Shown in pieces: positions 1 to 64,000 of a stretch of 64,000 nucleotides of DNA (position 1 is its first letter; the number at the start of each line of letters is the position of its first letter). The stretch is taken from positions 64,001 to 128,000 of the forward strand of contig JBFRWN010000124.1 in the NCBI GenBank assembly GCA_051439605.1. Direction: 5' to 3'. Source of the DNA: Synechococcus sp. (GTDB lineage: Bacteria; Cyanobacteriota; Cyanobacteriia; Thermostichales; PCC-7336). The translations under genes were made by a program, and so were the position numbers. The notes below the pieces were generated by a model. That model was not told the origin of the DNA and ran no database searches. It saw only the letters and a list, made by a program, of their open reading frames with translations.

Positions 1-1
1 G

Positions 2-325
2 CGCCGCTTAGCGCTCAGAACTGCATTCCAAAGTCGCGCGGAAGACCTAATTGTTGTCGAAGACTTTGCCAGCAACTTGACCCAGCCCAAGACGAAAGAG
101 GTCGTCCAAGCATTGTCCCGCTGGGGAATCGGTGCAGATCAGTCTGTTTTGGTCATTGTTTCTGAGAAGAACGACGCCATTTACCGCTCGGTTCGCAACA
201 TTGCCCGCGTCAAACTCATTACTGCAACTAATCTGAACGTCTACGATTTGCTCAACGTGGATTGGATTGTGGCGACAGTACCCGCACTCGATCGCATCCG
301 GGAGGTTTACAGTGACTCAAAGTAA
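2..325 (+). CDS. rplD: 50S ribosomal protein L4 (5' truncated by window)
   Basis: Open frame from window start with the L4 C-terminal motifs PKTK and SVRNI..LNVYDLL; lies directly upstream of rplW. Confidence 0.95.
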
Positions 326-611
326 GCGCCGCTTAGCAGATGTGCTAATCCGTCCCATCTTGACGGAAAAAGCCACTCGGCTCATGGAAGACAACAAGTA
401 CACCTTTGAGGTGCAGGACACAGCCACCAAGCCTCTCATCCGCTATGCAGTTGAAGAGATGTTTGGTGTGCGCGTCACTGCCGTCAATACCTATACCCCT
501 CCCAACAAAAAGCGTCGCCTTGGCCGCAGTGTAGGCTTTCGAGTTCGCCACAAGCGTGCAGTGGTTACCCTGGCGAGCGGCGATTCTATCGCATTATTCC
601 CCGAAGTTTAA
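312..611 (+). CDS. rplW: 50S ribosomal protein L23
   Basis: [10 protein letters not shown]...NKYTF...KRAVVTL; GTG start at 312 with GGAGG at 301. Confidence 0.95.
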
Positions 612-652
612 TTCGGCTCTGACGCACTAGATATCTGGACAGCGAAGCTAAC

Positions 653-1498
653 ATGGCAATTCGTAACTTTAATCCCTATACCCCGAGCATGCGTCAGCAT
701 GCAGCGTCAGACTTCTCGGAGTTGACGACAGATACACCAGAAAAATCTCTGGTTAAGTATGTCCACAACAAGAAGGGACGCAACAATCGCGGTGTAATTA
801 CCAGTCGGCATCGTGGAGGTGGTCACAAGCGCCTCTATCGTATCATCGACTTCAAGCGCGATAAATATGATGTACCTGCCAAGGTCGCAACAATTGAGTA
901 CGACCCTAACCGTAATGCTCGCATCTGCTTGCTGCACTACACCGATGGCGAGAAACGCTACATCCTTCAGCCTAAGTCCTTGAAAGTGGGCGATACCGTC
1001 GTTTCTGGCGCCGAGGCCCCCATCGAGATTGGTAATACCATGCCCTTATCTCGGGTTCCCTTAGGCAGCGCAGTCCATAACGTTGAAATGCATCGCGGCC
1101 GTGGTGGACAGCTTGTCCGTTCTGCTGGGGCGAGCGCTCAGGTTGTGGCTAAGGAAGGTGACTACGTCACTATCAAGCTGCCATCTAGCGAAGTGCGGAT
1201 GGTTCGCAAAGAGTGCTATGCAACTCTGGGTGAAGTAGGTAACGCTGAGTTCAGCAACCAGAATAAAGGTAAAGCTGGTCGTACCCGCTGGAGCGGACGC
1301 CGTCCCCATGTTCGCGGTGTCGCAATGAACGCTTGCGATCACCCCCACGGTGGTGGAGAAGGTAAGGCACCAATTGGTCGTCCCTCTCCTCTTTCTCCAA
1401 CTGGTATCCCTGCTTTGGGCTACAAGACCCGCAAGAAGAAAAAGGCAAGCGGCAAGTTGATTGTTCGCGGCCGCAAGCGCGGTAAATCTACCCGTTAA
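653..1498 (+). CDS. rplB: 50S ribosomal protein L2
   Basis: [30 protein letters not shown] motifs. Confidence 0.99.
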
Positions 1499-1545
1499 TT
1501 CTTGTCATCAGTTTTCACGTTTATCGATTGATTCGGTAGGTCACT

Positions 1546-1824
1546 ATGCCCCGTTCACTCAAGAAAGGTCCCTTTGTCGCCGGTCATCTTCTTAAGAAGA
1601 TCGAAGTAATGAATGCCAGCGGCAGCAAGCAAGTTATCAAGACTTGGTCTCGGGCCTCCACCATCATCCCCCAGATGATTGGCCACACCATTGCAGTCCA
1701 CAACGGCAGGCAGCACGTCCCTGTTTACGTGTCCGAGCAAATGGTGGGCCACAAACTGGGTGAGTTTGCACCGACGCGTACCTACCGCGGTCACGCATCT
1801 GATAAGAAAGCTTCTCGCCGCTGA
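1546..1824 (+). CDS. rpsS: 30S ribosomal protein S19
   Basis: [10 protein letters not shown]...[11 protein letters not shown]. Confidence 0.99.
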
Positions 1825-1835
1825 GGAAGGTATTC

Positions 1836-2189
1836 ATGGCTACTGACACCCTAGAAGTGAAGGCGATCGCACGCACAGTGCGTATGTCTCCCACCAAAGT
1901 GCGCCGCGTCCTGAACCAGATTCGCGGTCGCTCCTACCAAGATGCCCTGATTGTCCTGGAATTCATGCCTTACTCGGCTTGTGAGCCCGTGAAAAAGGTC
2001 TTGCGCTCCGCAGTTGCTAACGCCGAGCACAACGAAGGCCTAGATGCGACTCAGCTGTACGTGAGTACTGCATACGCCGACCAGGGACCTACCCTCAAGC
2101 GTTTTCGTCCTCGTGCTCAAGGACGTGCGTTTTCCATCCAGAAGAAGACCTGCCACATCACTGTCGCAGTCAGTCCGATCGAGTCTTAA
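1836..2189 (+). CDS. rplV: 50S ribosomal protein L22
   Basis: [10 protein letters not shown]...SAVANAEHN...RPRAQGRA. Confidence 0.99.
1863..1870. repeat. HIP1 octamer GCGATCGC (example; many copies across the window)
   Basis: Highly iterated palindrome seen repeatedly, densest by eye at 15-35 kb; characteristic of many cyanobacteria. Confidence 0.9.
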
Positions 2190-2228
2190 CTCATTCAGTT
2201 CCTCCATCGTTAACCAAGCGCACCACCT

Positions 2229-2981
2229 ATGGGCCAGAAGATTCACCCCAACGGCTTCCGTCTCGGAATTACCCGCACTCACCGCAGTCGCTGGTTTGCC
2301 AGCCCCGAGCGTTACCCCCTCTTGCTGCAAGAGGATCGCCAAATCCGCGACTATCTTCGCAAAAACTTAAGCAATGCTGGTCTAGCCAACATCATCATTG
2401 AGCGCAAGGCCGATCAAATCGATCTGGAAGTCCACACCTCTCGCCCTGGGGTTGTTGTTGGACGTGGCGGCTCGGGAATTGAAGCCTTACGCGTGGGTCT
2501 CCTCAAAGAGCTGGCAGATAGCCCTGCTGCTGAAGGGTCTCGCACCGTGCGCATCAACGTTGTCGAGGTGACAAGAGTTGACGCTGAAGCGGCTCTGATT
2601 GCCGAGAGCATTGCTCAGCAGCTCGAACGCCGAGTGTCCTTCCGCCGTGTTGTGCGTCAGGTGATTCAGCGTGCTCAGCGTGCTGGTGTTGAGGGTATCA
2701 AGATTCAAATCGGTGGTCGCCTGAATGGGGCTGAGATTGCTCGCTCAGAGTGGACTCGCGAAGGTCGTATTCCCTTGCATACCCTGAGGGCAAACATTGA
2801 CTACGCCGAGCACAAAGCTAAGACCACATTTGGCATCATCGGCGTGAAAGTTTGGGTTTTCAAGGGAGAAATCTTACCCGGCCAGGAGCTAGAAACCCGT
2901 CCTGCTCCCAGCCAGCAGCCCAAGCGTCGTTCCCAAAGACGCCGTCCAACTTTCGAAGACCGTTCAGCTGCTGAGGGCTAG
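2229..2981 (+). CDS. rpsC: 30S ribosomal protein S3
   Basis: [13 protein letters not shown]...[10 protein letters not shown]...PLHTLRA. Confidence 0.99.
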
Positions 2982-3021
2982 CGCCCTACAGGCTCCCCGC
3001 TGATTAAAAGGAACTCATCCG

Positions 3022-3483
<462 letters not shown>

Positions 3484-3485
3484 TT

Positions 3486-3698
3486 ATGCCGATGCCGAAA
3501 ATCGCGGATGCCCGCGCTCTCTCAGATGAAGAGTTAAGCGCTGAAATCCTGTCTGCGAAGAAAGAGTTGTTTGAATTGCGTTTGCAGCGAGCGACTCGTC
3601 AGTTAGAAGCCCCCCATCAGATTAAGCTTGCCAAGCACCGTCTGGCGCAGTTAATGACGGTTGAGGGTGAGCGGTCTAGAGCGAAAGCTGATTCTTGA
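3486..3698 (+). CDS. rpmC: 50S ribosomal protein L29
   Basis: KELFELRLQRAT.QLE.PH; operon position. Confidence 0.97.
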   Translation: MPMPKIADARALSDEELSAEILSAKKELFELRLQRATRQLEAPHQIKLAKHRLAQLMTVEGERSRAKADS

Positions 3699-3718
3699 GC
3701 GAGTAAGGTGCCCTAACA

Positions 3719-3976
3719 ATGTCAGATGTGAAACGTAGAAAAGTTCAAGTTGGCCTGGTGGTCAGCGACAAGATGGACAAGACGGTGGTGGTTGCTGTGG
3801 AAAACCGCATTGCCCACCCTCGGTACGGAAAGATTGTTGTCAAGACCAAGAAATACAAGGCTCACGACGAAAATAACCAGTGCAAGCAGGGCGATCGTGT
3901 GCGCATTGCCGAAACACGACCCCTAAGCAAAACCAAGCGCTGGGAAGTTGCTGAAATCTTAGGTGGGGGAAATTAA
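3719..3976 (+). CDS. rpsQ: 30S ribosomal protein S17
   Basis: [14 protein letters not shown]...[11 protein letters not shown]. Confidence 0.99.
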
Positions 3977-3979
3977 GTC

Positions 3980-4348
3980 ATGATTCAGCAAGAAACAATG
4001 CTTAACGTGGCTGATAACACTGGCGCAAGACGTATACAGTGCATCCGCGTCCCCGGGAGTACTGGCCGCCGTTACGCTCGTGTTGGTGATGTGATTGTTG
4101 CAGTTGTTAAAGACGCTGCCCCTAATATGCCCGTAAAAAAATCAGATGTTGTGAAGGCTGTTGTTGTACGGACGGTTAAGTCCATCCGTCGCGAGAACGG
4201 CATGACCATTCGGTTTGATGACAATGCTGCTGTCCTTATCAACCCAGACAACAACCCTCGCGGGACTCGCGTGTTTGGACCTGTGGCTCGCGAGCTGCGG
4301 GAGAAAAACTTCACCAAGATCGTCTCCCTCGCACCGGAGGTTCTGTAG
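3980..4348 (+). CDS. rplN: 50S ribosomal protein L14
   Basis: [15 protein letters not shown]...IVSLAPEVL. Confidence 0.99.
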
Positions 4349-4350
4349 CA

Positions 4351-4749
4351 ATGGTACGAAAACTCAAACGCAGTCAGATTGCCGCCTTGGTTAAAAAGCC
4401 AGGCATTAATGCTCACCGAAACTCCTTGCGCTACAAAATGCGCATCAAGAAAGGCGACACCGTCCAGGTGATTGCCGGAAATGAAAAAGGAACTGTCGGG
4501 GAAGTTCTGCTGACCCTACCCAGCAAGAACATGGTGATTGTAGAAGGGGTGAATATCGTCACTCGCCACATAAAGCCACAACGTGAGGGCGAGACCGGTC
4601 GGATTGAAACCACCGAAGCTCCCATCCACGTTTCCAATGTGATGGCCTATTCCAATAAGGAAAAGGTGTCTAGCAAGATTGCATACAGCTTTACGCCTGA
4701 AGGTCGTAAGGTTCGTATGCTAAAAGCCACTGGCGAAATTCTCGATTAA
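4351..4749 (+). CDS. rplX: 50S ribosomal protein L24
   Basis: [11 protein letters not shown] (KOW) ...EAPIHVSNV; alternative start at 4438. Confidence 0.96.
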
Positions 4750-4808
4750 CCCCGTTGGTAGCCATCAGATTGCCGTTGTCAGACCGAATTTTCGATTGAG
4801 ATCCGACC

Positions 4809-5351
4809 ATGCCACAACGTCTCAGAAAAATCTATAACGAGACCCTCGTGCCGCAGCTCATGAAAGAGTTGGGTTATGAGAATGTCCACCAAGTTCCCAA
4901 GCTTGAAAAGATTGTTGTTAACCGCGGTCTGGGGGAAGCCTCTCAGAATGCCAAAGCACTCGAATCTTCTCTCGCTGAAATCAGTGCGATAACCGGTCAA
5001 CGACCCGTTATCACCCGAGCGAAGAAGGCGATTGCGACTTTCAAGATTCGCGAAGGAATGCCGGTTGGTCTAAAGGTTACGCTTCGCCGCGAAAAGATGT
5101 ATGCCTTTCTCGATCGATTCGTCAACGTTGCCCTCCCACGAATCCGCGACTTCCGCGGTGTCAACCCAAAGGGGTTTGACGGTCGTGGAAACTACACCAT
5201 CGGTGTGAAGGAACAGTTGATTTTTCCTGAAATCAGCTACGACAGGGTCGATCAGATTCGCGGCATGGATGTCTCATTCGTGACAACTGCCACCAACGAC
5301 AACGATGGTCGGGCGCTCCTGAAGGCATTTGGTATGCCATTTGCATCCTGA
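4809..5351 (+). CDS. rplE: 50S ribosomal protein L5
   Basis: [12 protein letters not shown]...LPRIRDFRG...FDGRGNY. Confidence 0.99.
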
Positions 5352-5485
5352 TGCTTTTTCCGTTTCAAACTCTTTTGTTCTTGGTATTTTCGCTGATGGT
5401 TCGACAAGCTGCACGACGAGCAATCGCCCCCCAGGCAACAACTCTGTCCACCCGACTCGCTCTGCAGGTTTAGAGGTAACTGCAC

Positions 5486-5890
5486 ATGGCGCATACAAAC
5501 GACACGATTTCCGACATGCTCACCCGCATTCGCAATGCGAATTTAGCGCGGCATCAATCGGTGAATATTCCCGCAACGAAAATGACTCGCAATATTGCTC
5601 GAGTCCTACGCGAAGAGGGATTCATTGACAGTTTCGAAGAGGCGGATGCCGACAGTCGCAAAAACTTGGTGCTCTCTTTGAAGTACAAAGGCAAGAATCG
5701 CCAACCCATTATCACTAAGATGCAGCGCGTGAGCAGACCGGGCTTGCGTGTTTATAAGAACCGCAAAGAATTGCCTCGCGTTCTAGGTGGAATCGGGATA
5801 GCTATCATCTCGACCTCAAGTGGCATCATGACCGACCGAGATGCCCGCCGCAACGGCATTGGCGGTGAAGTTCTCTGCTACATCTACTAA
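5486..5890 (+). CDS. rpsH: 30S ribosomal protein S8
   Basis: [13 protein letters not shown]...SRPGLRVY...GGEVLCYIY. Confidence 0.99.
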
Positions 5891-5921
5891 GTCGTCCAAT
5901 CCCTCCATCAGGAGTTCGTAC

Positions 5922-6458
5922 ATGTCCCGTATTGGTAAACAACCTATCCCTATACCTGACAAAGTGACCGTCACCATTGATGGGCTCCATGTTAAGGTCA
6001 AAGGCCCAAAGGGAGAGCTAGAGCGTATCCTGCCTGACAAAGTGACCGTCGTTCAAGAAGGCACTGAGGTTAAGGTCTCTCCAGTTGACGAATCAAGAAT
6101 TGCCCGTCAACGTCACGGCCTTTCCAGAACGCTGGTAGCTAACATGGTTGAAGGGGTCTCTAAAGGGTTCGAAAAGCGTTTAGAGATTCAAGGGGTTGGT
6201 TACCGTGCTCAGGCAAAAGGAACGACTCTGATCCTGAATGTTGGCTACAGTAACCCAGTCGAAATTCCTGCCCCCAGCGGCATTCAGTTGGCTGTTGAAA
6301 ACAATACCAACGTGATCGTTACGGGTATTGATAAAGAGGTTGTAGGAAATGTAGCCGCTACAATCCGCAGCGTGCGTCCCCCTGAGCCCTACAAAGGCAA
6401 AGGAATCCGTTACGCCGGAGAGTACATTCTTCGCAAAGCTGGTAAATCTGGTAAATAA
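5922..6458 (+). CDS. rplF: 50S ribosomal protein L6
   Basis: MSRIGKQPI...[19 protein letters not shown] before ATG 5922. Confidence 0.99.
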
Positions 6459-6461
6459 GCC

Positions 6462-6830
6462 ATGAAAGTGAGTCGCAAACAATCTACGCGCAGGCGTCAC
6501 AACCGTATTCGTCGGAAAGTGGTTGGTACTTCCGAGCGTCCCCGTCTGGCTATCTTCCGTTCCAACCAACACATTTATGCTCAAGTGATTGATGACTCTG
6601 CTCATCACACTCTAGCTGCTGCCTCAACCCTTGAGGCTCCGGTTAAGGACGTGGTTGGTGATGCAAACACTGCCAATCAGGCCGCAGCCGCAGTTGTGGG
6701 AAAGTCTGTGGCTGAAAAGGCGATCGCCGCCGGTATCAAGCAGGTAGTTTTCGATCGTGGTGGAAATCTGTACCACGGACGCGTTAAGGCGCTTGCTGAT
6801 GCTGCACGCGATGCCGGATTAGAATTCTAG
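6462..6830 (+). CDS. rplR: 50S ribosomal protein L18
   Basis: [16 protein letters not shown]...[14 protein letters not shown]. Confidence 0.99.
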
Positions 6831-6862
6831 GCTCACTATTGTACTTAAAGGGACGCACTAAC

Positions 6863-7393
6863 ATGGCAGAACGTCGAAGTAAAAGAAAGGGTCGTGATAG
6901 CCGCGAGTCCTCCGAGTGGCAGGAGCGGGTTGTCCAGATTCGTCGTGTAACGAAGGTCGTCAAGGGCGGTAAGTCCCTTAGCTTCCGAGCAGTAGTCGTT
7001 GTCGGTAATGAACAGGGTCAAGTAGGCGTTGGTGTAGGAAAGGCCAACGACGTCATTGGAGCAGTACGCAAAGGCGTTGCTGATGCGAAGAAGAGCTTGA
7101 TTGAAGTTCCCCTGACTAAAAGCCGCTCTTTGCCCCACCGAATCAATGGTGAGGCCGGCGGGGCCAGGGTTCTAGTTATGCCTGCCGCTCCAGGTACCGG
7201 TGTTATTGCTGGTGGTGCTGTGCGTACCGTTCTGGAGTTGGCCGGAGTCAAGAACTCGCTTGCCAAGCAATTGGGGTCTAGCAACCCTCTCAACAACGCT
7301 CGAGCAACTGTCGATGCGCTGAGAAATATGAGAACGTTTGAGGCAGTAGCCGAAGAGCGAGGTATCGAAGTGACTAAACTTTACAGTGCTTAG
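6863..7393 (+). CDS. rpsE: 30S ribosomal protein S5
   Basis: RVTKVVKGG...[12 protein letters not shown]. Confidence 0.99.
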
Positions 7394-7437
7394 TCAAGTA
7401 TGTCTGCATTTGAACCAACAGCTTTCAGGAAATTACT

Positions 7438-7881
7438 ATGCGTCTGAATGACATTCAGCCTCAAGCAGGGGCAACCCGTCGCAAACGCCGCATATGCCGA
7501 GGCATCTCTGCGGGTCAAGGTGCTACCGGTGGCAAAGGAATGCGTGGCCAAAAGTCTCGTTCCGGAGGAGGAACGCGGCCTGGATTTGAAGGTGGTCAAA
7601 TGCCGTTGTATCGCCGCCTGCCTAAGCTCAAGCATTTCACGGCGATCAATCGGAAGTCTTTCACAATCGTCAACGTTTCCGATCTGGACTCACTCGACGC
7701 TGGTGCAGAAGTAACTCTAGAAAGCCTTCTCAATGGTGGCATCTTGACCACCAGTAATGGTCCTCTCAAGGTTTTAGGTGATGGGGAGTTGAGCAAGAGC
7801 TTGACTGTCAAGGCCAAAGCCGTTACACAACCTGCCCGTACTAAAATTGAGGCTGCTGGCGGTACCGTTGAGTTACTTTAG
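7438..7881 (+). CDS. rplO: 50S ribosomal protein L15
   Basis: [10 protein letters not shown]...[14 protein letters not shown]. Confidence 0.99.
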
Positions 7882-7953
7882 GTTTCTTAAGCTAGGTTAG
7901 GTAAGTGCAAGAACTAGAAGTACTTAGTTTACATTCATGGGTTCAATTGCATC

Positions 7954-7982
7954 GCAGCAGTTTGTTAAAGCTGCTGTTTTTT
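7954..7982 (+). terminator. Putative intrinsic terminator between rplO and secY
   Basis: CAGCAGTTT/AAGCTGCTG stem with a short loop, followed by six T. Confidence 0.6.
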
Positions 7983-8098
7983 CTTATTGGTCTTGCAAAA
8001 TTTCGTTAATTGGGATCGGAGAGTTAAACTTTACAAGGCTCTCACGATACTGGCGAGCTAAAGTTGGTCCGGATTCGCTGGCAAGGAGATTGCTTTTT

Positions 8099-9400
8099 AT
8101 GGTGGTCAATCGGGGAAGTGCCCCCTCAGCCCAAGAGACATTTGCACAGATGGCCCAAGAGGCGGGGCTACGCGGGAGGGTTTTCCTCACGCTAGGAATC
8201 TTGTTGCTTGTTCGTCTGGGAATTTATATCCCTATCCCAGGAATCGATCGCGCTGCCTTTGCCGAGAGTCTAGCGAACAACGACTTCTTGGGGTTTGTCA
8301 ATATCTTTACCGGGGGCGGAATTTCTGCCCTAGGCGTATTCATGTTGGGAATTTTGCCCTACATTAATGCCTCCATCATCATTCAGCTGTTAACGTCCGC
8401 TGTTCCTGCCTTAGAAAATCTACAAAAGAACGAGGGAGAGGCAGGACGCCGACAAATCACTCAGTACACTCGCTATCTCACCCTGGTGTGGGCCATTATC
8501 CAAGGGATTGGCATTTCAATCTGGGTATTTAATTATGCTGCCCCCGGTTCATCGCAACTTTCATTCACGTTTGAAACTACTTTGGCCCTGACTGCTGGCT
8601 CGATGTTCGTTATGTGGGCCAGCGAGCTGATTACCGAGCGAGGCATTGGCAATGGTGCTTCGTTGATGATTTTCATCAACATTGTTGCAACGTTACCCAA
8701 TGCACTTTCTCAAACGATTAGCTTGGCTCGTGCTGACAGCAGCAATATTGGGGGGATTATTGCATTAGGTTTTACTTTCCTGGCGATGATCGTTGGAATT
8801 GTCTTTGTTCAGGAGGGCACCCGTCGGATTCCAATTATTTCGGCGAAACGACAAGTGGGTCGCCGCCTCTACCGCGAGCAGAAGAACTATCTTCCTCTTC
8901 GCCTTAACCAGGGGGGGGTGATGCCCATCATTTTTGCGTCCGCTGTATTGATCCTGCCTGCTTCGTTGGCCAATTTCAGTCAGAACTTGACCTTGATTCA
9001 GGTGGCCAATTTCTTCTCGCCGACATCTTGGGGCTATATTCCTCTATACCTGGCGATGATTCTGTTCTTCAGCTATTTCTACGCTTCACTGATTCTCAAC
9101 CCCGTTGATTTAGCGCAGAACTTGAAAAAGATGGGTTCTAGCATTCCTGGTATTCGCCCGGGCCGAGCGACCTCCGAATACATCGAACGTGTTTTGAATC
9201 GTTTGACATTTCTAGGCGCGCTCTTCTTGGGGCTAGTAGCTATTGTGCCTACGATTGTTGAGCGCGCTACCGGTATCACGACTTTCCAGGGGCTGGGGGC
9301 AACTTCTTTGCTGATCTTAGTGGGCGTAGCGATTGATACTTCCAAGCAGATTCAGACTTATGTGATTTCTCAACGTTATGAAGGGATGGTAAAAGACTAG
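8099..9400 (+). CDS. secY: Preprotein translocase subunit SecY
   Basis: LGILPYINASIIIQLL, GIGNG.SL, IPGIRPG motifs; multiple TM segments; AAGGAG RBS before ATG 8099. Confidence 0.98.
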   Translation: MVVNRGSAPSAQETFAQMAQEAGLRGRVFLTLGILLLVRLGIYIPIPGIDRAAFAESLANNDFLGFVNIFTGGGISALGVFMLGILPYINASIIIQLLTSAVPALENLQKNEGEAGRRQITQYTRYLTLVWAIIQGIGISIWVFNYAAPGSSQLSFTFETTLALTAGSMFVMWASELITERGIGNGASLMIFINIVATLPNALSQTISLARADSSNIGGIIALGFTFLAMIVGIVFVQEGTRRIPIISAKRQVGRRLYREQKNYLPLRLNQGGVMPIIFASAVLILPASLANFSQNLTLIQVANFFSPTSWGYIPLYLAMILFFSYFYASLILNPVDLAQNLKKMGSSIPGIRPGRATSEYIERVLNRLTFLGALFLGLVAIVPTIVERATGITTFQGLGATSLLILVGVAIDTSKQIQTYVISQRYEGMVKD

Positions 9401-9978
9401 TGGCTCGGATGATATTAGTAGGTCCCCCTGGTTCTGGTAAAGGTACTCAAGGGGAACGTTTACAGACTGAATTGCAGATCCCTAAATTCTCGACCGGCGA
9501 CATATTGCGAGCTGCTGTTCGTGACAGTACTCCGCTGGGGGTAGAAGCAAAGCACTATATGGACAGCGGACAGTTGGTTCCCGACAAAGTTGTGATCGGC
9601 TTAATCGAGGAATGCTTGAAGTCAGCTGATGCCCAGAAGGGCTGGATCTTGGATGGATTTCCGCGCACAATTCCTCAAGCAGAGGCATTGGATGAATTGC
9701 TTGAGAGTGTTGAGCAGAGTTACAACTGCGTCATTTGCTTAGATGTTCCTGACGAGCCAATCGTTCAACGAATGCTGGATCGCGGTCGAGACGATGACAA
9801 AGAGGATGTGATTCGCGAGCGACTAAAGGTTTACCGCGATAAGACGGCACCACTGATTGACTACTACTCGAAAAAGAATGTTTTGGAAACGGTTGACGGG
9901 AACCGTAATCCTGACTCAGTATTTGAGTCTCTGAAGCAGTTACTGTCAACCGAGCATCCTGCCTCTTTATCGCAATAG
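9400..9978 (+). CDS. adk: Adenylate kinase (short LID type)
   Basis: GPPGSGKGTQ P-loop, STGDILR, LDGFPR; GTG start overlaps the secY stop. Confidence 0.98.
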   Translation: MARMILVGPPGSGKGTQGERLQTELQIPKFSTGDILRAAVRDSTPLGVEAKHYMDSGQLVPDKVVIGLIEECLKSADAQKGWILDGFPRTIPQAEALDELLESVEQSYNCVICLDVPDEPIVQRMLDRGRDDDKEDVIRERLKVYRDKTAPLIDYYSKKNVLETVDGNRNPDSVFESLKQLLSTEHPASLSQ

Positions 9979-9995
9979 AGGTAATGCTTCCATTC

Positions 9996-10047
9996 GCTTT
10001 TTATACGCAGAGGGGAAGTTTGACCTTCCCCTCTGCGTATAAAAAGC
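9996..10047. repeat. Perfect 23-bp inverted repeat with 6-nt loop
   Basis: GCTTTTTATACGCAGAGGGGAAG-tttgac-CTTCCCCTCTGCGTATAAAAAGC. Confidence 0.95.
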
Positions 10048-10118
10048 AGCTAATCTTTAAGGTCATTGTACGCATGCCTCACAAATGTTAATGAAGCACA
10101 ACTTCTAGGAGGTCTAGC

Positions 10119-10343
10119 TTGTCCAAACAAGATGTTATTGAGATGGAAGGTACCGTTACCGAATCCCTACCCAATGCAATGTTTCGAGTTGATTTAGATA
10201 ACGGTTTTAACGTCTTAGCCCACATCTCTGGCAAGATTCGCAGAAATTACATCAAAATCCTCCCCGGAGATCGCGTCAAAGTGGAGCTAACCCCCTACGA
10301 TCTCTCAAAAGGTCGGATTACCTACCGTTTACGCAAGAAGTAG
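10119..10343 (+). CDS. infA: Translation initiation factor IF-1
   Basis: [11 protein letters not shown]...LPNAMFRV...[16 protein letters not shown] start, AGGAGG RBS. Confidence 0.99.
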
Positions 10344-10647
10344 CAATAGATTGCTCAATGAACTTCATATGGGCTAGGTAATCTTGTTGAGGACTGTCGC
10401 TTTCAGGCATTGCATAGTTTGACAACGTCTTTAAAAGTGCAAAACTGAAGGTGCTTTATACCGGATCGTCCTTGATATTCCTGCCATCCTATCGTTGACT
10501 CACTACTGACTTTAGAACTGACATAGATTATCTTAGAATTGCCTTTTTTTCTCTCCTTTTTGGAGAAAATTTTATTACTTTGCCCCTGTATCTATCCAGT
10601 TTGGCTCAATACCATTAGAGCAACAACTGAAAGTGGATTGTTTGGGA

Positions 10648-11355
10648 ATGAGAGCCCCATTATTTTTTCAGGCAGTGGCGATTGGATTTGCGATCGCAGC
10701 GCCGGTTGGTCCAATTGGATTGCTGTGTATTCAACGCACGCTGATTAAGGGCTACGCTGTTGGACTGTTAACTGGCTTAGGTGCGGCTACGGCTGATGCC
10801 ATGTACGGCACTGTCGGTGCTTTTGGTCTGAGTGCCGCAACTCAATGGCTGGTGGATAGCCAGGTGATACTCAGATTGTTTGGGGGCTTATTCCTGATTC
10901 TCTTAGGACTGAAAGGGATTTTCCTGCGAAGTTCTAGGTCTCACTCCTTTGACAAATCACCCTCTCCAGAGTCCAACTATGAGGGGTCGAACATTACAAA
11001 GCCTGCAGTACCTGAATTGAGGCAATGGGTTTCTCAGCAGAACCTCCTAGGAGCATATTTATCAACCTTTGTGTTAACCCTGTCCAACCCGCTGACAATC
11101 CTCTCGTTTGTGGCCTTGTTTGCCAGCGTGGGCTTAGAGGAGCCCAGTCAAAATGTCTTGACCGCATCTGTGTTTGTGGGGGGGGTATTTTTGGGCTCGG
11201 CAATCTGGTGGTTCTTTCTGTCCGCCTGTGTGGCGGTGTTTCGGGTCAGGCTATCACTTCCGCTGCTACGGGGGGTAGATGTCTGTTCTGGAATTGCGAT
11301 CGCCAGCTTCGGACTCTTGGCTATTGTTTCTGGAATTAATGCGATCGTATCTTGA
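10648..11355 (+). CDS. LysE/RhtB family translocator
   Basis: IAAPVGPIGLLCIQRTL, GLGAATADA, LTLSNP.TILSF motifs. Confidence 0.9.
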   Translation: MRAPLFFQAVAIGFAIAAPVGPIGLLCIQRTLIKGYAVGLLTGLGAATADAMYGTVGAFGLSAATQWLVDSQVILRLFGGLFLILLGLKGIFLRSSRSHSFDKSPSPESNYEGSNITKPAVPELRQWVSQQNLLGAYLSTFVLTLSNPLTILSFVALFASVGLEEPSQNVLTASVFVGGVFLGSAIWWFFLSACVAVFRVRLSLPLLRGVDVCSGIAIASFGLLAIVSGINAIVS

Positions 11356-11450
11356 TGCGATTGTCTATGTAGTTGCTTCAAGAATTGTTATGTGTCGTCG
11401 TAGGCTACTGCGCTAGCCTGAAAGATGCCGCATTTTTTCTCCTTGCAGTC

Positions 11451-12419
11451 ATGGCACGTGAATTTAAAATTGGGTCTCGAAAAAGTGAACTTGCCCTAGT
11501 TCAGTCCCGCTGGGTGCAGTCAGAACTGAGCCAGTATCACGCTGACTCAACTTTTGAGCTGGTAACAATGGAAACGCAGGGTGACATCATTCTGGATGTG
11601 GCACTGGCCAAGATTGGCGACAAAGGGTTATTCACCAAGGAACTTGAGGTGGGTATGCTCAACCATCAAACCGACTTCGCAGTGCACAGTTTGAAGGATT
11701 TGCCCACAAACTTACCTGAAGGGCTAATGCTGGGGGCGATTACTGCTCGGGAGAATCCGGCGGATGCTTTGGTCTTGCACGAGAAGCATGCGGGTGCCAC
11801 GATTGATACCTTGCCCAAAGGAGCTGTGGTGGGCACCTCTTCCCTGCGTCGTCTGGCGCAGTTGCGGCACCACTATCCCCATCTAGAGTTCAAAGATATT
11901 CGAGGCAACCTCAACACCCGCCTGCGCAAGCTCGATGCTGGAGAGTATGACGCCATTATCTTGGCGGTTGCTGGTTTAGAACGCTTGGGAATGGGCGATC
12001 GCATTTCTCAAGTGTTGCCCGCAGAGGTCTCTTTACATGCCGTTGGTCAGGGTGCTTTGGGAATTGAATGTCGAGATGGTGACGAAGAAGTATTGAAGGT
12101 ACTGCAACCTCTTGTGAACGTGGAATCCACCCGCCGCTGTTTGGCTGAACGGGCATTTTTACGTCAGCTCGAGGGGGGATGTCAAGTACCCATTGGGGTT
12201 AACAGCGAAGTGGTTGTTGGGGAAGGTGGTGACGTTGTGAAGCTCACTGGCATGGTGGCTAGCTTAGATGGTCAGCGTCTAATTCGGGATTCTGCGACGG
12301 GAACTGCTGACGATCCTGAAGCGGTGGGCATCGAGTTAGCTAAAATGCTGCGTAAGCAGGGGGCGACTGAAATTTTGAATGATATTTTTGCCACTCTTGA
12401 CCGCGAGGCCGTCAAGTAG
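11451..12419 (+). CDS. hemC: Porphobilinogen deaminase
   Basis: [45 protein letters not shown]. Confidence 0.99.
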
Positions 12420-12496
12420 GCTTGCTCCTCCTTAGCCTCTGCGGATATTCAGCGTTGGGCTGATTGATGTCTTTTGGGGGATTCACCGTCAACCTC

Positions 12497-12532
12497 AACA
12501 AAGCCCCCCGCCTCTATTTTGAGACGGGGGCT
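12497..12532 (-). terminator. Putative terminator downstream of sigC (between convergent hemC and sigC)
   Basis: GC-rich imperfect stem AGCCCCCCGCCTC/GAGACGGGGGCT, with a short T run on the minus strand. Confidence 0.55.
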
Positions 12533-12577
12533 GATTGCTAGGGACTCTGACACTGGGGACTACTAGGTTAATTGCGA

Positions 12578-13663
12578 TTAGGTCAATGCTTCTAGGTAAT
12601 CGCGAATCTTGTTGCGCCGTTTGGGTTGACGTAACTTTTGCAGCGCTTTGGATTCGATTTGGCGAACCCGCTCTCGTGAGAGCTCAAGCGCACGACCAAT
12701 TTCAGCCAAAGAGTAGGTACGACCGTCCTCTAAACCAAATCGCATCCGCAGAACATCCTGTTCGCGGGAAGTTAGCTCCTCCAGCAGCGTCTCTAGATCG
12801 CGACTGAGGGAGTTGCGAGTGACGAGTTCTTCAGGTGTAATATCCTCGGATTCTAAGAGATCTCCGAGCTCAGTGTCTTTATCCTTGCCCACTTTCGTTT
12901 CTAAGGAGACTGAACGTGGAACTTTCACTAGCAGTTCTCGCACTTGGGAAGGAGATAAGTCCATCTCGCGAGCAATATCTTCGATGGTTGCCGTGCGACC
13001 TTTAGTTTGAGAGATTTGCCGTTGGGCTTTTTTGATCTTGTTGAGCTTTTCTGTGATGTGGACAGGAAGTCGAATGGTGCGACTCTGGGTGGCGATCGCT
13101 CGGGTAATGCCTTGACGAATCCACCAGTAGGCGTAAGTGCTAAACCGATAGCCCTTGGTGGGGTCAAACTTTTCTACCGCCCGTTCCAGTCCTAGGGTGC
13201 CCTCCTGAATCAGGTCGAGTAATTCTAGACCGCGGTTTTGGTATTTTTTGGCGACAGACACCACTAGCCTGAGATTGGCTTTAATCATGTGATCTTTAGC
13301 ACGGGAACCTGTCCGCTCTAGCTGGCGCAACTCCTTGACGGGTAATTGCACTGCTTCTGCCCATTGCTCTAGAGAGGGGGGGACTTCCAAGCTTTCGGCT
13401 AACTCTTGGCGCTTCTCTAACAGAGCCATGTAGCGCTGTACTTTTTGAGCCAGGGCAACTTCTTCATCCCGACCCAAGAGTGGAACACGACCGATTTCTT
13501 GTAGGTAGAGACGGACAAGATCGGTAGACCGTCGGCTGCTGGGAGTTTTGCGAGTAGTTACTTCCTCATACTCTACTTCCACACCCGAATGAGTTGATTC
13601 GGTCGCGACAACAGTATCTTCGCGATCGTTTTCGTATTCGATGTTGTATGGTGTTACTGGCAT
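12578..13663 (-). CDS. sigC: Group 2 RNA polymerase sigma factor, SigC-like
   Basis: TDLVRLYLQEIGRV.LLGRDEEV, ANLRLVVSVAKKY, FSTYAYWWIRQ, C-terminal LRQPKRRNKIRDYLE typical of cyanobacterial SigC. Confidence 0.85.
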   Translation of the reverse strand: MPVTPYNIEYENDREDTVVATESTHSGVEVEYEEVTTRKTPSSRRSTDLVRLYLQEIGRVPLLGRDEEVALAQKVQRYMALLEKRQELAESLEVPPSLEQWAEAVQLPVKELRQLERTGSRAKDHMIKANLRLVVSVAKKYQNRGLELLDLIQEGTLGLERAVEKFDPTKGYRFSTYAYWWIRQGITRAIATQSRTIRLPVHITEKLNKIKKAQRQISQTKGRTATIEDIAREMDLSPSQVRELLVKVPRSVSLETKVGKDKDTELGDLLESEDITPEELVTRNSLSRDLETLLEELTSREQDVLRMRFGLEDGRTYSLAEIGRALELSRERVRQIESKALQKLRQPKRRNKIRDYLEALT

Positions 13664-14133
13664 ATTCAGGTGACCTGCCTCATGGAGTTGCCGGTAGCTC
13701 GAAGCCAATAGATGTAAGCGGCCGAGCATAAAGACAATAAAGTTGTCCAGATAGCCTTCGGGAAACCTTCTCCCTTTCCTCGCTGGACGACTCGATTAAG
13801 AAGCACTGGGGAAAATCTAGCTTGCTGTTTCGCTGAATTGATTCCTCGGATACTCGTGCCTTTATCATTATTGTAATCTGATTTATGTACCTCCCGCGTG
13901 GGTGGTACCGCACGAGAATGCGTGATATTTAGCCTGTCTGTGTACTGTAAACCGTGTACTTTTTTGTCTCAGATCTGCTGGTATTGCATTTTTCCCTCAT
14001 CCAAGGAATTCGACCAAACCCTTCGACCTATCTAGAAACTGCTGAGGTTGTGGGTGGTTGCCCGGTTACAACTGTGCGAGATCGAGAGTGCGGGTGGCTG
14101 AGACTATTAACAATTGCTAAGTAGGGTAGGACT

Positions 14134-14694
14134 ATGGATGACACTGCGATTGCAACCGATACTTTGGCGTCTGCCCAGTTGACGACAGTTTCTACATTGA
14201 TTATGACGGTGCTGTTACTCGTCGGGCTGTTCTTTTTTATTCGGGCCTCGGGTAAAGATCGAACGGAGATTCGCCGCTATTTGAGCCAGGAATCTGTGGA
14301 AGAGGTAGGTCAGACTCTGCGAGGTTATCTGAATCAACGCTCTTACCAAATAGTGGATACCGATGAGACTGGGTTAGCTACCTTTGTTGGACAGGCGCGG
14401 CCCAGCGGTTTCTTGACGGGTTTGCTCTCCCTGTTAGCGGGAGTGGGATTGTTATGCCTGGCCCTAGTGCTTCAGGTGCTGAAACCGGAGTTGGGTGGAC
14501 TGCCCTATTTCCTTATTCTGGGGGCACCTTTTGGGGGATGGTACTACCGAAAGAAGTCAACTCGAGAGGAGACCCTCAAGCTGAGAGTAAGCGAATCTGA
14601 AGTCATCGGACAGTCGACGCTCGATATTCAAGGACACCGCGATGAGCTGAATCTGTTGCCTGAGTTGTTGCAGCTGGAGGAGATCGAAGCCTAG
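14134..14694 (+). CDS. ccb1: Cofactor assembly of complex C subunit B (CCB1, cytochrome b6f heme ci biogenesis)
   Basis: LL.VGLFFFIRAS.KDRT, three TM segments, C-terminal GHRDEL. Confidence 0.85.
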   Translation: MDDTAIATDTLASAQLTTVSTLIMTVLLLVGLFFFIRASGKDRTEIRRYLSQESVEEVGQTLRGYLNQRSYQIVDTDETGLATFVGQARPSGFLTGLLSLLAGVGLLCLALVLQVLKPELGGLPYFLILGAPFGGWYYRKKSTREETLKLRVSESEVIGQSTLDIQGHRDELNLLPELLQLEEIEA

Positions 14695-14726
14695 CTCGAT
14701 TAATACTTGGTTTCTGAAAGAGAGTT

Positions 14727-15278
14727 TTACAAGGCAATGCCACCTGCTGAAGTTTTGGAGCTTAAGACTGCCGATGGGAGGCGAGGGGGAGTGTAATCAG
14801 CTGAAGATAGCTTTAGGTGTATGAAGGCTATGCGCGCACCATAGAAGCTACGGGCTTCCTCGATCTCGTAGGGGGCAAAACCTAGGCGATTGTCGAGAAT
14901 TAAGGCAGGACTGTTGAAGTTGATGACGGAAATGCGTACTTCTAGAAGTCCATGGCTGAGAAAGCAGCGTTTTAGCATGTGGTGTACGAGTTATTTTCTG
15001 AAACCCCGACCGCGGTGCTGAGGGTGAATGACAACGTTGCCCATAAAGGCGAGCTTCTCTGGGATGAATTGGGAGAGGTTGCTAAATCCTACGATGCGAT
15101 CGCCATCCACCACAGAGGTTAAGTCAACGCGAACTCGCGCAATCTCTTCCAACTGCTCTATGGTCATGGGAAAGTTGCCGCTAGGATAAATCAGCTGCAT
15201 TTCGGCACGACAGGTAAAGAGCTGGAAAATCTGGGGGGAGTCCGGTGGCTGGGTAGCTCGAAAGCTGATGAGAGACAT
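14727..15278 (-). pseudogene. GNAT acetyltransferase interrupted by an in-frame TAA
   Basis: Two ORFs in the same frame read VIHPQHRGRGFRK*LVHHMLKR...N.PAL....LGF; stop at 14991-14993. Confidence 0.8.
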
Positions 15279-15390
15279 GAGCTAAACCTCTGGCGTGGGA
15301 CTCAGATGAATCGATAAACAAGCAGTCACAGAGCGCTAGCTGACCCAAGAAGGAAACAACAACTGGAGGAGGTGAAAAACTCAGCGATCG

Positions 15391-16686
15391 CTAACCGCCA
15401 CAGTTGCCCCCTAGGCGCTGCCGACATAAGGTCTGCTCTGCTGTGCTCAAATCTTCCCAGTTCACATCTCGACGTAGTACTTCCCCGTTGTGTCCCAGTA
15501 GCAAACGCGGTAGGCTTTCTTTCTCAATGGGATGGAGTGTGCGCATGTCGTAGGTGGTGTAGGTGGTGACATCGGGATCGTCAAAGTTGATGTCCATCAC
15601 CGTGATGGTTTTGCCAGGGGGGAGGTTGCTGTCAAGCAGGGAGCGAGGACCAGAGCCCAGAATTCCGGCATGCAGGAGTTGCAGTCTGCCTCGATGACCG
15701 GGGTAGTAGGCATGCTGGTGGCCGCTGATGTAGGTGTGCACTCTGTGGCGTTCCAACATATTTTGGAGTTCGCTGGCGTTGCTCATCACCTCACCGGGGC
15801 TATTACGGCCAACCGCCACGGCGAAGAGCGGTAGATGGCTGATGAGGATGCGTAGTTGGGCGGCTTGAGCCTCAGGACTGGCGAGGACTTCTTCAACCCA
15901 AGCTAGTTTGTCAGGGGGAATATAGCTGGATGACCCATCCCACACCAGAAAAAACACCCCCTGCTGTAGGAAGGTGTAGTAGAAAGGGAAATCTTCGCGA
16001 TCGACAAAATTGAGGTTGGGGTTGTGCTGTGGGTCGCGCCAGTATTCAGCCGCCAAATCCCGCTCCGTTTGAAACACAAAGGAGCCGTTGGTGCGGCGAG
16101 TGCTGGAGGCATCGTGATTGCCGAGAGAGAACCCCAGAGGAATGTTTAGGGTTCTGAGTGGGGCCGCGATATGGCTATCGAAAGCTGCCCACATAGCTTG
16201 GATGCGATCGCGACTGAGCGATGGACTTTGACCGGCCACCATATCGCCGCTGCTGAGGACGAGATCGGGCTTCCAAAAGGGCATGAGGGCTATGGCTTTG
16301 TCCACTTCAGGGTCGTAGTCTGTGGAGCCATAAGCGCTGTTAAGGTCGCTGATAATCGCCACCCGAACATCTCCTCGAGGGGGATTGAATACCCCCCCTG
16401 GAACGCTATTGACGATCGCCTGTGTTTCGGGTGGCAGCAGGTCTGGTGGTGTTGACTGAGGTTTTGTTTCTTCCGATGACTCTGTTGATGGTGAAAGTGG
16501 CGATCGCGAAGGTGTAGATTGGTTGCTCGCACTTGTGTCTGTGTACAAGTGGCCTGCAGAAGATAGTTCTCCGCCGCGATTGCTATCAAGGCGGGTAGAG
16601 GTTGAAACAACACCCGTTAAAATTCCAACTGCACCGCTCATTGCAATGCACGCGATCGCCAGCCCAAACTGCCAAGGAGTTCGCAC
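15391..16686 (-). CDS. Exported/membrane-anchored calcineurin-like metallophosphoesterase
   Basis: ISDLN, GDMV, GNHD, SHLP, SGHQH motifs; N-terminal hydrophobic segment and S/T/P linker. Start placed at GTG 16686 because the longer ORF start lies inside the IS remnant. Confidence 0.8.
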   Translation of the reverse strand: MRTPWQFGLAIACIAMSGAVGILTGVVSTSTRLDSNRGGELSSAGHLYTDTSASNQSTPSRSPLSPSTESSEETKPQSTPPDLLPPETQAIVNSVPGGVFNPPRGDVRVAIISDLNSAYGSTDYDPEVDKAIALMPFWKPDLVLSSGDMVAGQSPSLSRDRIQAMWAAFDSHIAAPLRTLNIPLGFSLGNHDASSTRRTNGSFVFQTERDLAAEYWRDPQHNPNLNFVDREDFPFYYTFLQQGVFFLVWDGSSSYIPPDKLAWVEEVLASPEAQAAQLRILISHLPLFAVAVGRNSPGEVMSNASELQNMLERHRVHTYISGHQHAYYPGHRGRLQLLHAGILGSGPRSLLDSNLPPGKTITVMDINFDDPDVTTYTTYDMRTLHPIEKESLPRLLLGHNGEVLRRDVNWEDLSTAEQTLCRQRLGGNCGG

Positions 16687-16751
16687 GAGGTTTTCCCGTC
16701 GACACACGCCCAAGGATACAGCGGATTTTCCGGATGGGTCAGGGGGATTAC

Positions 16752-17040
16752 CTAGTACAGCTGGGCGGAAGTCAGTCAAGCATTCAAGCAGCCAGAGGTT
16801 TTCCCTTGTAAGTCCACCGGAAAGGCTTAGCCATGGTTCGGTTGAAGTAGTCAATAAACTCAAGGATGCGATGCCTGAGCTGGTCAGTACTGGAGAAACT
16901 GGAGCGTTTGAGTAGCTGGCGAACCAAAATGCTGAACCACAGTTGAATCTGGTTGAGCCAAGAGCAGTGCTTCAGAGTGAAGTGGACCACCAGCCGATGG
17001 GCTGGGTTACTCAAGAAGGCTGTCCGAGTCTGCATCGAAC
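16752..17040 (-). mobile_element. IS630-family remnant (transposase C-terminus plus terminal inverted repeat)
   Basis: FLSNP.HR..HFT.KHCSWLNQI.LWFSILVR...FNRTMAKPF.WTY.GK, then the end ...CCGCCCAGCTGTACTAG, which resembles cyanobacterial IS630 termini. Confidence 0.85.
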
Positions 17041-17189
17041 TATCAGGTCAATTTATTTATTCTTGTCAAGAACGCATTCCCCTCACCAAACTAGACGTCA
17101 CCCTCGTTTTGACCGACGTCTCCCTTGATTCGACCGAGGCTATCCTCGTTTTGAGCGATATCATCTGAAATATTCTTGGAGCACCATTA

Positions 17190-19709
17190 GTGTTAGCGAC
17201 GATACTGCGTTCAATCGCCAAAGTAGGTGTGACCGCAATGGTCGCGGGACTGTGTACTGCAATGGTCGGTACAATCGGAGCAAATGCAGCTGAAGAGATT
17301 CGCTTTTTTGTTAGAGGTGTTGAAGTCAAAGTTTCGGTTGACACCCTCGAAGCGTTTGCCACTACTGGCGAACTCACTGGAGAACTGGTCTCTTATGCCA
17401 GCTATGTAGACGACAGCTTGTTAGAGTGGCTGCAAGCTTTCCTCTCTGAAGAACGTGAGTGGCAGGTCGTGCCCCTAAGCCGCTTGCTCAATTCCTCGCT
17501 AGGGCGGGGCATTCTGGAGGAGCTGGGTGAGATTGTCAGGACCAATGCCAATTTGAATGGCCATCGAGCCCTAAGGGCAGCACTCATCGGGGCTGCTTCC
17601 GAACGTCCAGAGGGATGGACATCGATTGACGTTCTGCGCAGGTACCCATCAGATACTATTCGCATCGATAACGCCGCTCTAATGGAGATGCAGCGCCAGC
17701 TGACCATTCAAGATGAATACAGAGAGGCTGTAGTGGCGGCGATCGCCGAAAAAGCATCAAATAGCGCAACAGAAGCTGGAATCCAGGCCGAAATACAAAC
17801 CCTACCCACTGCAGCTGGCCCCTTTCAATTCATCCAAGCAACAGAAACCTTCAATTCCAATGCAATACGCCAAACGGGCGGGGGATTGACTGGGGGATAT
17901 AGCTTTGATGTTGATTTCTATATACCTGAAGAATCTGCTCGGCCAGCACCCCTAGTGGTCGTATCCCATGGATTTGGGTCCCTCAAAGAGAATTTAGTCT
18001 TTATTGCCGAACAACTTGCCACTTATGGCTTTGCTGTGGCCGTACCGGAACATGTCGGCAGCGACCTCAGGTATCGTGAAGAATTTTTCCAAGGCACCTT
18101 AAGTGCCGCCCTCAGCCCGCTGGAATTTCTCGATCGCCCCGGAGATATTTCGTTTTTGCTAGATGAGCTAGAACGTCTCAGTCAGTCCGATGAGTTCTGG
18201 TCCGATCGTATCGATTTGGAACGTATCGGAGTCATGGGGGTGTCTTTAGGGGGAACAACAGCCCTTTCACTTGCGGGAGCTCAGCTCAACCAAACGAGAC
18301 TCAGTCAAGATTGTGCGGCTCCGAGATTGAATCTCAATTTATCGCAAATTCTGCAATGCCAAGCCAGTTATTTGCCTCCTTTTAACGTTCAACTCGAAGA
18401 CCCGCGCATCGATGCGGCGATCGCCGCCCACGCGCTAAGCAGCTCCATCTTCGGTCCGGAAGGAATTGCTGAAATCGATATTCCCATCGCGTTGATTGCG
18501 GGCGGCGAGGATGCTGTCGCACCCGTCATACTTGAGCAAATCCATCCTTTTGTCTGGCTGACAGAACCAGAGAAGTACTTAGTCTTGCTCGAGCCAGGCA
18601 GCCATTGGGTCACAACCTTGCAACCCAACAGTGGCGGTTCCGAATCAATTCCAGATTTTTTGCGAGGGAATACATCCGATACCGGTCGCGAGTTTTTTAA
18701 AGGGTTCTCCGTTGCCTTTTTCAGCCGCTATTTGAACGGTGACGAAGCGTTCGCTCCCTATTTGAGTCAGCGATCGGTCACGGGCCAGGTGGGGGAATAT
18801 CCCCTAACCATGCATGTGATTCGGTCTTTAACTGCCGAAGAAATTTTGGAAAGCACCGGCCAACAGCCCCCCATCCCCATTGTTCCGGCACCGCTGACGG
18901 AGGACACTGTTGCAGTGGCCAGCGACAATCCAGTTCTGCAAGATATTTCTCAGAGTGGCGTGCTCAAGGTGGGTATTCGCCGGGATGCCAGCCCCTTCGG
19001 ATTTATCGATGCTGAAGGCCAGTGGACCGGGTATTGCACCGATCTGGCAGAAGCACTGGCACTACACCTCGAAACGGAACTCAACAGCGATATTTCAATT
19101 GACCCCGTGTACCTTCAGTCCACCCTAGAGAATCGCTTCGACTTAGTCCGCGAGCGCTCCATCCATTTAGAATGCGGTCCCAACACCATCCGCACCGATC
19201 TCGAAGGAATTGAATTTTCCAATCCCTTTTTCGTGACGGGGACTCAGTTCTTCACTCCAGATAGCAATGCCTCTGATATCAAGCCAACTCTAGACATGGC
19301 CGGTGTTGAAATTGGGGTTCTCGAAGGAAGCTTAACGGCAGAGTTTATTTCGAACCGCTATCCTCGGGCTGAGGCTATGGTTTTTGTGGGCGATCGCGGT
19401 CGCGAAGCAGCAATACAAGCTTTGGCTGCTGGAGAAATCGATGCCTTTGCCACAGATGGAATTCTGGCAGTAGGGGAAGCAATTACCCAACTGCTCCCGC
19501 TCGAAGATTACACGCTCATTCCACCGCGACCGTTAACCTGTGATTTTTACGGTTTCGTCCTGCCGGAAGGCGATCTCGAATGGCGGGATACGGTTAATCG
19601 TTGGCTTGATAGTGACGCTGATGATGCGGTTTGGGAACGATGGTTCGAAACCAATCTTCGAGAAGTAATCATTAATATTGACTTCTGTGTCAATCAGGGC
19701 GGCAACTAG
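17190..19709 (+). CDS. DUF1400 + alpha/beta hydrolase fused to an amino-acid ABC-type substrate-binding domain (SBP family 3)
   Basis: Signal peptide ending ANAAEEI; SHGFGS, DRP.DISFLLD, GVSLGG nucleophile elbow; C-terminal GVLKVGIRRDASPFGF...GYC.D...LECGPNTI. Confidence 0.85.
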   Translation: MLATILRSIAKVGVTAMVAGLCTAMVGTIGANAAEEIRFFVRGVEVKVSVDTLEAFATTGELTGELVSYASYVDDSLLEWLQAFLSEEREWQVVPLSRLLNSSLGRGILEELGEIVRTNANLNGHRALRAALIGAASERPEGWTSIDVLRRYPSDTIRIDNAALMEMQRQLTIQDEYREAVVAAIAEKASNSATEAGIQAEIQTLPTAAGPFQFIQATETFNSNAIRQTGGGLTGGYSFDVDFYIPEESARPAPLVVVSHGFGSLKENLVFIAEQLATYGFAVAVPEHVGSDLRYREEFFQGTLSAALSPLEFLDRPGDISFLLDELERLSQSDEFWSDRIDLERIGVMGVSLGGTTALSLAGAQLNQTRLSQDCAAPRLNLNLSQILQCQASYLPPFNVQLEDPRIDAAIAAHALSSSIFGPEGIAEIDIPIALIAGGEDAVAPVILEQIHPFVWLTEPEKYLVLLEPGSHWVTTLQPNSGGSESIPDFLRGNTSDTGREFFKGFSVAFFSRYLNGDEAFAPYLSQRSVTGQVGEYPLTMHVIRSLTAEEILESTGQQPPIPIVPAPLTEDTVAVASDNPVLQDISQSGVLKVGIRRDASPFGFIDAEGQWTGYCTDLAEALALHLETELNSDISIDPVYLQSTLENRFDLVRERSIHLECGPNTIRTDLEGIEFSNPFFVTGTQFFTPDSNASDIKPTLDMAGVEIGVLEGSLTAEFISNRYPRAEAMVFVGDRGREAAIQALAAGEIDAFATDGILAVGEAITQLLPLEDYTLIPPRPLTCDFYGFVLPEGDLEWRDTVNRWLDSDADDAVWERWFETNLREVIINIDFCVNQGGN

Positions 19710-19952
19710 AGATAGCCATCGAGTGACGGAAGCGTAAATATATTACAGCTATCAACTATTTGTAACTTCTTGAGAGTTGACAGGTAACTCCTCTTTGATG
19801 ACTCGTAATTCGATGTCCATCTGTAAGCGGCCTGACTGCTAGATGATTATGGGGGCAGCATAAATACATACTAGCTGTAATATATTTATGATTCCCTGGC
19901 TCCTACGAACCAGACAACTCACGAGAACTGCTGAAGAGAGTGGCTAGCTCTT

Positions 19953-20126
19953 TCATTTCCTTAAAAACCAGGGCAGCTCTGCCCCAGAGAATGAAGCTCG
20001 TTCCATATCATTGAGCAACAGCAACAACTCCTGCCGAATGGCTTCGCGTTGATCGGGGTTTGGAGCGCAGGAAATTTCAGAGACAAGATCCCTGCAACGC
20101 TGGAATTGCTCGTGGGTGAGTCTCAT
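19953..20126 (-). CDS. Small hypothetical protein (57 aa, below the ORF-track cutoff)
   Basis: Manual translation MRLTHEQFQRCRDLVSEISCAPNPDQREAIRQELLLLLNDMERASFSGAELPWFLRK; amphipathic helix-turn-helix pattern. Confidence 0.5.
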   Translation of the reverse strand: MRLTHEQFQRCRDLVSEISCAPNPDQREAIRQELLLLLNDMERASFSGAELPWFLRK

Positions 20127-20475
20127 CGCTGAAAACCAAATAATGGCTTGACTGCTTCGTGCTTAGTGCCGAACAAATAAGTGTGCAAGGTGTTTGTACT
20201 GGCTCTCGTGAATTTGTTAATACGACCAATAATACACAAATGTTGGATATGACATGCCAAGGTACAATTTTATACAAAAAATCTGCCGAGGACCTAACGG
20301 ACGATTGCCCCTTGGGGCTAATGCTATTAAGTGTCAGGTTCAACAAGAGGTCACTGAACTCCCAACCTTTGAATTCGCCATCTCCAAATTTTAGACAGAG
20401 TAAATTACGCATGACATTCCCCTAAACGCTCGTCAGGATGGATAATTACGAAGATTCGGTGTGTGAGGAAAAGAA

Positions 20476-22005
20476 TTGACAGCATCTCCTATCGTTCGGC
20501 GCCAACTGCCCCAACGCGATCTCGAAGCCCATTCCCGCGCCCCCCTATTTGAAGCCATTCGTAAGTACGCTGGACTCCCCAAAGCCGCCTTCCATACCCC
20601 CGGCCACAAACAGGGCACCGGTATCTCCCCTGAACTGCTGGACTTTCTGGGGGAAAACGTCTTCCGCTGCGACCTAACAGAACTGCCGGAAGTTGATAAC
20701 CTGCACGACCCCGACAGCGTTATTCGGGAAGCTCAAGAGCTGGCAGCCCAAGCCTACGGGGCCGATCGCTCCTGGTTTTTAGTCAACGGCTCCACTTGCG
20801 GCGTCGAAACCCTGATGATGGCCGTTTGCGATCCCGGTGATGTCGTTCTCCTCCCTCGTAACTGCCACAAATCCGCGATCGCCGGAGTTATGCTCTCGGG
20901 GGCTATCCCTGCCTATATCGAGCCTGACTACGATCGCGAGTTGGGCATCGCCCACGGCATTACCCCCGCCTCCGTCGAAATCGCCCTGACAAAATATCCG
21001 CAGGCCAAAGGGGTACTCTGCGTCAGCCCCACTTACTACGGTGTTGCCAGCAACCTGGCGGAAATTGCCCGCATCGTTCACGATCGCGGCTTGCCCTTCC
21101 TAGTGGATGAAGCCTGGGGACCCCACTTTGCCTTCCACTCCAATCTGCCTCAGTCTGCGTTGGAAGCAGGCGCAGATCTCGTCGTGCAATCCACCCACAA
21201 AGTTTTATCGGGCATGACTCAAGCCTCGTTGCTGCACGTGCAGGGCGATCGCATCGATCGCAATCGGGTACGCAACATCCTCCAACTCCTTCAATCCACC
21301 AGCCCCAACTACGTATTGATGATGTCGCTGGATGTGGCCCGTCGCCAAATGGCCCTTAATGGTGAAGCCTTGCTCGCTCGAGCCATTGCTCTGGCCGATG
21401 ACGCCCGCACTCGTCTGAATCAGATTGATGGCATTCACTGCTTCGGCTCCGAGCGGTTGGGGTCTACTCCTGGCTTCCACGCCCTCGATCGTACTCGCCT
21501 GACGGTGACTGTTTCCAACTTGGGCATCTTCGGCTTTGAGGCGGACGACTGGGTCAACGAGAACCACGATGTGCAGCCAGAAATGTCCACTTTGCACAAC
21601 GTTGTCTTCATCGTTTCCCTCGGCAATACCCAAGAGGATATCGATCGCCTGGTGGCCAGCTTTGAAGCTCTTGCTCAAAAACAACGGACTGAAATCGCCA
21701 AGGGTGGAATTAGCGAGCGCGTACAGCAGCTAGCGAACATCCAACTTCCAGCCCTCCCCCCCCAACGCATCAGCCCCCGCGAAGCCTTCTTCTCCAAGAT
21801 TCAACGGGTACCTCTGCAAGAGGCGATCGGCAGGATTTGTGCCGAAATTATCTCCCCTTACCCCCCAGGAATCCCCATCCTGGTTCCCGGTGAAGAGGTT
21901 ACCCCTGAGGCAGTGAAGTACCTATTGTTGGTGCACCAAGCGGGTGGTTTCATCAACGGTCCCGAAGACGTGCGCCTACAAACCCTCAAGGTTGTGGGCT
22001 GCTAG
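20476..22005 (+). CDS. PLP-dependent Orn/Lys/Arg decarboxylase (class I)
   Basis: FHTPGHK, LVNGST, RNCHKS, VDEAWG, QSTHK (PLP lysine), PYPPGIP..PGE. Confidence 0.93.
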   Translation: MTASPIVRRQLPQRDLEAHSRAPLFEAIRKYAGLPKAAFHTPGHKQGTGISPELLDFLGENVFRCDLTELPEVDNLHDPDSVIREAQELAAQAYGADRSWFLVNGSTCGVETLMMAVCDPGDVVLLPRNCHKSAIAGVMLSGAIPAYIEPDYDRELGIAHGITPASVEIALTKYPQAKGVLCVSPTYYGVASNLAEIARIVHDRGLPFLVDEAWGPHFAFHSNLPQSALEAGADLVVQSTHKVLSGMTQASLLHVQGDRIDRNRVRNILQLLQSTSPNYVLMMSLDVARRQMALNGEALLARAIALADDARTRLNQIDGIHCFGSERLGSTPGFHALDRTRLTVTVSNLGIFGFEADDWVNENHDVQPEMSTLHNVVFIVSLGNTQEDIDRLVASFEALAQKQRTEIAKGGISERVQQLANIQLPALPPQRISPREAFFSKIQRVPLQEAIGRICAEIISPYPPGIPILVPGEEVTPEAVKYLLLVHQAGGFINGPEDVRLQTLKVVGC

Positions 22006-22216
22006 TAATCCCAATAATATAAATTGCTGCAAGCTCTGGATCGGTCGCTTGGCATTGACCGTTCTTTTGGGTTTCAGAAATTCATCCCCATCCTTCTGAG
22101 TCTAGCGTGGAGGGAATCATTCATTTGGTTTCCGAGGGACACGCTTCGTTCCTCGAGTGCAAGCGCGAGGGGATGCAACTGCCCTCTCGCTACCTCAGGG
22201 TGTTATGAAATAGAAC

Positions 22217-23305
22217 CTACGGCCCAAGCAACAGAGTGAAACTGTGGTCAACCTCTAGCGAATCGCCGGTATAGCAGCTGGGAAAATCGGGAAATCCTTG
22301 AAGACTTTTCACGCGATCTACTGCCGATCGATCTAAAGGTTCGTGCCCGCTGCTGGTAACGACCCGGATATTTTCAACCGTGCCGTTCCGCAATAGATCG
22401 TAGACTAATTGCGTTCTAAATCGACCTGAGCCCGGTGGCAACTCTCTCCCCGCCGGCTGCCATCCCCCCCGACCAAAGCTGCGCACATTCGCAAGATACA
22501 GGTCTAGAATTTGCTGGCAGACGGGACTCACTGGCACATCTGCTGGAGAGCGGGATACAATCTCGCGATCGGGATTGCACACATCCAGATCGATCAGGAT
22601 TTGCCGTTCTTCTTGCAGAATCTCTGCTGCTGCTGTCGACTCTATTTCTTCCAAATCGTCGTCAGGATGCAATCCCTCTAACAGCGAATCTGAGTCCAGA
22701 GCATTACAGCGATCGAACTCTTGAATCGATTCGACCTCTCCGTTGCGCACGATCGCCACTTGACCTGGCTGAAGCCTGCCAATTTCCACACGATCTAGGG
22801 TGTACAGCAAAGCCTCGCTGGTGAATGTTGCTACCTCCAGTACATCGTCCTCTCCTTCCCGTTGGCTATTCACCTTGAGCAAGCTCCCCTGCACCCCCGC
22901 CACAGCAGATGGTGTGACGATTTCAGCTCCACTGGCCCCTTGAGGTACAACTAAAACTCCGACTCCTTTTTCCAAAATCATCTGTCGGCTATCGGCCACA
23001 AATTCAAACAGTGAATTCTGTCCCACCCGCATCAAAGAGCGATCGTTAAAGATTGTTTGGGCTAGCGCTCTTGCTCCAGTAGCAAGCAGATCTCCTGGCA
23101 GCATTACATCTTCAACGGCTGCGTATTTGACCGGATCTGGCTTGAGTTCGACCGTCACTGTATTCACCAGTCGGTCGATGGTTGCTTCTGTCAGGGGTTG
23201 ATTGTCCTCTTGCGCCACAGCTAACCCGGAGAAACCAGCGATCGCACAGGTTAGCAGCAATCCTGCTAAAGGGACGGGGTGATGAGGAAAAGAGTGCAGA
23301 TCCAT
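22217..23305 (-). CDS. Exported FecR-domain protein with a C-terminal TonB_C-like domain
   Basis: Signal peptide AVA-Q; GDLLATG..A.AQ..FND.S..RVGQNS.F and I.TPSAVAGVQGS (FecR); NGTVENIRVVTSSG.EPLDRSAV..V...FPDFP (TonB_C). Confidence 0.75.
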   Translation of the reverse strand: MDLHSFPHHPVPLAGLLLTCAIAGFSGLAVAQEDNQPLTEATIDRLVNTVTVELKPDPVKYAAVEDVMLPGDLLATGARALAQTIFNDRSLMRVGQNSLFEFVADSRQMILEKGVGVLVVPQGASGAEIVTPSAVAGVQGSLLKVNSQREGEDDVLEVATFTSEALLYTLDRVEIGRLQPGQVAIVRNGEVESIQEFDRCNALDSDSLLEGLHPDDDLEEIESTAAAEILQEERQILIDLDVCNPDREIVSRSPADVPVSPVCQQILDLYLANVRSFGRGGWQPAGRELPPGSGRFRTQLVYDLLRNGTVENIRVVTSSGHEPLDRSAVDRVKSLQGFPDFPSCYTGDSLEVDHSFTLLLGP

Positions 23306-23571
23306 CGTTTGGAATGAGAGTCATTTGACACAAGTTTGACGTCTAAATCAATGGAAGGGTCAGGGGTCAAACTTTAGGGTCCTGCGTTTCAGTGTGCCAA
23401 ACGCTCTGGGTCAGCAGTAGATAAATGCATCTAAGCCACAAAACTATCTTGCTAAATCACAGGTAGGATCGAATTCGCGTCGCATCAGCACCTCTTCTTA
23501 TTTGAGAGAGCACTTGACCCCAACCCGCGATCGCGACTCCCTTATCTTCCCCTCAAGTGGACAACTCCCTT

Positions 23572-24924
23572 ATGGAATGGACGCAAGGCGCTGCCGTCAC
23601 CCTGTCAATAGACTCTCTTACCAACCGGGGAGATGGCATTGGCCACCTGGAGGGGCGGGCGATTTTTGTGCCCGACACCGTTCCTGGGGATGAAGTGCAG
23701 GTTCGGTTAGTGCGGGTCAAACCCACCCATGCCTTCGGCACCCTCAAGCGGGTGGTCAGCCCCTCTGGCGATCGCATCCAGCCGGCCTGCATGCTGGCCC
23801 AAAAATGTGGCGGCTGTCAGTGGCAACCGGTGGGCTATGCAGCTCAATTGGCCGCGAAAGAACAGTTGGTGAAGGATGCCCTCACCCGAATTGGTCATCT
23901 GGAACTGCCCGACAGCGAACCTATCTTGGCTGCGCCTTCCCCATTACGCTATCGAAATAAGGTGACGTATCCCATCGCTAAAGGCACTACCCAACCCCTT
24001 AAGGTGGGGTATTTCCGCAAAGGCAGCCACAAGCTAGTTAATGTCAATCAATGCCCCGTCCAAGACGAACGTCTCGACGCAGTTTTACAGACGGTCAAAG
24101 ACGGTCTGCAACAGGCTGGTTGGCCCCCCTACAACGAAACCAATCAAAAGGGTGAACTGCGCCACATCAGCCTAAGAGTGGGTCGCCGCACCGGCCAGAT
24201 CCTAATTACCTTGGTCTCCAAGACCGATCGCCTGCCAAACCTAGAAACCCTGGCAAAAGTCTGGATGGACACTATCCCCAACCTGCAGGGGGTGTGTCTC
24301 AACATCAACCCCAAACGCACCAATGCTATCTTTGGCCCGGAAACCTTTCTCGTCGCGGGCAAGCACGAAATCGAAGAAGAGTTTGCAGGACTAAAATTTG
24401 CCATCGACAGCACATCCTTTTTCCAGGTCTACACCGAACAGGCAGAGAACCTGCTCAATTGGGTGGGTTTGCAACTCGATTTAGACGGTAGTGAAACACT
24501 GATCGACGCTTATTGCGGCATTGGAACCCTGACACTGCCATTGGCAAAACGGGTGAAACAGGCGATCGGGATTGAATTAGTCCCCTCAGCAGTTGAACAG
24601 GCCCAGCGCAACGCTCAGCTGAATGGCATTGATAACGCTGCTTTCGTAGAAGGGTCAGTAGAGAAAATGCTGCCCTCCCTTCACGCGGCTGATATTATCT
24701 TGCTTGACCCTCCCCGAAAAGGCTGCGATCGCGAGGTATTGGATGTATTGTTAGAGCGCTCTCCGGCAACCCTTGTTTATGTCAGCTGCAATCCCGCAAC
24801 CCTAGCCAGAGATCTCGATATTCTGGTGAACCGCGGCTCCTACGAGATCGCCAGTCTTCGCACCGCCGACTTTTTCCCCCAAACCGCTCATGTGGAAACA
24901 GCTGTCATTCTGAAACGTAGTTGA
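23572..24924 (+). CDS. rlmD: 23S rRNA m5U1939 methyltransferase
   Basis: TRAM domain, CGGCQWQ Fe-S motif, SFFQV, DAYCGIG, LDPPRKG, YVSCNPATL, FFPQTAHVE. Confidence 0.95.
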   Translation: MEWTQGAAVTLSIDSLTNRGDGIGHLEGRAIFVPDTVPGDEVQVRLVRVKPTHAFGTLKRVVSPSGDRIQPACMLAQKCGGCQWQPVGYAAQLAAKEQLVKDALTRIGHLELPDSEPILAAPSPLRYRNKVTYPIAKGTTQPLKVGYFRKGSHKLVNVNQCPVQDERLDAVLQTVKDGLQQAGWPPYNETNQKGELRHISLRVGRRTGQILITLVSKTDRLPNLETLAKVWMDTIPNLQGVCLNINPKRTNAIFGPETFLVAGKHEIEEEFAGLKFAIDSTSFFQVYTEQAENLLNWVGLQLDLDGSETLIDAYCGIGTLTLPLAKRVKQAIGIELVPSAVEQAQRNAQLNGIDNAAFVEGSVEKMLPSLHAADIILLDPPRKGCDREVLDVLLERSPATLVYVSCNPATLARDLDILVNRGSYEIASLRTADFFPQTAHVETAVILKRS

Positions 24925-24945
24925 TTGTTTTCGGTGAAACAGAGC

Positions 24946-25914
24946 CTAAGCCTCAGCTGCAACCTGTTGTCGCTGCGGCAAGGTTTCCCAAGGGGTGATT
25001 CCCAACTGCTGGAAGAGGGCGGCATCGGCGCTGTCACCAGGGTTGTCAGTGGTGAGCAGCTTCTCACCGGTGAAGATGGAGTTAGCCCCTGCCATCAAAC
25101 AGAGAGCTTGATCGGCTGCGGTCATGTTGGTTCGCCCTGCAGACAGCCGCACGATCGCCTGGGGCATCAAGATTCTGGCCGTGGCAATGGTCCGAGCCAT
25201 GTCTATCGCGCTGACTACTGGTCGATCGCTGAAGGGAGTTCCTTCCACTGGAACCAATGCATTTACAGGCACAGATTCTGGCTGTGGATCTAGATTCGCC
25301 AGCGTATGCAGCAGGTCAATTCGGTCTCGTTCCGATTCCCCCATCCCCAAAATGCCACCGCAGCACACCTGAATACCGGCAGCCGAGACCGCTGCGATAG
25401 TTTCTAGGCGATCGCGGTAGGTGCGGGTGGAAATGATTTCGGGATAGTAGCTTTCGGAGGTGTCGAGATTGTGGTTGTAGGCAGTTAGCCCCGCCTCTGC
25501 TAATTTCTGGGCCTGATCGGGACGTAACATTCCCAGCGTGACACAGGCTTCCATGTCTAGCTCTACGACAGTGCGCACCATGTCTAGGATGCGATCGAAT
25601 TCTTCGCCATCGGGGACTTTGCGCCAAGCAGCCCCCATGCAAAATCTTGTGGAACCATTGGCCTTGGCGGCCCGTGCCTGCGCCTGAAGTTCATGCAAAG
25701 GCAGTAGGGGATAGTCTTCGGCAGGGGTATCGTAACGAGCGCTTTGGGGACAGTATTTGCAGTCCTCCGGACAGCGGCCAGATTTGATATTGGCCAAGGT
25801 ACAGAGCTGAACAGAATCCGGTTGGTGGTTTTGACGATGCACCGTCTGGGCCTCGTACAGCAACGAGGTGAATGGTTGGTTGTAGATCTGTTCAACACGT
25901 TCCAATGAAACCAA
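24946..25914 (-). CDS. bioB: Biotin synthase
   Basis: CPEDCKYCPQS radical-SAM motif, YNHNLDTS, VRLSAGR, GANSIF.G; TTG start with GGAG RBS. Confidence 0.97.
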   Translation of the reverse strand: MVSLERVEQIYNQPFTSLLYEAQTVHRQNHQPDSVQLCTLANIKSGRCPEDCKYCPQSARYDTPAEDYPLLPLHELQAQARAAKANGSTRFCMGAAWRKVPDGEEFDRILDMVRTVVELDMEACVTLGMLRPDQAQKLAEAGLTAYNHNLDTSESYYPEIISTRTYRDRLETIAAVSAAGIQVCCGGILGMGESERDRIDLLHTLANLDPQPESVPVNALVPVEGTPFSDRPVVSAIDMARTIATARILMPQAIVRLSAGRTNMTAADQALCLMAGANSIFTGEKLLTTDNPGDSADAALFQQLGITPWETLPQRQQVAAEA

Positions 25915-26014
25915 GAAAACTGCTCCCTTCAAAGCCCCGCTATTGTACCTCTCACGATTGGCGAGTCCATATTTTCCGCCATTCTCTGCATAAGGTTTTA
26001 CCCAAGGAAAAGCA

Positions 26015-26030
26015 TGCTGTTTAAACAGCA
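26015..26030. promoter_or_regulatory. Perfect 16-bp palindrome upstream of bioB
   Basis: TGCTGTTTAAACAGCA. Confidence 0.4.
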
Positions 26031-26055
26031 AAGCAGCACCCTAACGAGTGCTGCT
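26023..26055 (-). terminator. Terminator-like hairpin on the minus strand upstream of bioB
   Basis: Minus strand AGCAGCACTC-gtta-GGGTGCTGCT followed by TTGCTGTTT. Confidence 0.45.
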
Positions 26056-26336
26056 GGGAACTGAATGTCTAAATCAAGCTTGCTGAGTGTTAACGTTTGC
26101 CGCAGATAGATGTATTTTCAAGCAGTGCTGCGGCTCTATTTAAAAGGATTTCTCGTCACTTATCGGAGGAGTTCAGTGACCATAGGACTGTCGCCCCCCC
26201 TGTGTATGGGTACGTATGGGCTTCCACGCAGCTTCTTTGGTTCGTTATGGAATTATCGTGGATCCCACTGTGGAGTGTCTTGGGGGGGAGATGGCATCTT
26301 ACATTCATAAGCTAAACCTCAAAAATTCAGAAACTA

Positions 26337-26543
26337 ATGAAAGCCCAAAAACTCCGTCGAATCGTAGACACTGTTACCGCGACTCAGACTTTCTCTCTCG
26401 AATTGGAAAATACGTTGAAGGGTTTGATGGCGGGTCAGCGATTTAACGATTTAGAAGTCTCTATTCTGAATAAACTGTTAGTCATGTTGGAATCCGGTAG
26501 CATTGCAATTGAATCTCAATTGATGGTTCCAGCTGCTGCCTAA
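26337..26543 (+). CDS. Small hypothetical protein (68 aa)
   Basis: ATG start in an intergenic gap; helical pattern resembling small cyanobacterial hypothetical proteins. Confidence 0.65.
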   Translation: MKAQKLRRIVDTVTATQTFSLELENTLKGLMAGQRFNDLEVSILNKLLVMLESGSIAIESQLMVPAAA

Positions 26544-26628
26544 GCCCACAATGTGCTTCAGCTCTGTTCGTGCTTGCTTCGTTAGTCCTTAACAGCTATG
26601 GCCGAATGTATGAATGCTCTTGAGCTGC

Positions 26629-27609
26629 TTAACCACCAATTTGTGACATCGTGCGGCTGTAGCGTTGCCCGCTTGTGCCCCGTTCTCGCTCAACAAAATT
26701 GATGTCAGCTTTATCCAGCAGGAAAGTTTTTATTCTAGCCTGCAAGTTAGCGGCTGACTCTCCGTTGCGTAGTGCCGACTTTAAATCTATTTGACCGGTC
26801 TCGTTCAAGAGGCAGGGCCTTAGCCAGCCATCTGCAGACAACCGAATGCGATTGCAATTATCGCAAAAACATTCCGACATCTGGCTAATGAATCCTAAGG
26901 TTCCTTTGGCACCAGGAATGCGGAAGATATCAGCTGGCCCGTTGCCATGGATTGTGGCAGTTTCCAGTCCAAATTTTGTCTTGATGCGCTGTCGCAAGTG
27001 TTCGGAATCAACCCAACCGCGATCGCCGAACAACAGTTCGTTGCCAATGGGCATAAATTCGATAAATCGCACGTGCCAGGCTTTCTCTATGGAGAGTGCG
27101 GCTAGGTTCTCCACCTCGCGATCGTTTACCCCCGGAATCACAACCACGTTTAACTTGAGCGGATCGAATCCCACCCTGTGGGCTGCTAGAATCCCTCCCC
27201 AGACCTTATTCCACAGGCTTCGCCCAGTAATCTGATGAAAGGTCTCGGCATCAAGGGAATCTAGACTGATATTGATCCGTTGCAGACCTGCTTCGTAGAG
27301 TTCCTGTGCTCGCTCTTCCAACACGTAGCCATTGGTGGTCATAGCCAGGTCAGACACCCCATTGAGTTGAGAAATATCGCGCACTAAGTCCACCACATCT
27401 CGCCGCAGGAGGGGTTCTCCACCGGTGAGGCGAAACTTATCAAACCCCAGTGGAATAAAGACGTCTTTCAGCAGGTAAAGTAACTCGTCGTTTGAGAGCA
27501 ATGTTTCTTGCTCCAGCCAGTCCATTTCCTCGTCCCCAGGCATGCAGTACTGACAGCGAAAATTGCAGCGGTCAATCAGGCTTATGCGCAGGTAATTGAC
27601 GTCTTTCAT
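26629..27609 (-). CDS. moaA: GTP 3',8-cyclase (Moco biosynthesis)
   Basis: [39 protein letters not shown]-terminal MSQIGG. Confidence 0.98.
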
Positions 27610-27834
27610 CCGGAAACGCCAACAATGGCGAAGTGAAGTAGTCCTCATTGTGGCTTCACAACTTCTTAACAGCAAATTCAGATATGGGGGTTGCAGGAGG
27701 TTACGGCGATTGTCAATTTGCTGCTTTGAAAGCGATCGTCATGTCGCTGAGGAAATGTCAGCTATCCAACCCCTGACTGGATGAGGCTATCGTCGTCCTG
27801 TCTGAAATGGCCACAGCAATGCGGGATGCTTGGG

Positions 27835-28476
27835 TTAAAACCTCTGTTGATGGAGATCGATATCATGTTCGAGCCGTTCGAATTCTGCTAGCAATGCGAT
27901 GTCCATGTGGGATAGTTTCGCTAATGCGCTTAATTCATCCTGCTGGCTTTCAAGGGTTTGCTGAGCATTTTGCAGGCAATCGCCCGCTTGGGCCAAGGCA
28001 GAATGACTGTCTAGATGGGCGGCTTTGGCCTGGTTAAAAATGCGCAGTTGCTGCAATTGTTCGAGTTCGTTGTGATAACGCTGTAATTTATGGCGCAGCT
28101 GGTGCAGGGTCCGTTGCATGGCATGCCACTCTTGTTCTGCCGCTTCTACAGCGGCTTTCAGCTTGGGTACGGTGGCCTCTAACTGACGAATACGGCTGAC
28201 CAGCTGATGGGTGGTTGAGGTGTAACCTGTTGTGGCCATCTCCTGCAGTTGGCAATCGCACTGCTGGAGTTCCTGTACCTTGACTAAGTACTGTTGTTCT
28301 AACCTTCGGTAAGCCTGCTCTTGAGTGGCGGCGGCCTGTTCTAGGGCGATGGTGGAGGATTGCAGTTTTCGATTCGCCGCCTCTGAAGCGGAGATTGCCT
28401 TTGAACTTTTGCGACGACACCGAGATACTGCCGTTTGCGATCTGCCGAAAAGACGTTCGATCCACTCCACCAACAT
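27835..28476 (-). CDS. Coiled-coil protein, PspA/IM30-like (divergent)
   Basis: N-terminal amphipathic WIERLF, long Q/E/L-rich heptads, C-terminal AEFERLE. Confidence 0.55.
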   Translation of the reverse strand: MLVEWIERLFGRSQTAVSRCRRKSSKAISASEAANRKLQSSTIALEQAAATQEQAYRRLEQQYLVKVQELQQCDCQLQEMATTGYTSTTHQLVSRIRQLEATVPKLKAAVEAAEQEWHAMQRTLHQLRHKLQRYHNELEQLQQLRIFNQAKAAHLDSHSALAQAGDCLQNAQQTLESQQDELSALAKLSHMDIALLAEFERLEHDIDLHQQRF

Positions 28477-28855
28477 GCTTTCTACGCTCGCCTCGTTATC
28501 GGACACACCACACCATTGGGTGCAAGGCATTGGCCAGCAGGCAATTCACTAGGGTCGTTGCGAGAACCGATGGTCTCAAAGCATATTTGCGCTGCAGGTT
28601 ACCCGAGGCAAAGTTTAGCCAAATTCCTGCATTGAGGTAGGAGTTTGCATCACAATTCACCCCGCGAAATACGCAGGCTTGGTCAAGGTTTTTGTCATTC
28701 TTGACGGTATTGAGCACCCTCAGTACAGTCAAGGTGTTTCTGCTCCCGGACTCAAAATAGCGATCGGGTTGCCTAGCGATTTGCGTTCGCAAACCTTCAT
28801 GAAGTCCGATAGTGCCTGTCAAAATACACTTCCCCGCATATCAAACTAACCGTTT

Positions 28856-30163
28856 ATGCAAAGCCGAATTGTTTTGCCCATTGCGATCGCCAGTCTTTCA
28901 ATGGGGCTGGTTTTTGGTTCTCTCGCATTGCTGGAGCGTAACCGAGTTTTCACACTCAAGCTGGCCTCGGGGGGGGAGCAGGGGCAGTATTATGCCTTTG
29001 CCACAGCGTTGGCAGCAGTGGTGGAAAAGCACCATCCTAAAATTCAAATTGAGGTGCTGGCCACCCAGGGCTCGGTGCAAAACATGCAGATGTTGGAAGC
29101 CGGACAAGCCCAGTTAGTTCTAGCGCAAAACGATACGCCAGCCACCGAATCCGCAAGGGCGGTAGCGTCTTTATTTCCAGAGATGTTGCATGTGGTGGCG
29201 GCCGCCGACAGCGGCATCGAAACTTTTGGAGATTTGAGAACAAAGCGGGTGGCCCTGATGCCCGAGGGGAGCGGTTCCTATGCGTTGTTTTGGCAATTGG
29301 CCGGACATTACGGCATCACTCCAGAGAATTTAGATTACATCCCGTTGCCACCCGAAGAGGCCGATCTCGCTTTGCTGAATGGGGAGGTGCAGGCTCTATC
29401 GAAGGTGTTGGCCTTGGGCAATGCCAGCATGGCGAAATTTTTACAAAGCAGCCAAGCCAGCCTGATAGAGGTCGAGCAGGTGGAAGCCCTGCGCTTGACG
29501 CAGCCATTATTGACGCAGGAGGTGTTTCCAAAGGGGGCCTATAGCGGCGATCCGCCAATTCCTGTTCGGGACACTCTGGCGGTGGCGGTGCAGGCGGTGC
29601 TGCTGGCGGCAAATACTGTTGACCCCCAAATTGTGAATGTTATTACTCAGACAATCAACCAGCACCGCAGTGAATTGATTGCCCTGCATCCAGTGTCTGC
29701 GGCGATCGACTTGCCCACCTCAAGCCTGAACTTTGGTGTACCGGTTCACGTAGGCGCCCAAAGCTACTACAGCCAAGATCGACCTAGTTTTTTGGTCATC
29801 TATGCCGAGACCATCGGTCTGATTGTTTCTGTGTCCGTGTTGGTGGCCTCTAGTGCTTGGCAGGTGCATCAGCGGTGGTTGATGCGGCAGAAAAACCGGG
29901 CCGATCGCTACAACTTAGAAATTATGGCCCTGCTAGATAAGGTTTATTCCTCCCAATCTGCTGAACAGTTAGAAGAATTGCGTATGCAGCTGTTCGACAT
30001 CCTCAAACAAGTGGTTGAGGATTTGGACTTAGACCGTATTACTGCTGAGTCGTTTGAATCGTTTACATTTCCGTGGGGGATCGCGATTACTGCCATTCGC
30101 CATCGGGAATCGGTTTTATTTGGCAAAGAGAGTCCAGCCGCCATACCTCCAACCCTGTTTTGA
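28856..30163 (+). CDS. TAXI-family solute-binding protein with C-terminal TM and cytoplasmic helical domain
   Basis: LASG..QGQYY, T.GSVQN, ASLFPEMLHVV, GSGS, PVHVGA..YY; TM segment near residue 320. Confidence 0.85.
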   Translation: MQSRIVLPIAIASLSMGLVFGSLALLERNRVFTLKLASGGEQGQYYAFATALAAVVEKHHPKIQIEVLATQGSVQNMQMLEAGQAQLVLAQNDTPATESARAVASLFPEMLHVVAAADSGIETFGDLRTKRVALMPEGSGSYALFWQLAGHYGITPENLDYIPLPPEEADLALLNGEVQALSKVLALGNASMAKFLQSSQASLIEVEQVEALRLTQPLLTQEVFPKGAYSGDPPIPVRDTLAVAVQAVLLAANTVDPQIVNVITQTINQHRSELIALHPVSAAIDLPTSSLNFGVPVHVGAQSYYSQDRPSFLVIYAETIGLIVSVSVLVASSAWQVHQRWLMRQKNRADRYNLEIMALLDKVYSSQSAEQLEELRMQLFDILKQVVEDLDLDRITAESFESFTFPWGIAITAIRHRESVLFGKESPAAIPPTLF

Positions 30164-30259
30164 GGGGACGAATCCGCTATGCCAAGAAATGCTACTGGAC
30201 GGAGGAATGGCAGAATTTAGGCATTACCCCTACCCCCACTGCCTTTGCCCCCCATTGCC

Positions 30260-31375
30260 ATGCACCAATCCTTTCGCTTTGCGATCGCCAGCGATTTGCA
30301 CATTGCCTTGCCCCACACCATTCACCCTCAGCCGGGTCGCTTTCACCTGCTGGAAGTCAGCATTCCTGCCTGGGAACGGGTGCTTGAGGAATTAGCTGCC
30401 TACGATCTAGATTTCATGATTTTGCCGGGGGATTTAACCAAAGATGGCGAACCTGAAAATCATGAATGGCTGCTAAACAGCTTGAACGCACTCCCGTTTC
30501 CCGTATTTTTGATTCCAGGAAATCACGACATCCGCTCCCCTCAAACGTCAGAGCATTCCATCGGGCTATCGGACTTTGCCCACTATTATCGCGATTACGG
30601 TTACGGTCATCCCAGCCAGCTCTACTATACGTGCAGCCCCGTTCCCGGCGTTCGCCTGATTGCCCTCAATTCCACGATGTTCGATTGTAACGGACAGCAG
30701 TTGGGGCGCTTGGATGACGCTCAGCTGCTGTGGCTGGAGGAAGTCCTGGAATACTTAGGCAACGAATTGGCGATCGTGGTGATTCACCACAATGTGTTGG
30801 AGCATTTACCCAACCAATCCAAACATCCCATGGGGCGGCGTTACATGTTGGATAATGCCCGGCAACTGCGCCAGATGTTAAAAGATGCAGGGGTTCATCT
30901 GATCCTGACTGGTCATCTGCACGTTCAAGATATTGCTCGAGATGGCTCCCTGCATGAAATCACCACAGGCTCCCTAGTGAGCTATCCCCATCCCTTTCGT
31001 ATTCTGGAAGGCTCTGTGGCAGACAACGGCGATCGCCTGCTCTCGGTTAACTCCCATCGGGTGCAGATTGTGGATGGCTGGCCCGATCTGCAAACCCACT
31101 CCCGCCAGTCAATGGGGAAATCCAGTTTGAAATTTATCCTCAGTCTGTTAACCGAGCCCCCCGTTTCTATGCCGGCAGCCGAGGCCCGAAAATTTGCGCC
31201 GGATTTGCAGGATTTTTGGCCCGCGATTGCTGCTGGAGACGCCCAATTTCACTTCCCTACCATGCCTCCCGCCGCTCGCAAACTTTTGGAAGCCTTTAGT
31301 GCTCCTGCAGACAGTCCTGGGGACAACGACACCGTACTGAGGTTTGCATCCCCCATTCCGCTAAGCCGGTTGTAG
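30260..31375 (+). CDS. Calcineurin-like metallophosphoesterase
   Basis: SDLH, PGDLT.DG, PGNHD, IHHN, TGHLH. Confidence 0.92.
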   Translation: MHQSFRFAIASDLHIALPHTIHPQPGRFHLLEVSIPAWERVLEELAAYDLDFMILPGDLTKDGEPENHEWLLNSLNALPFPVFLIPGNHDIRSPQTSEHSIGLSDFAHYYRDYGYGHPSQLYYTCSPVPGVRLIALNSTMFDCNGQQLGRLDDAQLLWLEEVLEYLGNELAIVVIHHNVLEHLPNQSKHPMGRRYMLDNARQLRQMLKDAGVHLILTGHLHVQDIARDGSLHEITTGSLVSYPHPFRILEGSVADNGDRLLSVNSHRVQIVDGWPDLQTHSRQSMGKSSLKFILSLLTEPPVSMPAAEARKFAPDLQDFWPAIAAGDAQFHFPTMPPAARKLLEAFSAPADSPGDNDTVLRFASPIPLSRL

Positions 31376-32332
31376 CGAGCGGCGGGGAATTTCGTAGGTG
31401 AGGCGATCGCGGGCCATTAGCGTATTGGGGAAAATCGCTTGCGCTTCAGCCTGCAATTCTTCCAACGAGATCGGGGCCTCAGGACCGTAACGAGGACTGA
31501 AGTGGGTCAGCATCAGTGTGTCAACATTGGCTTCGCAGGCCACTTGAGCGGCCATCGCGGCAGTGGAATGTTTGGCCCGTTTGGCCAGATGAAGGTCCGG
31601 TTCAGCGAAGGTGGCTTCGTGAATGAGTAGGTCAGAGGCCCGGGCGAGATCGATCGCGTTACGGCAATAGATTGTATCGGTGCAGTAGGCCAGTTTGCGA
31701 CCGGGGAGATCTGCTCCCACATAATCCCGTCCGTCGACTGTCCGACCGTCTTCCAGCTGAATCGTCTCGCCGGCTTTCAAGCGTCCGTAAATGGGGCCGG
31801 GGGGGATATTGTCTGCTTTGGCTTTGGCAAGGTTGAAGGTGCCGGGGCGATCGCGCTCTACAATCCGGTATCCAAATGCTTGGACTCGGTGGTCGAGGGG
31901 GGCGCTGTACACTTGATACTCTCCCTCATCTAAGATCAAGCCCGTTTCGACACCGTGAATGCGGTAAGGATAGTTAATCCGGCTCTCGCTCCAACGCAGT
32001 ACCCCCTCTAAATAGTCTTTTAGGCCGGAGGGACCGTAGATGTCGACTTCGTGCGGGACGTTACTCATCCCTAAGGTGGAGAGCAACCCAGGTAATCCGT
32101 AGATGTGATCCCCGTGCATGTGAGTGATGAAAATCCGGCGGGTTTGGTTGGAGTTGAGCAGAGGGTTGCGCAGAATCTGATGCTGAGTCGCTTCTCCGCA
32201 GTCGAGTAACCACATTTCCGATCGCTGCGGCAGCTGCAGGGCAATTCCCGAAACATTTCGACCTCTTGTGGGGACTCCCGAGCTGGTGCCCAAAAACGTT
32301 ACCCGCAAGGCTGTCGGGTCGCGATCGCTCAT
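31361..32332 (-). CDS. rnz: Ribonuclease Z
   Basis: FLGTSSGVPT, DCGEATQ, THMHGDH, exosite PPGP.YG.LK, HEATF, HST, THFSPRY. Confidence 0.98.
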   Translation of the reverse strand: MSDRDPTALRVTFLGTSSGVPTRGRNVSGIALQLPQRSEMWLLDCGEATQHQILRNPLLNSNQTRRIFITHMHGDHIYGLPGLLSTLGMSNVPHEVDIYGPSGLKDYLEGVLRWSESRINYPYRIHGVETGLILDEGEYQVYSAPLDHRVQAFGYRIVERDRPGTFNLAKAKADNIPPGPIYGRLKAGETIQLEDGRTVDGRDYVGADLPGRKLAYCTDTIYCRNAIDLARASDLLIHEATFAEPDLHLAKRAKHSTAAMAAQVACEANVDTLMLTHFSPRYGPEAPISLEELQAEAQAIFPNTLMARDRLTYEIPRRSLQPA

Positions 32333-32479
32333 AACGCCCTGAAAAATCTGCTTTTCAATCCTAAGGTATGGCGATTGCCTGCGATATAGCTTTTGCCATC
32401 CGAGTTAAAACCGAAAGGGTTGTGTCCAGTCACAGACCTGGACTTCTGAGGTGTTCTGTATGACTTGACAGTCGCAATA

Positions 32480-32511
32480 GTCACAGAATCCTCAACATTC
32501 CTGTTTACAAC
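32480..32511 (+). promoter_or_regulatory. Candidate promoter motif STCAC-N6-CTCA-N11-(-10) upstream of USP
   Basis: GTCAC agaatc CTCA acattcctgtt TACAAC; same spacing recurs at 37542 and 42371. Confidence 0.45.
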
Positions 32512-32612
32512 AGATATGGAGGGGTAGCGGGAGAGATGGTTTGCCCTCAAGGATTGCGTCTCCGTTATCTCCTCCTCACGATGCGTCTCTGCAGAAGCCG
32601 TGCGAGGTTCTT

Positions 32613-33152
32613 ATGTTTCAGAAAATTTTGGTTGCCTTAGACCGTTCGGATATAGCCGATCGCGTGCTGGATGAAGCGATCGACTTGGCTAAGGCCACCG
32701 GCAGCCACCTCATGCTTGTACACGTTCTATCGGACACTGAAGATGGTGCCCCCCAAGCTGCGAATGTTGGAGTTGGGATGGAATATTGGTACTCCAACCT
32801 CGACTTGCTGTCCTCTTATCGAGATAGCTGGAAACGGTACGAACAGTCTTGCCTCGACCAACTGAAGGCAGAAGCGAACTATGCGAAAGCAAAAGGAGTT
32901 GAGGCGGAATGGTCCCAGCAAATGGGGTATCCGGGCCGAAATATCTGCGATTTGGCAGCGGCCTGGAAAGCCGATGCGATTGTGATGGGTCGCCACGGTC
33001 GGCGGGGGCTGAATGAATTACTGATGGGCAGCGTGAGCAATTACGTTACCCACCACGCCCGTTGTGCAGTGGTGCTTGTCGGATTGCCGACAGAGGGCGG
33101 CGGCGAGGAATCGGCCGAGGAGCGTGAAGCATCCCCGGTGGCTACGGCTTAA
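32613..33152 (+). CDS. Universal stress protein
   Basis: MFQKILVALD.S, L.LVHV, G.PG..IC, IVMGRHG..GL.EL.MGSVSNYV.HHA.C. Confidence 0.95.
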   Translation: MFQKILVALDRSDIADRVLDEAIDLAKATGSHLMLVHVLSDTEDGAPQAANVGVGMEYWYSNLDLLSSYRDSWKRYEQSCLDQLKAEANYAKAKGVEAEWSQQMGYPGRNICDLAAAWKADAIVMGRHGRRGLNELLMGSVSNYVTHHARCAVVLVGLPTEGGGEESAEEREASPVATA

Positions 33153-33273
33153 GGGAGAAGACCCATTTGTCTATACCGCCTGCTGTAGATGAATTGTTCG
33201 CTAGATGAAATTTATGGAATTCGCTGATGGATGAAACTCGCTAGTAGATTGCAGTCGAAATAGAGGAGCTGAC

Positions 33274-35256
33274 GTGGGACTGAATAAACATGGGAAGACC
33301 GATCCCCAGAAGTCTCCAGAGGGTCTGGGGGCTGGGTTGCTGCCGCTGTTTTTGCTGCTGCTGTTGGTGAGCTTGTTTGTGCCCCAAAGATCTGTGCAGG
33401 AGACAGTGCCCTACAGCCAGTTTCTCGATCGCGTCGAAGCAGGGGTTGTAGAACAGGTGGAAATTGGGACCACCAGTATCGAATTTGTGTTGAAGCCCCA
33501 GGAAGGTGAAGAGGAAGGACAAACCCTAGTCACAGTACCGGTGGCTGAAGACGCCGAACTGGTAGCGCTGCTGCGGGAGCATGGAGTGCGATTCTCTGGA
33601 GTTCCCCGCGCACAAGGTGGGTTGCGCTCCCTTCTAGGATGGCTATTCCCGCTGCTATTATTTTTTGCCATGTGGTCGTGGATTTTTGGTAGAGCACAGC
33701 AAACGGGCCAGGGCGCCAATCCGCTGTCCTTTGGCAAAAGTCGGGCGCGCATTTATGCAGAGGGGGCAACCAAGGTGACCTTTGCCGATGTGGCGGGGGT
33801 GGATGAAGCTAAGGAAGAGTTGCAGGAGTTGGTGTCGTTTCTGCAGGATGCGGAGCGGTACACGCGACTGGGGGCCAAAATCCCGAAGGGGGTGTTGCTG
33901 GTAGGGCCACCAGGCACCGGGAAAACACTCTTGGCACGAGCAATCGCCGGAGAAGCAAAGGTGCCGTTTTTCAGTATTTCGGGGGCGGAATTTATCGAGT
34001 TATTTGTGGGGGTAGGAGCTTCGCGGGTGCGCAGCTTGTTTGAGCAGGCCAAACGGCAGGCCCCATGCATTGTGTTTATTGATGAGCTGGATGCCTTGGG
34101 GAAATCTCGGGCCAGCGCGGGTCCCATGATGGGGGCTAGCGACGAGCGGGAGCAGACGTTGAATCAGTTGTTGGCGGAGTTGGATGGCTTTGACCCGAAT
34201 AGCGGTGTGATTTTGTTGGCGGCCACTAACCGTCCGGAAGTGTTGGACCCGGCCCTTTTACGTCCTGGTCGATTTAACCGCCAGGTGCTGGTCGATCGCC
34301 CCGATCGCGTGGGTCGATTAGCCATTCTCAAAGTGCATGCCCGCGATGTCAAACTGGCCCCGGATATTAATCTGGGTAAGATTGCCGCCCGCACCCCTGG
34401 ATTTGCCGGGGCGGATCTCGCAAATTTGATCAACGAAGCGGCGTTATTGGCGGCGCGCAAAAATCACAGTGTTGTAGAGATGGCAGATTTTGACGAGGCG
34501 ATCGAGCGGGTGTTGGCGGGGTTAGAAAAGCGATCGCGCATTCTCAACGAACAGGAACAAAAGGTTGTTGCCCATCACGAAGTAGGGCATGCGATTGTGG
34601 GAGCTTTGATGCCGGGGTTGGGGTCGGTGGAGAAGATTTCAGTGGTGCCGAGGGGAGCGGCAGCGTTGGGTTATACACTGCAGTTGCCAGAGGAGGACCG
34701 ATATTTGGTGGGTGAGGATGAAATTCGCGGACGGTTAGCAACGTTGCTGGCGGGAAGAGTGGCGGAGGAAACTGTGTTTAACAAGACGTCCACTGGTGCG
34801 AGTGACGATATTCAAAAAGCAACGGATTTGGCGGAGCGGTACGTCACGCTGTACGGCATGAGCGAGGTATTGGGACCGGTCGCCTTCGAAAAATCTCAGC
34901 CTCAGTTTCTGGAGGGGTATGCCAATCCTCGACGGGCGGTGAGTCCGAAGGTTTCGGAGGAGATCGATCGCGAGGTAAAAGGCTTGATTGATTCGGCGCG
35001 GACGATGGCCGGGGCGATTCTGGCGCTTAATCGGGATGTGTTGTACGAAGCTGCTCAGTTATTGCTGCAACGGGAAGTGCTGGATGGAGAAGATCTCAAA
35101 CGCTTGCTCGATCGCGTTCAAGCTCCGGCTGAGTTAAGAGAGTGGTTGTGTAGCGGGAAGATTGTGGGGGCAACATCCCAGCCAAATAGCTATCACAATA
35201 CTGTTGCTCGCTCGGCGACGGCGACCAATCCTGCCCGCCTCTCGTCTAACTATTAA
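33274..35256 (+). CDS. ftsH: ATP-dependent zinc metalloprotease FtsH (FtsH4-like)
   Basis: Two TM segments, [40 protein letters not shown] zinc motif, [11 protein letters not shown]. Confidence 0.95.
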
Positions 35257-35633
35257 ATCTGGTTGGCACCTTAGGGGCCTCTCATAAGGTATCAGTAGTC
35301 GGGTAGAGAGGACTCCTCCAATACTTAGGTTTGCTTCGTCTTTCCAGTTTCTCCCGTCTTTTAGTTCGAGAGTGTCACAAGACTCAGCTATGTGGGTTGT
35401 CGATAGTCCTTACTGTCACAGATACAATGTTGTTTATCCGAGACGGTGAAGTCCGGATGTTCAGCAAACTCTGTTCATAAGGAGCTCAGAACTCAGCCCG
35501 AGATGGAGTCCTCTACGACTTCCAGTGAACTTGAGTGTAGGCTCACTCCAAAATTCTTTAACGCAGATAAATCCACATGGTTGACGACCCCAGTTTATTG
35601 AATACAGGTATAGTAGCCTGCCATTAGAGTTCT

Positions 35634-37193
35634 TCATTCACCAGCTGCGGCAGTTGTGGAAGGAATCTCGTAAAGAGCCATAACGTTTCTAACTGAAAAA
35701 CTCGCTCCCTTTGAACCCGACAGCCCCATTGCAATGACTAATCCGCAAAATCCATCAGATTTGCTGCAGCGCTTATCCCATTCCTGCCGAGCTCGTATGT
35801 GATTGGGCTCGGTCGCATCAAACTCGGCCAGCATATGCATCTTGCCATCGCCGGTTTCCAACAAGCAGATGTCGTATTTTTCTTGAGAGTGCAGTTCTTC
35901 TCCCGACACCCAGCAGAGCGTTTTTGCCCCTCCTGCTGTCTTTATCCGGTCGAGCATTTTCTGAGCTTGTGGACGACTGGTCTGAATTGAAAAGACAGGA
36001 AATTTATCCCCTTTCAGTTCAAAGGCTGTCACAGCCTTTTTGAATACTTTTGCCTTGAGTCTGACAGTATTTAATAAACTCTCCGGCATCCAACCCAAGC
36101 TGTAAGCCATTTTCTCGGGAGCCAAATCGTAATGTACGACTTGCCTCTCGGCTGCAGATTCAGCGGTCATTTTTGCCAGTTCAAACGCAAACTTGGGTTG
36201 AGTAGATACTCTAATTGAGACTTTTTCTTCTGGATTAAGGGGATTAGAAACTCGAAAACGACTGGTAAGAGTCGGAAAAATAGGATCGGCCAACGATGTC
36301 TTGTGTTTCTTAACAAATCGATGCAGAGCTGTGAGGACGAGAATGACTGCGGCAGCTTCTTCTTCATCGAGTGCATGGCGCATTCCTTCTAGAGGATGGA
36401 TGCAGCCAAATTCAGGAACGAGGTGCTCGCTCTCAGAAAATGGTATTTCTAGATATCCCTCGGTGGGGATGAAGTTCAAAAAGAAACAATCTTGAGCGAG
36501 AAAAGCATCTTGCAGCGTTTCTTCTGTAGAATCCGAGTTTAAGACCTGCTGGCGAAACTGTTGGAGGGAGTCAGCAGAGCGATACATCAGCAATCCTGCG
36601 TCGATTCCTGCCATACCTAATGTTGATACATATAGGGTTTCTACGTCGCTGTGGTTGAGTTCTACAGACAGAATTCGAGTTTCATCCAGCACATCCCAAG
36701 GCCCATCTTGCAAGATGGCTTCAGCGCAATCTAGCATCGCTTCTTTCAGAGCAGGTGGTAAGGGAGACGCAAGGGTCTGGGTCGTTGTTAGCACCTGTTC
36801 GAATACTTCATCGCACAGTGGCAAGTTAGGACTGTGCTTCACGTCGATCTCAAGGTCTTGCAAAACACCCCGAAGAAACAGTTGTAGTTCACGATTTCTC
36901 ACGAGAATTGTTTTGGGTCTGGCAGGAGGGAGTCCCGAGTTGGGATGCTCGATGGCCTGTAGTAAAACGCGAACTGTGGCTTCCATCCCAGACTGTCCGG
37001 GGATGACATCCATAGCCCTCACCGCGGGAAAAGACCGATCCATCCAGATGATGCAATCTCCCGACTGCTGGGTACTTGGATCGATACCTGCAATCAACTC
37101 TGGAGAGAGAGAGCGTCGATCGCCTTCCCAGGTAGAAGGCTGTTTAGGCAGTCTCTTGAGACGGCGAAGCGTTGATTTGTTTAAGAATGTCAT
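35634..37193 (-). CDS. Conserved cyanobacterial hypothetical protein (DUF6930-like)
   Basis: LN.STLRRLKRLP...WEGDRR...E..VR.LL.AIEHP...PARP; 519-aa intact ORF. Confidence 0.75.
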   Translation of the reverse strand: MTFLNKSTLRRLKRLPKQPSTWEGDRRSLSPELIAGIDPSTQQSGDCIIWMDRSFPAVRAMDVIPGQSGMEATVRVLLQAIEHPNSGLPPARPKTILVRNRELQLFLRGVLQDLEIDVKHSPNLPLCDEVFEQVLTTTQTLASPLPPALKEAMLDCAEAILQDGPWDVLDETRILSVELNHSDVETLYVSTLGMAGIDAGLLMYRSADSLQQFRQQVLNSDSTEETLQDAFLAQDCFFLNFIPTEGYLEIPFSESEHLVPEFGCIHPLEGMRHALDEEEAAAVILVLTALHRFVKKHKTSLADPIFPTLTSRFRVSNPLNPEEKVSIRVSTQPKFAFELAKMTAESAAERQVVHYDLAPEKMAYSLGWMPESLLNTVRLKAKVFKKAVTAFELKGDKFPVFSIQTSRPQAQKMLDRIKTAGGAKTLCWVSGEELHSQEKYDICLLETGDGKMHMLAEFDATEPNHIRARQEWDKRCSKSDGFCGLVIAMGLSGSKGASFSVRNVMALYEIPSTTAAAGE

Positions 37194-37541
37194 TCAGAGA
37201 GCGAATCGATTGGCTTTGCAGATTAAGACTCAGTCCGATCGCACCCTATCCAACCAGATATGAGTCTGCCTACAAAGGTTGCCATACCAAATCTGTTTTG
37301 CCTACCTCTTTGAAAGATAAGGCATTTTTCTTGTGTGGGAGAACTACAAAGGGGAATTTTAGGATTCGAGGGGTTCCGACGCAATCTAGCCCAATAACGC
37401 AGCCTGATACTCGATTGCGATCGCTCGTTCAAGCCATCAGAGGGTGGCTCGCTTTCACCTGTTTCGTTACCCAACGTCGCCACTTATTAACACGCACCAG
37501 AACTTGCGATCCCCGATCTGACAATTTCAGTCGAGGTTTAC

Positions 37542-37573
37542 CTCACCAATTCCTCAGATTCATTAACTAGATT
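37542..37573 (+). promoter_or_regulatory. Candidate promoter motif upstream of HPF-CSD
   Basis: CTCAC caattc CTCA gattcattaac TAGATT, ending 38 nt before the ATG. Confidence 0.5.
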
Positions 37574-37610
37574 TATAGACAAAGGGAACTCATGCGAAGG
37601 CAGAAGACTT

Positions 37611-38177
37611 ATGCGATTAACACCCCAAATTACATGGCGGACTATCCCACCCTCTGAAGCTGCTGAGGCCAAGATTCGAGAACGGATAGGGAAGCTGGAC
37701 GAGTTCTATAGTCACATCATGGACTGTCGGGTGATGGTTGAAGCACCGCATCGACATCACCATAAGGGTAGTCTCTACCATGTGCGAATCGATCTAACTG
37801 TACCCGGCAGGGAATTGATCGTAAAACGCGATCCGCCAAAACATCAAGCCCATGAGGATATCTATGTAGCAATTCGTGATGCCTTTGATAGTGCCGAACG
37901 GGAACTCAAGGATTATGCTCAACGGCAAAGAGGGGATGTTAAGACTCACGAAGTTCCATTTCACGGACGGATAGTAATGTTGTCACCGGAAGAAAGTTGT
38001 GGCTTCATTCAAGCTTCTGATGGTCATGAACTGTATTTCCATCAAAATAGTTTGATTAATGCCAATTTCAATCAACTTGAAATTGGACAAGAAGTCCGCT
38101 TTGCAGAAGAAAAAGGGGATCGGGGTCCGCAAGCCAGTACGCTTAGGGTCATTGGAAAACATCATCTCCATGATTAA
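37611..38177 (+). CDS. HPF/RaiA ribosome-associated domain fused to a cold-shock domain
   Basis: QIT.R....SEA.E..IRE...CRV.VE.PHRHH.KG..YHVRI...VPG; C-terminal GFI...DG.E.YFH.NS...G.EVRF.EE.G..GPQAS. Confidence 0.9.
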   Translation: MRLTPQITWRTIPPSEAAEAKIRERIGKLDEFYSHIMDCRVMVEAPHRHHHKGSLYHVRIDLTVPGRELIVKRDPPKHQAHEDIYVAIRDAFDSAERELKDYAQRQRGDVKTHEVPFHGRIVMLSPEESCGFIQASDGHELYFHQNSLINANFNQLEIGQEVRFAEEKGDRGPQASTLRVIGKHHLHD

Positions 38178-39129
38178 AAAGTTCTCCTAAGGCCGAATCA
38201 GGCTTTTGCATAAGGTTTTCATCTTGACATCCAATTGCAGACTTGCCAAAACTATCGTTTCAGAAGTTTTTAGTCGAAACTAACAAAGAGGAGCTGGGCA
38301 CTTGTGAGTGTTGTAGGACTGAATCAGATCCTAATAGGTTACTCACAGTCTTTTGCAGAATTTCTGAGCCAGGAGTCTGTCAGCCAACTACATCTCAGGA
38401 ACAACTACTAATCAAGGGAGGGCATATTGGGAGAGTACCAAAAAGAGGAAAAAAGAGCGATCGCAGAATTAGAACAATACTATTCAGAGCGGAGTCATCT
38501 GCTCAATCAGACCAGAAGTTGGTAAACCCTCCTAGTAATATTTTGATGTATCGAACAGTGTGTAGATTGAATATAAAATCTAGTATGTCGAACATGTTTT
38601 CTAGGCAGTATTGATACTAGTTAATGAGTCTCCTCCTGAAAATTATTTAGAGTCGATCTATCTTTCACCATGCTGTAACAAAAAGTTGACTTTGATCGAA
38701 TATCTTCATCGTCTCTCTTCGGTAGATACTGAGTCGCTTGAGAGTACATCACAGTTTTACAAACCTTACATCACTCATGATTTTTCAAGGCCTCTCAAAA
38801 TGGCCACCAGAAGATGAATTGAGCTGTTATTACTCTAGCAATATAAGTTTTAAACAGAAATCTAGTGTTTCCAAGGATTTCTGTTTTCAACATGTACTCC
38901 TTTTCATTGCTTGAGTAATAAGTGTTTAGACTCATGACATGATTGAGATGCACTTTTGTTTTAGGGATAATAAGCCCATCCAACCAATCCAAGAGCAGAA
39001 ATTCAGTTATGGCTGAAGAACTAGGGATTAGACTAGATATAGGGACCTACTTTGAGAAATGACTCGTTAAGTAGCCACTCCCTATTTGTGGAAACAATTC
39101 ATGACATTAACCTAGAGGAGGTGATTGTT

Positions 39130-39555
39130 GTGACATACGATCCCGAACGAACTCCTGCCGAAGCTAATACCGTGTCGGCCCCGCAGAAAGACCTCACTGA
39201 AGAAGTCCTTAAGGTCAATTCAGGGGACGTAGTATTCGAGGACCTGGCAGATCGCGATACAGGGTTGGGAAGAACTTTACGGCGGCGGCTAGAGGAGGCT
39301 GGAGCTGGTGTGGCCCCCACAGGGGGTGATATCGATGTCAATCAGTATCAGGCTAAAGTCGGGGGTGAAGAAGCAGTGGGAGGAACAACACCTACGCCGG
39401 ATCAGAATGTGGTAGATGATTTGGCAGATTCCGTAGGTATTGGGACTCCTGACGAACATCCATTGCGTACTCTTCGGATGCTGCAACAGCGTGACGCCCA
39501 TCCGTGGGAGTTAGAGCCAGAGTCAGCTGAAGATTATGAGGAACGTAAGGACTGA
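39130..39555 (+). CDS. Acidic cyanobacterial protein (DUF6335-like)
   Basis: TGGDID...GEEAVGGTTPTPDQNVVD.LA..VG...WEL.PES; GTG start after GGAGGTG. Confidence 0.75.
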   Translation: MTYDPERTPAEANTVSAPQKDLTEEVLKVNSGDVVFEDLADRDTGLGRTLRRRLEEAGAGVAPTGGDIDVNQYQAKVGGEEAVGGTTPTPDQNVVDDLADSVGIGTPDEHPLRTLRMLQQRDAHPWELEPESAEDYEERKD

Positions 39556-39846
39556 GCCGCCGTAAAAGAAACTGTCAAACCTGTCTACTCAAGATCGAGG
39601 TAGGAATAACTGCCTGCTGTTCTGCCAACTGATCCAAAACATCAGTCTAGTCGGAGTTTCATGCGCTGCCCCACTATAGCTCCAGCAAGCATTGTCAACT
39701 TTATTCAATGGGTCATTCCTTCTTGCAAAAGGTCTAAAGAAGTGGCCAAAAAATCTTAATCTACTGTTCCCAATGCCAAGAATTTCTGACTAAATTCTCA
39801 ATGAAGTGCAAGCATACCAGTTAATGTGATAATTCCGGTTGAACCA

Positions 39847-40482
39847 ATGACAAAATCAATACACCCGATTGAGGGGCTTCAGGAAATCGTGTCCAGCTAT
39901 CGTCACATGCGAGGTGAACACGGACGAGAGGGCGAGCAAGGAAGCTGGCGCCGGAATCTGGTAGCACAGATGGAAGAACTGGAGCAGAAATTCGAGACAT
40001 TGCTTTCTCGTTGGGTGCTAGATGAAAAAGATCGAAGTAGCTGGCGTAATTGTCTTCACCATGGAGATCCGACACCGGAAGATAACTTGGAACGGGTACC
40101 TCCCATGTTCCTGGGTCGTTCAGAGATGGGTTCTGTAGTAGAGTTTCGAGAGAGTCCTCAAGGTGAGTACGCAGTCATTGTGGATGGAAGTTTGAGGCAG
40201 AGGTCTTCAAGTAGATTGACCTTTGGTGACTCTCGTCCCGTACTGGTTAACTTCGCGGATCAGAAATGGACTGAAATTAGTAGGGTTGACGAGTCTGCGT
40301 TAGAGGGGTTGCAAGGCTATGTTGCATCTCCCGCGGGTGAACCGCCCTGGCAGTTGGCTAGAATGCTGTTTTCCGATGGGCTGATTGACGCAAACTATAG
40401 TCTGACACCTCGTGGGAAGCGCATTCTGAACCAACGAGCAATGGAAAAGGAAGGACTGTTTCCATCTGAGGTGACGTTTTGA
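39847..40482 (+). CDS. Hypothetical protein
   Basis: Intact ORF of about 211 aa with globular-looking composition; C-terminal PPW..AR.L..DGLID.NYSLTPRG.R (winged-helix-like end). Confidence 0.75.
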   Translation: MTKSIHPIEGLQEIVSSYRHMRGEHGREGEQGSWRRNLVAQMEELEQKFETLLSRWVLDEKDRSSWRNCLHHGDPTPEDNLERVPPMFLGRSEMGSVVEFRESPQGEYAVIVDGSLRQRSSSRLTFGDSRPVLVNFADQKWTEISRVDESALEGLQGYVASPAGEPPWQLARMLFSDGLIDANYSLTPRGKRILNQRAMEKEGLFPSEVTF

Positions 40483-40937
40483 GACAGAATTGAACTTGTA
40501 ATATATTTATATCGTTGAGCTCGGATCTACTGCGTTACTCTGAATATCAAACCAATTTAAGTGAATGTGGTAATGATAAAACGATTAAATTGATCGCGAA
40601 CATTTGTAAGGCAAAATTACTGTACGTATTTTCGTCAACCTCTATCGAAGTCTAACCTTAGACAATTAGCTGTACGTGAGAGAAATAGCGATCTTATCTG
40701 AATTATATTAACAAAAAATATAGACTTCTACTACGTCTTGGCTTATTCAGTTTTAGTTTTGTAAGCAGCAACTATACTTAAAGAATAGAGCCTATAGAAC
40801 CGAAGCAAAAAACCTCAATCAATCACCTTGAGATTGATTAGTTTTCATATATGTATGAATCGTACATACAACAATAGCTTGATAGTCCTTTTTACATTCC
40901 ACCCAGTAGGGATTGCAATGGTAGAACCAGCTAAAAC

Positions 40938-41231
40938 TTATAGAAAAACAGAAAGTCTCTGGCCAAAATCAGCGAGGAGTTTACTCAATTGTTCCATTGT
41001 GTATCCGGGCTTCGATCGAACGGGAATGTCTGGATGAGTTGCGATGTGGATCTCATTGACAATTGCTGCGATTGATTCAAGATGCCCAAAGCTTTGTCCG
41101 TGCTTCATTGCTATCTCACGAAAGTGCTCGAACTGCTCTCTAGACATGTCCTTTCGGAAGGCAGCTAGATAGTCAAGAACTCGCTTCGAGGACTCTGCTC
41201 GGGATGGGCTTTTCCTTGAATAGTCTGTCAT
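40938..41231 (-). CDS. Hypothetical protein (97 aa)
   Basis: ATG start, helical pattern, fills an intergenic gap. Confidence 0.5.
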   Translation of the reverse strand: MTDYSRKSPSRAESSKRVLDYLAAFRKDMSREQFEHFREIAMKHGQSFGHLESIAAIVNEIHIATHPDIPVRSKPGYTMEQLSKLLADFGQRLSVFL

Positions 41232-41673
41232 GGTGCCTGCTCATCAAATAGGGCTTGTTGTCTGTCATCGCGCAACATTCACCATCCTAAGATATGTTTA
41301 CGAGTCTGACTTAATAAATCGGCTGGAGGCCGAAGGATAGTAGAACCTTGGCTCTATTTAAGGCGATCGCACTGAATGACTCAAGGAACAAGTCACAGTT
41401 CCACGAGCAAGTTGCCCGACCGAAGGAAAACTTTCCGGAGAGCATTACTCGCGAGTCCACCTCTCAAAGGTAAGCAAATCCTTTGGACGTAAGCAACAGA
41501 TTGCTGATAATCACCCGTTCTTCATCCCTCAGATCGCGCTGGAATGACCTTGACGCTTTGGATGAGCAGCTATGGGCAAACGACTAGACAAGACCACCAG
41601 AACAAACCAGTTGCAGATCGGTGTGTCTGCAGATTAGCTGGCACTCTCTTGAGCTTACTTTTTACAGTAGTTC

Positions 41674-42012
41674 TTACTGCCAGTCAGCATCTGCTTGAGC
41701 TAGGACATAAGCTGAGACAGATTCAATTTGCTGTTCATCCAGTCGACCGGCAAAGGCAGGCATGGCATTTTTACCCTTCCTGACTTGAGATTGAATGGCG
41801 TCTATGGATGCCATGTTGTACTTCCCTAAGGTTGCTTTCTTTAGATCTTTGTTAGCGACTACAAGGTTAGCCCCGCCCTTGTGACAAGTCACACATTGAG
41901 CGTTAAAAACAGTTTTACCGAGGCTAAGATCGGGTTCTGCGCTAGCAGGATATGGAAAAGCAAGAGCTAAAACGACTAAAGCAACAAAAACAATACGAAT
42001 GAGTCTATTCAT
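41674..42012 (-). CDS. petJ: Cytochrome c6
   Basis: Signal peptide ending ASA; CVTCH heme motif; GGAN; QV..GKNAMPAF.GRL. Confidence 0.92.
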   Translation of the reverse strand: MNRLIRIVFVALVVLALAFPYPASAEPDLSLGKTVFNAQCVTCHKGGANLVVANKDLKKATLGKYNMASIDAIQSQVRKGKNAMPAFAGRLDEQQIESVSAYVLAQADADWQ

Positions 42013-42370
42013 CGAACAATGCTCCCGCTGCGCACAAGACAATTATTTCTAATGAGGTATACATTTTCGACAAGGCATCAGATTTTGTCAAAAGACAGGC
42101 TGTCAAAGATTATATTCTGTTTCATCTGGAAAAGAATATTGTCTGAGATGATATATTCTACTTCGGCTAAGCGTTGAGTTTGCGAGCTTCAGTAAAAATG
42201 GCCGATCAAAATCCCCTTTTCCTGTTTAAGTTCGAAATAAACAGTTACTAGAAACTTGATAATTTACACGCTACTCGAATCAGTTTCCCAGTCACTTATA
42301 AAGGAGAAAACTCTTTAATATTTTGCGAAATAAAACTATTTTGTAAGATTTGCTGTCTCAGTTATAATTC

Positions 42371-42402
42371 CTCACAAGAATCTCAAGTCAACTCTGTATC
42401 CT
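42371..42402 (+). promoter_or_regulatory. Candidate promoter motif upstream of DHODH-like/pfkA
   Basis: CTCAC aagaat CTCA agtcaactctg TATCCT. Confidence 0.45.
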
Positions 42403-42715
42403 TAATTGTGGTCAAGTGTTTTCCTTAAAGTCTAAAGCAAGTATTGATGGATATTCTATGTAATGAAACTATTCTGAATGATTTACAGAAAAATGCTGAA
42501 ACATTAAGCTGTAATAAAGTCCTCAATGGCTAGTTATTGAAGTCGATCTTCATTTCTAGATAGTGTCAAATTTTGCATAAGGGAGAACTTAGCATGACAC
42601 GGAACATGTTAGCTACTCGGTATCGTGGCATCCATAGTCTACCAACGGTCACACAAAGTGACAGCAATCGTACGTTGAGGTGGAGAAAAAACACTCGGCC
42701 AAGAGGTAATTTGTA

Positions 42716-43744
42716 ATGGATTTAACGACAACGTATATGGGGTTGGAATTGCGATCCCCATTGGTTCCCTCAGCATCAGCCCCCCTGACTCACGAGATTG
42801 AAAACGTCAAAAAGATGGAAGACGCTGGCGCGGGGGCAGTAGTTCTGCATTCCTTGTTTGAAGAACAGCTGAAGATGGAGCAGGACAAAGATCGCCAACA
42901 CCACACCTACGGAATCGAAAGTTCTGCCGAAGCCCTAAGGTATCTTCCCGAACCCCGAATCTTCCAGGTGGACCCCTCTACCTACCTGAACAATATTCGT
43001 GCTGCCAAGGAAATGGTCAAGATTCCCATCATTGCCAGCCTCAATGGTTCCACGATGGGGGGATGGACAGAATACGCAGTTCAAATTGAGGAGGCAGGGG
43101 CCGATGCCATCGAGCTCAATATTTACCAAGTACCGACTGACTTCGATCGCACTGGTTCTGAAATCGAACAAACCTATCTAGACATTGTTTCTGCAGTTAA
43201 ATCGGCTGTTTCTATTCCGGTGGCAGTGAAACTCAGCCCTTACTTCAGCAATATGGCCAATATGGCTAAGCAAATCTCTGAGGTAGGAGCAGATGGATTA
43301 GTTCTCTTCAATCGCTTTTATCAACCCGATATCTATATTGATAGCTTGGAGGTAAGACCGAGTATTCTTCTCAGTACGCCGCAGGCACTCCGATTGCCCA
43401 TGCGGTGGATAGCGATTCTCTACGGCCGAGTTTCTGCCGATCTCGCTGCTTCGGGTGGCATTTCCATCGGTCAAGAGGCCATAAAAATGCTCATGGCGGG
43501 AGCGAGCATCACCATGGTTTGTTCGGCACTTTTACGACATGGCATCAATTATTTGTCCACCATCGAAGAGGGTATGTGCAAGTGGATGCAGGATAATGAC
43601 TACACATCGGTACGCCAGTTACAAGGCATTGTGAGCCAAGAAAACTGTCCCGATCCCGATGCCTTCGAACGCGCTCAATATATACGTGCTATTCAGAGCT
43701 ACTTGCCAAGCAAGGACTACTCCCCGTCCCGCTACTATGGATAA
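42716..43744 (+). CDS. Dihydroorotate dehydrogenase-like flavoprotein (type usually linked to PFOR)
   Basis: MDLTTTYMGL.LRSPLV.SAS, SLFEEQ, PIIASLNG, AVKLSPYF, LFNRFYQPD, FERAQY. Confidence 0.9.
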   Translation: MDLTTTYMGLELRSPLVPSASAPLTHEIENVKKMEDAGAGAVVLHSLFEEQLKMEQDKDRQHHTYGIESSAEALRYLPEPRIFQVDPSTYLNNIRAAKEMVKIPIIASLNGSTMGGWTEYAVQIEEAGADAIELNIYQVPTDFDRTGSEIEQTYLDIVSAVKSAVSIPVAVKLSPYFSNMANMAKQISEVGADGLVLFNRFYQPDIYIDSLEVRPSILLSTPQALRLPMRWIAILYGRVSADLAASGGISIGQEAIKMLMAGASITMVCSALLRHGINYLSTIEEGMCKWMQDNDYTSVRQLQGIVSQENCPDPDAFERAQYIRAIQSYLPSKDYSPSRYYG

Positions 43745-43756
43745 CGCGAACATCTT

Positions 43757-46170
<2,414 letters not shown>

Positions 46171-46303
46171 CTAAATCAATCCCTACGACGGAACGGTTGG
46201 CCTGCTGCAGTTGCTCCGATAACACCGCATCTAACTTGGTGGCCACTGTATCTGCTAAAGCGATCTGCAGGAGGTCGGCCAATTGCTTGCAAAAAGAACT
46301 CAG

Positions 46304-46768
46304 CTATGTGGGTTGGATAACTAATGTGTTGCAGCGTGCGTGATGCACGACATAGTTACTGACGCTACCCAGCATCAATTCGGTGAGTCTCGATCTACCG
46401 TGCCGTCCCATTACTATCAGATCGGTGTTCCTGTCTCGGGCAACGTCGCAAATAGTTCGGCCAGGATCTCCATATTTTTGGACAATCTCCGAATTCACAC
46501 CTGCAGCGCTGACTTTTTCTGCGTACTTTTGCAGCTTTTGCAAGCAAGACTGCTCGAACTCTTGCCACTTATGCTGAAACGTTAAAAAATCATCTATAAG
46601 AGAAGAAGGAGCATAAAAAAGATTTGGCGGAGCCCCTTCCTCCTCACCATACATAACGTGAAGCAGCGTTAATTCAGCTCCAGTTGCTTTAGCTAATTGC
46701 ACCGCCTTTTGAAAAATTGATTCGCTTGTTTTCGAGATATCCAGAGCGACAAGAATTTTTTGAATCAC
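46304..46768 (-). CDS. Universal stress protein
   Basis: QKILVALD.S, GDPG.TIC, IVMGRHGRS.L.ELMLGSVSNYVVHHARC. Confidence 0.95.
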   Translation of the reverse strand: MIQKILVALDISKTSESIFQKAVQLAKATGAELTLLHVMYGEEEGAPPNLFYAPSSLIDDFLTFQHKWQEFEQSCLQKLQKYAEKVSAAGVNSEIVQKYGDPGRTICDVARDRNTDLIVMGRHGRSRLTELMLGSVSNYVVHHARCNTLVIQPT

Positions 46769-46988
46769 AATTGCTTAACCTTTTTGGCGTGTAAATGTAT
46801 TGAATTGTTAGGCCCAACCACTCGTCCTTGTTCGTAGGTTAATCGGTGGACAGCCTTGTTGAAGAGCTGAGGGATTCTCTCCATAGAGGTAAACCATTCT
46901 CATCTCGTAAAGCTAAACTATCATTTCCTTTTTTCACTTCGTTTTCCTTCGACTCTATTTCTGCCTGCAGCGGTCCTGTTCGAACCAT

Positions 46989-47546
46989 TTAAACCTCCAT
47001 TGATTTATAAACGGAACTCGTTGCGCTGTTATTTCCTCCTGGTTCGCCACTCGCAACAGTCCAATTTCCCTCCGCTCTGGTAAGAATGGCTGGCCGCAGC
47101 CCATACGGTTCTGGGGTAATGTGACGGGCAAAATTCATCACCTCTATGCGGGAGGGAACGAATTTAATCAGCACGTAGTCCTCCCCTTCTGGGCCTGTTG
47201 GATAAAAAGTAATCCACTGTTCAACCCAATATTTCTGCTGCAAGTCCGTGTCAGACACAATCTGAGCGGTCCCATTCAGAGTCACGTAGGCGGTGTCAGC
47301 GGGATCGTAAAAGGCGACAGTAACCTGGCTGTTGTTGCGAATGTCCCGCACCTTTCGAGACTTCGCGCTGGTTCCAAACCAAAGGGTTAAATCTGGCTGG
47401 GGCTGAAAGTGTTGCATGAGCCGGCTGTCGATCTGGCCCGAGAGACCAATAGTACTGAGGAAACAGTAATCTACTGCCTGAAGGGTGGCTTCTACCGCTT
47501 CGAGAATAGGCTCTACAGTCGTTGGTGGGGGATGTTTGCTAACCAC
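46989..47546 (-). CDS. Pyridoxamine 5'-phosphate oxidase-like / general stress protein 26 family flavin-binding protein
   Basis: C.L.T....G...SRLM...LWF.T...SRKV.DI..N..VT...Y...YVTL.G.A...W...GP....YVLIKF.P.RIE. Confidence 0.85.
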   Translation of the reverse strand: MVSKHPPPTTVEPILEAVEATLQAVDYCFLSTIGLSGQIDSRLMQHFQPQPDLTLWFGTSAKSRKVRDIRNNSQVTVAFYDPADTAYVTLNGTAQIVSDTDLQQKYWVEQWITFYPTGPEGEDYVLIKFVPSRIEVMNFARHITPEPYGLRPAILTRAEGNWTVASGEPGGNNSATSSVYKSMEV

Positions 47547-47573
47547 TTGAATGCATCCTTTATTGTTTGGTGA

Positions 47574-47783
47574 CTACAACAATCGGGCCTGGTTCATCGC
47601 AGGGTTACAGTCCGAAAGGCATTTCTCGAGAAAAATCAGCAATCTTTCCTTGACATTTGCGACCGGTAGATCGTGAGTGGAGATACTCGGCGGTTGGTGT
47701 ATCCCAGTGCGATTGTAAAGAATGTCCCGAGCCCTTTCCATCACTTCCAGCTTAAGCTCAGAAGTTCGTATATTGGTTGCCAT
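47574..47783 (-). CDS. Small hypothetical protein (69 aa)
   Basis: ATG with GAGG upstream; co-oriented and 27 nt ahead of the PNPOx-like gene. Confidence 0.55.
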   Translation of the reverse strand: MATNIRTSELKLEVMERARDILYNRTGIHQPPSISTHDLPVANVKERLLIFLEKCLSDCNPAMNQARLL

Positions 47784-47943
47784 TCAGGCCCTCACCAAGT
47801 CAGAACCCAGTAGCCATCTAGCAACAAAACTTCAAGTCAGTCGGATATTCGTGTTCCAAACAGGCGAACAAAGCTCAGATGATGGCCCGCTTTGGCTTGA
47901 AAGTATTACCCAAAACGCGCCCTTTTTAATTAACCTAATAAAG

Positions 47944-48147
47944 CTACAACGAGTGCCTTATTTTTCTGTCAAGTATTGAATAGCCGGTCACAAGAAGAAT
48001 TACTAGTATAATAAAGTCTATCATTAATGTAATGGCAGGATTGATGGGGAAGAGAAGCTGATTTAATTTGGCAAAAGCAACAATGAATAGCAATAGACCG
48101 ATGACGGGGGCAATCACATACTGCAGGGTTTCGGTAATAGCGTTCAT
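47944..48147 (-). CDS. Small two-TM membrane protein (paralog of 54144-54344)
   Basis: GAGGAGG RBS; two hydrophobic helices; gapless alignment to the 54144 ORF. Confidence 0.8.
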   Translation of the reverse strand: MNAITETLQYVIAPVIGLLLFIVAFAKLNQLLFPINPAITLMIDFIILVILLVTGYSILDRKIRHSL

Positions 48148-48711
48148 GAGAAGTACACCTCCTCAAGTTAGGATTAATGGATAGAAAAACCCTTCTACTA
48201 ATATTTTAGGCCGTTTGAAAAGCTCTATCTATGGAATGGTTGCAAAATTTCACCTGAATGATTGAATTCTGGGGAGAATCGCCAAAGCCGATGTCAACAA
48301 GTTGAAGTTTGTATTATAGGTTAATCAGCGGTTAGAATTGTTTCAAAAGAAGAGTCCAAGTCAAGCACGAACTTTGCTTTTTCCTGAATTCCCCATTGCA
48401 GCGATGTTGGGACTTTCCTCTCTTCTAGTTGACTACCGTACCAAGCGATCGGTCATTTGACTACTGAGCCTAGTACTGGATCGATTGAGTTCCAGCGCTA
48501 TCAGATGTTACGAGCTATCGATATCTAGTTCGTGCAGATACCTAGGACATTGAGCGATAATGAAAATAGATATTTTACGCAATTGGCAAATTCAATTATG
48601 TGTAGCATTTGGTCTATGCAATTGATAGCCAGAGTGACAATTTTTGCTGCCAGAAAAAGTTGAATCGTACGTTGAGTCGGCAGGCAGATCTAAACGATCG
48701 AGGAGAGCCTT

Positions 48712-49098
48712 ATGCGATGGGTAAAAGTGTTAGAGCAAGGCGCTCTGTCAGAGGGAATGCGACATGTCGTTAAGGTTGGCAAACTTTCAGTTCTTCTCCT
48801 CCAAGAAAAAGGAGAAATACTTGCTATGGATAGTATCTGTCCTCATATGAGAGGACCCATGCAAAAGGGAGAATTGACCGCAGATGGCGGTATTGTTTGT
48901 CCGTGGCATCGTAGTGTTTTCGATATACGTACTGGTGACGTCAAACAATGGTGCCCTTGGCCACCAGGTGTAGGAAAGGCATTGGGTGCAATTTCACGTG
49001 AAAAAGCTCTACCAGTTTTTCCCGTACGGCTGGAAGATGGGAGTATCTTGATTGGCCTAGATGAATCGAAGACTGAGGGGATTGGAAACTCCCTTTAG
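48712..49098 (+). CDS. Rieske [2Fe-2S] ferredoxin-like protein
   Basis: CPH...CPWH ligands, extra WCPWPP; GAGGAG RBS. Confidence 0.92.
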   Translation: MRWVKVLEQGALSEGMRHVVKVGKLSVLLLQEKGEILAMDSICPHMRGPMQKGELTADGGIVCPWHRSVFDIRTGDVKQWCPWPPGVGKALGAISREKALPVFPVRLEDGSILIGLDESKTEGIGNSL

Positions 49099-49152
49099 CG
49101 AGCAGTAGTAAAACCACGTCCATGTAGAATCGGGAGTTTACAGGGAAGTTCC

Positions 49153-50406
49153 ATGGACGCCTACAACTCAGCTTTATACGAAAAGATTAAGCGTCTGATT
49201 GATTCCAATCCTCAGGGAAGAATCACTTTTGCCCAATTCATGGAGGTTGTTCTCTACAATCTTCGCCAGGGTTACTATTCCGCCCATGCAAAGAAAATTG
49301 GCAGTTATGGAGACTACTATACTTCTCCTCACTTAGGTCCTCATTTTGGAGAACTGTTAGCGGAACAGTTTTTCGATATGTGGCAGTCGCTCGGGTACCC
49401 TAACCCATTTTCACTGGTTGAAATAGGATCCGGTCAAGGGGTACTGGCTGGCGACATACTCATGTATGTCAAGAATCAATATCCGTTTTTCTTTCAGTGC
49501 ATACGTTATGTAATGATAGAAATCTCTCCTGAACTACGGTCTTTTCAGCAGGGACTACTACTCAGCGTTGATGGTTTAGGGGAAAAGATTCAATGGGTGT
49601 CTTTTGAAGATATATCTAAGAGTTCTATCGTTGGATGTATATTTTCCAATGAATTGGTGGACGCCTTTCCCGTTCATTTAGTTGAAGTCCGCAACAGACA
49701 GCTACATGAAATCTATGTATCGGCAAGTTCTGACACAAGCAATCTTACTCGTTTGCAGGAAGAAGTCGGCGAACTATCTACCTCGCACATAGCTAACTAT
49801 TTCAGTCGGTTAGGAACCAATTTGGAGTCAGACCTTTATCCAAACGGATATCGAAGCGAGGTAAATCTGGCGGCAATTGACTGGATAAAAATAGTGGCAG
49901 ATAAGCTCTTGCAGGGATATTTGTTAACGATTGACTACGGTTACAGCAATTCTCAGTATTACAGTCCGAAACGCCCTCGCGGGACTCTGGCTTGCTATTA
50001 CCGACATACCGTTCGCGATAATCCTTACCTGCTATTGGGTGAGCAGGACATCACAACCCATGCCAATTTCACAGCTTTGGAATATTGGGGTGAGTATTTT
50101 GGTTTGCAGAGGTTGGGGTTTACACGACAAGGACCTTTTCTAATGGCCCTCGGACTCGGGGAAAAAATGGCCGAGCTATCTCTACCCCAAGAGACGGCTC
50201 GCGGAACAAACATTCAAGAGATACTGCATCGCCGTCATGCCTTGCATTTATCGATCCATCCTCACGGACTGGGCAACTGGGGAGTGCTTATTCAGGGAAA
50301 AGGATTGAGTGAACAACAATTAGCTGTTCCTTTACGTGGATTGGCAAATGCTGCAGAGACAGCGGAGGATTGGTGCGCGATGCCTTTATCCCAGTCAGCT
50401 ACTTGA
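49153..50406 (+). CDS. SAM-dependent methyltransferase, MidA/NDUFAF7 (DUF185) family
   Basis: ITFAQFM..LY...GYY, GDYYTSP, EIGSGQG, SNELVDAFP, IDYG, QDIT.H.NF. Confidence 0.92.
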   Translation: MDAYNSALYEKIKRLIDSNPQGRITFAQFMEVVLYNLRQGYYSAHAKKIGSYGDYYTSPHLGPHFGELLAEQFFDMWQSLGYPNPFSLVEIGSGQGVLAGDILMYVKNQYPFFFQCIRYVMIEISPELRSFQQGLLLSVDGLGEKIQWVSFEDISKSSIVGCIFSNELVDAFPVHLVEVRNRQLHEIYVSASSDTSNLTRLQEEVGELSTSHIANYFSRLGTNLESDLYPNGYRSEVNLAAIDWIKIVADKLLQGYLLTIDYGYSNSQYYSPKRPRGTLACYYRHTVRDNPYLLLGEQDITTHANFTALEYWGEYFGLQRLGFTRQGPFLMALGLGEKMAELSLPQETARGTNIQEILHRRHALHLSIHPHGLGNWGVLIQGKGLSEQQLAVPLRGLANAAETAEDWCAMPLSQSAT

Positions 50407-50465
50407 AATTTCAATGGCCGATCGCAGGTGTTTCATTCGATCTTGGATTATCCCAAAAACTGAGT

Positions 50466-51452
50466 TTAGAGATAAGTCGTTGACGCTGCGTACATTTCCG
50501 CCAAAAGCTCGCTATGTTTGCTAGCCAACCAACGCTCCGCATCCATCGCTGCCATGCAGCCCGTTCCCGCAGCAGTTACGGCCTGGCGATACACGCGATC
50601 CTGTACATCGCCACAGGCAAATACACCGGAAATGCTGGTTTGGGTTGAGTGAGGCGCAGTCACGATGTATCCCTTGTCATCGAGTTCCAGCCATCCCTTG
50701 AACAAATCGCTATTGGGTTTGAGCCCGATTGATACAAATACTCCATCGAGTGTCAAAACTCTGATTTCGCCCGAGACAACATTTTCCAACTGGATGGCTT
50801 CAACCGAGGGGTTACCCAGAATATCGCGCACGACCGTATTCCAAATAATGGTGATGCGATCGTTTTCGAACAACCGTTGCTGCATAATTTGGCTGGCTCT
50901 TAGCCGATCGCGGCGATGAATCAGATACACGTGACTGGCCGTACGGGTGAGCAACAGCGCATTTTGGACGGCTGTGTCTCCCCCCCCAATCACGGCAACC
51001 GGGACATCTTTGAAAAATGCACCGTCGCATGTAGCGCAGACTGACACACCTCGACCGAGCAACAAACGCTCGCTCTCTATACCCAAATATCGGTGAGTAG
51101 CCCCTGTTGCAATGATGGCGGTATCGGCCAAGAGCAGGTCCTTGCCATCAACGGAGATCAGAAAAGGCCATTCCTCAAAATTCACCCGGGTGACGATGCC
51201 AAAGCGCCGATCGGTGCCAAAGCGAGCGGCTTGCTGCTCGAACACGCTCATCAATTCAGGTCCCAAGATTCCTTTGGGAAAGCCAGGGTAGTTTTCAACA
51301 TCACTGGTTGTCATCAACTGTCCACCCGGCTCTGGCCCTCGAATCAGCAAGGGGTGCAAGTTAGCCCGCGCAGCATAAATAGCAGCAGTGTATCCTGCTG
51401 GACCCGCTCCAATGATGACAACGTGTCTGCGTTCGTAGCGCGAGACTGTCAT
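50466..51452 (-). CDS. trxB: NADPH-dependent thioredoxin reductase
   Basis: GAGPAG, GGQL.TT.DVENYPG, CATCDG, GGGDTA, HRRDRLRA, GDVQD..YRQA.TAAG.G. Confidence 0.96.
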   Translation of the reverse strand: MTVSRYERRHVVIIGAGPAGYTAAIYAARANLHPLLIRGPEPGGQLMTTSDVENYPGFPKGILGPELMSVFEQQAARFGTDRRFGIVTRVNFEEWPFLISVDGKDLLLADTAIIATGATHRYLGIESERLLLGRGVSVCATCDGAFFKDVPVAVIGGGDTAVQNALLLTRTASHVYLIHRRDRLRASQIMQQRLFENDRITIIWNTVVRDILGNPSVEAIQLENVVSGEIRVLTLDGVFVSIGLKPNSDLFKGWLELDDKGYIVTAPHSTQTSISGVFACGDVQDRVYRQAVTAAGTGCMAAMDAERWLASKHSELLAEMYAASTTYL

Positions 51453-51453
51453 T

Positions 51454-52224
51454 TCACGATTTCACCTCCTTTGGTGCTTGAAGGGTAATTGCTTCGGCAG
51501 CCTTTACCTGCCATTCCGCCGGGTAAATTCCCGCATCGATCAGAGCTTGAGGTGGAGCTTTGCGGGTGGGAGATTCCAAATATTCCGGTGTGACGGCGGG
51601 GGGAACGGGAACGAGTTGGTGAGCAATGGTGTAGTAGCGGTGGGTTTGAGCCAACTTGCCGCGATCGCTCAAATCTTCTCCTGCAATTTTCTTGCGCAAC
51701 TTGACGATGGCGTCAAACATGGCCTCCGGACGTGGCGGACATCCGGGCATGTAAACATCGACGGGGATTAACTTATCGACGCCGCGCACTGCCGAGTAGG
51801 AGTCGGTGCTATACATCCCTCCCGTAATCGTGCAGGCTCCCATGGCAATCACGTATTTGGGATCCCCCATTTGGTGGTAGAGCTTCACCAGTGCCGGAGC
51901 CATCTTCATGGTGACTGTTCCGGCTGTAATGATGAGATCCGCTTGCCGCGGGCTGGAGCGGGGCAACAGACCGAACCGATCGAAATCGAACCGAGGCCCC
52001 AGGAGGGATGCCATTTCGATAAAGCAACAGGCTGTCCCGTAGAGTAGAGGCCACAGGCTAGAGAGGCGGGCCCAGTTGTATAGGTCGTTAACGCTGGTCA
52101 AGATGACGTTGTGACTCAGCTCCTTAGTGACCTGCGGTGGCCCAACAGGGTTGATGAGGCTGCTGAATGGTTTTTCCTTGACCTCTGATTGATTGGTCGC
52201 AACTGTCGGTCGATCGGTATTCAT
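51454..52224 (-). CDS. ndhK: NDH-1 subunit K (probable second copy)
   Basis: [32 protein letters not shown] (N2 ligands); cyanobacterial C-terminal THRYY. Confidence 0.95.
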
Positions 52225-52250
52225 GGATCCTCCTCAGACAGAGGTAGATG

Positions 52251-53435
52251 CTAGCGGTCTACCTCGCCCATAATGATGTCAATGCTGCCAAGAATGGCAA
52301 TGATATCCGCCACCTTCATTCCCTTAACCAATTGGGGTAAAACCTGAAGGTTGATAAAACCAGGGGGACGAATTTTCCACCGCCAAGGAAAGATGTTTGC
52401 ATCACCCATGAGATAGATACCGAGTTCACCTTTCGGGGCCTCCAGGCGCGCGTATACTTCTCCCTCCGGGAATTTGAACATCGGTGAAGTCTTCTTGCTC
52501 GCAAACTGATATTGAAAGTCACTCCATTCCGACTTGGGACCTCCCATCATCCGCTGGGCTTCTAGATTCTCGTAAGGACCTCCAGGCAGTCCGGCGATCG
52601 CTTGTAAAACAATCTTGGCGGACTCCCGCATTTCGTTGATGCGGACAAAATACCTGGCCAGACAGTCACCGCCCGTTTCCCAAACCACATCCCAATCGAA
52701 ATCGTCATAGCACTCGTAATGGTCAACTTTTCGCAAGTCCCATTTCATGCCTGAAGCCCGTAGCATCGGACCTGAAACCCCCCAACCTATTGCATCTTCG
52801 CGACTGAGAGTGCCGACACCTTCGGTGCGCATGCGGAAAATAGGGTTATCGGTAATCAGCCGTTCGTATTCATCGACTTTGGGTATGAAGTAGTGGCAAA
52901 AATCTTCAACTTTATCAACCCAACCGTAGGGAACGTCGGCAGCCAGTCCACCAATACGGAAGAAGTTTTGCCCGACCATTCGCATCCCCGTGGCGGCTTC
53001 AAATAAGTCGTAAATCAGTTCTCTTTCTCGAAAGATATAAAAGAATGGAGTATGAACTCCCAAATCCGAGCAAAAGGGTCCCAGCCACAATAGGTGATTG
53101 GCAATGCGGCTGAGCTCAAGCAAGATGACCCGCAAGTAGCTCGCCCGTCTGGGTACGGAAATATCGGCAAGTTTTTCAGAGGCGTTGACGGCAATCGCCT
53201 CGTTCCACATGGCTGCAGCATAATCCCAACGGGTTGTATACGTGATGTATTGTATTGCCGTACGATTTTCGGCAATTTTCTCCATTCCGCGATGTAGATA
53301 CCCGACAATGGGGGTGCAATCGACGACATTTTCGCCATCTAAAGTGACTAGCATGCGGAAAACACCATGGGTGGCCGGGTGATGCGGCCCCATGTTGATG
53401 ACCATCTGGTCGAGCTTGGTTTCGACAACTGTCAT
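52251..53435 (-). CDS. ndhH: NDH-1 subunit H (probable second copy)
   Basis: [33 protein letters not shown]-terminal [12 protein letters not shown]. Confidence 0.96.
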
Positions 53436-53650
53436 GAACTCAGCGGCTTAGCTTCCGCGCTAAACGGGATTGCAGGTTTTGAAACTCGATGCTGCTCGAG
53501 AACTTTTAAAGGCATACTGAGAGCTTGAATGTAGACAAGCGACTGTACCTTCAGGGATTTCGATGTCGATACAGCAGTTTGACTCAGAAAAGACAGATAT
53601 TCTACGGAGTAGCTTCAAACTTGCCTAAAACTCCTCTCCACCCAACCTTA

Positions 53651-53694
53651 TTGCCACAACTTCTTTAGAGGCTTGCTACAACTTCTGTTAGAGG
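53651..53694. repeat. Tandem imperfect direct repeat (21/22 bp) upstream of ndhH
   Basis: TTGCCACAACTTCT-TTAGAGG c TTGCTACAACTTCTGTTAGAGG. Confidence 0.8.
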
Positions 53695-54143
53695 TCTCGT
53701 TTCACTAGGCTTTATCCTACATACAGTTTAGTATTTTCAAAGATAGACTGCTAATGCTGGCCGGGAAGTGTCAAAATTTTTACCCTAGTCGGCTATTGTA
53801 TACAGAACAGTATTCATTAAAGTTATGATGTATTAATTAATATCATTTATTTCTCTTGTGCCTGCCACGAACATTCCCAATCTTTAGGAAGCCAGTTGGT
53901 AGACATTCCTTACTGTAAATATTTCATGCTCTCGGTGCGATTTAAAATCCACCTCTGAAATAAATTTAACTTCAGCTTAGAAGGCAATACAATTTTCAGC
54001 TTGCTAACATCAATATTGGCTAATAGAAACAAAAAACTCTTTCGAGCAAATAGGCAACTTTGTATCGTATAGCTTTAATAGATCTACAATAACTCTACAG
54101 GAAAGCTCCTGTCAGACAACATCAAATCAGGAAGGTTGTTCTC

Positions 54144-54344
54144 ATGGAATACATTATAGAAATTCTGCAGCATGCGATCGTACAGATCCTTGGCTTATTT
54201 CTGTTGGCTGCTATACTTAGAAAAATAAATAAATTTTTATCTTTCATAAGTGTCGATCTTGTGATTCTAATAGACTTTGTCTTAATAATAGTATTTATGA
54301 TTTCATGGTACTATTTTATTAGTAGGAATATAGTCTTCACATAG
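54144..54344 (+). CDS. Small two-TM membrane protein (paralog of 47944-48147)
   Basis: GGAAGG RBS-like; two hydrophobic helices; about 19/63 identities without gaps to the 47944 ORF. Confidence 0.75.
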   Translation: MEYIIEILQHAIVQILGLFLLAAILRKINKFLSFISVDLVILIDFVLIIVFMISWYYFISRNIVFT

Positions 54345-54767
54345 TATTTTTTGTTAGTTTTTGCTGGAATATCGTATTGAAATCAGATTTAATTACTGTA
54401 TTGTTTCTGCTTTATGCTGTCTCATTCAGAAATAAGAGCCACGTCTAGCTAGAAAGCCGTAGTTTTCAAAATCTGACCACAATGCTTTTTGAGTAAGGGC
54501 TTTAACCCCTAAGAAGGTCTGCAGAAAAACCAGCTCTCTGAATGCATACTTTTGTAATAGTATAGAGAGACTTTCAGAATCGATCTTCTATAATTAATGT
54601 AGAGTATTGTTGGTAAAGTTTGCAGACGGTTTCATTTGAAACGCATGACTCACCACAATACATTTCCTCTGTCTGTTTATAGAGCTTCAACACACTACAG
54701 AGGCAAGCGTATTTTAGAGATGAAACCAACAGGCACATCCCTACTCAGCTAGAGTTAGGAGGACGAG

Positions 54768-55253
54768 ATGACTATTAACCATCAATTTGATAAAGGCCAG
54801 ACAATAAACCAGCTCAACCGGATACTGGAATCGGAACTGGCTGGGGTGGTGCGCTACACTCACTACTCCCTGATGATTTTTGGCTACAATCGCATTCCAA
54901 TTGTGTCGTGGTTCCGATCCCAAGCGGACGAAACCCTGATTCACGCCCAGCGAGCAGGAGAAATGGTAACGCATTTAGGCGGACATCCCTCGCTAGCTAT
55001 CGGGTCGCTGCTGGAAACCCACAAACACGATATTGGGGAAATTCTGCGGGAGACAATCGAGGCAGAATTTAGGACGCTGCAGCTGTATTACGGATTGCTT
55101 GAACTGGTGGAAGGCAAGTCCGTGCCGATTGAAGAATATGCCAGGGAGTTGATAGCTGCAGAAGAACAGCACCTGGATGAAATTGACAAAATGCTGCGGC
55201 GACCTGGACATATTGAGGTGAGTGAGGAGGCAACGGCGATCGCAAACTCATGA
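54768..55253 (+). CDS. Ferritin-like / bacterioferritin-family protein
   Basis: LN.ILE.ELAGVVRYTHY, DETLIHA, EEQH di-iron motifs; AGGAGG RBS. Confidence 0.88.
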   Translation: MTINHQFDKGQTINQLNRILESELAGVVRYTHYSLMIFGYNRIPIVSWFRSQADETLIHAQRAGEMVTHLGGHPSLAIGSLLETHKHDIGEILRETIEAEFRTLQLYYGLLELVEGKSVPIEEYARELIAAEEQHLDEIDKMLRRPGHIEVSEEATAIANS

Positions 55254-55993
55254 CAATCCAGGCTCTGTTTCAATCAATGTGTTGATGAAGACTTACTAAG
55301 CTTCTTGGTGATTCTAGGAAATATCTCTGATAATTGTAGTATGGCTGATCGAGCGAGTGAATTTTTCGAACTTGATTGCAAGAGTTTCGAAAAGGTTCGT
55401 CATAGCGAGGATTTTGCTGTTTATCCCACGAATTGCTCCCAAAGGAGAATGACGTTAGGGAAGTAAGTGGCGGATCAATTGTTTGTTTTCGTCTGGCCTT
55501 TTTTTGTGGTGCAAGGTTTTTGTCTTTTTCCTTGCTTTACGATCGCTTATAGAGTGCGAAACCACTCGATAGAACAGCTTGAGCCGATCGACACGATACA
55601 TTCCTTATAGATGAAGTAACGCCCTTGAGGGGTTGCAATCTTTGGACTTCAATCTAGGGGAGCGGAATTCCTGCTCCCTTGCTCGCTTGGAGTAGGATAA
55701 GCAAAAAGCATAATTTTGTGAAAAGGCTACTACAATTATTCCTATCCGAGGTAGAAGAAAACAGCATTTGGGTTGGTATGGAAAAGGCATGGGACCTCAA
55801 TAGCCAATCTCAGGAGCGCCAGAAAGTGAGGCCGACATGAATCGGACAGCCTGGAGGTAGCGCAAACGTTTTATGGATTGCTGATATCGATTCGTTGATA
55901 ATCTCTACAATAGAGTCTGTTTATCAAAACATTTCACGGCAGCAGTTTCAACCTCCTTGCAATCAACTACAAGTATAAAGTAGAGGTAGAAAT

Positions 55994-56338
55994 ATGACTG
56001 CAAATATCACTGATACAAAAAAAATAACAAAAGAACAGGCCATAATAGCTGTACTAGAGGCCGAGAAAAAATCAAGATATGCCATTGAAAAATGCAAATC
56101 TGAAGAAGATAAAATAATGCAAGAAGCACGCCAGAAGTCCCAGAAAATTATAGAGCGTGCCGAGCAACGTATGGCGCAAATTCATCGGATTTGCAATCAA
56201 TTAAGCACCAATGAAGTGAATCGAACTGAGCAAGAAGCTGAGGAACATGCTAAGCAACTACTTTCATGTGAAATAGATTTTAAGATAGCAACAGTCGTGG
56301 TTGAAAAAGTTGCAGAGATGTTGACTGAAGAACTCTAG
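55994..56338 (+). CDS. V/A-type ATPase peripheral stalk subunit G/H-like
   Basis: VLEAE...EARQK...I.ERAE coiled coil; first gene of the V/A-ATPase operon. Confidence 0.7.
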   Translation: MTANITDTKKITKEQAIIAVLEAEKKSRYAIEKCKSEEDKIMQEARQKSQKIIERAEQRMAQIHRICNQLSTNEVNRTEQEAEEHAKQLLSCEIDFKIATVVVEKVAEMLTEEL

Positions 56339-56371
56339 GTCTAAGGTATATAAAAGCTTTTGGTCGTACTC

Positions 56372-57133
56372 ATGTTGAAAGACTTTATCTATATTCAAAC
56401 TCGACTTCAAGCTCGGCATGGTATGCGCCCCGACAACCAAGAATGGCAGATTCTGGAAAGTCAAAAAGATCTAGCGGCTTTTTTGCACAGTGCACGCCAT
56501 ACTCGTCTGAAGCCCTGGGTACTCAGTCTGCATGCAAGCGACAATCACCACGTACTAGAAACAACACTACGCCAACTTTACTGCAATTATGTGGATGAAG
56601 TCGAACACTGGATGCCCTCGGTATGGCAAGCATCAGTGCGGTGGGTAAAGTACCTACATTATTTGCCTTCGCTTCAATATCTATTGTCTGGCAATATAGT
56701 CTATGCCTGGATGTTGGAAGATCCACAACTTAAAGAGTTGACTGGAACTAATGTAGAAACACGTATCCAAATTCTGCGCCAGTCTGCATATGCTCCACTC
56801 ATCGATCCTTGGCAGTCAGGAAAACCGCTGTTAACAGCTTGGACCGAACATTGGCGATCGTTATGGCCCGATCAAAACAACAATAGATCTATAAATAAAT
56901 TGATTTCATCAATCGATGGGCATCTTTTTAAATTTGGGCAGATCTCATCTCATCCGGGGAGAAAAAGCCGCGAGATATTTACTGCCAAACTATCTATCCT
57001 ATTTCGCCAGTTCAGTTATCAGCCGGTTGCTGTTTTCATCCATCTAGCACTTATTGCTTTAGATGTTGAAAGGTTGCGCAGTAATATTCTGCAGCGTTGT
57101 TTATTCGATCGTTCTAAGGTTGTGCTGCTATGA
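56372..57133 (+). CDS. ntpC: V/A-type ATPase subunit C-like
   Basis: Y.Q.RLQARHG...W..L; overlaps subunit I start; operon position. Confidence 0.65.
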   Translation: MLKDFIYIQTRLQARHGMRPDNQEWQILESQKDLAAFLHSARHTRLKPWVLSLHASDNHHVLETTLRQLYCNYVDEVEHWMPSVWQASVRWVKYLHYLPSLQYLLSGNIVYAWMLEDPQLKELTGTNVETRIQILRQSAYAPLIDPWQSGKPLLTAWTEHWRSLWPDQNNNRSINKLISSIDGHLFKFGQISSHPGRKSREIFTAKLSILFRQFSYQPVAVFIHLALIALDVERLRSNILQRCLFDRSKVVLL

Positions 57134-58950
57134 CATTCAGGCCTGTTCCAGCCCGCTGGTTTGAAGTAATCGCGACTCAAGAGGATTTACTCAGCGCGTT
57201 AGACATCCTGCGAAAAACTGGAGATATCGAATTGGAAATTCATAGTGAAATGCCTCGTCCCACTACAATTACTAATCTACAAAATCGTTTGGAAGGCTTT
57301 AATCAGCTTGCACGTCAATATCGAGCCTATTGGCCCAAACCTAATCCTCACGCTACGAAAGTAGTTGGTTTACCTGGCGAATGCTTAGATAGCGCCTTAG
57401 AGAAATTCAGCCTCTGGAGGCAGGCAGCCGATTCGCTAGTTGAACTCATTGAGGAGTTAGCGAGCGAACAGGATGACTTGTTATGCCTGTCGGAGTTTTT
57501 ACAGAAACTGCAAGGTGAAGAATTAGATTTCGCCAACCTCGCACGTGCAGGGCCTATCCTTTGCGCACGCTTATTTGTATTTCCATTTACAACTCAGATC
57601 GAACATTTGCCTACTTCAGCACTATCTATTCAAGTTCCGACAGACGAACGTATCTTTTTGTTAATAGTTGGGGAAGTTGAAACAGTTGATGGCTGGCAAC
57701 GGGATTTATTATTGCAGAAAGGTCGCGCTATTACATTGCCTAACTGGCTCAATGGTAAACGGACAAATGTTGTTGCCCAGGTAGAACAACGGAAAATCCA
57801 GATTCGCGAGAAATTGACGTTGCTTAATGCACAGCTGGATACCATTGCTACAAAACATCATTTGCCAGGAGTGTTGAGCGAGATACGGCAGATTGAGTGG
57901 TTTATTACTCATGCGAGTAATTTACCTGTTTCAGACAATTTTGCCTGGATCACGGGTTGGACCAGCGATATTTCTAGCGATCGACTCAATGAGGCCTTGG
58001 AAGCTGCATCTGTTCGTGCTGTGGTTCATTATCCACCGCCGCCAGTAGAGGCCAAGCCACCCATGGTGTTACAAAATCCCTGGTGGTCAAAACCCTTTGA
58101 GCTATTTGCCAAACTGTTGGGTATACCCTCCACCAACGAAATCGATCCTTCCATGTTTCTCGCATTGATTGTGCCATTGCTATTTGGCTACATGTTTGGG
58201 GACGTTGGCCAAGGTTTTATCCTGATGGTTGCTGGTATTACTATGCAGCGCCACTTTCCAATGCTCAAACTTTTAATAGGATGTGGCTTATCGGCTATGG
58301 TGTTTGGCCTGGTATTCGGGAGCGTGTTCGCTAGTGAAACAATTATTAACCCTTTATGGGTCAATCCTATCAACTCTCCCTTGTCTGTATTGTTCGTTCC
58401 TTTAGGAGGTGGTGTAATCCTGCTGCTATTGGGGCTTGCCTTTAGTGGCGTGCAGGCTTACTGGCAAGGTGAACTGAAAAACTGGTTGCTCAAAGAGGCT
58501 GCTACGATCGCAATATACATCGGGATTGTCGGAAGCGTTTTTCATCTGATTATCAGCATACTGATATTAATTGGGGGGATTTGGTATGTTGCAGGCAGCT
58601 TGTGGTTGACTGACAATCCTTCTCCCAAAGCTCTGTTACCTGTGCTAGGTCAGCTCCTGGAAAGTGGACTGCAATTAATTATTAACACGATTTCTTTTAT
58701 TCGGGTCGGTGCATTTGCCTTAGCCCACGCAGGACTTTCATTGGCATTCATTATCATGGCTGACGCAACTGGCAATGTCCTTCTAGCTGGAATCATTATA
58801 CTGATTGGAAATATTGTCATTATTCTTTTAGAAGGTCTGGTAGTCTCGATTCAAACCACCAGATTGATACTGTTTGAATTTTTCATTCGGTTTATGCGAG
58901 GCACCGGTCGCATGTTTCATCCGTTAGCCATATCTTCAGAATCATCATGA
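57130..58950 (+). CDS. ntpI: V/A-type ATPase subunit I (a)
   Basis: ITGW, P..L.NP.W.KPFE, EIDPS, FGYMFGDVGQG, NTISFIRVGAFALAH, IQTTRL..FEFF. Confidence 0.95.
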   Translation: MTFRPVPARWFEVIATQEDLLSALDILRKTGDIELEIHSEMPRPTTITNLQNRLEGFNQLARQYRAYWPKPNPHATKVVGLPGECLDSALEKFSLWRQAADSLVELIEELASEQDDLLCLSEFLQKLQGEELDFANLARAGPILCARLFVFPFTTQIEHLPTSALSIQVPTDERIFLLIVGEVETVDGWQRDLLLQKGRAITLPNWLNGKRTNVVAQVEQRKIQIREKLTLLNAQLDTIATKHHLPGVLSEIRQIEWFITHASNLPVSDNFAWITGWTSDISSDRLNEALEAASVRAVVHYPPPPVEAKPPMVLQNPWWSKPFELFAKLLGIPSTNEIDPSMFLALIVPLLFGYMFGDVGQGFILMVAGITMQRHFPMLKLLIGCGLSAMVFGLVFGSVFASETIINPLWVNPINSPLSVLFVPLGGGVILLLLGLAFSGVQAYWQGELKNWLLKEAATIAIYIGIVGSVFHLIISILILIGGIWYVAGSLWLTDNPSPKALLPVLGQLLESGLQLIINTISFIRVGAFALAHAGLSLAFIIMADATGNVLLAGIIILIGNIVIILLEGLVVSIQTTRLILFEFFIRFMRGTGRMFHPLAISSESS

Positions 58951-58966
58951 AAATGATAAGGAGGAA

Positions 58967-59323
58967 ATGGTCATGATTTCGCACAATAAACATCTATTTA
59001 TTTTGCTCAAGATTACCCTCTCGATCGCTATAGTGGGTGCCACACTTTTTTGGCTAGAGCCAACAATGGCAGCGACTGTTACTACAGATAGTTTAATATC
59101 ACCCGAAATTGTCCAAGCAAGTTATTTCTCTGCTGCATTAGCAACAGGTCTTTCTTCACTTGGTGCAGGCATTGCTGTAGCTTCAGTAGGGAGCGCTGCT
59201 ATAGGGGCATTAGCAGAAAAACCAGAGTTGTTAGGCCGCGTATTAATCATGGTTGGCCTTGCAGAAGGCATTGCAATCTACGGGCTGATCGTATCTATCC
59301 TAATTTTGAATGAAGTTATTTAG
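58967..59323 (+). CDS. ntpK: V/A-type ATPase proteolipid subunit K (c)
   Basis: GAGIAV..VG.AAIGA.AEKPE...GLAEGIAIYGL. Confidence 0.93.
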   Translation: MVMISHNKHLFILLKITLSIAIVGATLFWLEPTMAATVTTDSLISPEIVQASYFSAALATGLSSLGAGIAVASVGSAAIGALAEKPELLGRVLIMVGLAEGIAIYGLIVSILILNEVI

Positions 59324-59324
59324 A

Positions 59325-59621
59325 ATGAGTGCACCGATTTTTATTGGCGATGAAATTAGCGCTGCAGGTTTTCGGCTAGCAGGCGTAGAGACTCGAACAC
59401 CAAACCCTGATGAACTTCCAAATCTAATCAAGTGGGCTTGTGTTAATACATCTCTGTTATTAATTACTGCGGAATATGCAGCTATGTTGTCCGCAGCAGA
59501 AAGACAACGTTTGCTGTGCCAGGAAATGCCTTTGGTCGTGACGATTTCAGATATTTGCGCTAAGACTCCCTTACCGGATTTAGTGACTGAATTACGATCG
59601 CAACTAGGAGTCTTAGCATGA
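59325..59621 (+). CDS. V/A-type ATPase subunit F
   Basis: IFIGDE.SAAGFRLAGV...LITAE...QLGV. Confidence 0.9.
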   Translation: MSAPIFIGDEISAAGFRLAGVETRTPNPDELPNLIKWACVNTSLLLITAEYAAMLSAAERQRLLCQEMPLVVTISDICAKTPLPDLVTELRSQLGVLA

Positions 59622-60259
59622 ACGCATCATCCAGCATCGTTCACACACAAGTCGAGCGTTTACTCGATGTCGTGCAGAGATATCAACAACAGCAATGCGA
59701 CAAGATCGTCACTCGGGCTACAGCGGAAGCCGAGCAGATGATTCATCAGACTTATCGAGATGTCCGTCTTCGTTTACACCAGGAAATTCTAGACAGTCGC
59801 GATCGCCTGCAGGGGAAGATTTCAGCATCCAAGGCGAAAAGCCATACCCTCCGAAAAAAATACCAACACGAAGCAGACCGCCGCTATTTGGATCGGGCTT
59901 GGGATTTGCTGAAGGTTAAACTGATCGAACGCTGGCAGAACAAAGAATATCGGCAGCGATGGGTGCAAAAACATTTAGTAGAAGCATTGAGGCTTTTAAT
60001 TGGCCCAGAGTGGTTAGTTGAACATCCGCATAGTTGGACTGTGGATGAACAGCAGCATTTTATTCACCAGGTCAGGGATAAATGTGAGGTTGTTGTTAAT
60101 TTTTCTGCATCGCCAGATATTGTTGCCGGTGTTCGCATTTGCGCCAATGGAGCAACGATCGATGGCACTTTGCAAGGACTGTTGGCGGATCGGTCGCGAA
60201 TTGAGTCTGAATTATTAGCGCAATATCATCAGTATATTTTGTGTGGCAGTGGGTCATAA
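59618..60259 (+). CDS. ntpE: V/A-type ATPase subunit E
   Basis: N-terminal coiled coil, C-terminal I.AGVRI...IDGTL..LL; position before subunit A. Confidence 0.8.
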   Translation: MNASSSIVHTQVERLLDVVQRYQQQQCDKIVTRATAEAEQMIHQTYRDVRLRLHQEILDSRDRLQGKISASKAKSHTLRKKYQHEADRRYLDRAWDLLKVKLIERWQNKEYRQRWVQKHLVEALRLLIGPEWLVEHPHSWTVDEQQHFIHQVRDKCEVVVNFSASPDIVAGVRICANGATIDGTLQGLLADRSRIESELLAQYHQYILCGSGS

Positions 60260-60302
60260 CAAATCCATCTAATTTGTCAAAGCGGGAAGCGAGGCAGTTG
60301 TT

Positions 60303-62060
60303 ATGAGTACAGCAAGCATTACCTGGATCGGCGGACCAGTTTTGCATGCACAGACAGCAGATATTTTTCATATCAATGAAGCTGTGGTGGTAGGTGCACA
60401 AAAACTGTTGGGCGAAGTCATTCAAATTAAAAGCCAGGAAATCGTCGTTCAAGTGTACGAAGATACCAGCGGTTTACGGCCAGGTGATGTGGTAATTGGC
60501 TACGGTAAGCCCCTTTCCGTAAAACTTGGGCCGGCATTACTGGGAAACATCTTTGATGGTTTGCTAAGGCCCTTAGTGTCGGTAGGCGGCACATTTATCC
60601 AGCCTGGCACGATCGAGCCTGTTCCGAAATCTTTTCATTTTACGCCCAAGGTTAAAACGGATGAATTATTAGCTAGTGGAAGCATCATGGGCACCGTTCG
60701 ATCGGAATCGGGACAACTGCAGCATTGCCCGATCCCGCCAAATGTCAGTGGAATTGTCACCGACGTTGTTGAGCCGGGCGAATATAGCGATGAACAAACG
60801 GTTTGCGTAATAGAAGATAGCCAGAAGAACCGACACGAAATTGCCATGAGCCATTGGTGGCCCGTGCGTCAACCCCGACCCTTTGCCGAACGATTACCCA
60901 CCCTCGGTCCACTGTTGACCGGTCAACGCATCCTAGATTCTATTTTCCCGCTGGCAAGTGGCGGACGTGCGGCGATCCCCGGTGGTTTTGGGACTGGCAA
61001 AACAATACTATTAGAGACTCTCGCCAAATGGTGCGATTCTGACGTCATCTTATATGTTGGTTGCGGAGAACGTGGCAACGAGATGGCCAGTGTGTTGCAC
61101 GAACTGCCCCAATTAGAAGACCCCCGTACTGGCCGACCTTTAATGGAACGTACAGTTATTATTGCCAATACCTCCAATATGCCGGTAGCTGCAAGGGAAG
61201 CGAGTATTTACACCGCGGTGACAGTTGCTGAATATTTTCGAGATCGAGGATTGCGGGTTGCGCTCATGGCAGATTCCACCACCCGCTGGGCAGAAGCGCT
61301 ACGAGAAGTGTCCGGCAGGTTGGGTGAAATACCTAGCGAAGCAGGCTATCCAGCCTATCTAAGCAGTCGGTTAGCTGATTTTTACGAACGTGCTGCTTAC
61401 GTTCGCACAGCATCCGACCAGATTGGCTCGTTAAGTATTATTGGCGCGGTAAGTCCGCCCTCTGCTGATTTTTCTGAACCAGTGACCATCCACACCAAAC
61501 GTTACGTGCGGGTGTTTTGGGCGTTAGACCCCAATCGCGCTCAGGCGCGATTTTATCCGGCGATACACCCTTTGCAATCCTATTCAGGGGATCTGACCGA
61601 GCTCGTTTCATTCTGGAAAGAACACAATCATCCCCAATGGCTAGAACAACGCCGACGTTTCCTGACCTTTCTAGAAAAGCAAAGCCGCTTAGAACGAATA
61701 GCGCGGATTGTGGGTAAAGATGCTTTACCCACAAGGCAACAGCATATTTTGTTATGTGCTGACTTGATTAATGAAGCGTTTCTGCGTCAATCTGCATTTT
61801 CCCAAGTCGATCGGTATTGTTCTCCAGAACGTCAGGCAGCCATGATGAAATTAATTACGCGGTTTATCGATCTTTCACTGGAAGCGATCGAACAACAAGT
61901 AGACATCGAATCGATTACAAATCTGCCATTGTTGCGTCGCTTACGCCGAATGAACGAAGATCTGGGTGAGGACGACATGGAACAATTTAATGTCTTGCGG
62001 GCTGATATGGAAAATGCATTTGGCAAACTGATGAAACAGAGAACGAGCGATGCTAGCTGA
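60303..62060 (+). CDS. ntpA: V/A-type ATPase catalytic subunit A
   Basis: QVYEDTSGL, WPVR.PRP, PGGFGTGKT, GCGERGNEM, NTSNMPVAAREAS, GYPAYL.SRL..FYERA. Confidence 0.98.
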   Translation: MSTASITWIGGPVLHAQTADIFHINEAVVVGAQKLLGEVIQIKSQEIVVQVYEDTSGLRPGDVVIGYGKPLSVKLGPALLGNIFDGLLRPLVSVGGTFIQPGTIEPVPKSFHFTPKVKTDELLASGSIMGTVRSESGQLQHCPIPPNVSGIVTDVVEPGEYSDEQTVCVIEDSQKNRHEIAMSHWWPVRQPRPFAERLPTLGPLLTGQRILDSIFPLASGGRAAIPGGFGTGKTILLETLAKWCDSDVILYVGCGERGNEMASVLHELPQLEDPRTGRPLMERTVIIANTSNMPVAAREASIYTAVTVAEYFRDRGLRVALMADSTTRWAEALREVSGRLGEIPSEAGYPAYLSSRLADFYERAAYVRTASDQIGSLSIIGAVSPPSADFSEPVTIHTKRYVRVFWALDPNRAQARFYPAIHPLQSYSGDLTELVSFWKEHNHPQWLEQRRRFLTFLEKQSRLERIARIVGKDALPTRQQHILLCADLINEAFLRQSAFSQVDRYCSPERQAAMMKLITRFIDLSLEAIEQQVDIESITNLPLLRRLRRMNEDLGEDDMEQFNVLRADMENAFGKLMKQRTSDAS

Positions 62061-63450
62061 TGTCAGTACACGGGGGACAGCCACCCGAATCGAAGGTCCA
62101 CTTCTATTTTTGAAACGCAACCTCAACGTGGGTTTGAATGAAGCCGTGGAGGTGCTAGATACGAAAGGTCATGCGCGTTTAGGCCGGATTGTAACGCTGG
62201 ATGAAGATCGGTTGATTATTGAAGTGCTGGAATCCACCAGTGGTTTGGCGTTATCCAATATCAAAGTCCGCTTTTTGGGTGAACCCTTACATTTTAATGT
62301 GGGGCCCGATCTGTTAGGTCGCATCCTCGATGGGGTCGGACGTCCGTTAGATAGTGGTCCACCCGTTTCATCGCTACAACGTTTGCGGATTGATGGTTTG
62401 CCGCTAAATCCTGCCGCACGATCGAATCCTACGGACTTTATTGAGACTGGCATCACGACGATCGATTTAATGAATAGTTTGGTGCGCGGACAAAAGTTAC
62501 CTATTTTTTCCGGTGGAGGCTTGCCTCACGAACGCATTGCCACGCACATCGCTCAGCAAGCTCGCTTGCGGGGTGAAGCTCGTGGAGAATTTGCGGTGGT
62601 ATTTGTTGCGATTGGCGTTTCGTACGATATAGCGGAACAGTTTCGCCGAGCTATGGAAGAAAGTGGTGCCTTGGAACATACGGTTTTATTTCTGAACCTG
62701 GCATCGGATTCCAGTACCCAACGTTTGCTTGCACCCCGTTATGCATTGACGGCGGCGGAGTATTTGGCATTTTACGAAGATAGACATGTTCTAGCGATCG
62801 TGACTGACATGACTAATTACTGTGAAGCATTAAGGGAAGTCTCCGCCAGTCATGGTGAAATACCTAGCCGCAAAGGATATCCAGGTTATATGTATTCCGA
62901 TCTAGCAAACCTCTTTGAACGCGCGGGATGTATCCAGGGGAAAAAAGGTACCTTGACTCAGTTGCCGATCTTAACAATGCCTGCTGATGACATTACCCAT
63001 CCCATTCCAGATTTGACCGGATATATTACTGAGGGACAAATAGTTTTGGATCGTGAACTCGATCGCCGGGGGATTTATCCACCTATAAAAGTTTTACCCA
63101 GTCTTTCCCGCCTAATGAAAGATGGGATCGGTAAGAACTACACCCATGTGGATCATCCAGCGTTAGCGAACCAATTATATGCAGCCTATGCGCGTTCGGT
63201 GCACGCGCGGGTTCTAGCCAGCGTCATGGGTCAAGAAAGTTTATCAAAAGTTGACCGTATCTTTTTGCAATTTGGCGATCGGTTTGAAAACCAATTGGTA
63301 AGACAGGATCGTCCACGTACCCTGGAGAACAGTATGGAAATAGGTTGGCATCTATTACAACAGTTACCCATCGGCGAATTAACCCGTTTAAGCGATCGGC
63401 AGATTCAGCAGCATATAACGAATGGAGTAGCACACCATGCTAGTCAATGA
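62050..63450 (+). CDS. ntpB: V/A-type ATPase subunit B
   Basis: RGQKLPIFSG.GLPH, TDMTNYCEALRE, GYPGYMYSDL, DDITHPIPDLTGYITEGQI, LPSLSRLM. Confidence 0.98.
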   Translation: MLADVSTRGTATRIEGPLLFLKRNLNVGLNEAVEVLDTKGHARLGRIVTLDEDRLIIEVLESTSGLALSNIKVRFLGEPLHFNVGPDLLGRILDGVGRPLDSGPPVSSLQRLRIDGLPLNPAARSNPTDFIETGITTIDLMNSLVRGQKLPIFSGGGLPHERIATHIAQQARLRGEARGEFAVVFVAIGVSYDIAEQFRRAMEESGALEHTVLFLNLASDSSTQRLLAPRYALTAAEYLAFYEDRHVLAIVTDMTNYCEALREVSASHGEIPSRKGYPGYMYSDLANLFERAGCIQGKKGTLTQLPILTMPADDITHPIPDLTGYITEGQIVLDRELDRRGIYPPIKVLPSLSRLMKDGIGKNYTHVDHPALANQLYAAYARSVHARVLASVMGQESLSKVDRIFLQFGDRFENQLVRQDRPRTLENSMEIGWHLLQQLPIGELTRLSDRQIQQHITNGVAHHASQ

Positions 63451-64000
63451 ACAGGCCCCGACGCGTTCGGCTATTCTGCAATTGCAAGAAGAGTTGAGTG
63501 TTGTTCATGAAGCCTACGATTTTCTAGACGAAAAACGTTTGTTACTGGCATCAGAAATATTACAGCAATTAAAACAATATGAGAAGCTGTTAGATGAATA
63601 TGAGAAATTGCGTCAAATTGCTGAGAAAAATTTAATAGCAACCGTGCGGCGACATGGTTTTCAGGGTACACAGGTTTATCCAGCTAAATCTTTAGAAAAT
63701 TCTGATATTTGCATGAACAATGTATTATTTATGGGTGTTAGTTTATTGAAAACTGAATTGCAAATTCCAGAAGATAATACACTTACCCATATTTGCTATC
63801 CCTCCTCAGAAGCAAAGCAATGTCGGCAAAATTTCTTAGAGCTCGTCAAGCTAGCAGGAATTATTGGTGGGATTTCTAGTAATTTACATCGTTTGTCAGC
63901 CGAGTATCAGCGCACAGAGCGACGTGCTAGAGCCCTTGAGAATGTCGTAATTCCTGAAATGACTCGAACACTTCGCGATATGTCCACACAGCTTGAGGAA
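63437..64000 (+). CDS. ntpD: V/A-type ATPase subunit D (3' truncated by window)
   Basis: Manual translation MLVNEQAPTRSAILQLQEEL...AYDFLDEKRLLL...TERRARALENVVIPE; open to window end. Confidence 0.93.
   Translation, partial: MLVNEQAPTRSAILQLQEELSVVHEAYDFLDEKRLLLASEILQQLKQYEKLLDEYEKLRQIAEKNLIATVRRHGFQGTQVYPAKSLENSDICMNNVLFMGVSLLKTELQIPEDNTLTHICYPSSEAKQCRQNFLELVKLAGIIGGISSNLHRLSAEYQRTERRARALENVVIPEMTRTLRDMSTQLEE

Follow-up and report, generated by a model that had tools for sequence, protein, structure and literature searches.

In mitochondria, NDUFAF7 dimethylates the arginine of an HRGxE motif in NDUFS2 (the 49-kDa subunit), and the same mark is found in Paracoccus (PMC3829151, PMC3750175 and PMC8042128, in the parts cited). 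The modified residue lies beside cluster N2 (PMC3829151, PMC8042128), and its role, in assembly or in redox tuning, is left open in the cited part of PMC8042128; the E. coli enzyme functions without this methylation (PMC3750175). The literature searched, mostly open-access, yielded no report of cyanobacterial NdhH methylation, of ndhH duplication or of NDUFAF7/MidA being tied to NdhH or NDH-1. Cyanobacterial NDH-1 isoforms arise by exchange of NdhD and NdhF, and Synechocystis possesses an extra ndhK2.

The locus described here lies within a 64,000-nucleotide stretch of a Synechococcus sp. contig (the window). It resembles both systems and departs from each. Its MidA belongs to the same family as NDUFAF7 (PF02636) and its NdhH2 keeps HRGxE, but the enzyme is packaged with a second presumed substrate and with NdhK, while the host's own NdhH is of a type that goes without MidA. 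As in the known NDH-1 isoforms, paralogous subunits would diversify one core (ndhA, ndhG, ndhE, ndhC and ndhJ are each single-copy in the host genome); however, what is exchanged would be the quinone/N2 pair instead of subunits at the membrane tip, and the NdhH forms involved would be two old types, not copies that arose recently. On balance, the ndhH2-ndhK2/midA cassette probably supplies an alternative quinone-reducing core of photosynthetic complex I (NDH-1), predicted to be methylated by MidA, within a mosaic accessory island.

The ndhH2-ndhK2/midA cassette

The ndhH2-ndhK2-trxB unit faces a Rieske-midA unit:

48712..49098, + strand: soluble Rieske ferredoxin with both Cys/His motifs (PF00355; motif check)
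49153..50406, + strand: midA, NDUFAF7-family methyltransferase (PF02636), sole copy in the genome
50466..51452, - strand: trxB, thioredoxin reductase (TIGR01292), third in the ndhH2 unit, 73% identical to the contig C81 copy
51454..52224, - strand: ndhK2 (PF01058), 72% to the housekeeping NdhK
52251..53435, - strand: ndhH2, insertion type, HRG with Arg49 (NF005649), 75% to the housekeeping NdhH

MidA scored 232.5 bits with PF02636 (cut-off 23.3) and matched Dictyostelium MidA in the PDB (5ztz, E 1e-15). The score of NdhH2 with NF005649 was 742 (cut-off 583), and alignments revealed that it keeps the quinone-site His and Tyr, as NdhK2 keeps all four N2 cysteines. The motif reads HRGMEK in NdhH2 and HRAMEK in the housekeeping, short-type NdhH.

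In the proposed mechanism, Arg49 of NdhH2, which adjoins cluster N2, would be dimethylated by MidA, and NdhH2 and NdhK2 would take the place of the housekeeping pair on the common membrane arm, for which genome G454 (see below) offers indirect support. The resulting complex may have an altered N2 environment or stability. The S-adenosylhomocysteine formed could be cleared by the AhcY encoded in the island; this link may be due to chance, because three relatives without midA have the island type of ahcY as their ordinary copy. The exchange might occur under stress, in the dark or at low oxygen, which is the least certain step, judged solely from the neighbouring genes.

Among 72 distinct NdhH segments, 41 carry a one-residue insertion (long) and 31 do not (short, all with [LI]ATM); the careful NdhH tree gives this split too (96/91). 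The insertion is a better marker of midA than Gly after Arg. The HR[S/A/T] pattern occurred in 60 of 401 genomes, 55 of which lack midA; related genomes do not count as independent events. The five exceptions are the host (G000) and four genomes of family f52, each with a second, insertion-type HRG ndhH beside midA; in the f52 genomes both NdhH types are intact side by side. Such a pairing recurs, beyond the host, in further early-branching cyanobacteria. The MidA profile matched none of six other genomes of the host family and all 23 of the sister family, and in the chosen sets 77 of 80 and 24 of 80 genomes. In the sister family (f2), the insertion-type ndhH stands immediately before ndhA, and midA is present.

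In G454, ndhH-ndhK faces midA as in the island, ndhC-ndhJ lacks ndhK and ndhA-I-G-E lacks ndhH, so that the cassette is the only source of NdhH and NdhK found there. Its sister G441 carries ndhC-K-J and ndhH-A-I-G-E, of the short type, and no midA. The patterns of insertion-type ndhH with midA in f52 and G454 therefore make it likely that the island supplies a swap-in quinone/N2 module. Two other records have NdhH2 relatives (95-99% identity) apparently on the same contigs as MidA relatives (74% and 91%). Among later-branching cyanobacteria, a second ndhH was found in 6 of 185 genomes and, where read, was of the insertion type like the first copies. Many ordinary cyanobacteria have ndhH and midA as neighbours, and 6 of 30 short midA loci contain part of ndhH.

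Gly after Arg failed as a strict marker of midA: G443, G617 and G500 lack midA, yet their short-type NdhH reads HRG. The combination of short type and HRG is also found in the plant chains and in the two named chloroplast NdhH sequences. Concerning the origin of NdhH2, a fast-evolving duplicate arisen within the family was not rejected by the AU test (p 0.099), a quick tree with distant outgroups joined the two f52 NdhH copies instead of splitting them, and NdhK2 was left unplaced in the NdhK tree. A promoter word common to the ndhH2/midA cassettes of other genomes, which would have favoured the proposed role of the cassette, was looked for and not seen.

A mosaic island at a probable rearrangement hot spot

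The region is a mosaic accessory island in a sediment cyanobacterium, its genes likely imported, and, taken whole, ordinary mosaic cargo. It extends from about 35.3 kb to about 1.8 kb beyond the window end, where a transposase relic is located. The features of its left flank and the traces of mobility within it are:

32541..35256, + strand: USP1 and FtsH, backbone left of the island
35382..35399, no strand assigned: 18-bp direct repeat, copy 1, which may mark where an inserted sub-block ends on the left
37357..37474, no strand assigned: transposase-like relic, matching the terminus of a transposase-like region of contig C88 at 73% (DNA)
46298..46315, no strand assigned: 18-bp direct repeat, copy 2, overlapping the USP2 stop codon
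47577..47877, no strand assigned: transposase-like relic, with 11 further DNA matches in the genome and a protein match to a 506-aa transposase-like ORF (C103)

The long AT-rich spacers described in the sequence-only reading were borne out, and GC content is low overall: GC is 46.1% (window positions 37611-64000) versus 51.3% in the genome, two windows over the island are the fifth and sixth lowest of 492 overlapping 26-kb windows, and the 12 spacers within the island have 33-50% GC. Coding density is 75%. The HIP1 density is 0.12-0.46 per kb in three island blocks compared with 0.65-0.82 in the flanks, and these blocks also differ from one another in HIP1 density and in their nearest relatives. 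The genes form at least 10 separate units on both strands, and the majority are duplicated elsewhere in the host genome.

Both flanks are backbone, but their neighbours differ in the close relatives G001 and G003, where the flanks adjoin other genes and no empty site with joined flanks was found. In G001-G003 only the flanks and scattered single homologues are present, and the cluster was not found at the same place. USP1 and FtsH, which the sequence-only reading noted just upstream, belong to the backbone and not to the island; in G001 and G003 the two genes likewise follow this order next to RNase Z. With genomic islands at rearrangement hot spots the region shares a low GC content, relics of mobile elements, a direct repeat (exact, with only two copies in the genome) and absence from relatives; what differs is that it looks like several insertions, and that the ORFs examined showed neither an intact integrase nor a tRNA site. 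The V/A-ATPase and the block from the HPF-like gene to ahcY are likely separate arrivals at one hot spot. Relatives of the entire island were sought in a genome scan with ATPase subunit A (four loci, none cyanobacterial) and a metagenome scan with MidA (40 loci, the closest at 57% along a short segment), in which none of the 15 loci examined had the island gene set.

Stress genes and the V/A-ATPase

The remaining genes and two promoter words are:

35634..37193, - strand: DUF6930/DUF7309 protein, 519 aa (Pfam), sole copy in the genome
37611..38177, + strand: S30AE (HPF-like) and cold-shock domain protein (PF02482, PF00313)
39052..39555, + strand: DUF6335 protein (PF19861)
39826..40482, + strand: unknown protein, 218 aa, no Pfam/NCBIfam match; best Atlas score 0.82, unnamed clusters
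40938..41231, - strand: unknown ORF, 97 aa, no Pfam/NCBIfam family match
41674..42042, - strand: second cytochrome c6 (NF045930), 77% to the copy on contig C122
42666..42679, + strand: 14-bp word, 50 bases 5' of the DHODH-like start, common to the Rieske-midA unit
42716..44860, + strand: DHODH-like gene and pfkA (NF005741, NF002872), back half of the usual nifJ operon
44857..46158, - strand: ahcY, S-adenosylhomocysteine hydrolase (TIGR00936)
46304..47546, - strand: USP2 and PNPOx-like flavin-binding protein (PF00582, PF16242)
48663..48676, + strand: second copy of the 14-bp word, 49 bases 5' of the Rieske start
54768..55253, + strand: ferritin-like protein (PF00210)
55994..64000, + strand: V/A-ATPase operon, nine genes (I, K, F, A, B and D by family match; H/G, C and E by position only)

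All genes named in the sequence-only reading proved to be intact ORFs of the families given, but the DUF6930 and DUF6335 genes and the two unknown ORFs had been omitted. Its identification of the HPF-cold-shock protein held for Pfam S30AE but not for the NCBIfam HPF model TIGR00741 (28.6 bits, cut-off 40.9); relatives of this protein occur in 47 of 250 other genomes. A DUF6335 gene is also found near the second ndhH in G125 and G383. The island AhcY is 39% identical to the host copy on contig C19 and 73-79% to those of G002, G004 and G005.

The DHODH-like gene was correctly tied to fermentative PFOR, as it adjoins nifJ in 22 and pfkA in 15 of 24 other cyanobacterial loci. The island shares the order DHODH-like gene then pfkA with the nifJ operon, but lacks nifJ itself. 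The host nifJ is located on a different contig (C46), with its own DHODH-like neighbour. A nifJ relic upstream of the island DHODH-like gene was sought and none was found.

The V/A-ATPase operon is intact, as are the catalytic motifs; subunit D ends 90 bases beyond the window. Gene order is the same as in a gammaproteobacterial genome, to which subunit A is 63% identical, but a search of 350 other cyanobacterial genomes did not find this type. Four of the 350 have a V/A-ATPase of another type (38-43% identical). The closest matches, up to 79%, are mostly unnamed proteins, and the nearest named relatives are mostly gammaproteobacterial. Two close matches are labelled Kaarinaea lacus, which NCBI places under Nostocales, and these may thus represent either another cyanobacterial carrier or a mislabel. 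A Na+-coupled V/A-ATPase ring has Glu followed by Ser/Thr, plus a Gln ligand. In the island ring subunit, Glu-Gly is present and there is no Gln in the first helix, which departs from the Na+ pattern, and proton coupling is therefore predicted. Nothing on a V-type ATPase in cyanobacterium PCC 7336 was found in the literature searched (mostly open-access); PMC4154653, in the part cited, deals with F- and N-type enzymes.

Alternative explanations and significance

The sequence-only reading regarded the whole 26-29 kb as one co-regulated dark/low-oxygen module, rewiring glycolysis, electron transport and membrane energisation together. Stress and energy genes indeed abound in this accessory island, fermentation-linked families are concentrated in it, and its DNA occurs in marine sediment runs. 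Elsewhere the DHODH-like gene belongs to nifJ operons, and dark microoxic conditions induce its Synechocystis counterpart (sll0744); moreover, Synechocystis cyAbrB2 represses AT-rich DNA in air and could release the island as a block (PMC11368403, in the part cited). The DHODH-like and Rieske-midA units share the 14-bp word, which has two copies in the genome and stands before 2 of 14 island starts; a shared word of this length arose in 14 of 500 shuffles. A TGACA-like word noticed by eye was absent from the top enriched words. No island-wide regulatory motif was found: only parts of the HIP1 octamer were clearly above the shuffle maximum in the spacers. Together with the number of units, the unlike blocks, the absence of the cluster from its place in the close relatives and the position of nifJ on another contig, this makes a single module distinctly unlikely. 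Nor did the conserved clustering expected from that reading emerge: among the neighbour loci of the HPF-cold-shock (n = 24) and DHODH-like (n = 24) genes only sub-pairs recur, and not the gene set. It appears extremely improbable that the island, or its V/A-ATPase, stems from mis-assembly or contamination in a metagenome-type genome (143 contigs, 4% contamination). The affinities of the V/A-ATPase would fit such an origin, and no contig listed in the examined runs spans either outer junction; however, depth is even (about 26-41) across island and backbone in run X1, which may be the source sample, one X1 contig spans 53124-56819 (from ndhH2 into the ATPase operon), and additional runs from three studies also contain pieces of both island and backbone.

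The cassette might also be functional yet redundant, not a conditional isoform but a foreign copy that has gone part of the way towards replacing the housekeeping ndhH and ndhK. Displacement has apparently been completed in G454, the position of ndhH before ndhA in the sister family would agree with it, and G001 and G003 show a similar exchange of ahcY types; yet the two intact types in the four f52 genomes, and the retention of NdhH2 by its diverged relatives, fit a long co-existence, and we consider displacement rather unlikely. It is very unlikely that midA is just a hitchhiking gene, or that its product has a different substrate, with its place beside ndhH2 only mirroring the donor gene order. 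HRG does occur without midA in short-type NdhH, and the block could move without need, because ndhH and midA adjoin in many ordinary cyanobacteria, but gene order differs among G000, G437, G461 and G454, yet midA always stays with the insertion-type copy, and no genome with insertion-type NdhH alone and without midA was found among those read.

Besides the swap-in core itself, a broader scenario is put forward tentatively, as a possibility with the smaller share of the chances. Two NDH-1 quinone cores may predate the deepest cyanobacterial split: a short, MidA-independent NdhH, as in plastids and several early-branching families, and a MidA-requiring insertion type travelling as an ndhH-ndhK-midA cassette. 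Most cyanobacteria would have fixed the second, while the host and f52 would keep both and switch the N2 site by condition. The division into two NdhH types is relevant to the question of why plastid NdhH is similar to that of early-branching lineages. If the swap is real, NDH-1 isoforms would gain a new axis of variation, located at the quinone/N2 site, and cyanobacterial MidA would be given a defined role; and because one cell would then hold both a methylated and an unmethylated complex, the host would provide a natural test of arginine dimethylation beside N2.

Composition, borders and assembly of the island

The window belongs to a 200-kb contig of the host genome G000 (4.9 Mb, 143 contigs). 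Because its housekeeping NdhH clusters with a protein named Synechococcus sp. PCC 7336, the host is an early-branching cyanobacterium of the PCC 7336 lineage. The GC content of 37611-64000 is 46.1% (51.3% for the genome) and its coding fraction is 75%, with spacers of 33–50% GC. The gene content read earlier from the sequence was borne out by NCBIfam and Pfam family matches. HIP1 octamers are depleted in the island (0.46, 0.33 and 0.12 per kb in its three blocks vs 0.82 and 0.65 in the flanks), and repeated or transposase-like DNA was matched at 37.4, 47.6, 64.3 and 65.3 kb, with an additional repeated piece at 55.3 kb. Both the left (RNase Z-USP1-FtsH) and the right flank (psbO-pheA-ndhH-A-I-G-E) are backbone in relatives, but with different neighbours there, and thus the island occupies a rearrangement junction, from approximately 35.3 to 65.8 kb. 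Its left part contains the following features:

35382-35399 and 46298-46315: 18-bp exact direct repeat, with only these two copies in G000, bracketing 35.4-46.3 kb
39826-40482 and 40938-41231: two ORFs without a family match

The second repeat copy overlies the USP2 stop codon, and from this sequence arrangement we infer that 35.4-46.3 kb is a separate insertion. The repeat, spanning 10.9 kb, resembles an insertion-site duplication; an integrase was not seen.

DNA of the window is present in marine sediment metagenome runs, with long near-identical pieces in the five runs compared. A chimeric assembly is unlikely, since in one of the runs (X1, which may be the same sample from which the genome was assembled) read depth is even across island and backbone and a single contig joins ndhH2 to the ATPase operon. 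Among the run contigs listed, none spanned either outer junction. Further copies of the genes for cytochrome c6, the DHODH-like protein, pfkA, ahcY, USP, Rieske, trxB, ndhK, ndhH and ATPase A/B exist in G000. The region is a real island, but a mosaic one.

The island V/A-ATPase consists of nine genes with intact catalytic motifs and a ring subunit without the sodium ligands of Na+-coupled enzymes. Its named relatives are from gammaproteobacterial genomes, apart from two protein entries under the name Kaarinaea lacus, which NCBI lists as Nostocales. A search of 350 other cyanobacterial genomes yielded no gene of this type; the V/A-ATPase is likely a separate arrival. The host also has two incompletely assembled V/A-ATPase loci (L007:4187-10914 on contig C29 and L008:45-1604 on C120) of a different type, with the gene order B-D-I-K-E-C-A, which it shares with G001 and G002, and may therefore hold three such enzymes. 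ATPase A, an ion channel and a glutamate symporter (L008:1-3657 vs L022:40-3391) are 99.6–100% identical between C120 and contig C134 of G001, although backbone genes of the two genomes differ by 5–35%, suggesting either recent transfer or cross-binning.

The proposed low-oxygen module

In the sequence-only reading, the whole island was a putative single co-regulated low-oxygen module. The gene families are consistent with this, and the proposed association of the DHODH-like gene and pfkA with PFOR held: at the 24 best-matching DHODH-like loci, nifJ is a neighbour 22 times and pfkA 15 times. Transient induction of the DHODH-like gene sll0744 of Synechocystis in dark microoxic conditions has been reported (PMC11368403). 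However, the island unit lacks nifJ, the host nifJ-DHODH pair being located on contig C46, and the clustering around HPF-CSD is not recurrent: among 24 loci, DUF6335 was found in one, a PNPOx-like gene in two and a pfkA fragment in one, and none had a larger share of the island gene set. HIP1 words were the only spacer words clearly above shuffled sequence. A 14-bp word precedes both the DHODH-pfkA and the Rieske-midA units, its like spacing from both starts being a post hoc observation, and a shared word of at least 14 bp also arose in 14 of 500 shuffles. A single co-regulated module is improbable.

A candidate shared short word precedes both the island DHODH-like gene (42655-42680) and host nifJ (L009, upstream of 7254), at a comparable distance from the start. 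The latter locus (L009:166-7254) comprises nifJ and the DHODH-like gene and, behind them, a gene for a 449-aa protein without a Pfam match and an amino-acid-kinase-family gene.

Two NdhH types and the distribution of midA

The island cassette consists of ndhH2-ndhK2-trxB facing Rieske-midA. NdhH2 shares 75% identity with host NdhH and at most 78% with any protein outside its own cluster. A one-residue insertion at NdhH2 residues 153-156 (four residues vs three) sorted the 72 distinct NdhH segments compared into two groups, 31 short and 41 long, and all 31 short ones have [LI]ATM behind the quinone-site Tyr. Both outgroup NuoD rows are short, and the split was kept in all 110 readable rows of 120 database proteins. 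A careful tree, built from 33 of 56 rows after two outgroups and 21 similar rows had been dropped, parted 14 short from 19 long NdhH (support 96/91) and placed NdhH2 next to the NdhH of genome G454 (83/82). Against this, a quick tree with outgroups united both NdhH copies of family f52 (which we take to be Gloeobacter), and the AU test did not reject an in-family origin of NdhH2 (p 0.099). The short type is common to several early-branching families and chloroplasts (L025, L026, L110, L209, L210, P0059, P0112) and mostly heads an ndhH-ndhA operon.

midA was found in none of six other host-family genomes (one complete) but in every one of the 23 sister-family genomes. Among 80 chosen cyanobacteria it was absent from just G148, G395 and G319, whose NdhH reads HRS instead of HRG. 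An HR[S/A/T] pattern was matched in 60 of 401 genomes; 55 of these lack midA, and the five with it are the host and four f52 genomes, G437, G448, G461 and G491. All four of the latter have two ndhH, the second (HRG) directly behind midA, and in both searched for it (G437 and G461) a second ndhK-ndhJ adjoins. Short-type or HR[S/A] NdhH, by sequence or pattern, was recorded in all 60 midA-negative genomes examined for it, out of 65. Against a link between HRG and midA, three midA-less genomes have HRG in short NdhH; plastid NdhH is also of the short type with HRG. Island MidA groups with those of f52 and G454 at 89 (unstarred).

Five later-branching cyanobacteria carry an additional ndhH copy behind an AraC-family gene (L058:9925-12211, L060, L062, L078, L079), two of these copies adjoining a PfpI/SRPBCC/zinc dehydrogenase/DUF6335 cluster. 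G305 has a tandem second ndhH-ndhK pair with no midA adjoining (L064:941-2919), which from the NdhK tree looks like a lineage-specific duplicate.

A putative alternative quinone module

In G454 (L216:8928-12168, L238, L232), ndhH-ndhK lie opposite midA, as in the island but without trxB. The search of this genome yielded just a single ndhH and a single ndhK; ndhC directly abuts ndhJ, and ndhA has no preceding ndhH. Its sister G441 (L221, L223) has complete ndhC-K-J and ndhH-A-I-G-E, a short NdhH and no midA. From this gene content, such a cassette can therefore likely serve as a working quinone module. A second copy was possibly overlooked in G454 (97% complete); against this, the lack of ndhK between ndhC and ndhJ is seen within one contig.

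Published work describes symmetric dimethylation by NDUFAF7 of the HRGxE-motif Arg adjoining cluster N2, a mark which is present in mammals, yeasts and Paracoccus and absent in E. coli, is linked to assembly and may alter the N2 potential (PMC3829151, PMC3750175, PMC8042128). By analogy, island MidA would methylate Arg49 of NdhH2 and AhcY would remove the product of the methyltransferase. Against an AhcY-MidA link, island-type ahcY is the ordinary copy in three midA-less relatives. The host has two unrelated ahcY types (L010:4424-5809 and window 44857-46158); the island type occurs alone in G002, G004 and G005, and the divergent type alone in G001 and G003.

The timing of any swap is a guess from neighbouring genes. 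PfpI, SRPBCC and zinc dehydrogenase genes adjoin the G454 cassette and the second ndhH of G125 and G383, the last two also with DUF6335 genes, and the island itself holds USP, DUF6335, PNPOx-like and ferritin-like genes, all of which we take to be general-stress genes. No comparably clear setting was found around the f52 cassettes. The literature searched, outside which most subscription papers lay, yielded no description of an ndhH2-ndhK2-midA variant of NDH-1. Such a recurring variant is comparatively well supported. ndhA, ndhG, ndhE, ndhC and ndhJ are single-copy in G000, and therefore NdhH2 and NdhK2 can act on the shared complex only, where they would take the place of NdhH1 and NdhK1.

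Follow-up and report, generated by a model that had tools for sequence, protein, structure and literature searches.

A second, divergent ndhH-ndhK pair in a Synechococcus genome as a candidate alternative quinone-site module for NDH-1

Does an isolated ndhH-ndhK locus supply the NDH-1 complex of a Synechococcus sp. with a second version of its quinone-reducing site? At present, the different forms of cyanobacterial NDH-1 are accounted for by the exchange of NdhD/NdhF membrane modules on a shared core. As described in PMC7021789, the functionally different complexes NDH-1L, L', MS, and MS' combine a single-copy core with alternative paralogous subunits, and NdhH and NdhK are listed within the common NDH-1M core. 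Here, we analyzed a stretch of 64,000 nucleotides (the window) in which an ndhH and an ndhK are adjacent to each other and are followed by trxB (Table 1).

Table 1. Features of the ndhH2-ndhK2-trxB locus (positions within the 64,000-nt window)
Feature	Position	Strand	Description
NDUFAF7/MidA-family PF02636 (Methyltransf_28) gene	49153..50406	+	417 aa; convergent neighbor
trxB	50466..51452	-	328 aa; low-molecular-weight thioredoxin-disulfide reductase
ndhK2	51454..52224	-	256 aa; second, divergent NDH-1 subunit K (PSST/NuoB homolog)
ndhH2-ndhK2 spacer	52225..52250	-	26 nt; GAGGAGG ribosome-binding site 4 nt before the ndhK2 ATG; read directly
ndhH2	52251..53435	-	394 aa; second, divergent NDH-1 subunit H (49-kDa/NuoD homolog)
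Stretch upstream of ndhH2	53436..54767	.	1.3 kb, noncoding; presumed promoter region

The layout confirms a single tight predicted operon of three intact open reading frames on the minus strand: ndhH2, ndhK2, and trxB. The 26-nt gap, the ribosome-binding site, and the close spacing of trxB reported in the earlier note were all read in the sequence; the ndhK2 stop is separated from the trxB ATG by 1 nt, with an AGGAGG within the 3' end of ndhK2. The convergent PF02636 gene ends 59 nt from the trxB stop. Gene order was independently confirmed by contigs from two studies: run X1 contigs link the PF02636 gene to trxB and ndhK2, as well as ndhK2 to ndhH2 (record 6, bridging the spacer), and a contig of another study (X3, record 21) bridges the trxB-ndhK2 junction. 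Run X3 had no coverage of the ndhK2/ndhH2 junction, and a run X4 contig that ends ~7 nt into ndhK2 was not counted as bridging. In the 1.3 kb upstream of ndhH2, a promoter/terminator scan returned counts near the shuffled expectation and no feature beyond chance, and an Rfam scan found nothing within or upstream of the operon.

The three products belong to the Pfam families PF00346 (ndhH2), PF01058 (ndhK2), and PF07992 (trxB). H2 matched the NdhH equivalog NF005649 (NCBIfam) over residues 1 to 394 of 394 at 742.3 bits (cutoff, 583; 770.9 for the canonical copy H1). K2 scored 244.5 bits against the NuoB subfamily NF005012 (NCBIfam; cutoff, 116; 244.1 for the canonical copy K1) and 218.6 bits against TIGR01957 (cutoff, 142.7; 220.0 for K1). 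TrxB passed the equivalog TIGR01292 (385.7 bits; cutoff, 343.45) and is one of two low-molecular-weight trxB products in the genome. Its translation contains CATC and HRRDRLR, which we take to be the CxxC redox pair and the HRRxxxR NADPH-site motif, respectively.

As the earlier note proposed, H2 and K2 are true paralogs, since the genome also has a canonical copy of each. The canonical ndhH1-ndhA is on the same contig, ~16 kb further on and a little beyond the window, and the canonical ndhC-K1-J lies on contig C98. H1 and K1 carry the canonical motifs given in the earlier note. H2 is 75% identical to H1 and K2 is 73% identical to K1; identity to canonical subunits generally is 73 to 77% over the full length. 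K1 holds the usual cyanobacterial ndhC-ndhK-ndhJ context, whereas K2 sits between ndhH2 and trxB. None of ndhC, ndhJ, ndhA, or ndhI was found near the operon within the window, as had been stated, the canonical sets being elsewhere in the genome. The single-copy check by tblastn took in NdhA, C, J, G, and E, each of which had one match in the genome; H and K had two copies each.

H2 aligned without gaps to the solved T. elongatus NdhH (6HUM chain H) over residues 3 to 394. It keeps the quinone ligands His23 and Tyr72, as well as Asp124 (of the His-Asp pair) and Arg49; the head-group ligands His23/Tyr72 and Asp124 are named in PMC6358722. In this numbering, the ligand tyrosine is the last residue of the second NdhH motif given in the earlier note and not the Tyr inside ITYT. 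Columns were counted as conserved when 95% or more of 112 canonical NdhH sequences agreed; H2 departs from 14 of these 216 columns and H1 from none, and lineage orthologs do not share the changes. All 14 fall within residues 21 to 176, and 6 of them are at most 5 residues from His23, Tyr72, or Asp124 (Fisher P = 0.001, with windows picked after the motifs had been seen and comparison sets made up of the 120 best matches to the query). H2 also has Gly at Asn155, a residue flagged as tuning N2 (PMC6358722), and Phe at the invariant Tyr158.

In K2, all four N2 cysteines, invariant in alignment A1, are kept (the tandem Cys66 and Cys67, Cys131, and Cys162). K2 departs from 7 of 129 conserved NdhK columns, three of them just past the tandem cysteines, and six of the seven departures are kept in both of the metagenomic K2 orthologs P0122 and P0123 (85 to 87% identical; 95% in the core, 52 to 79% in the tails). 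The residues that define this subtype are Met71, Ser73, Pro77, Tyr138, Pro213, and Ile233; Met71 or Pro77 occurred in 0 of 117 canonical NdhK sequences. The changes in H2 and K2 cluster near the published Q-site residues and N2 ligands, as argued from sequence position, which supports the clustering proposed in the earlier note.

Some of these changes bring H2 and K2 nearer to respiratory complex I. The Met and Pro of K2 had been described as respiratory-like, and Met71 and Pro77, along with Tyr138, are indeed the residues of mouse NDUFS7; Thr22, Thr65, Thr67, and Leu105 of H2 are those of T. thermophilus Nqo4. At these positions (K2 71, 77, and 138; H2 22, 65, 67, and 105), the residue shared with the respiratory subunits replaces the photosynthetic one. 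NuoD/Nqo4/NDUFS2 and NuoB/Nqo6/NDUFS7 have the same fold as H2 and K2, and they share with them the Q-site His/Tyr/Asp as well as the ligands of N2. However, the respiratory proteins are far less alike overall (340 bits for H2, versus 706 to cyanobacterial proteins), and the respiratory His is not found at H2 155/156, which are Gly/Gln.

On balance, the locus probably encodes an alternative module with which NDH-1 reduces quinone. The subunits that surround the site of the plastoquinone head group and carry cluster N2 are NdhH and NdhK, and H2 and K2 are full-length paralogs of these two. Because all other tested core subunits are single copy, H2 and K2 most likely take the places of H1 and K1 on an unchanged NdhA/C/J scaffold, which would give an NDH-1 isoform with a remodeled Q site and N2 surroundings; such a swap into the existing scaffold is the simplest reading. 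Part of the remodeling would shift the site toward respiratory complex I residues, and co-transcription and coupled translation from one operon would deliver the two matched subunits together. The resulting isoform may show altered quinone or redox behavior and conditional expression; the earlier note had proposed altered quinone handling or directionality in darkness or low O2.

Adjacency of ndhH and ndhK proved rare among cyanobacteria, though not unique to this genome. A second ndhH match was present in 21 of 300 other cyanobacterial genomes, and co-located second copies of H and K were seen in four other lineages. Among the 15 two-ndhH genomes examined, ndhH is followed by ndhK in G330 and G543, and the two second copies of G437 fall within 2 kb. 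In G457, ndhC is directly followed by ndhJ and the sole ndhK follows the sole ndhH, showing that one lineage lives with only an ndhH-ndhK pair; the premise that ndhK sits in ndhC-K-J with ndhH apart therefore fails there. The same conserved columns were changed in independent paralog lineages more often than expected (12 observed versus 5.2 expected; P = 0.0014). Where paired copies group by genome, as some do, gene conversion and not separate duplication could be the cause. The inclusion of trxB in the module did not survive this comparison: the H-K pairs in G330, G543, and G457 lack it, and its ortholog in G001 stands alone. Judged by gene order, trxB is a local passenger or local regulatory addition outside the conserved module.

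The convergent neighbor matched PF02636 (E = 6.8 × 10−69) and the solved NDUFAF7 homolog 5ztz_A (E = 1.3 × 10−15), as well as 1zkd (DUF185) and 4f3n. An NDUFAF7-family gene is convergent with the pair both here and in G457, and a PF02636 gene is near ndhH or ndhK in 4 of 28 families (one genome per family) and in further genomes; Synechococcus elongatus matched PF02636 in a control search. By residue count with bovine numbering (His59, Tyr108), NdhH Arg49 is presumably equivalent to Arg85 of NDUFS2, the mitochondrial homolog of NdhH. In PMC3829151, NDUFAF7 is reported to methylate this Arg85 during complex I assembly. The likeness here lies in the PF02636 family neighbor and in Arg49 being kept in H2; the difference is that methylation is reported for mitochondria, and the evidence for the ndh linkage is genomic. 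The neighboring methyltransferase may, by analogy, act on the conserved Arg49. Nothing was found on methyltransferase activity toward cyanobacterial NdhH in the literature searched.

Natural variation also bears on whether the pair is functional. Variant codons among those listed comprised 17 synonymous and 5 conservative replacement changes in H2 (n = 22) and 3 synonymous and 1 conservative replacement change in K2, counts that cover 31 of 278 variant sites (40 listed) on source contigs that may mix strains. As read from these codon changes, H2 and K2 are shown to be under purifying selection in nature. Because natural variants are mostly synonymous and the novel K2 residues are kept in orthologs, the pair is selectively maintained. 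No H2 ortholog above 78% identity was present among 5.8 billion proteins, its own cluster aside; the closest H2 relatives seen were contig pieces ~90% identical from one metagenome run. Beside P0122 and P0123, no H2-type gene was found, partial H2 orthologs included (best fragment, 73%). None of 80 metagenomic ndhK loci had ndhH then ndhK; in one, an ndhH lay 1.3 kb off on the opposite strand. The pair was absent from three of three same-genus and two of two same-family genomes, indicating that it is dispensable in kin.

This absence from close relatives would also be expected of a functionally redundant duplicate that makes ordinary NDH-1 and whose substitutions, neutral or mildly deleterious, accumulated by drift once the genes had been duplicated or transferred, as would the lack of H2 orthologs in the large protein database and the long H2 terminal branch (0.55 in the free tree, versus 0.035 for H1 and a median of 0.13). 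We nevertheless consider redundancy quite unlikely, given that variation is mostly synonymous and that the novel K2 residues are fixed in orthologs of 85 to 87% identity while the tails diverge. The substitutions, moreover, gather at the Q site and N2 instead of being scattered along the protein, with all catalytic residues kept, and independent paralog lineages change the same columns. Still less credible, and in our view highly improbable, is that H2 and K2 work outside NDH-1 in another complex, e.g., a soluble or otherwise anchored redox module with thioredoxin reductase. Such a complex would account for the presence of trxB in the same predicted transcript 1 nt after ndhK2 and for the physical separation of the pair from all membrane-subunit genes, but H2 and K2 are 73 to 77% identical to canonical subunits over the full length, with equivalog and subfamily scores like those of H1 and K1. 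No paralogs of other subunits and no other partner genes were found, trxB is unlinked to H-K pairs elsewhere, and G457 has only an H-K pair yet retains ordinary ndhC and ndhJ.

A further alternative concerns origin and is compatible with the quinone-module explanation of function. The ndhH-ndhK-methyltransferase genes may have been acquired horizontally as a cassette en route to replacing the native genes, from a source lineage with a G457-like native arrangement, making the pair a xenolog and not a condition-specific isoform. We regard this as unlikely, with evidence on both sides. The gene order equals that of G457 apart from the inserted trxB, and G457 no longer has a canonical ndhK separating ndhC and ndhJ. 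H2 lacks a one-residue deletion that marks its own lineage and is closest there to P0006, the NdhH of G457, with which the free tree unites it (SH-aLRT, 82). The methyltransferase was not found in five of five closest relatives and falls outside the clade of its own order in a careful tree. Against transfer, H2 is 75% identical to P0006, no closer than to other NdhH proteins, and K2 is only 68% identical to the K of G457; the AU test did not reject H2 with its own lineage (P = 0.546), and in one tree the canonical K proteins of its own order formed the sister group of the K2 clade (SH-aLRT, 90). In the best tree, the K2 clade and the K of G457 were joined with zero support. GC and GC3 of the three operon genes are within the genome spread, giving no transfer signal, and the methyltransferase GC is ~1.9 SD below the genome. 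The careful methyltransferase tree gave no resolved sister and did not reject grouping with its own order (p-AU, 0.528). A quick version of that tree was unreliable; with the window copy constrained to group with that of G457, the log likelihood was 21.5 units better than in the free search (p-AU, 0.813). Same-genus synteny yielded only scattered gene-level matches (70 to 77% nucleotide identity), from which island borders could not be drawn. An ancient, pre-cyanobacterial paralog with ancestral residues was rejected as the main reading, with H2 and K2 inside the cyanobacterial NDH-1 radiation in outgroup-rooted trees whose backbone lacked resolution.

The pair is, as far as its sequence indicates, a real variant of NDH-1 isoform diversity and may provide the complex with an alternative quinone site. 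Like the NdhD/NdhF-swap isoforms, it involves paralogous subunit genes beside a single-copy rest of the tested core; those isoforms vary the distal membrane module, whereas here the quinone-site/N2 module (NdhH plus NdhK) would vary. If so, the catalytic quinone site itself would exist in versions, and such pairs would be natural variants for finding which residues determine the affinity for quinone, the potential of N2, and coupling in enzymes of the complex I type. The Q-site columns repeatedly changed in independent paralogs offer specific positions to mutate, and the NDUFAF7-family linkage raises the testable question of NdhH arginine methylation in photosynthetic NDH-1, addressed by no paper in the literature searched. 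A wider, tentative and rather doubtful possibility is that cyanobacteria have interchangeable ndhH-ndhK cassettes, in many cases near an NDUFAF7-type methyltransferase gene, that shift the plastoquinone pocket and N2 toward respiratory-type chemistry. Such cassettes would have arisen or moved more than once and could take over completely from the canonical genes, as in G457, and the widespread cyanobacterial NDUFAF7 homolog would methylate NdhH Arg49 during assembly of photosynthetic NDH-1. In photosystem II, paralogs of a quinone-site subunit, the alternative D1 (psbA) isoforms, are exchanged under particular conditions; this is a different complex and serves as an analogy only. Synechocystis also has a plasmid-borne second ndhK, slr8031. 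Its product is listed as "NdhK2" beside the NdhK1 of ndhC-K-J in a table of a review that cites only unpublished work for it (PMC7058544). It resembles K2 in being a second NdhK beside the ndhC-K-J copy, but copies of this type, such as the solitary second ndhK genes of G069, G095, G119, G122, and G182, have no ndhH beside them and carry Phe and Ser at the positions of Met71 and Pro77 of K2.

The operon described in the earlier note was confirmed: ndhH2, ndhK2, and trxB are intact open reading frames at the coordinates in the table, and their families were upheld by Pfam and NCBIfam. H2 scored 742 bits against the NdhH equivalog model (771 for canonical H1; cut-off, 583), K2 equaled canonical K1 on the NuoB subfamily model, at 244 bits, and TrxB passed the TIGR01292 model. 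An AGGAGG lies within the end of ndhK2, ahead of trxB. The window corresponds to G000:C124:64001-128000. Canonical copies are present elsewhere in the genome, with ndhH1 followed by ndhA 16 kb farther on the same contig (H1 and H2, 75% identical) and ndhC-K1-J on contig C98 (K1 and K2, 73% identical). Given these copies and one tblastn hit apiece in the genome for NdhA, C, J, G, and E, we conclude that the paralog pair is real and that duplication, among these subunits searched, is limited to the two quinone-site subunits. The proposal of a swap-in quinone-reducing module was partly supported: a true paralog pair stands beside canonical ndhH1-ndhA and ndhC-K1-J, but trxB has no link to H-K pairs elsewhere (genomes G330, G543, and G457).

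Features of the ndhH2-ndhK2-trxB operon and its surroundings
Feature	Position	Strand	Remarks
small stress-/redox-related gene	46304-46768	-
small stress-/redox-related gene	48712-49098	+
methyltransferase	49153..50406	convergent to operon	PF02636
trxB	51452..50466	minus	328 aa, intact ORF; 1 base after ndhK2
ndhK2	52224..51454	minus	256 aa, intact ORF
ndhH2-ndhK2 spacer		minus	26 nt; GAGGAGG 4 nt before ndhK2 ATG
ndhH2	53435..52251	minus	394 aa, intact ORF
small stress-/redox-related gene	54768-55253	+
CyVA-1 (Rfam sRNA) match	55397-55473	+	40.7 bits, below gathering score of 41.4; E 1.4e-06; precedes V/A-type ATPase operon
V/A-type ATPase operon	55994-63450	+	I, K(c), F, A, B subunits by Pfam

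H2 aligned without gaps over residues 3 to 394 with the solved T. elongatus NdhH, so the numbering of the latter transfers. According to PMC6358722, NdhH contacts the plastoquinone head group through His23, which is partnered by Asp124, and Tyr72; the N2 ligands are the tandem Cys and two more Cys of NdhK; and NdhH Asn155 is expected to shift the N2 potential. We compared H2 to 112 canonical NdhH sequences (the 120 best database hits together with H1, less 9 placed by the tree in paralog clades or in the H2 cluster). At the 216 columns with at least 95% conservation, H1 showed no departures and H2 showed 14 (21, 26, 41, 65, 67, 77, 82, 101, 105, 123, 127, 158, 168, and 176), confined to residues 21 to 176. 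Six of these are no more than 5 residues away from His23, Tyr72, or Asp124 (Fisher P = 0.001, for windows chosen after the motifs were seen). Near N2, H2 has Gly155/Gln156 and Phe158. The motifs given as canonical in the earlier note are borne by H1 and K1; in its second NdhH motif, the last residue is the ligand Tyr72, and the Tyr within ITYT is not the ligand. Around residue 155, the sequence is Asn-Asn in crown cyanobacteria and Gly-Gln in H2; canonical NdhH is one residue shorter here in H1 (L002:1501-2682), its lineage, Gloeomargarita-like genomes, and plants, and keeps a His aligned with the His pair of T. thermophilus Nqo4. These differences may be relevant to the published proposal of N2 tuning by position 155.

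K2 departs at 7 of 129 columns that are conserved across 117 canonical NdhK sequences: Met71, Ser73, and Pro77 directly past the tandem Cys66/67, Tyr138 seven residues past Cys131, and positions 169, 213, and 233. Met71 or Pro77 occurred in none of the 117. By alignment with mouse NDUFS7, K2 carries the mitochondrial residue at 71, 77, and 138, where T. elongatus and plant NdhK have Phe, Ser, and Phe. Residues 64 to 67 of H2 are the same four as in T. thermophilus Nqo4, and Thr22 and Leu105 match too. Since H2 and K2 fall within the cyanobacterial radiation in outgroup-rooted trees (backbone unresolved), these respiratory-like states look derived, not retained.

Metagenomic variants and orthologs show purifying selection, not decay, of ndhH2 and ndhK2. 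At the variant sites listed for metagenome contigs, 22 ndhH2 codons were changed (17 silent, 5 conservative; 31 of 278 variant sites used), as were 4 in ndhK2, 3 of them silent (across the same 31 of 278 sites). Two metagenomic proteins of 256 aa, P0122 and P0123, are 87% and 85% identical to K2 (canonical NdhK, at most 79%) and retain 6 of the 7 K2-specific residues; their core (residues 30 to 200) is 95% identical to that of K2, and the N- and C-terminal tails are 52 to 79% identical. Counting against maintenance, no H2 ortholog above 78% was found outside its own cluster in 5.8 billion proteins, nor in short fragments. GC and GC3 of all three operon genes are inside the genome's range, and the operon occurs in metagenome runs on marine sediment from three to four studies. 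Contigs of run X1, which may itself be the genome's source sample, span the methyltransferase, trxB, and ndhK2 with zero differences, and also ndhK2 and ndhH2. In run X3, from a different study, a contig (record 21) spans trxB and ndhK2, and run X4 holds a relative ~90% identical across ndhH2 pieces.

A second ndhK was absent from all 40 relatives, 3 of the same genus among them. Across the class, two ndhH matches were present in 21 of 300 other genomes, and two ndhK matches in 14 other genomes (phylum sample). The second ndhK genes opened (n = 5) were all solitary, resembling the Synechocystis NdhK2 listed in PMC7058544. Among the 15 of 21 two-ndhH genomes opened, G330 and G543 each carry a second ndhH with a second ndhK directly after it; the genes farther downstream are unrelated, and trxB is absent. 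In G437 the two second copies are at most 2 kb apart; in its congener G465 the arrangement is similar, with the second ndhK followed by an ndhJ-like gene. In this family (f52; loci L232 in G437 and L225 in G465), the second-copy cluster comprises ndhK and then the ndhJ-like gene, with a methyltransferase and the second ndhH, and the arrangement is not alike between the two genomes; three peripheral-arm subunits may be duplicated here. G471 carries two ndhH in tandem on one strand (L085, G471:C15), the downstream one falling in a paralog clade with Cys-Phe ahead of the conserved Arg in the beta1-beta2 loop.

Trees, built from subsets of rows, resolved two NdhH paralog clades, both well supported, in crown cyanobacteria; the duplicates in families f58 and f52 were lineage-specific. 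The six NdhH paralog lineages share departed columns beyond chance, with 12 columns hit by at least two lineages versus 5.2 expected (P = 0.0014); Ala123, adjoining Asp124, and Phe77 were each hit three times. The Pro65-to-Thr change of H2 is common to the f58 copies.

In G457, 52 nt separate the sole ndhH (identical to P0006) from the sole ndhK that follows it, and ndhC is followed directly by ndhJ across a 93-nt gap with no ndhK between (loci L242 on G457:C10 and L223 on G457:C17). In G441, of the same genus, ndhC-K-J is ordinary; NdhH is 83% identical between the two genomes, NdhK only 74%. Because the only ndhH and only ndhK of G457 form the pair, such a module can serve as a cyanobacterium's sole quinone module.

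The pair may have been transferred from a G457-like lineage. Gene order in G457 is that of this locus minus trxB, H2 lacks the one-residue deletion that characterizes its own lineage and is closest in state to P0006, which it joins weakly (SH-aLRT, 82), and the methyltransferase falls outside the clade of its own order. Alternatively, the pair may stem from an old duplication in the organism's own lineage: placement of H2 there was not rejected by the AU test (P = 0.546), one tree makes the K2 clade sister to NdhK of its own order, and composition is native.

The convergent methyltransferase matches 5ztz, a solved mitochondrial NDUFAF7 homolog (E = 1.3e-15). Arg49, which we take to be the NdhH equivalent of NDUFS2 Arg85 (by count from bovine numbering), is kept in H2. 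PMC3829151 describes methylation of NDUFS2 Arg85 by NDUFAF7 in complex I assembly. Of the cyanobacterial genomes sampled, 87 of 101 had PF02636; it was not found in families f5 (0/5), f31 (0/5), and f57 (0/2), nor, in a search with the window's protein, in the 5 closest relatives of the genome. PF02636 lies at most 7 kb from ndhH or ndhK in 4 of 28 families (best-scoring genome per family). The gene follows ndhC-K-J in f2, the organism's own order, follows ndhH in f15, stands next to the second ndhH in f52, and has a convergent position past ndhH-ndhK in G457, where it overlaps the 3' end of ndhK; coordinates indicate further cases near ndh genes in f4 and f26. The literature searched yielded no paper about cyanobacterial members of this family and no description of paired NdhH/NdhK paralogs; on paralogs of ndhH or ndhK, it gave only a review table that lists NdhK2 and papers using the name NdhK1. 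We would best class the locus as a variant within NDH-1 isoform diversity; the wider pattern behind it is that Q-module paralogs recur and are linked with an NDUFAF7-family gene.

The trxB product is, on family model and motifs, an ordinary NADPH-type reductase. A second copy (G000:C81:72511-73494; low-molecular-weight thioredoxin reductase) is 73% identical, and an ortholog in genome G001 (77%) stands alone. Most other relatives have a longer fused (NTRC-type) thioredoxin reductase (~52% identity), which was not seen in the operon's own genome. The three small genes flanking the operon encode a small soluble Rieske [2Fe-2S] protein, a ferritin-like protein, and a universal stress protein.
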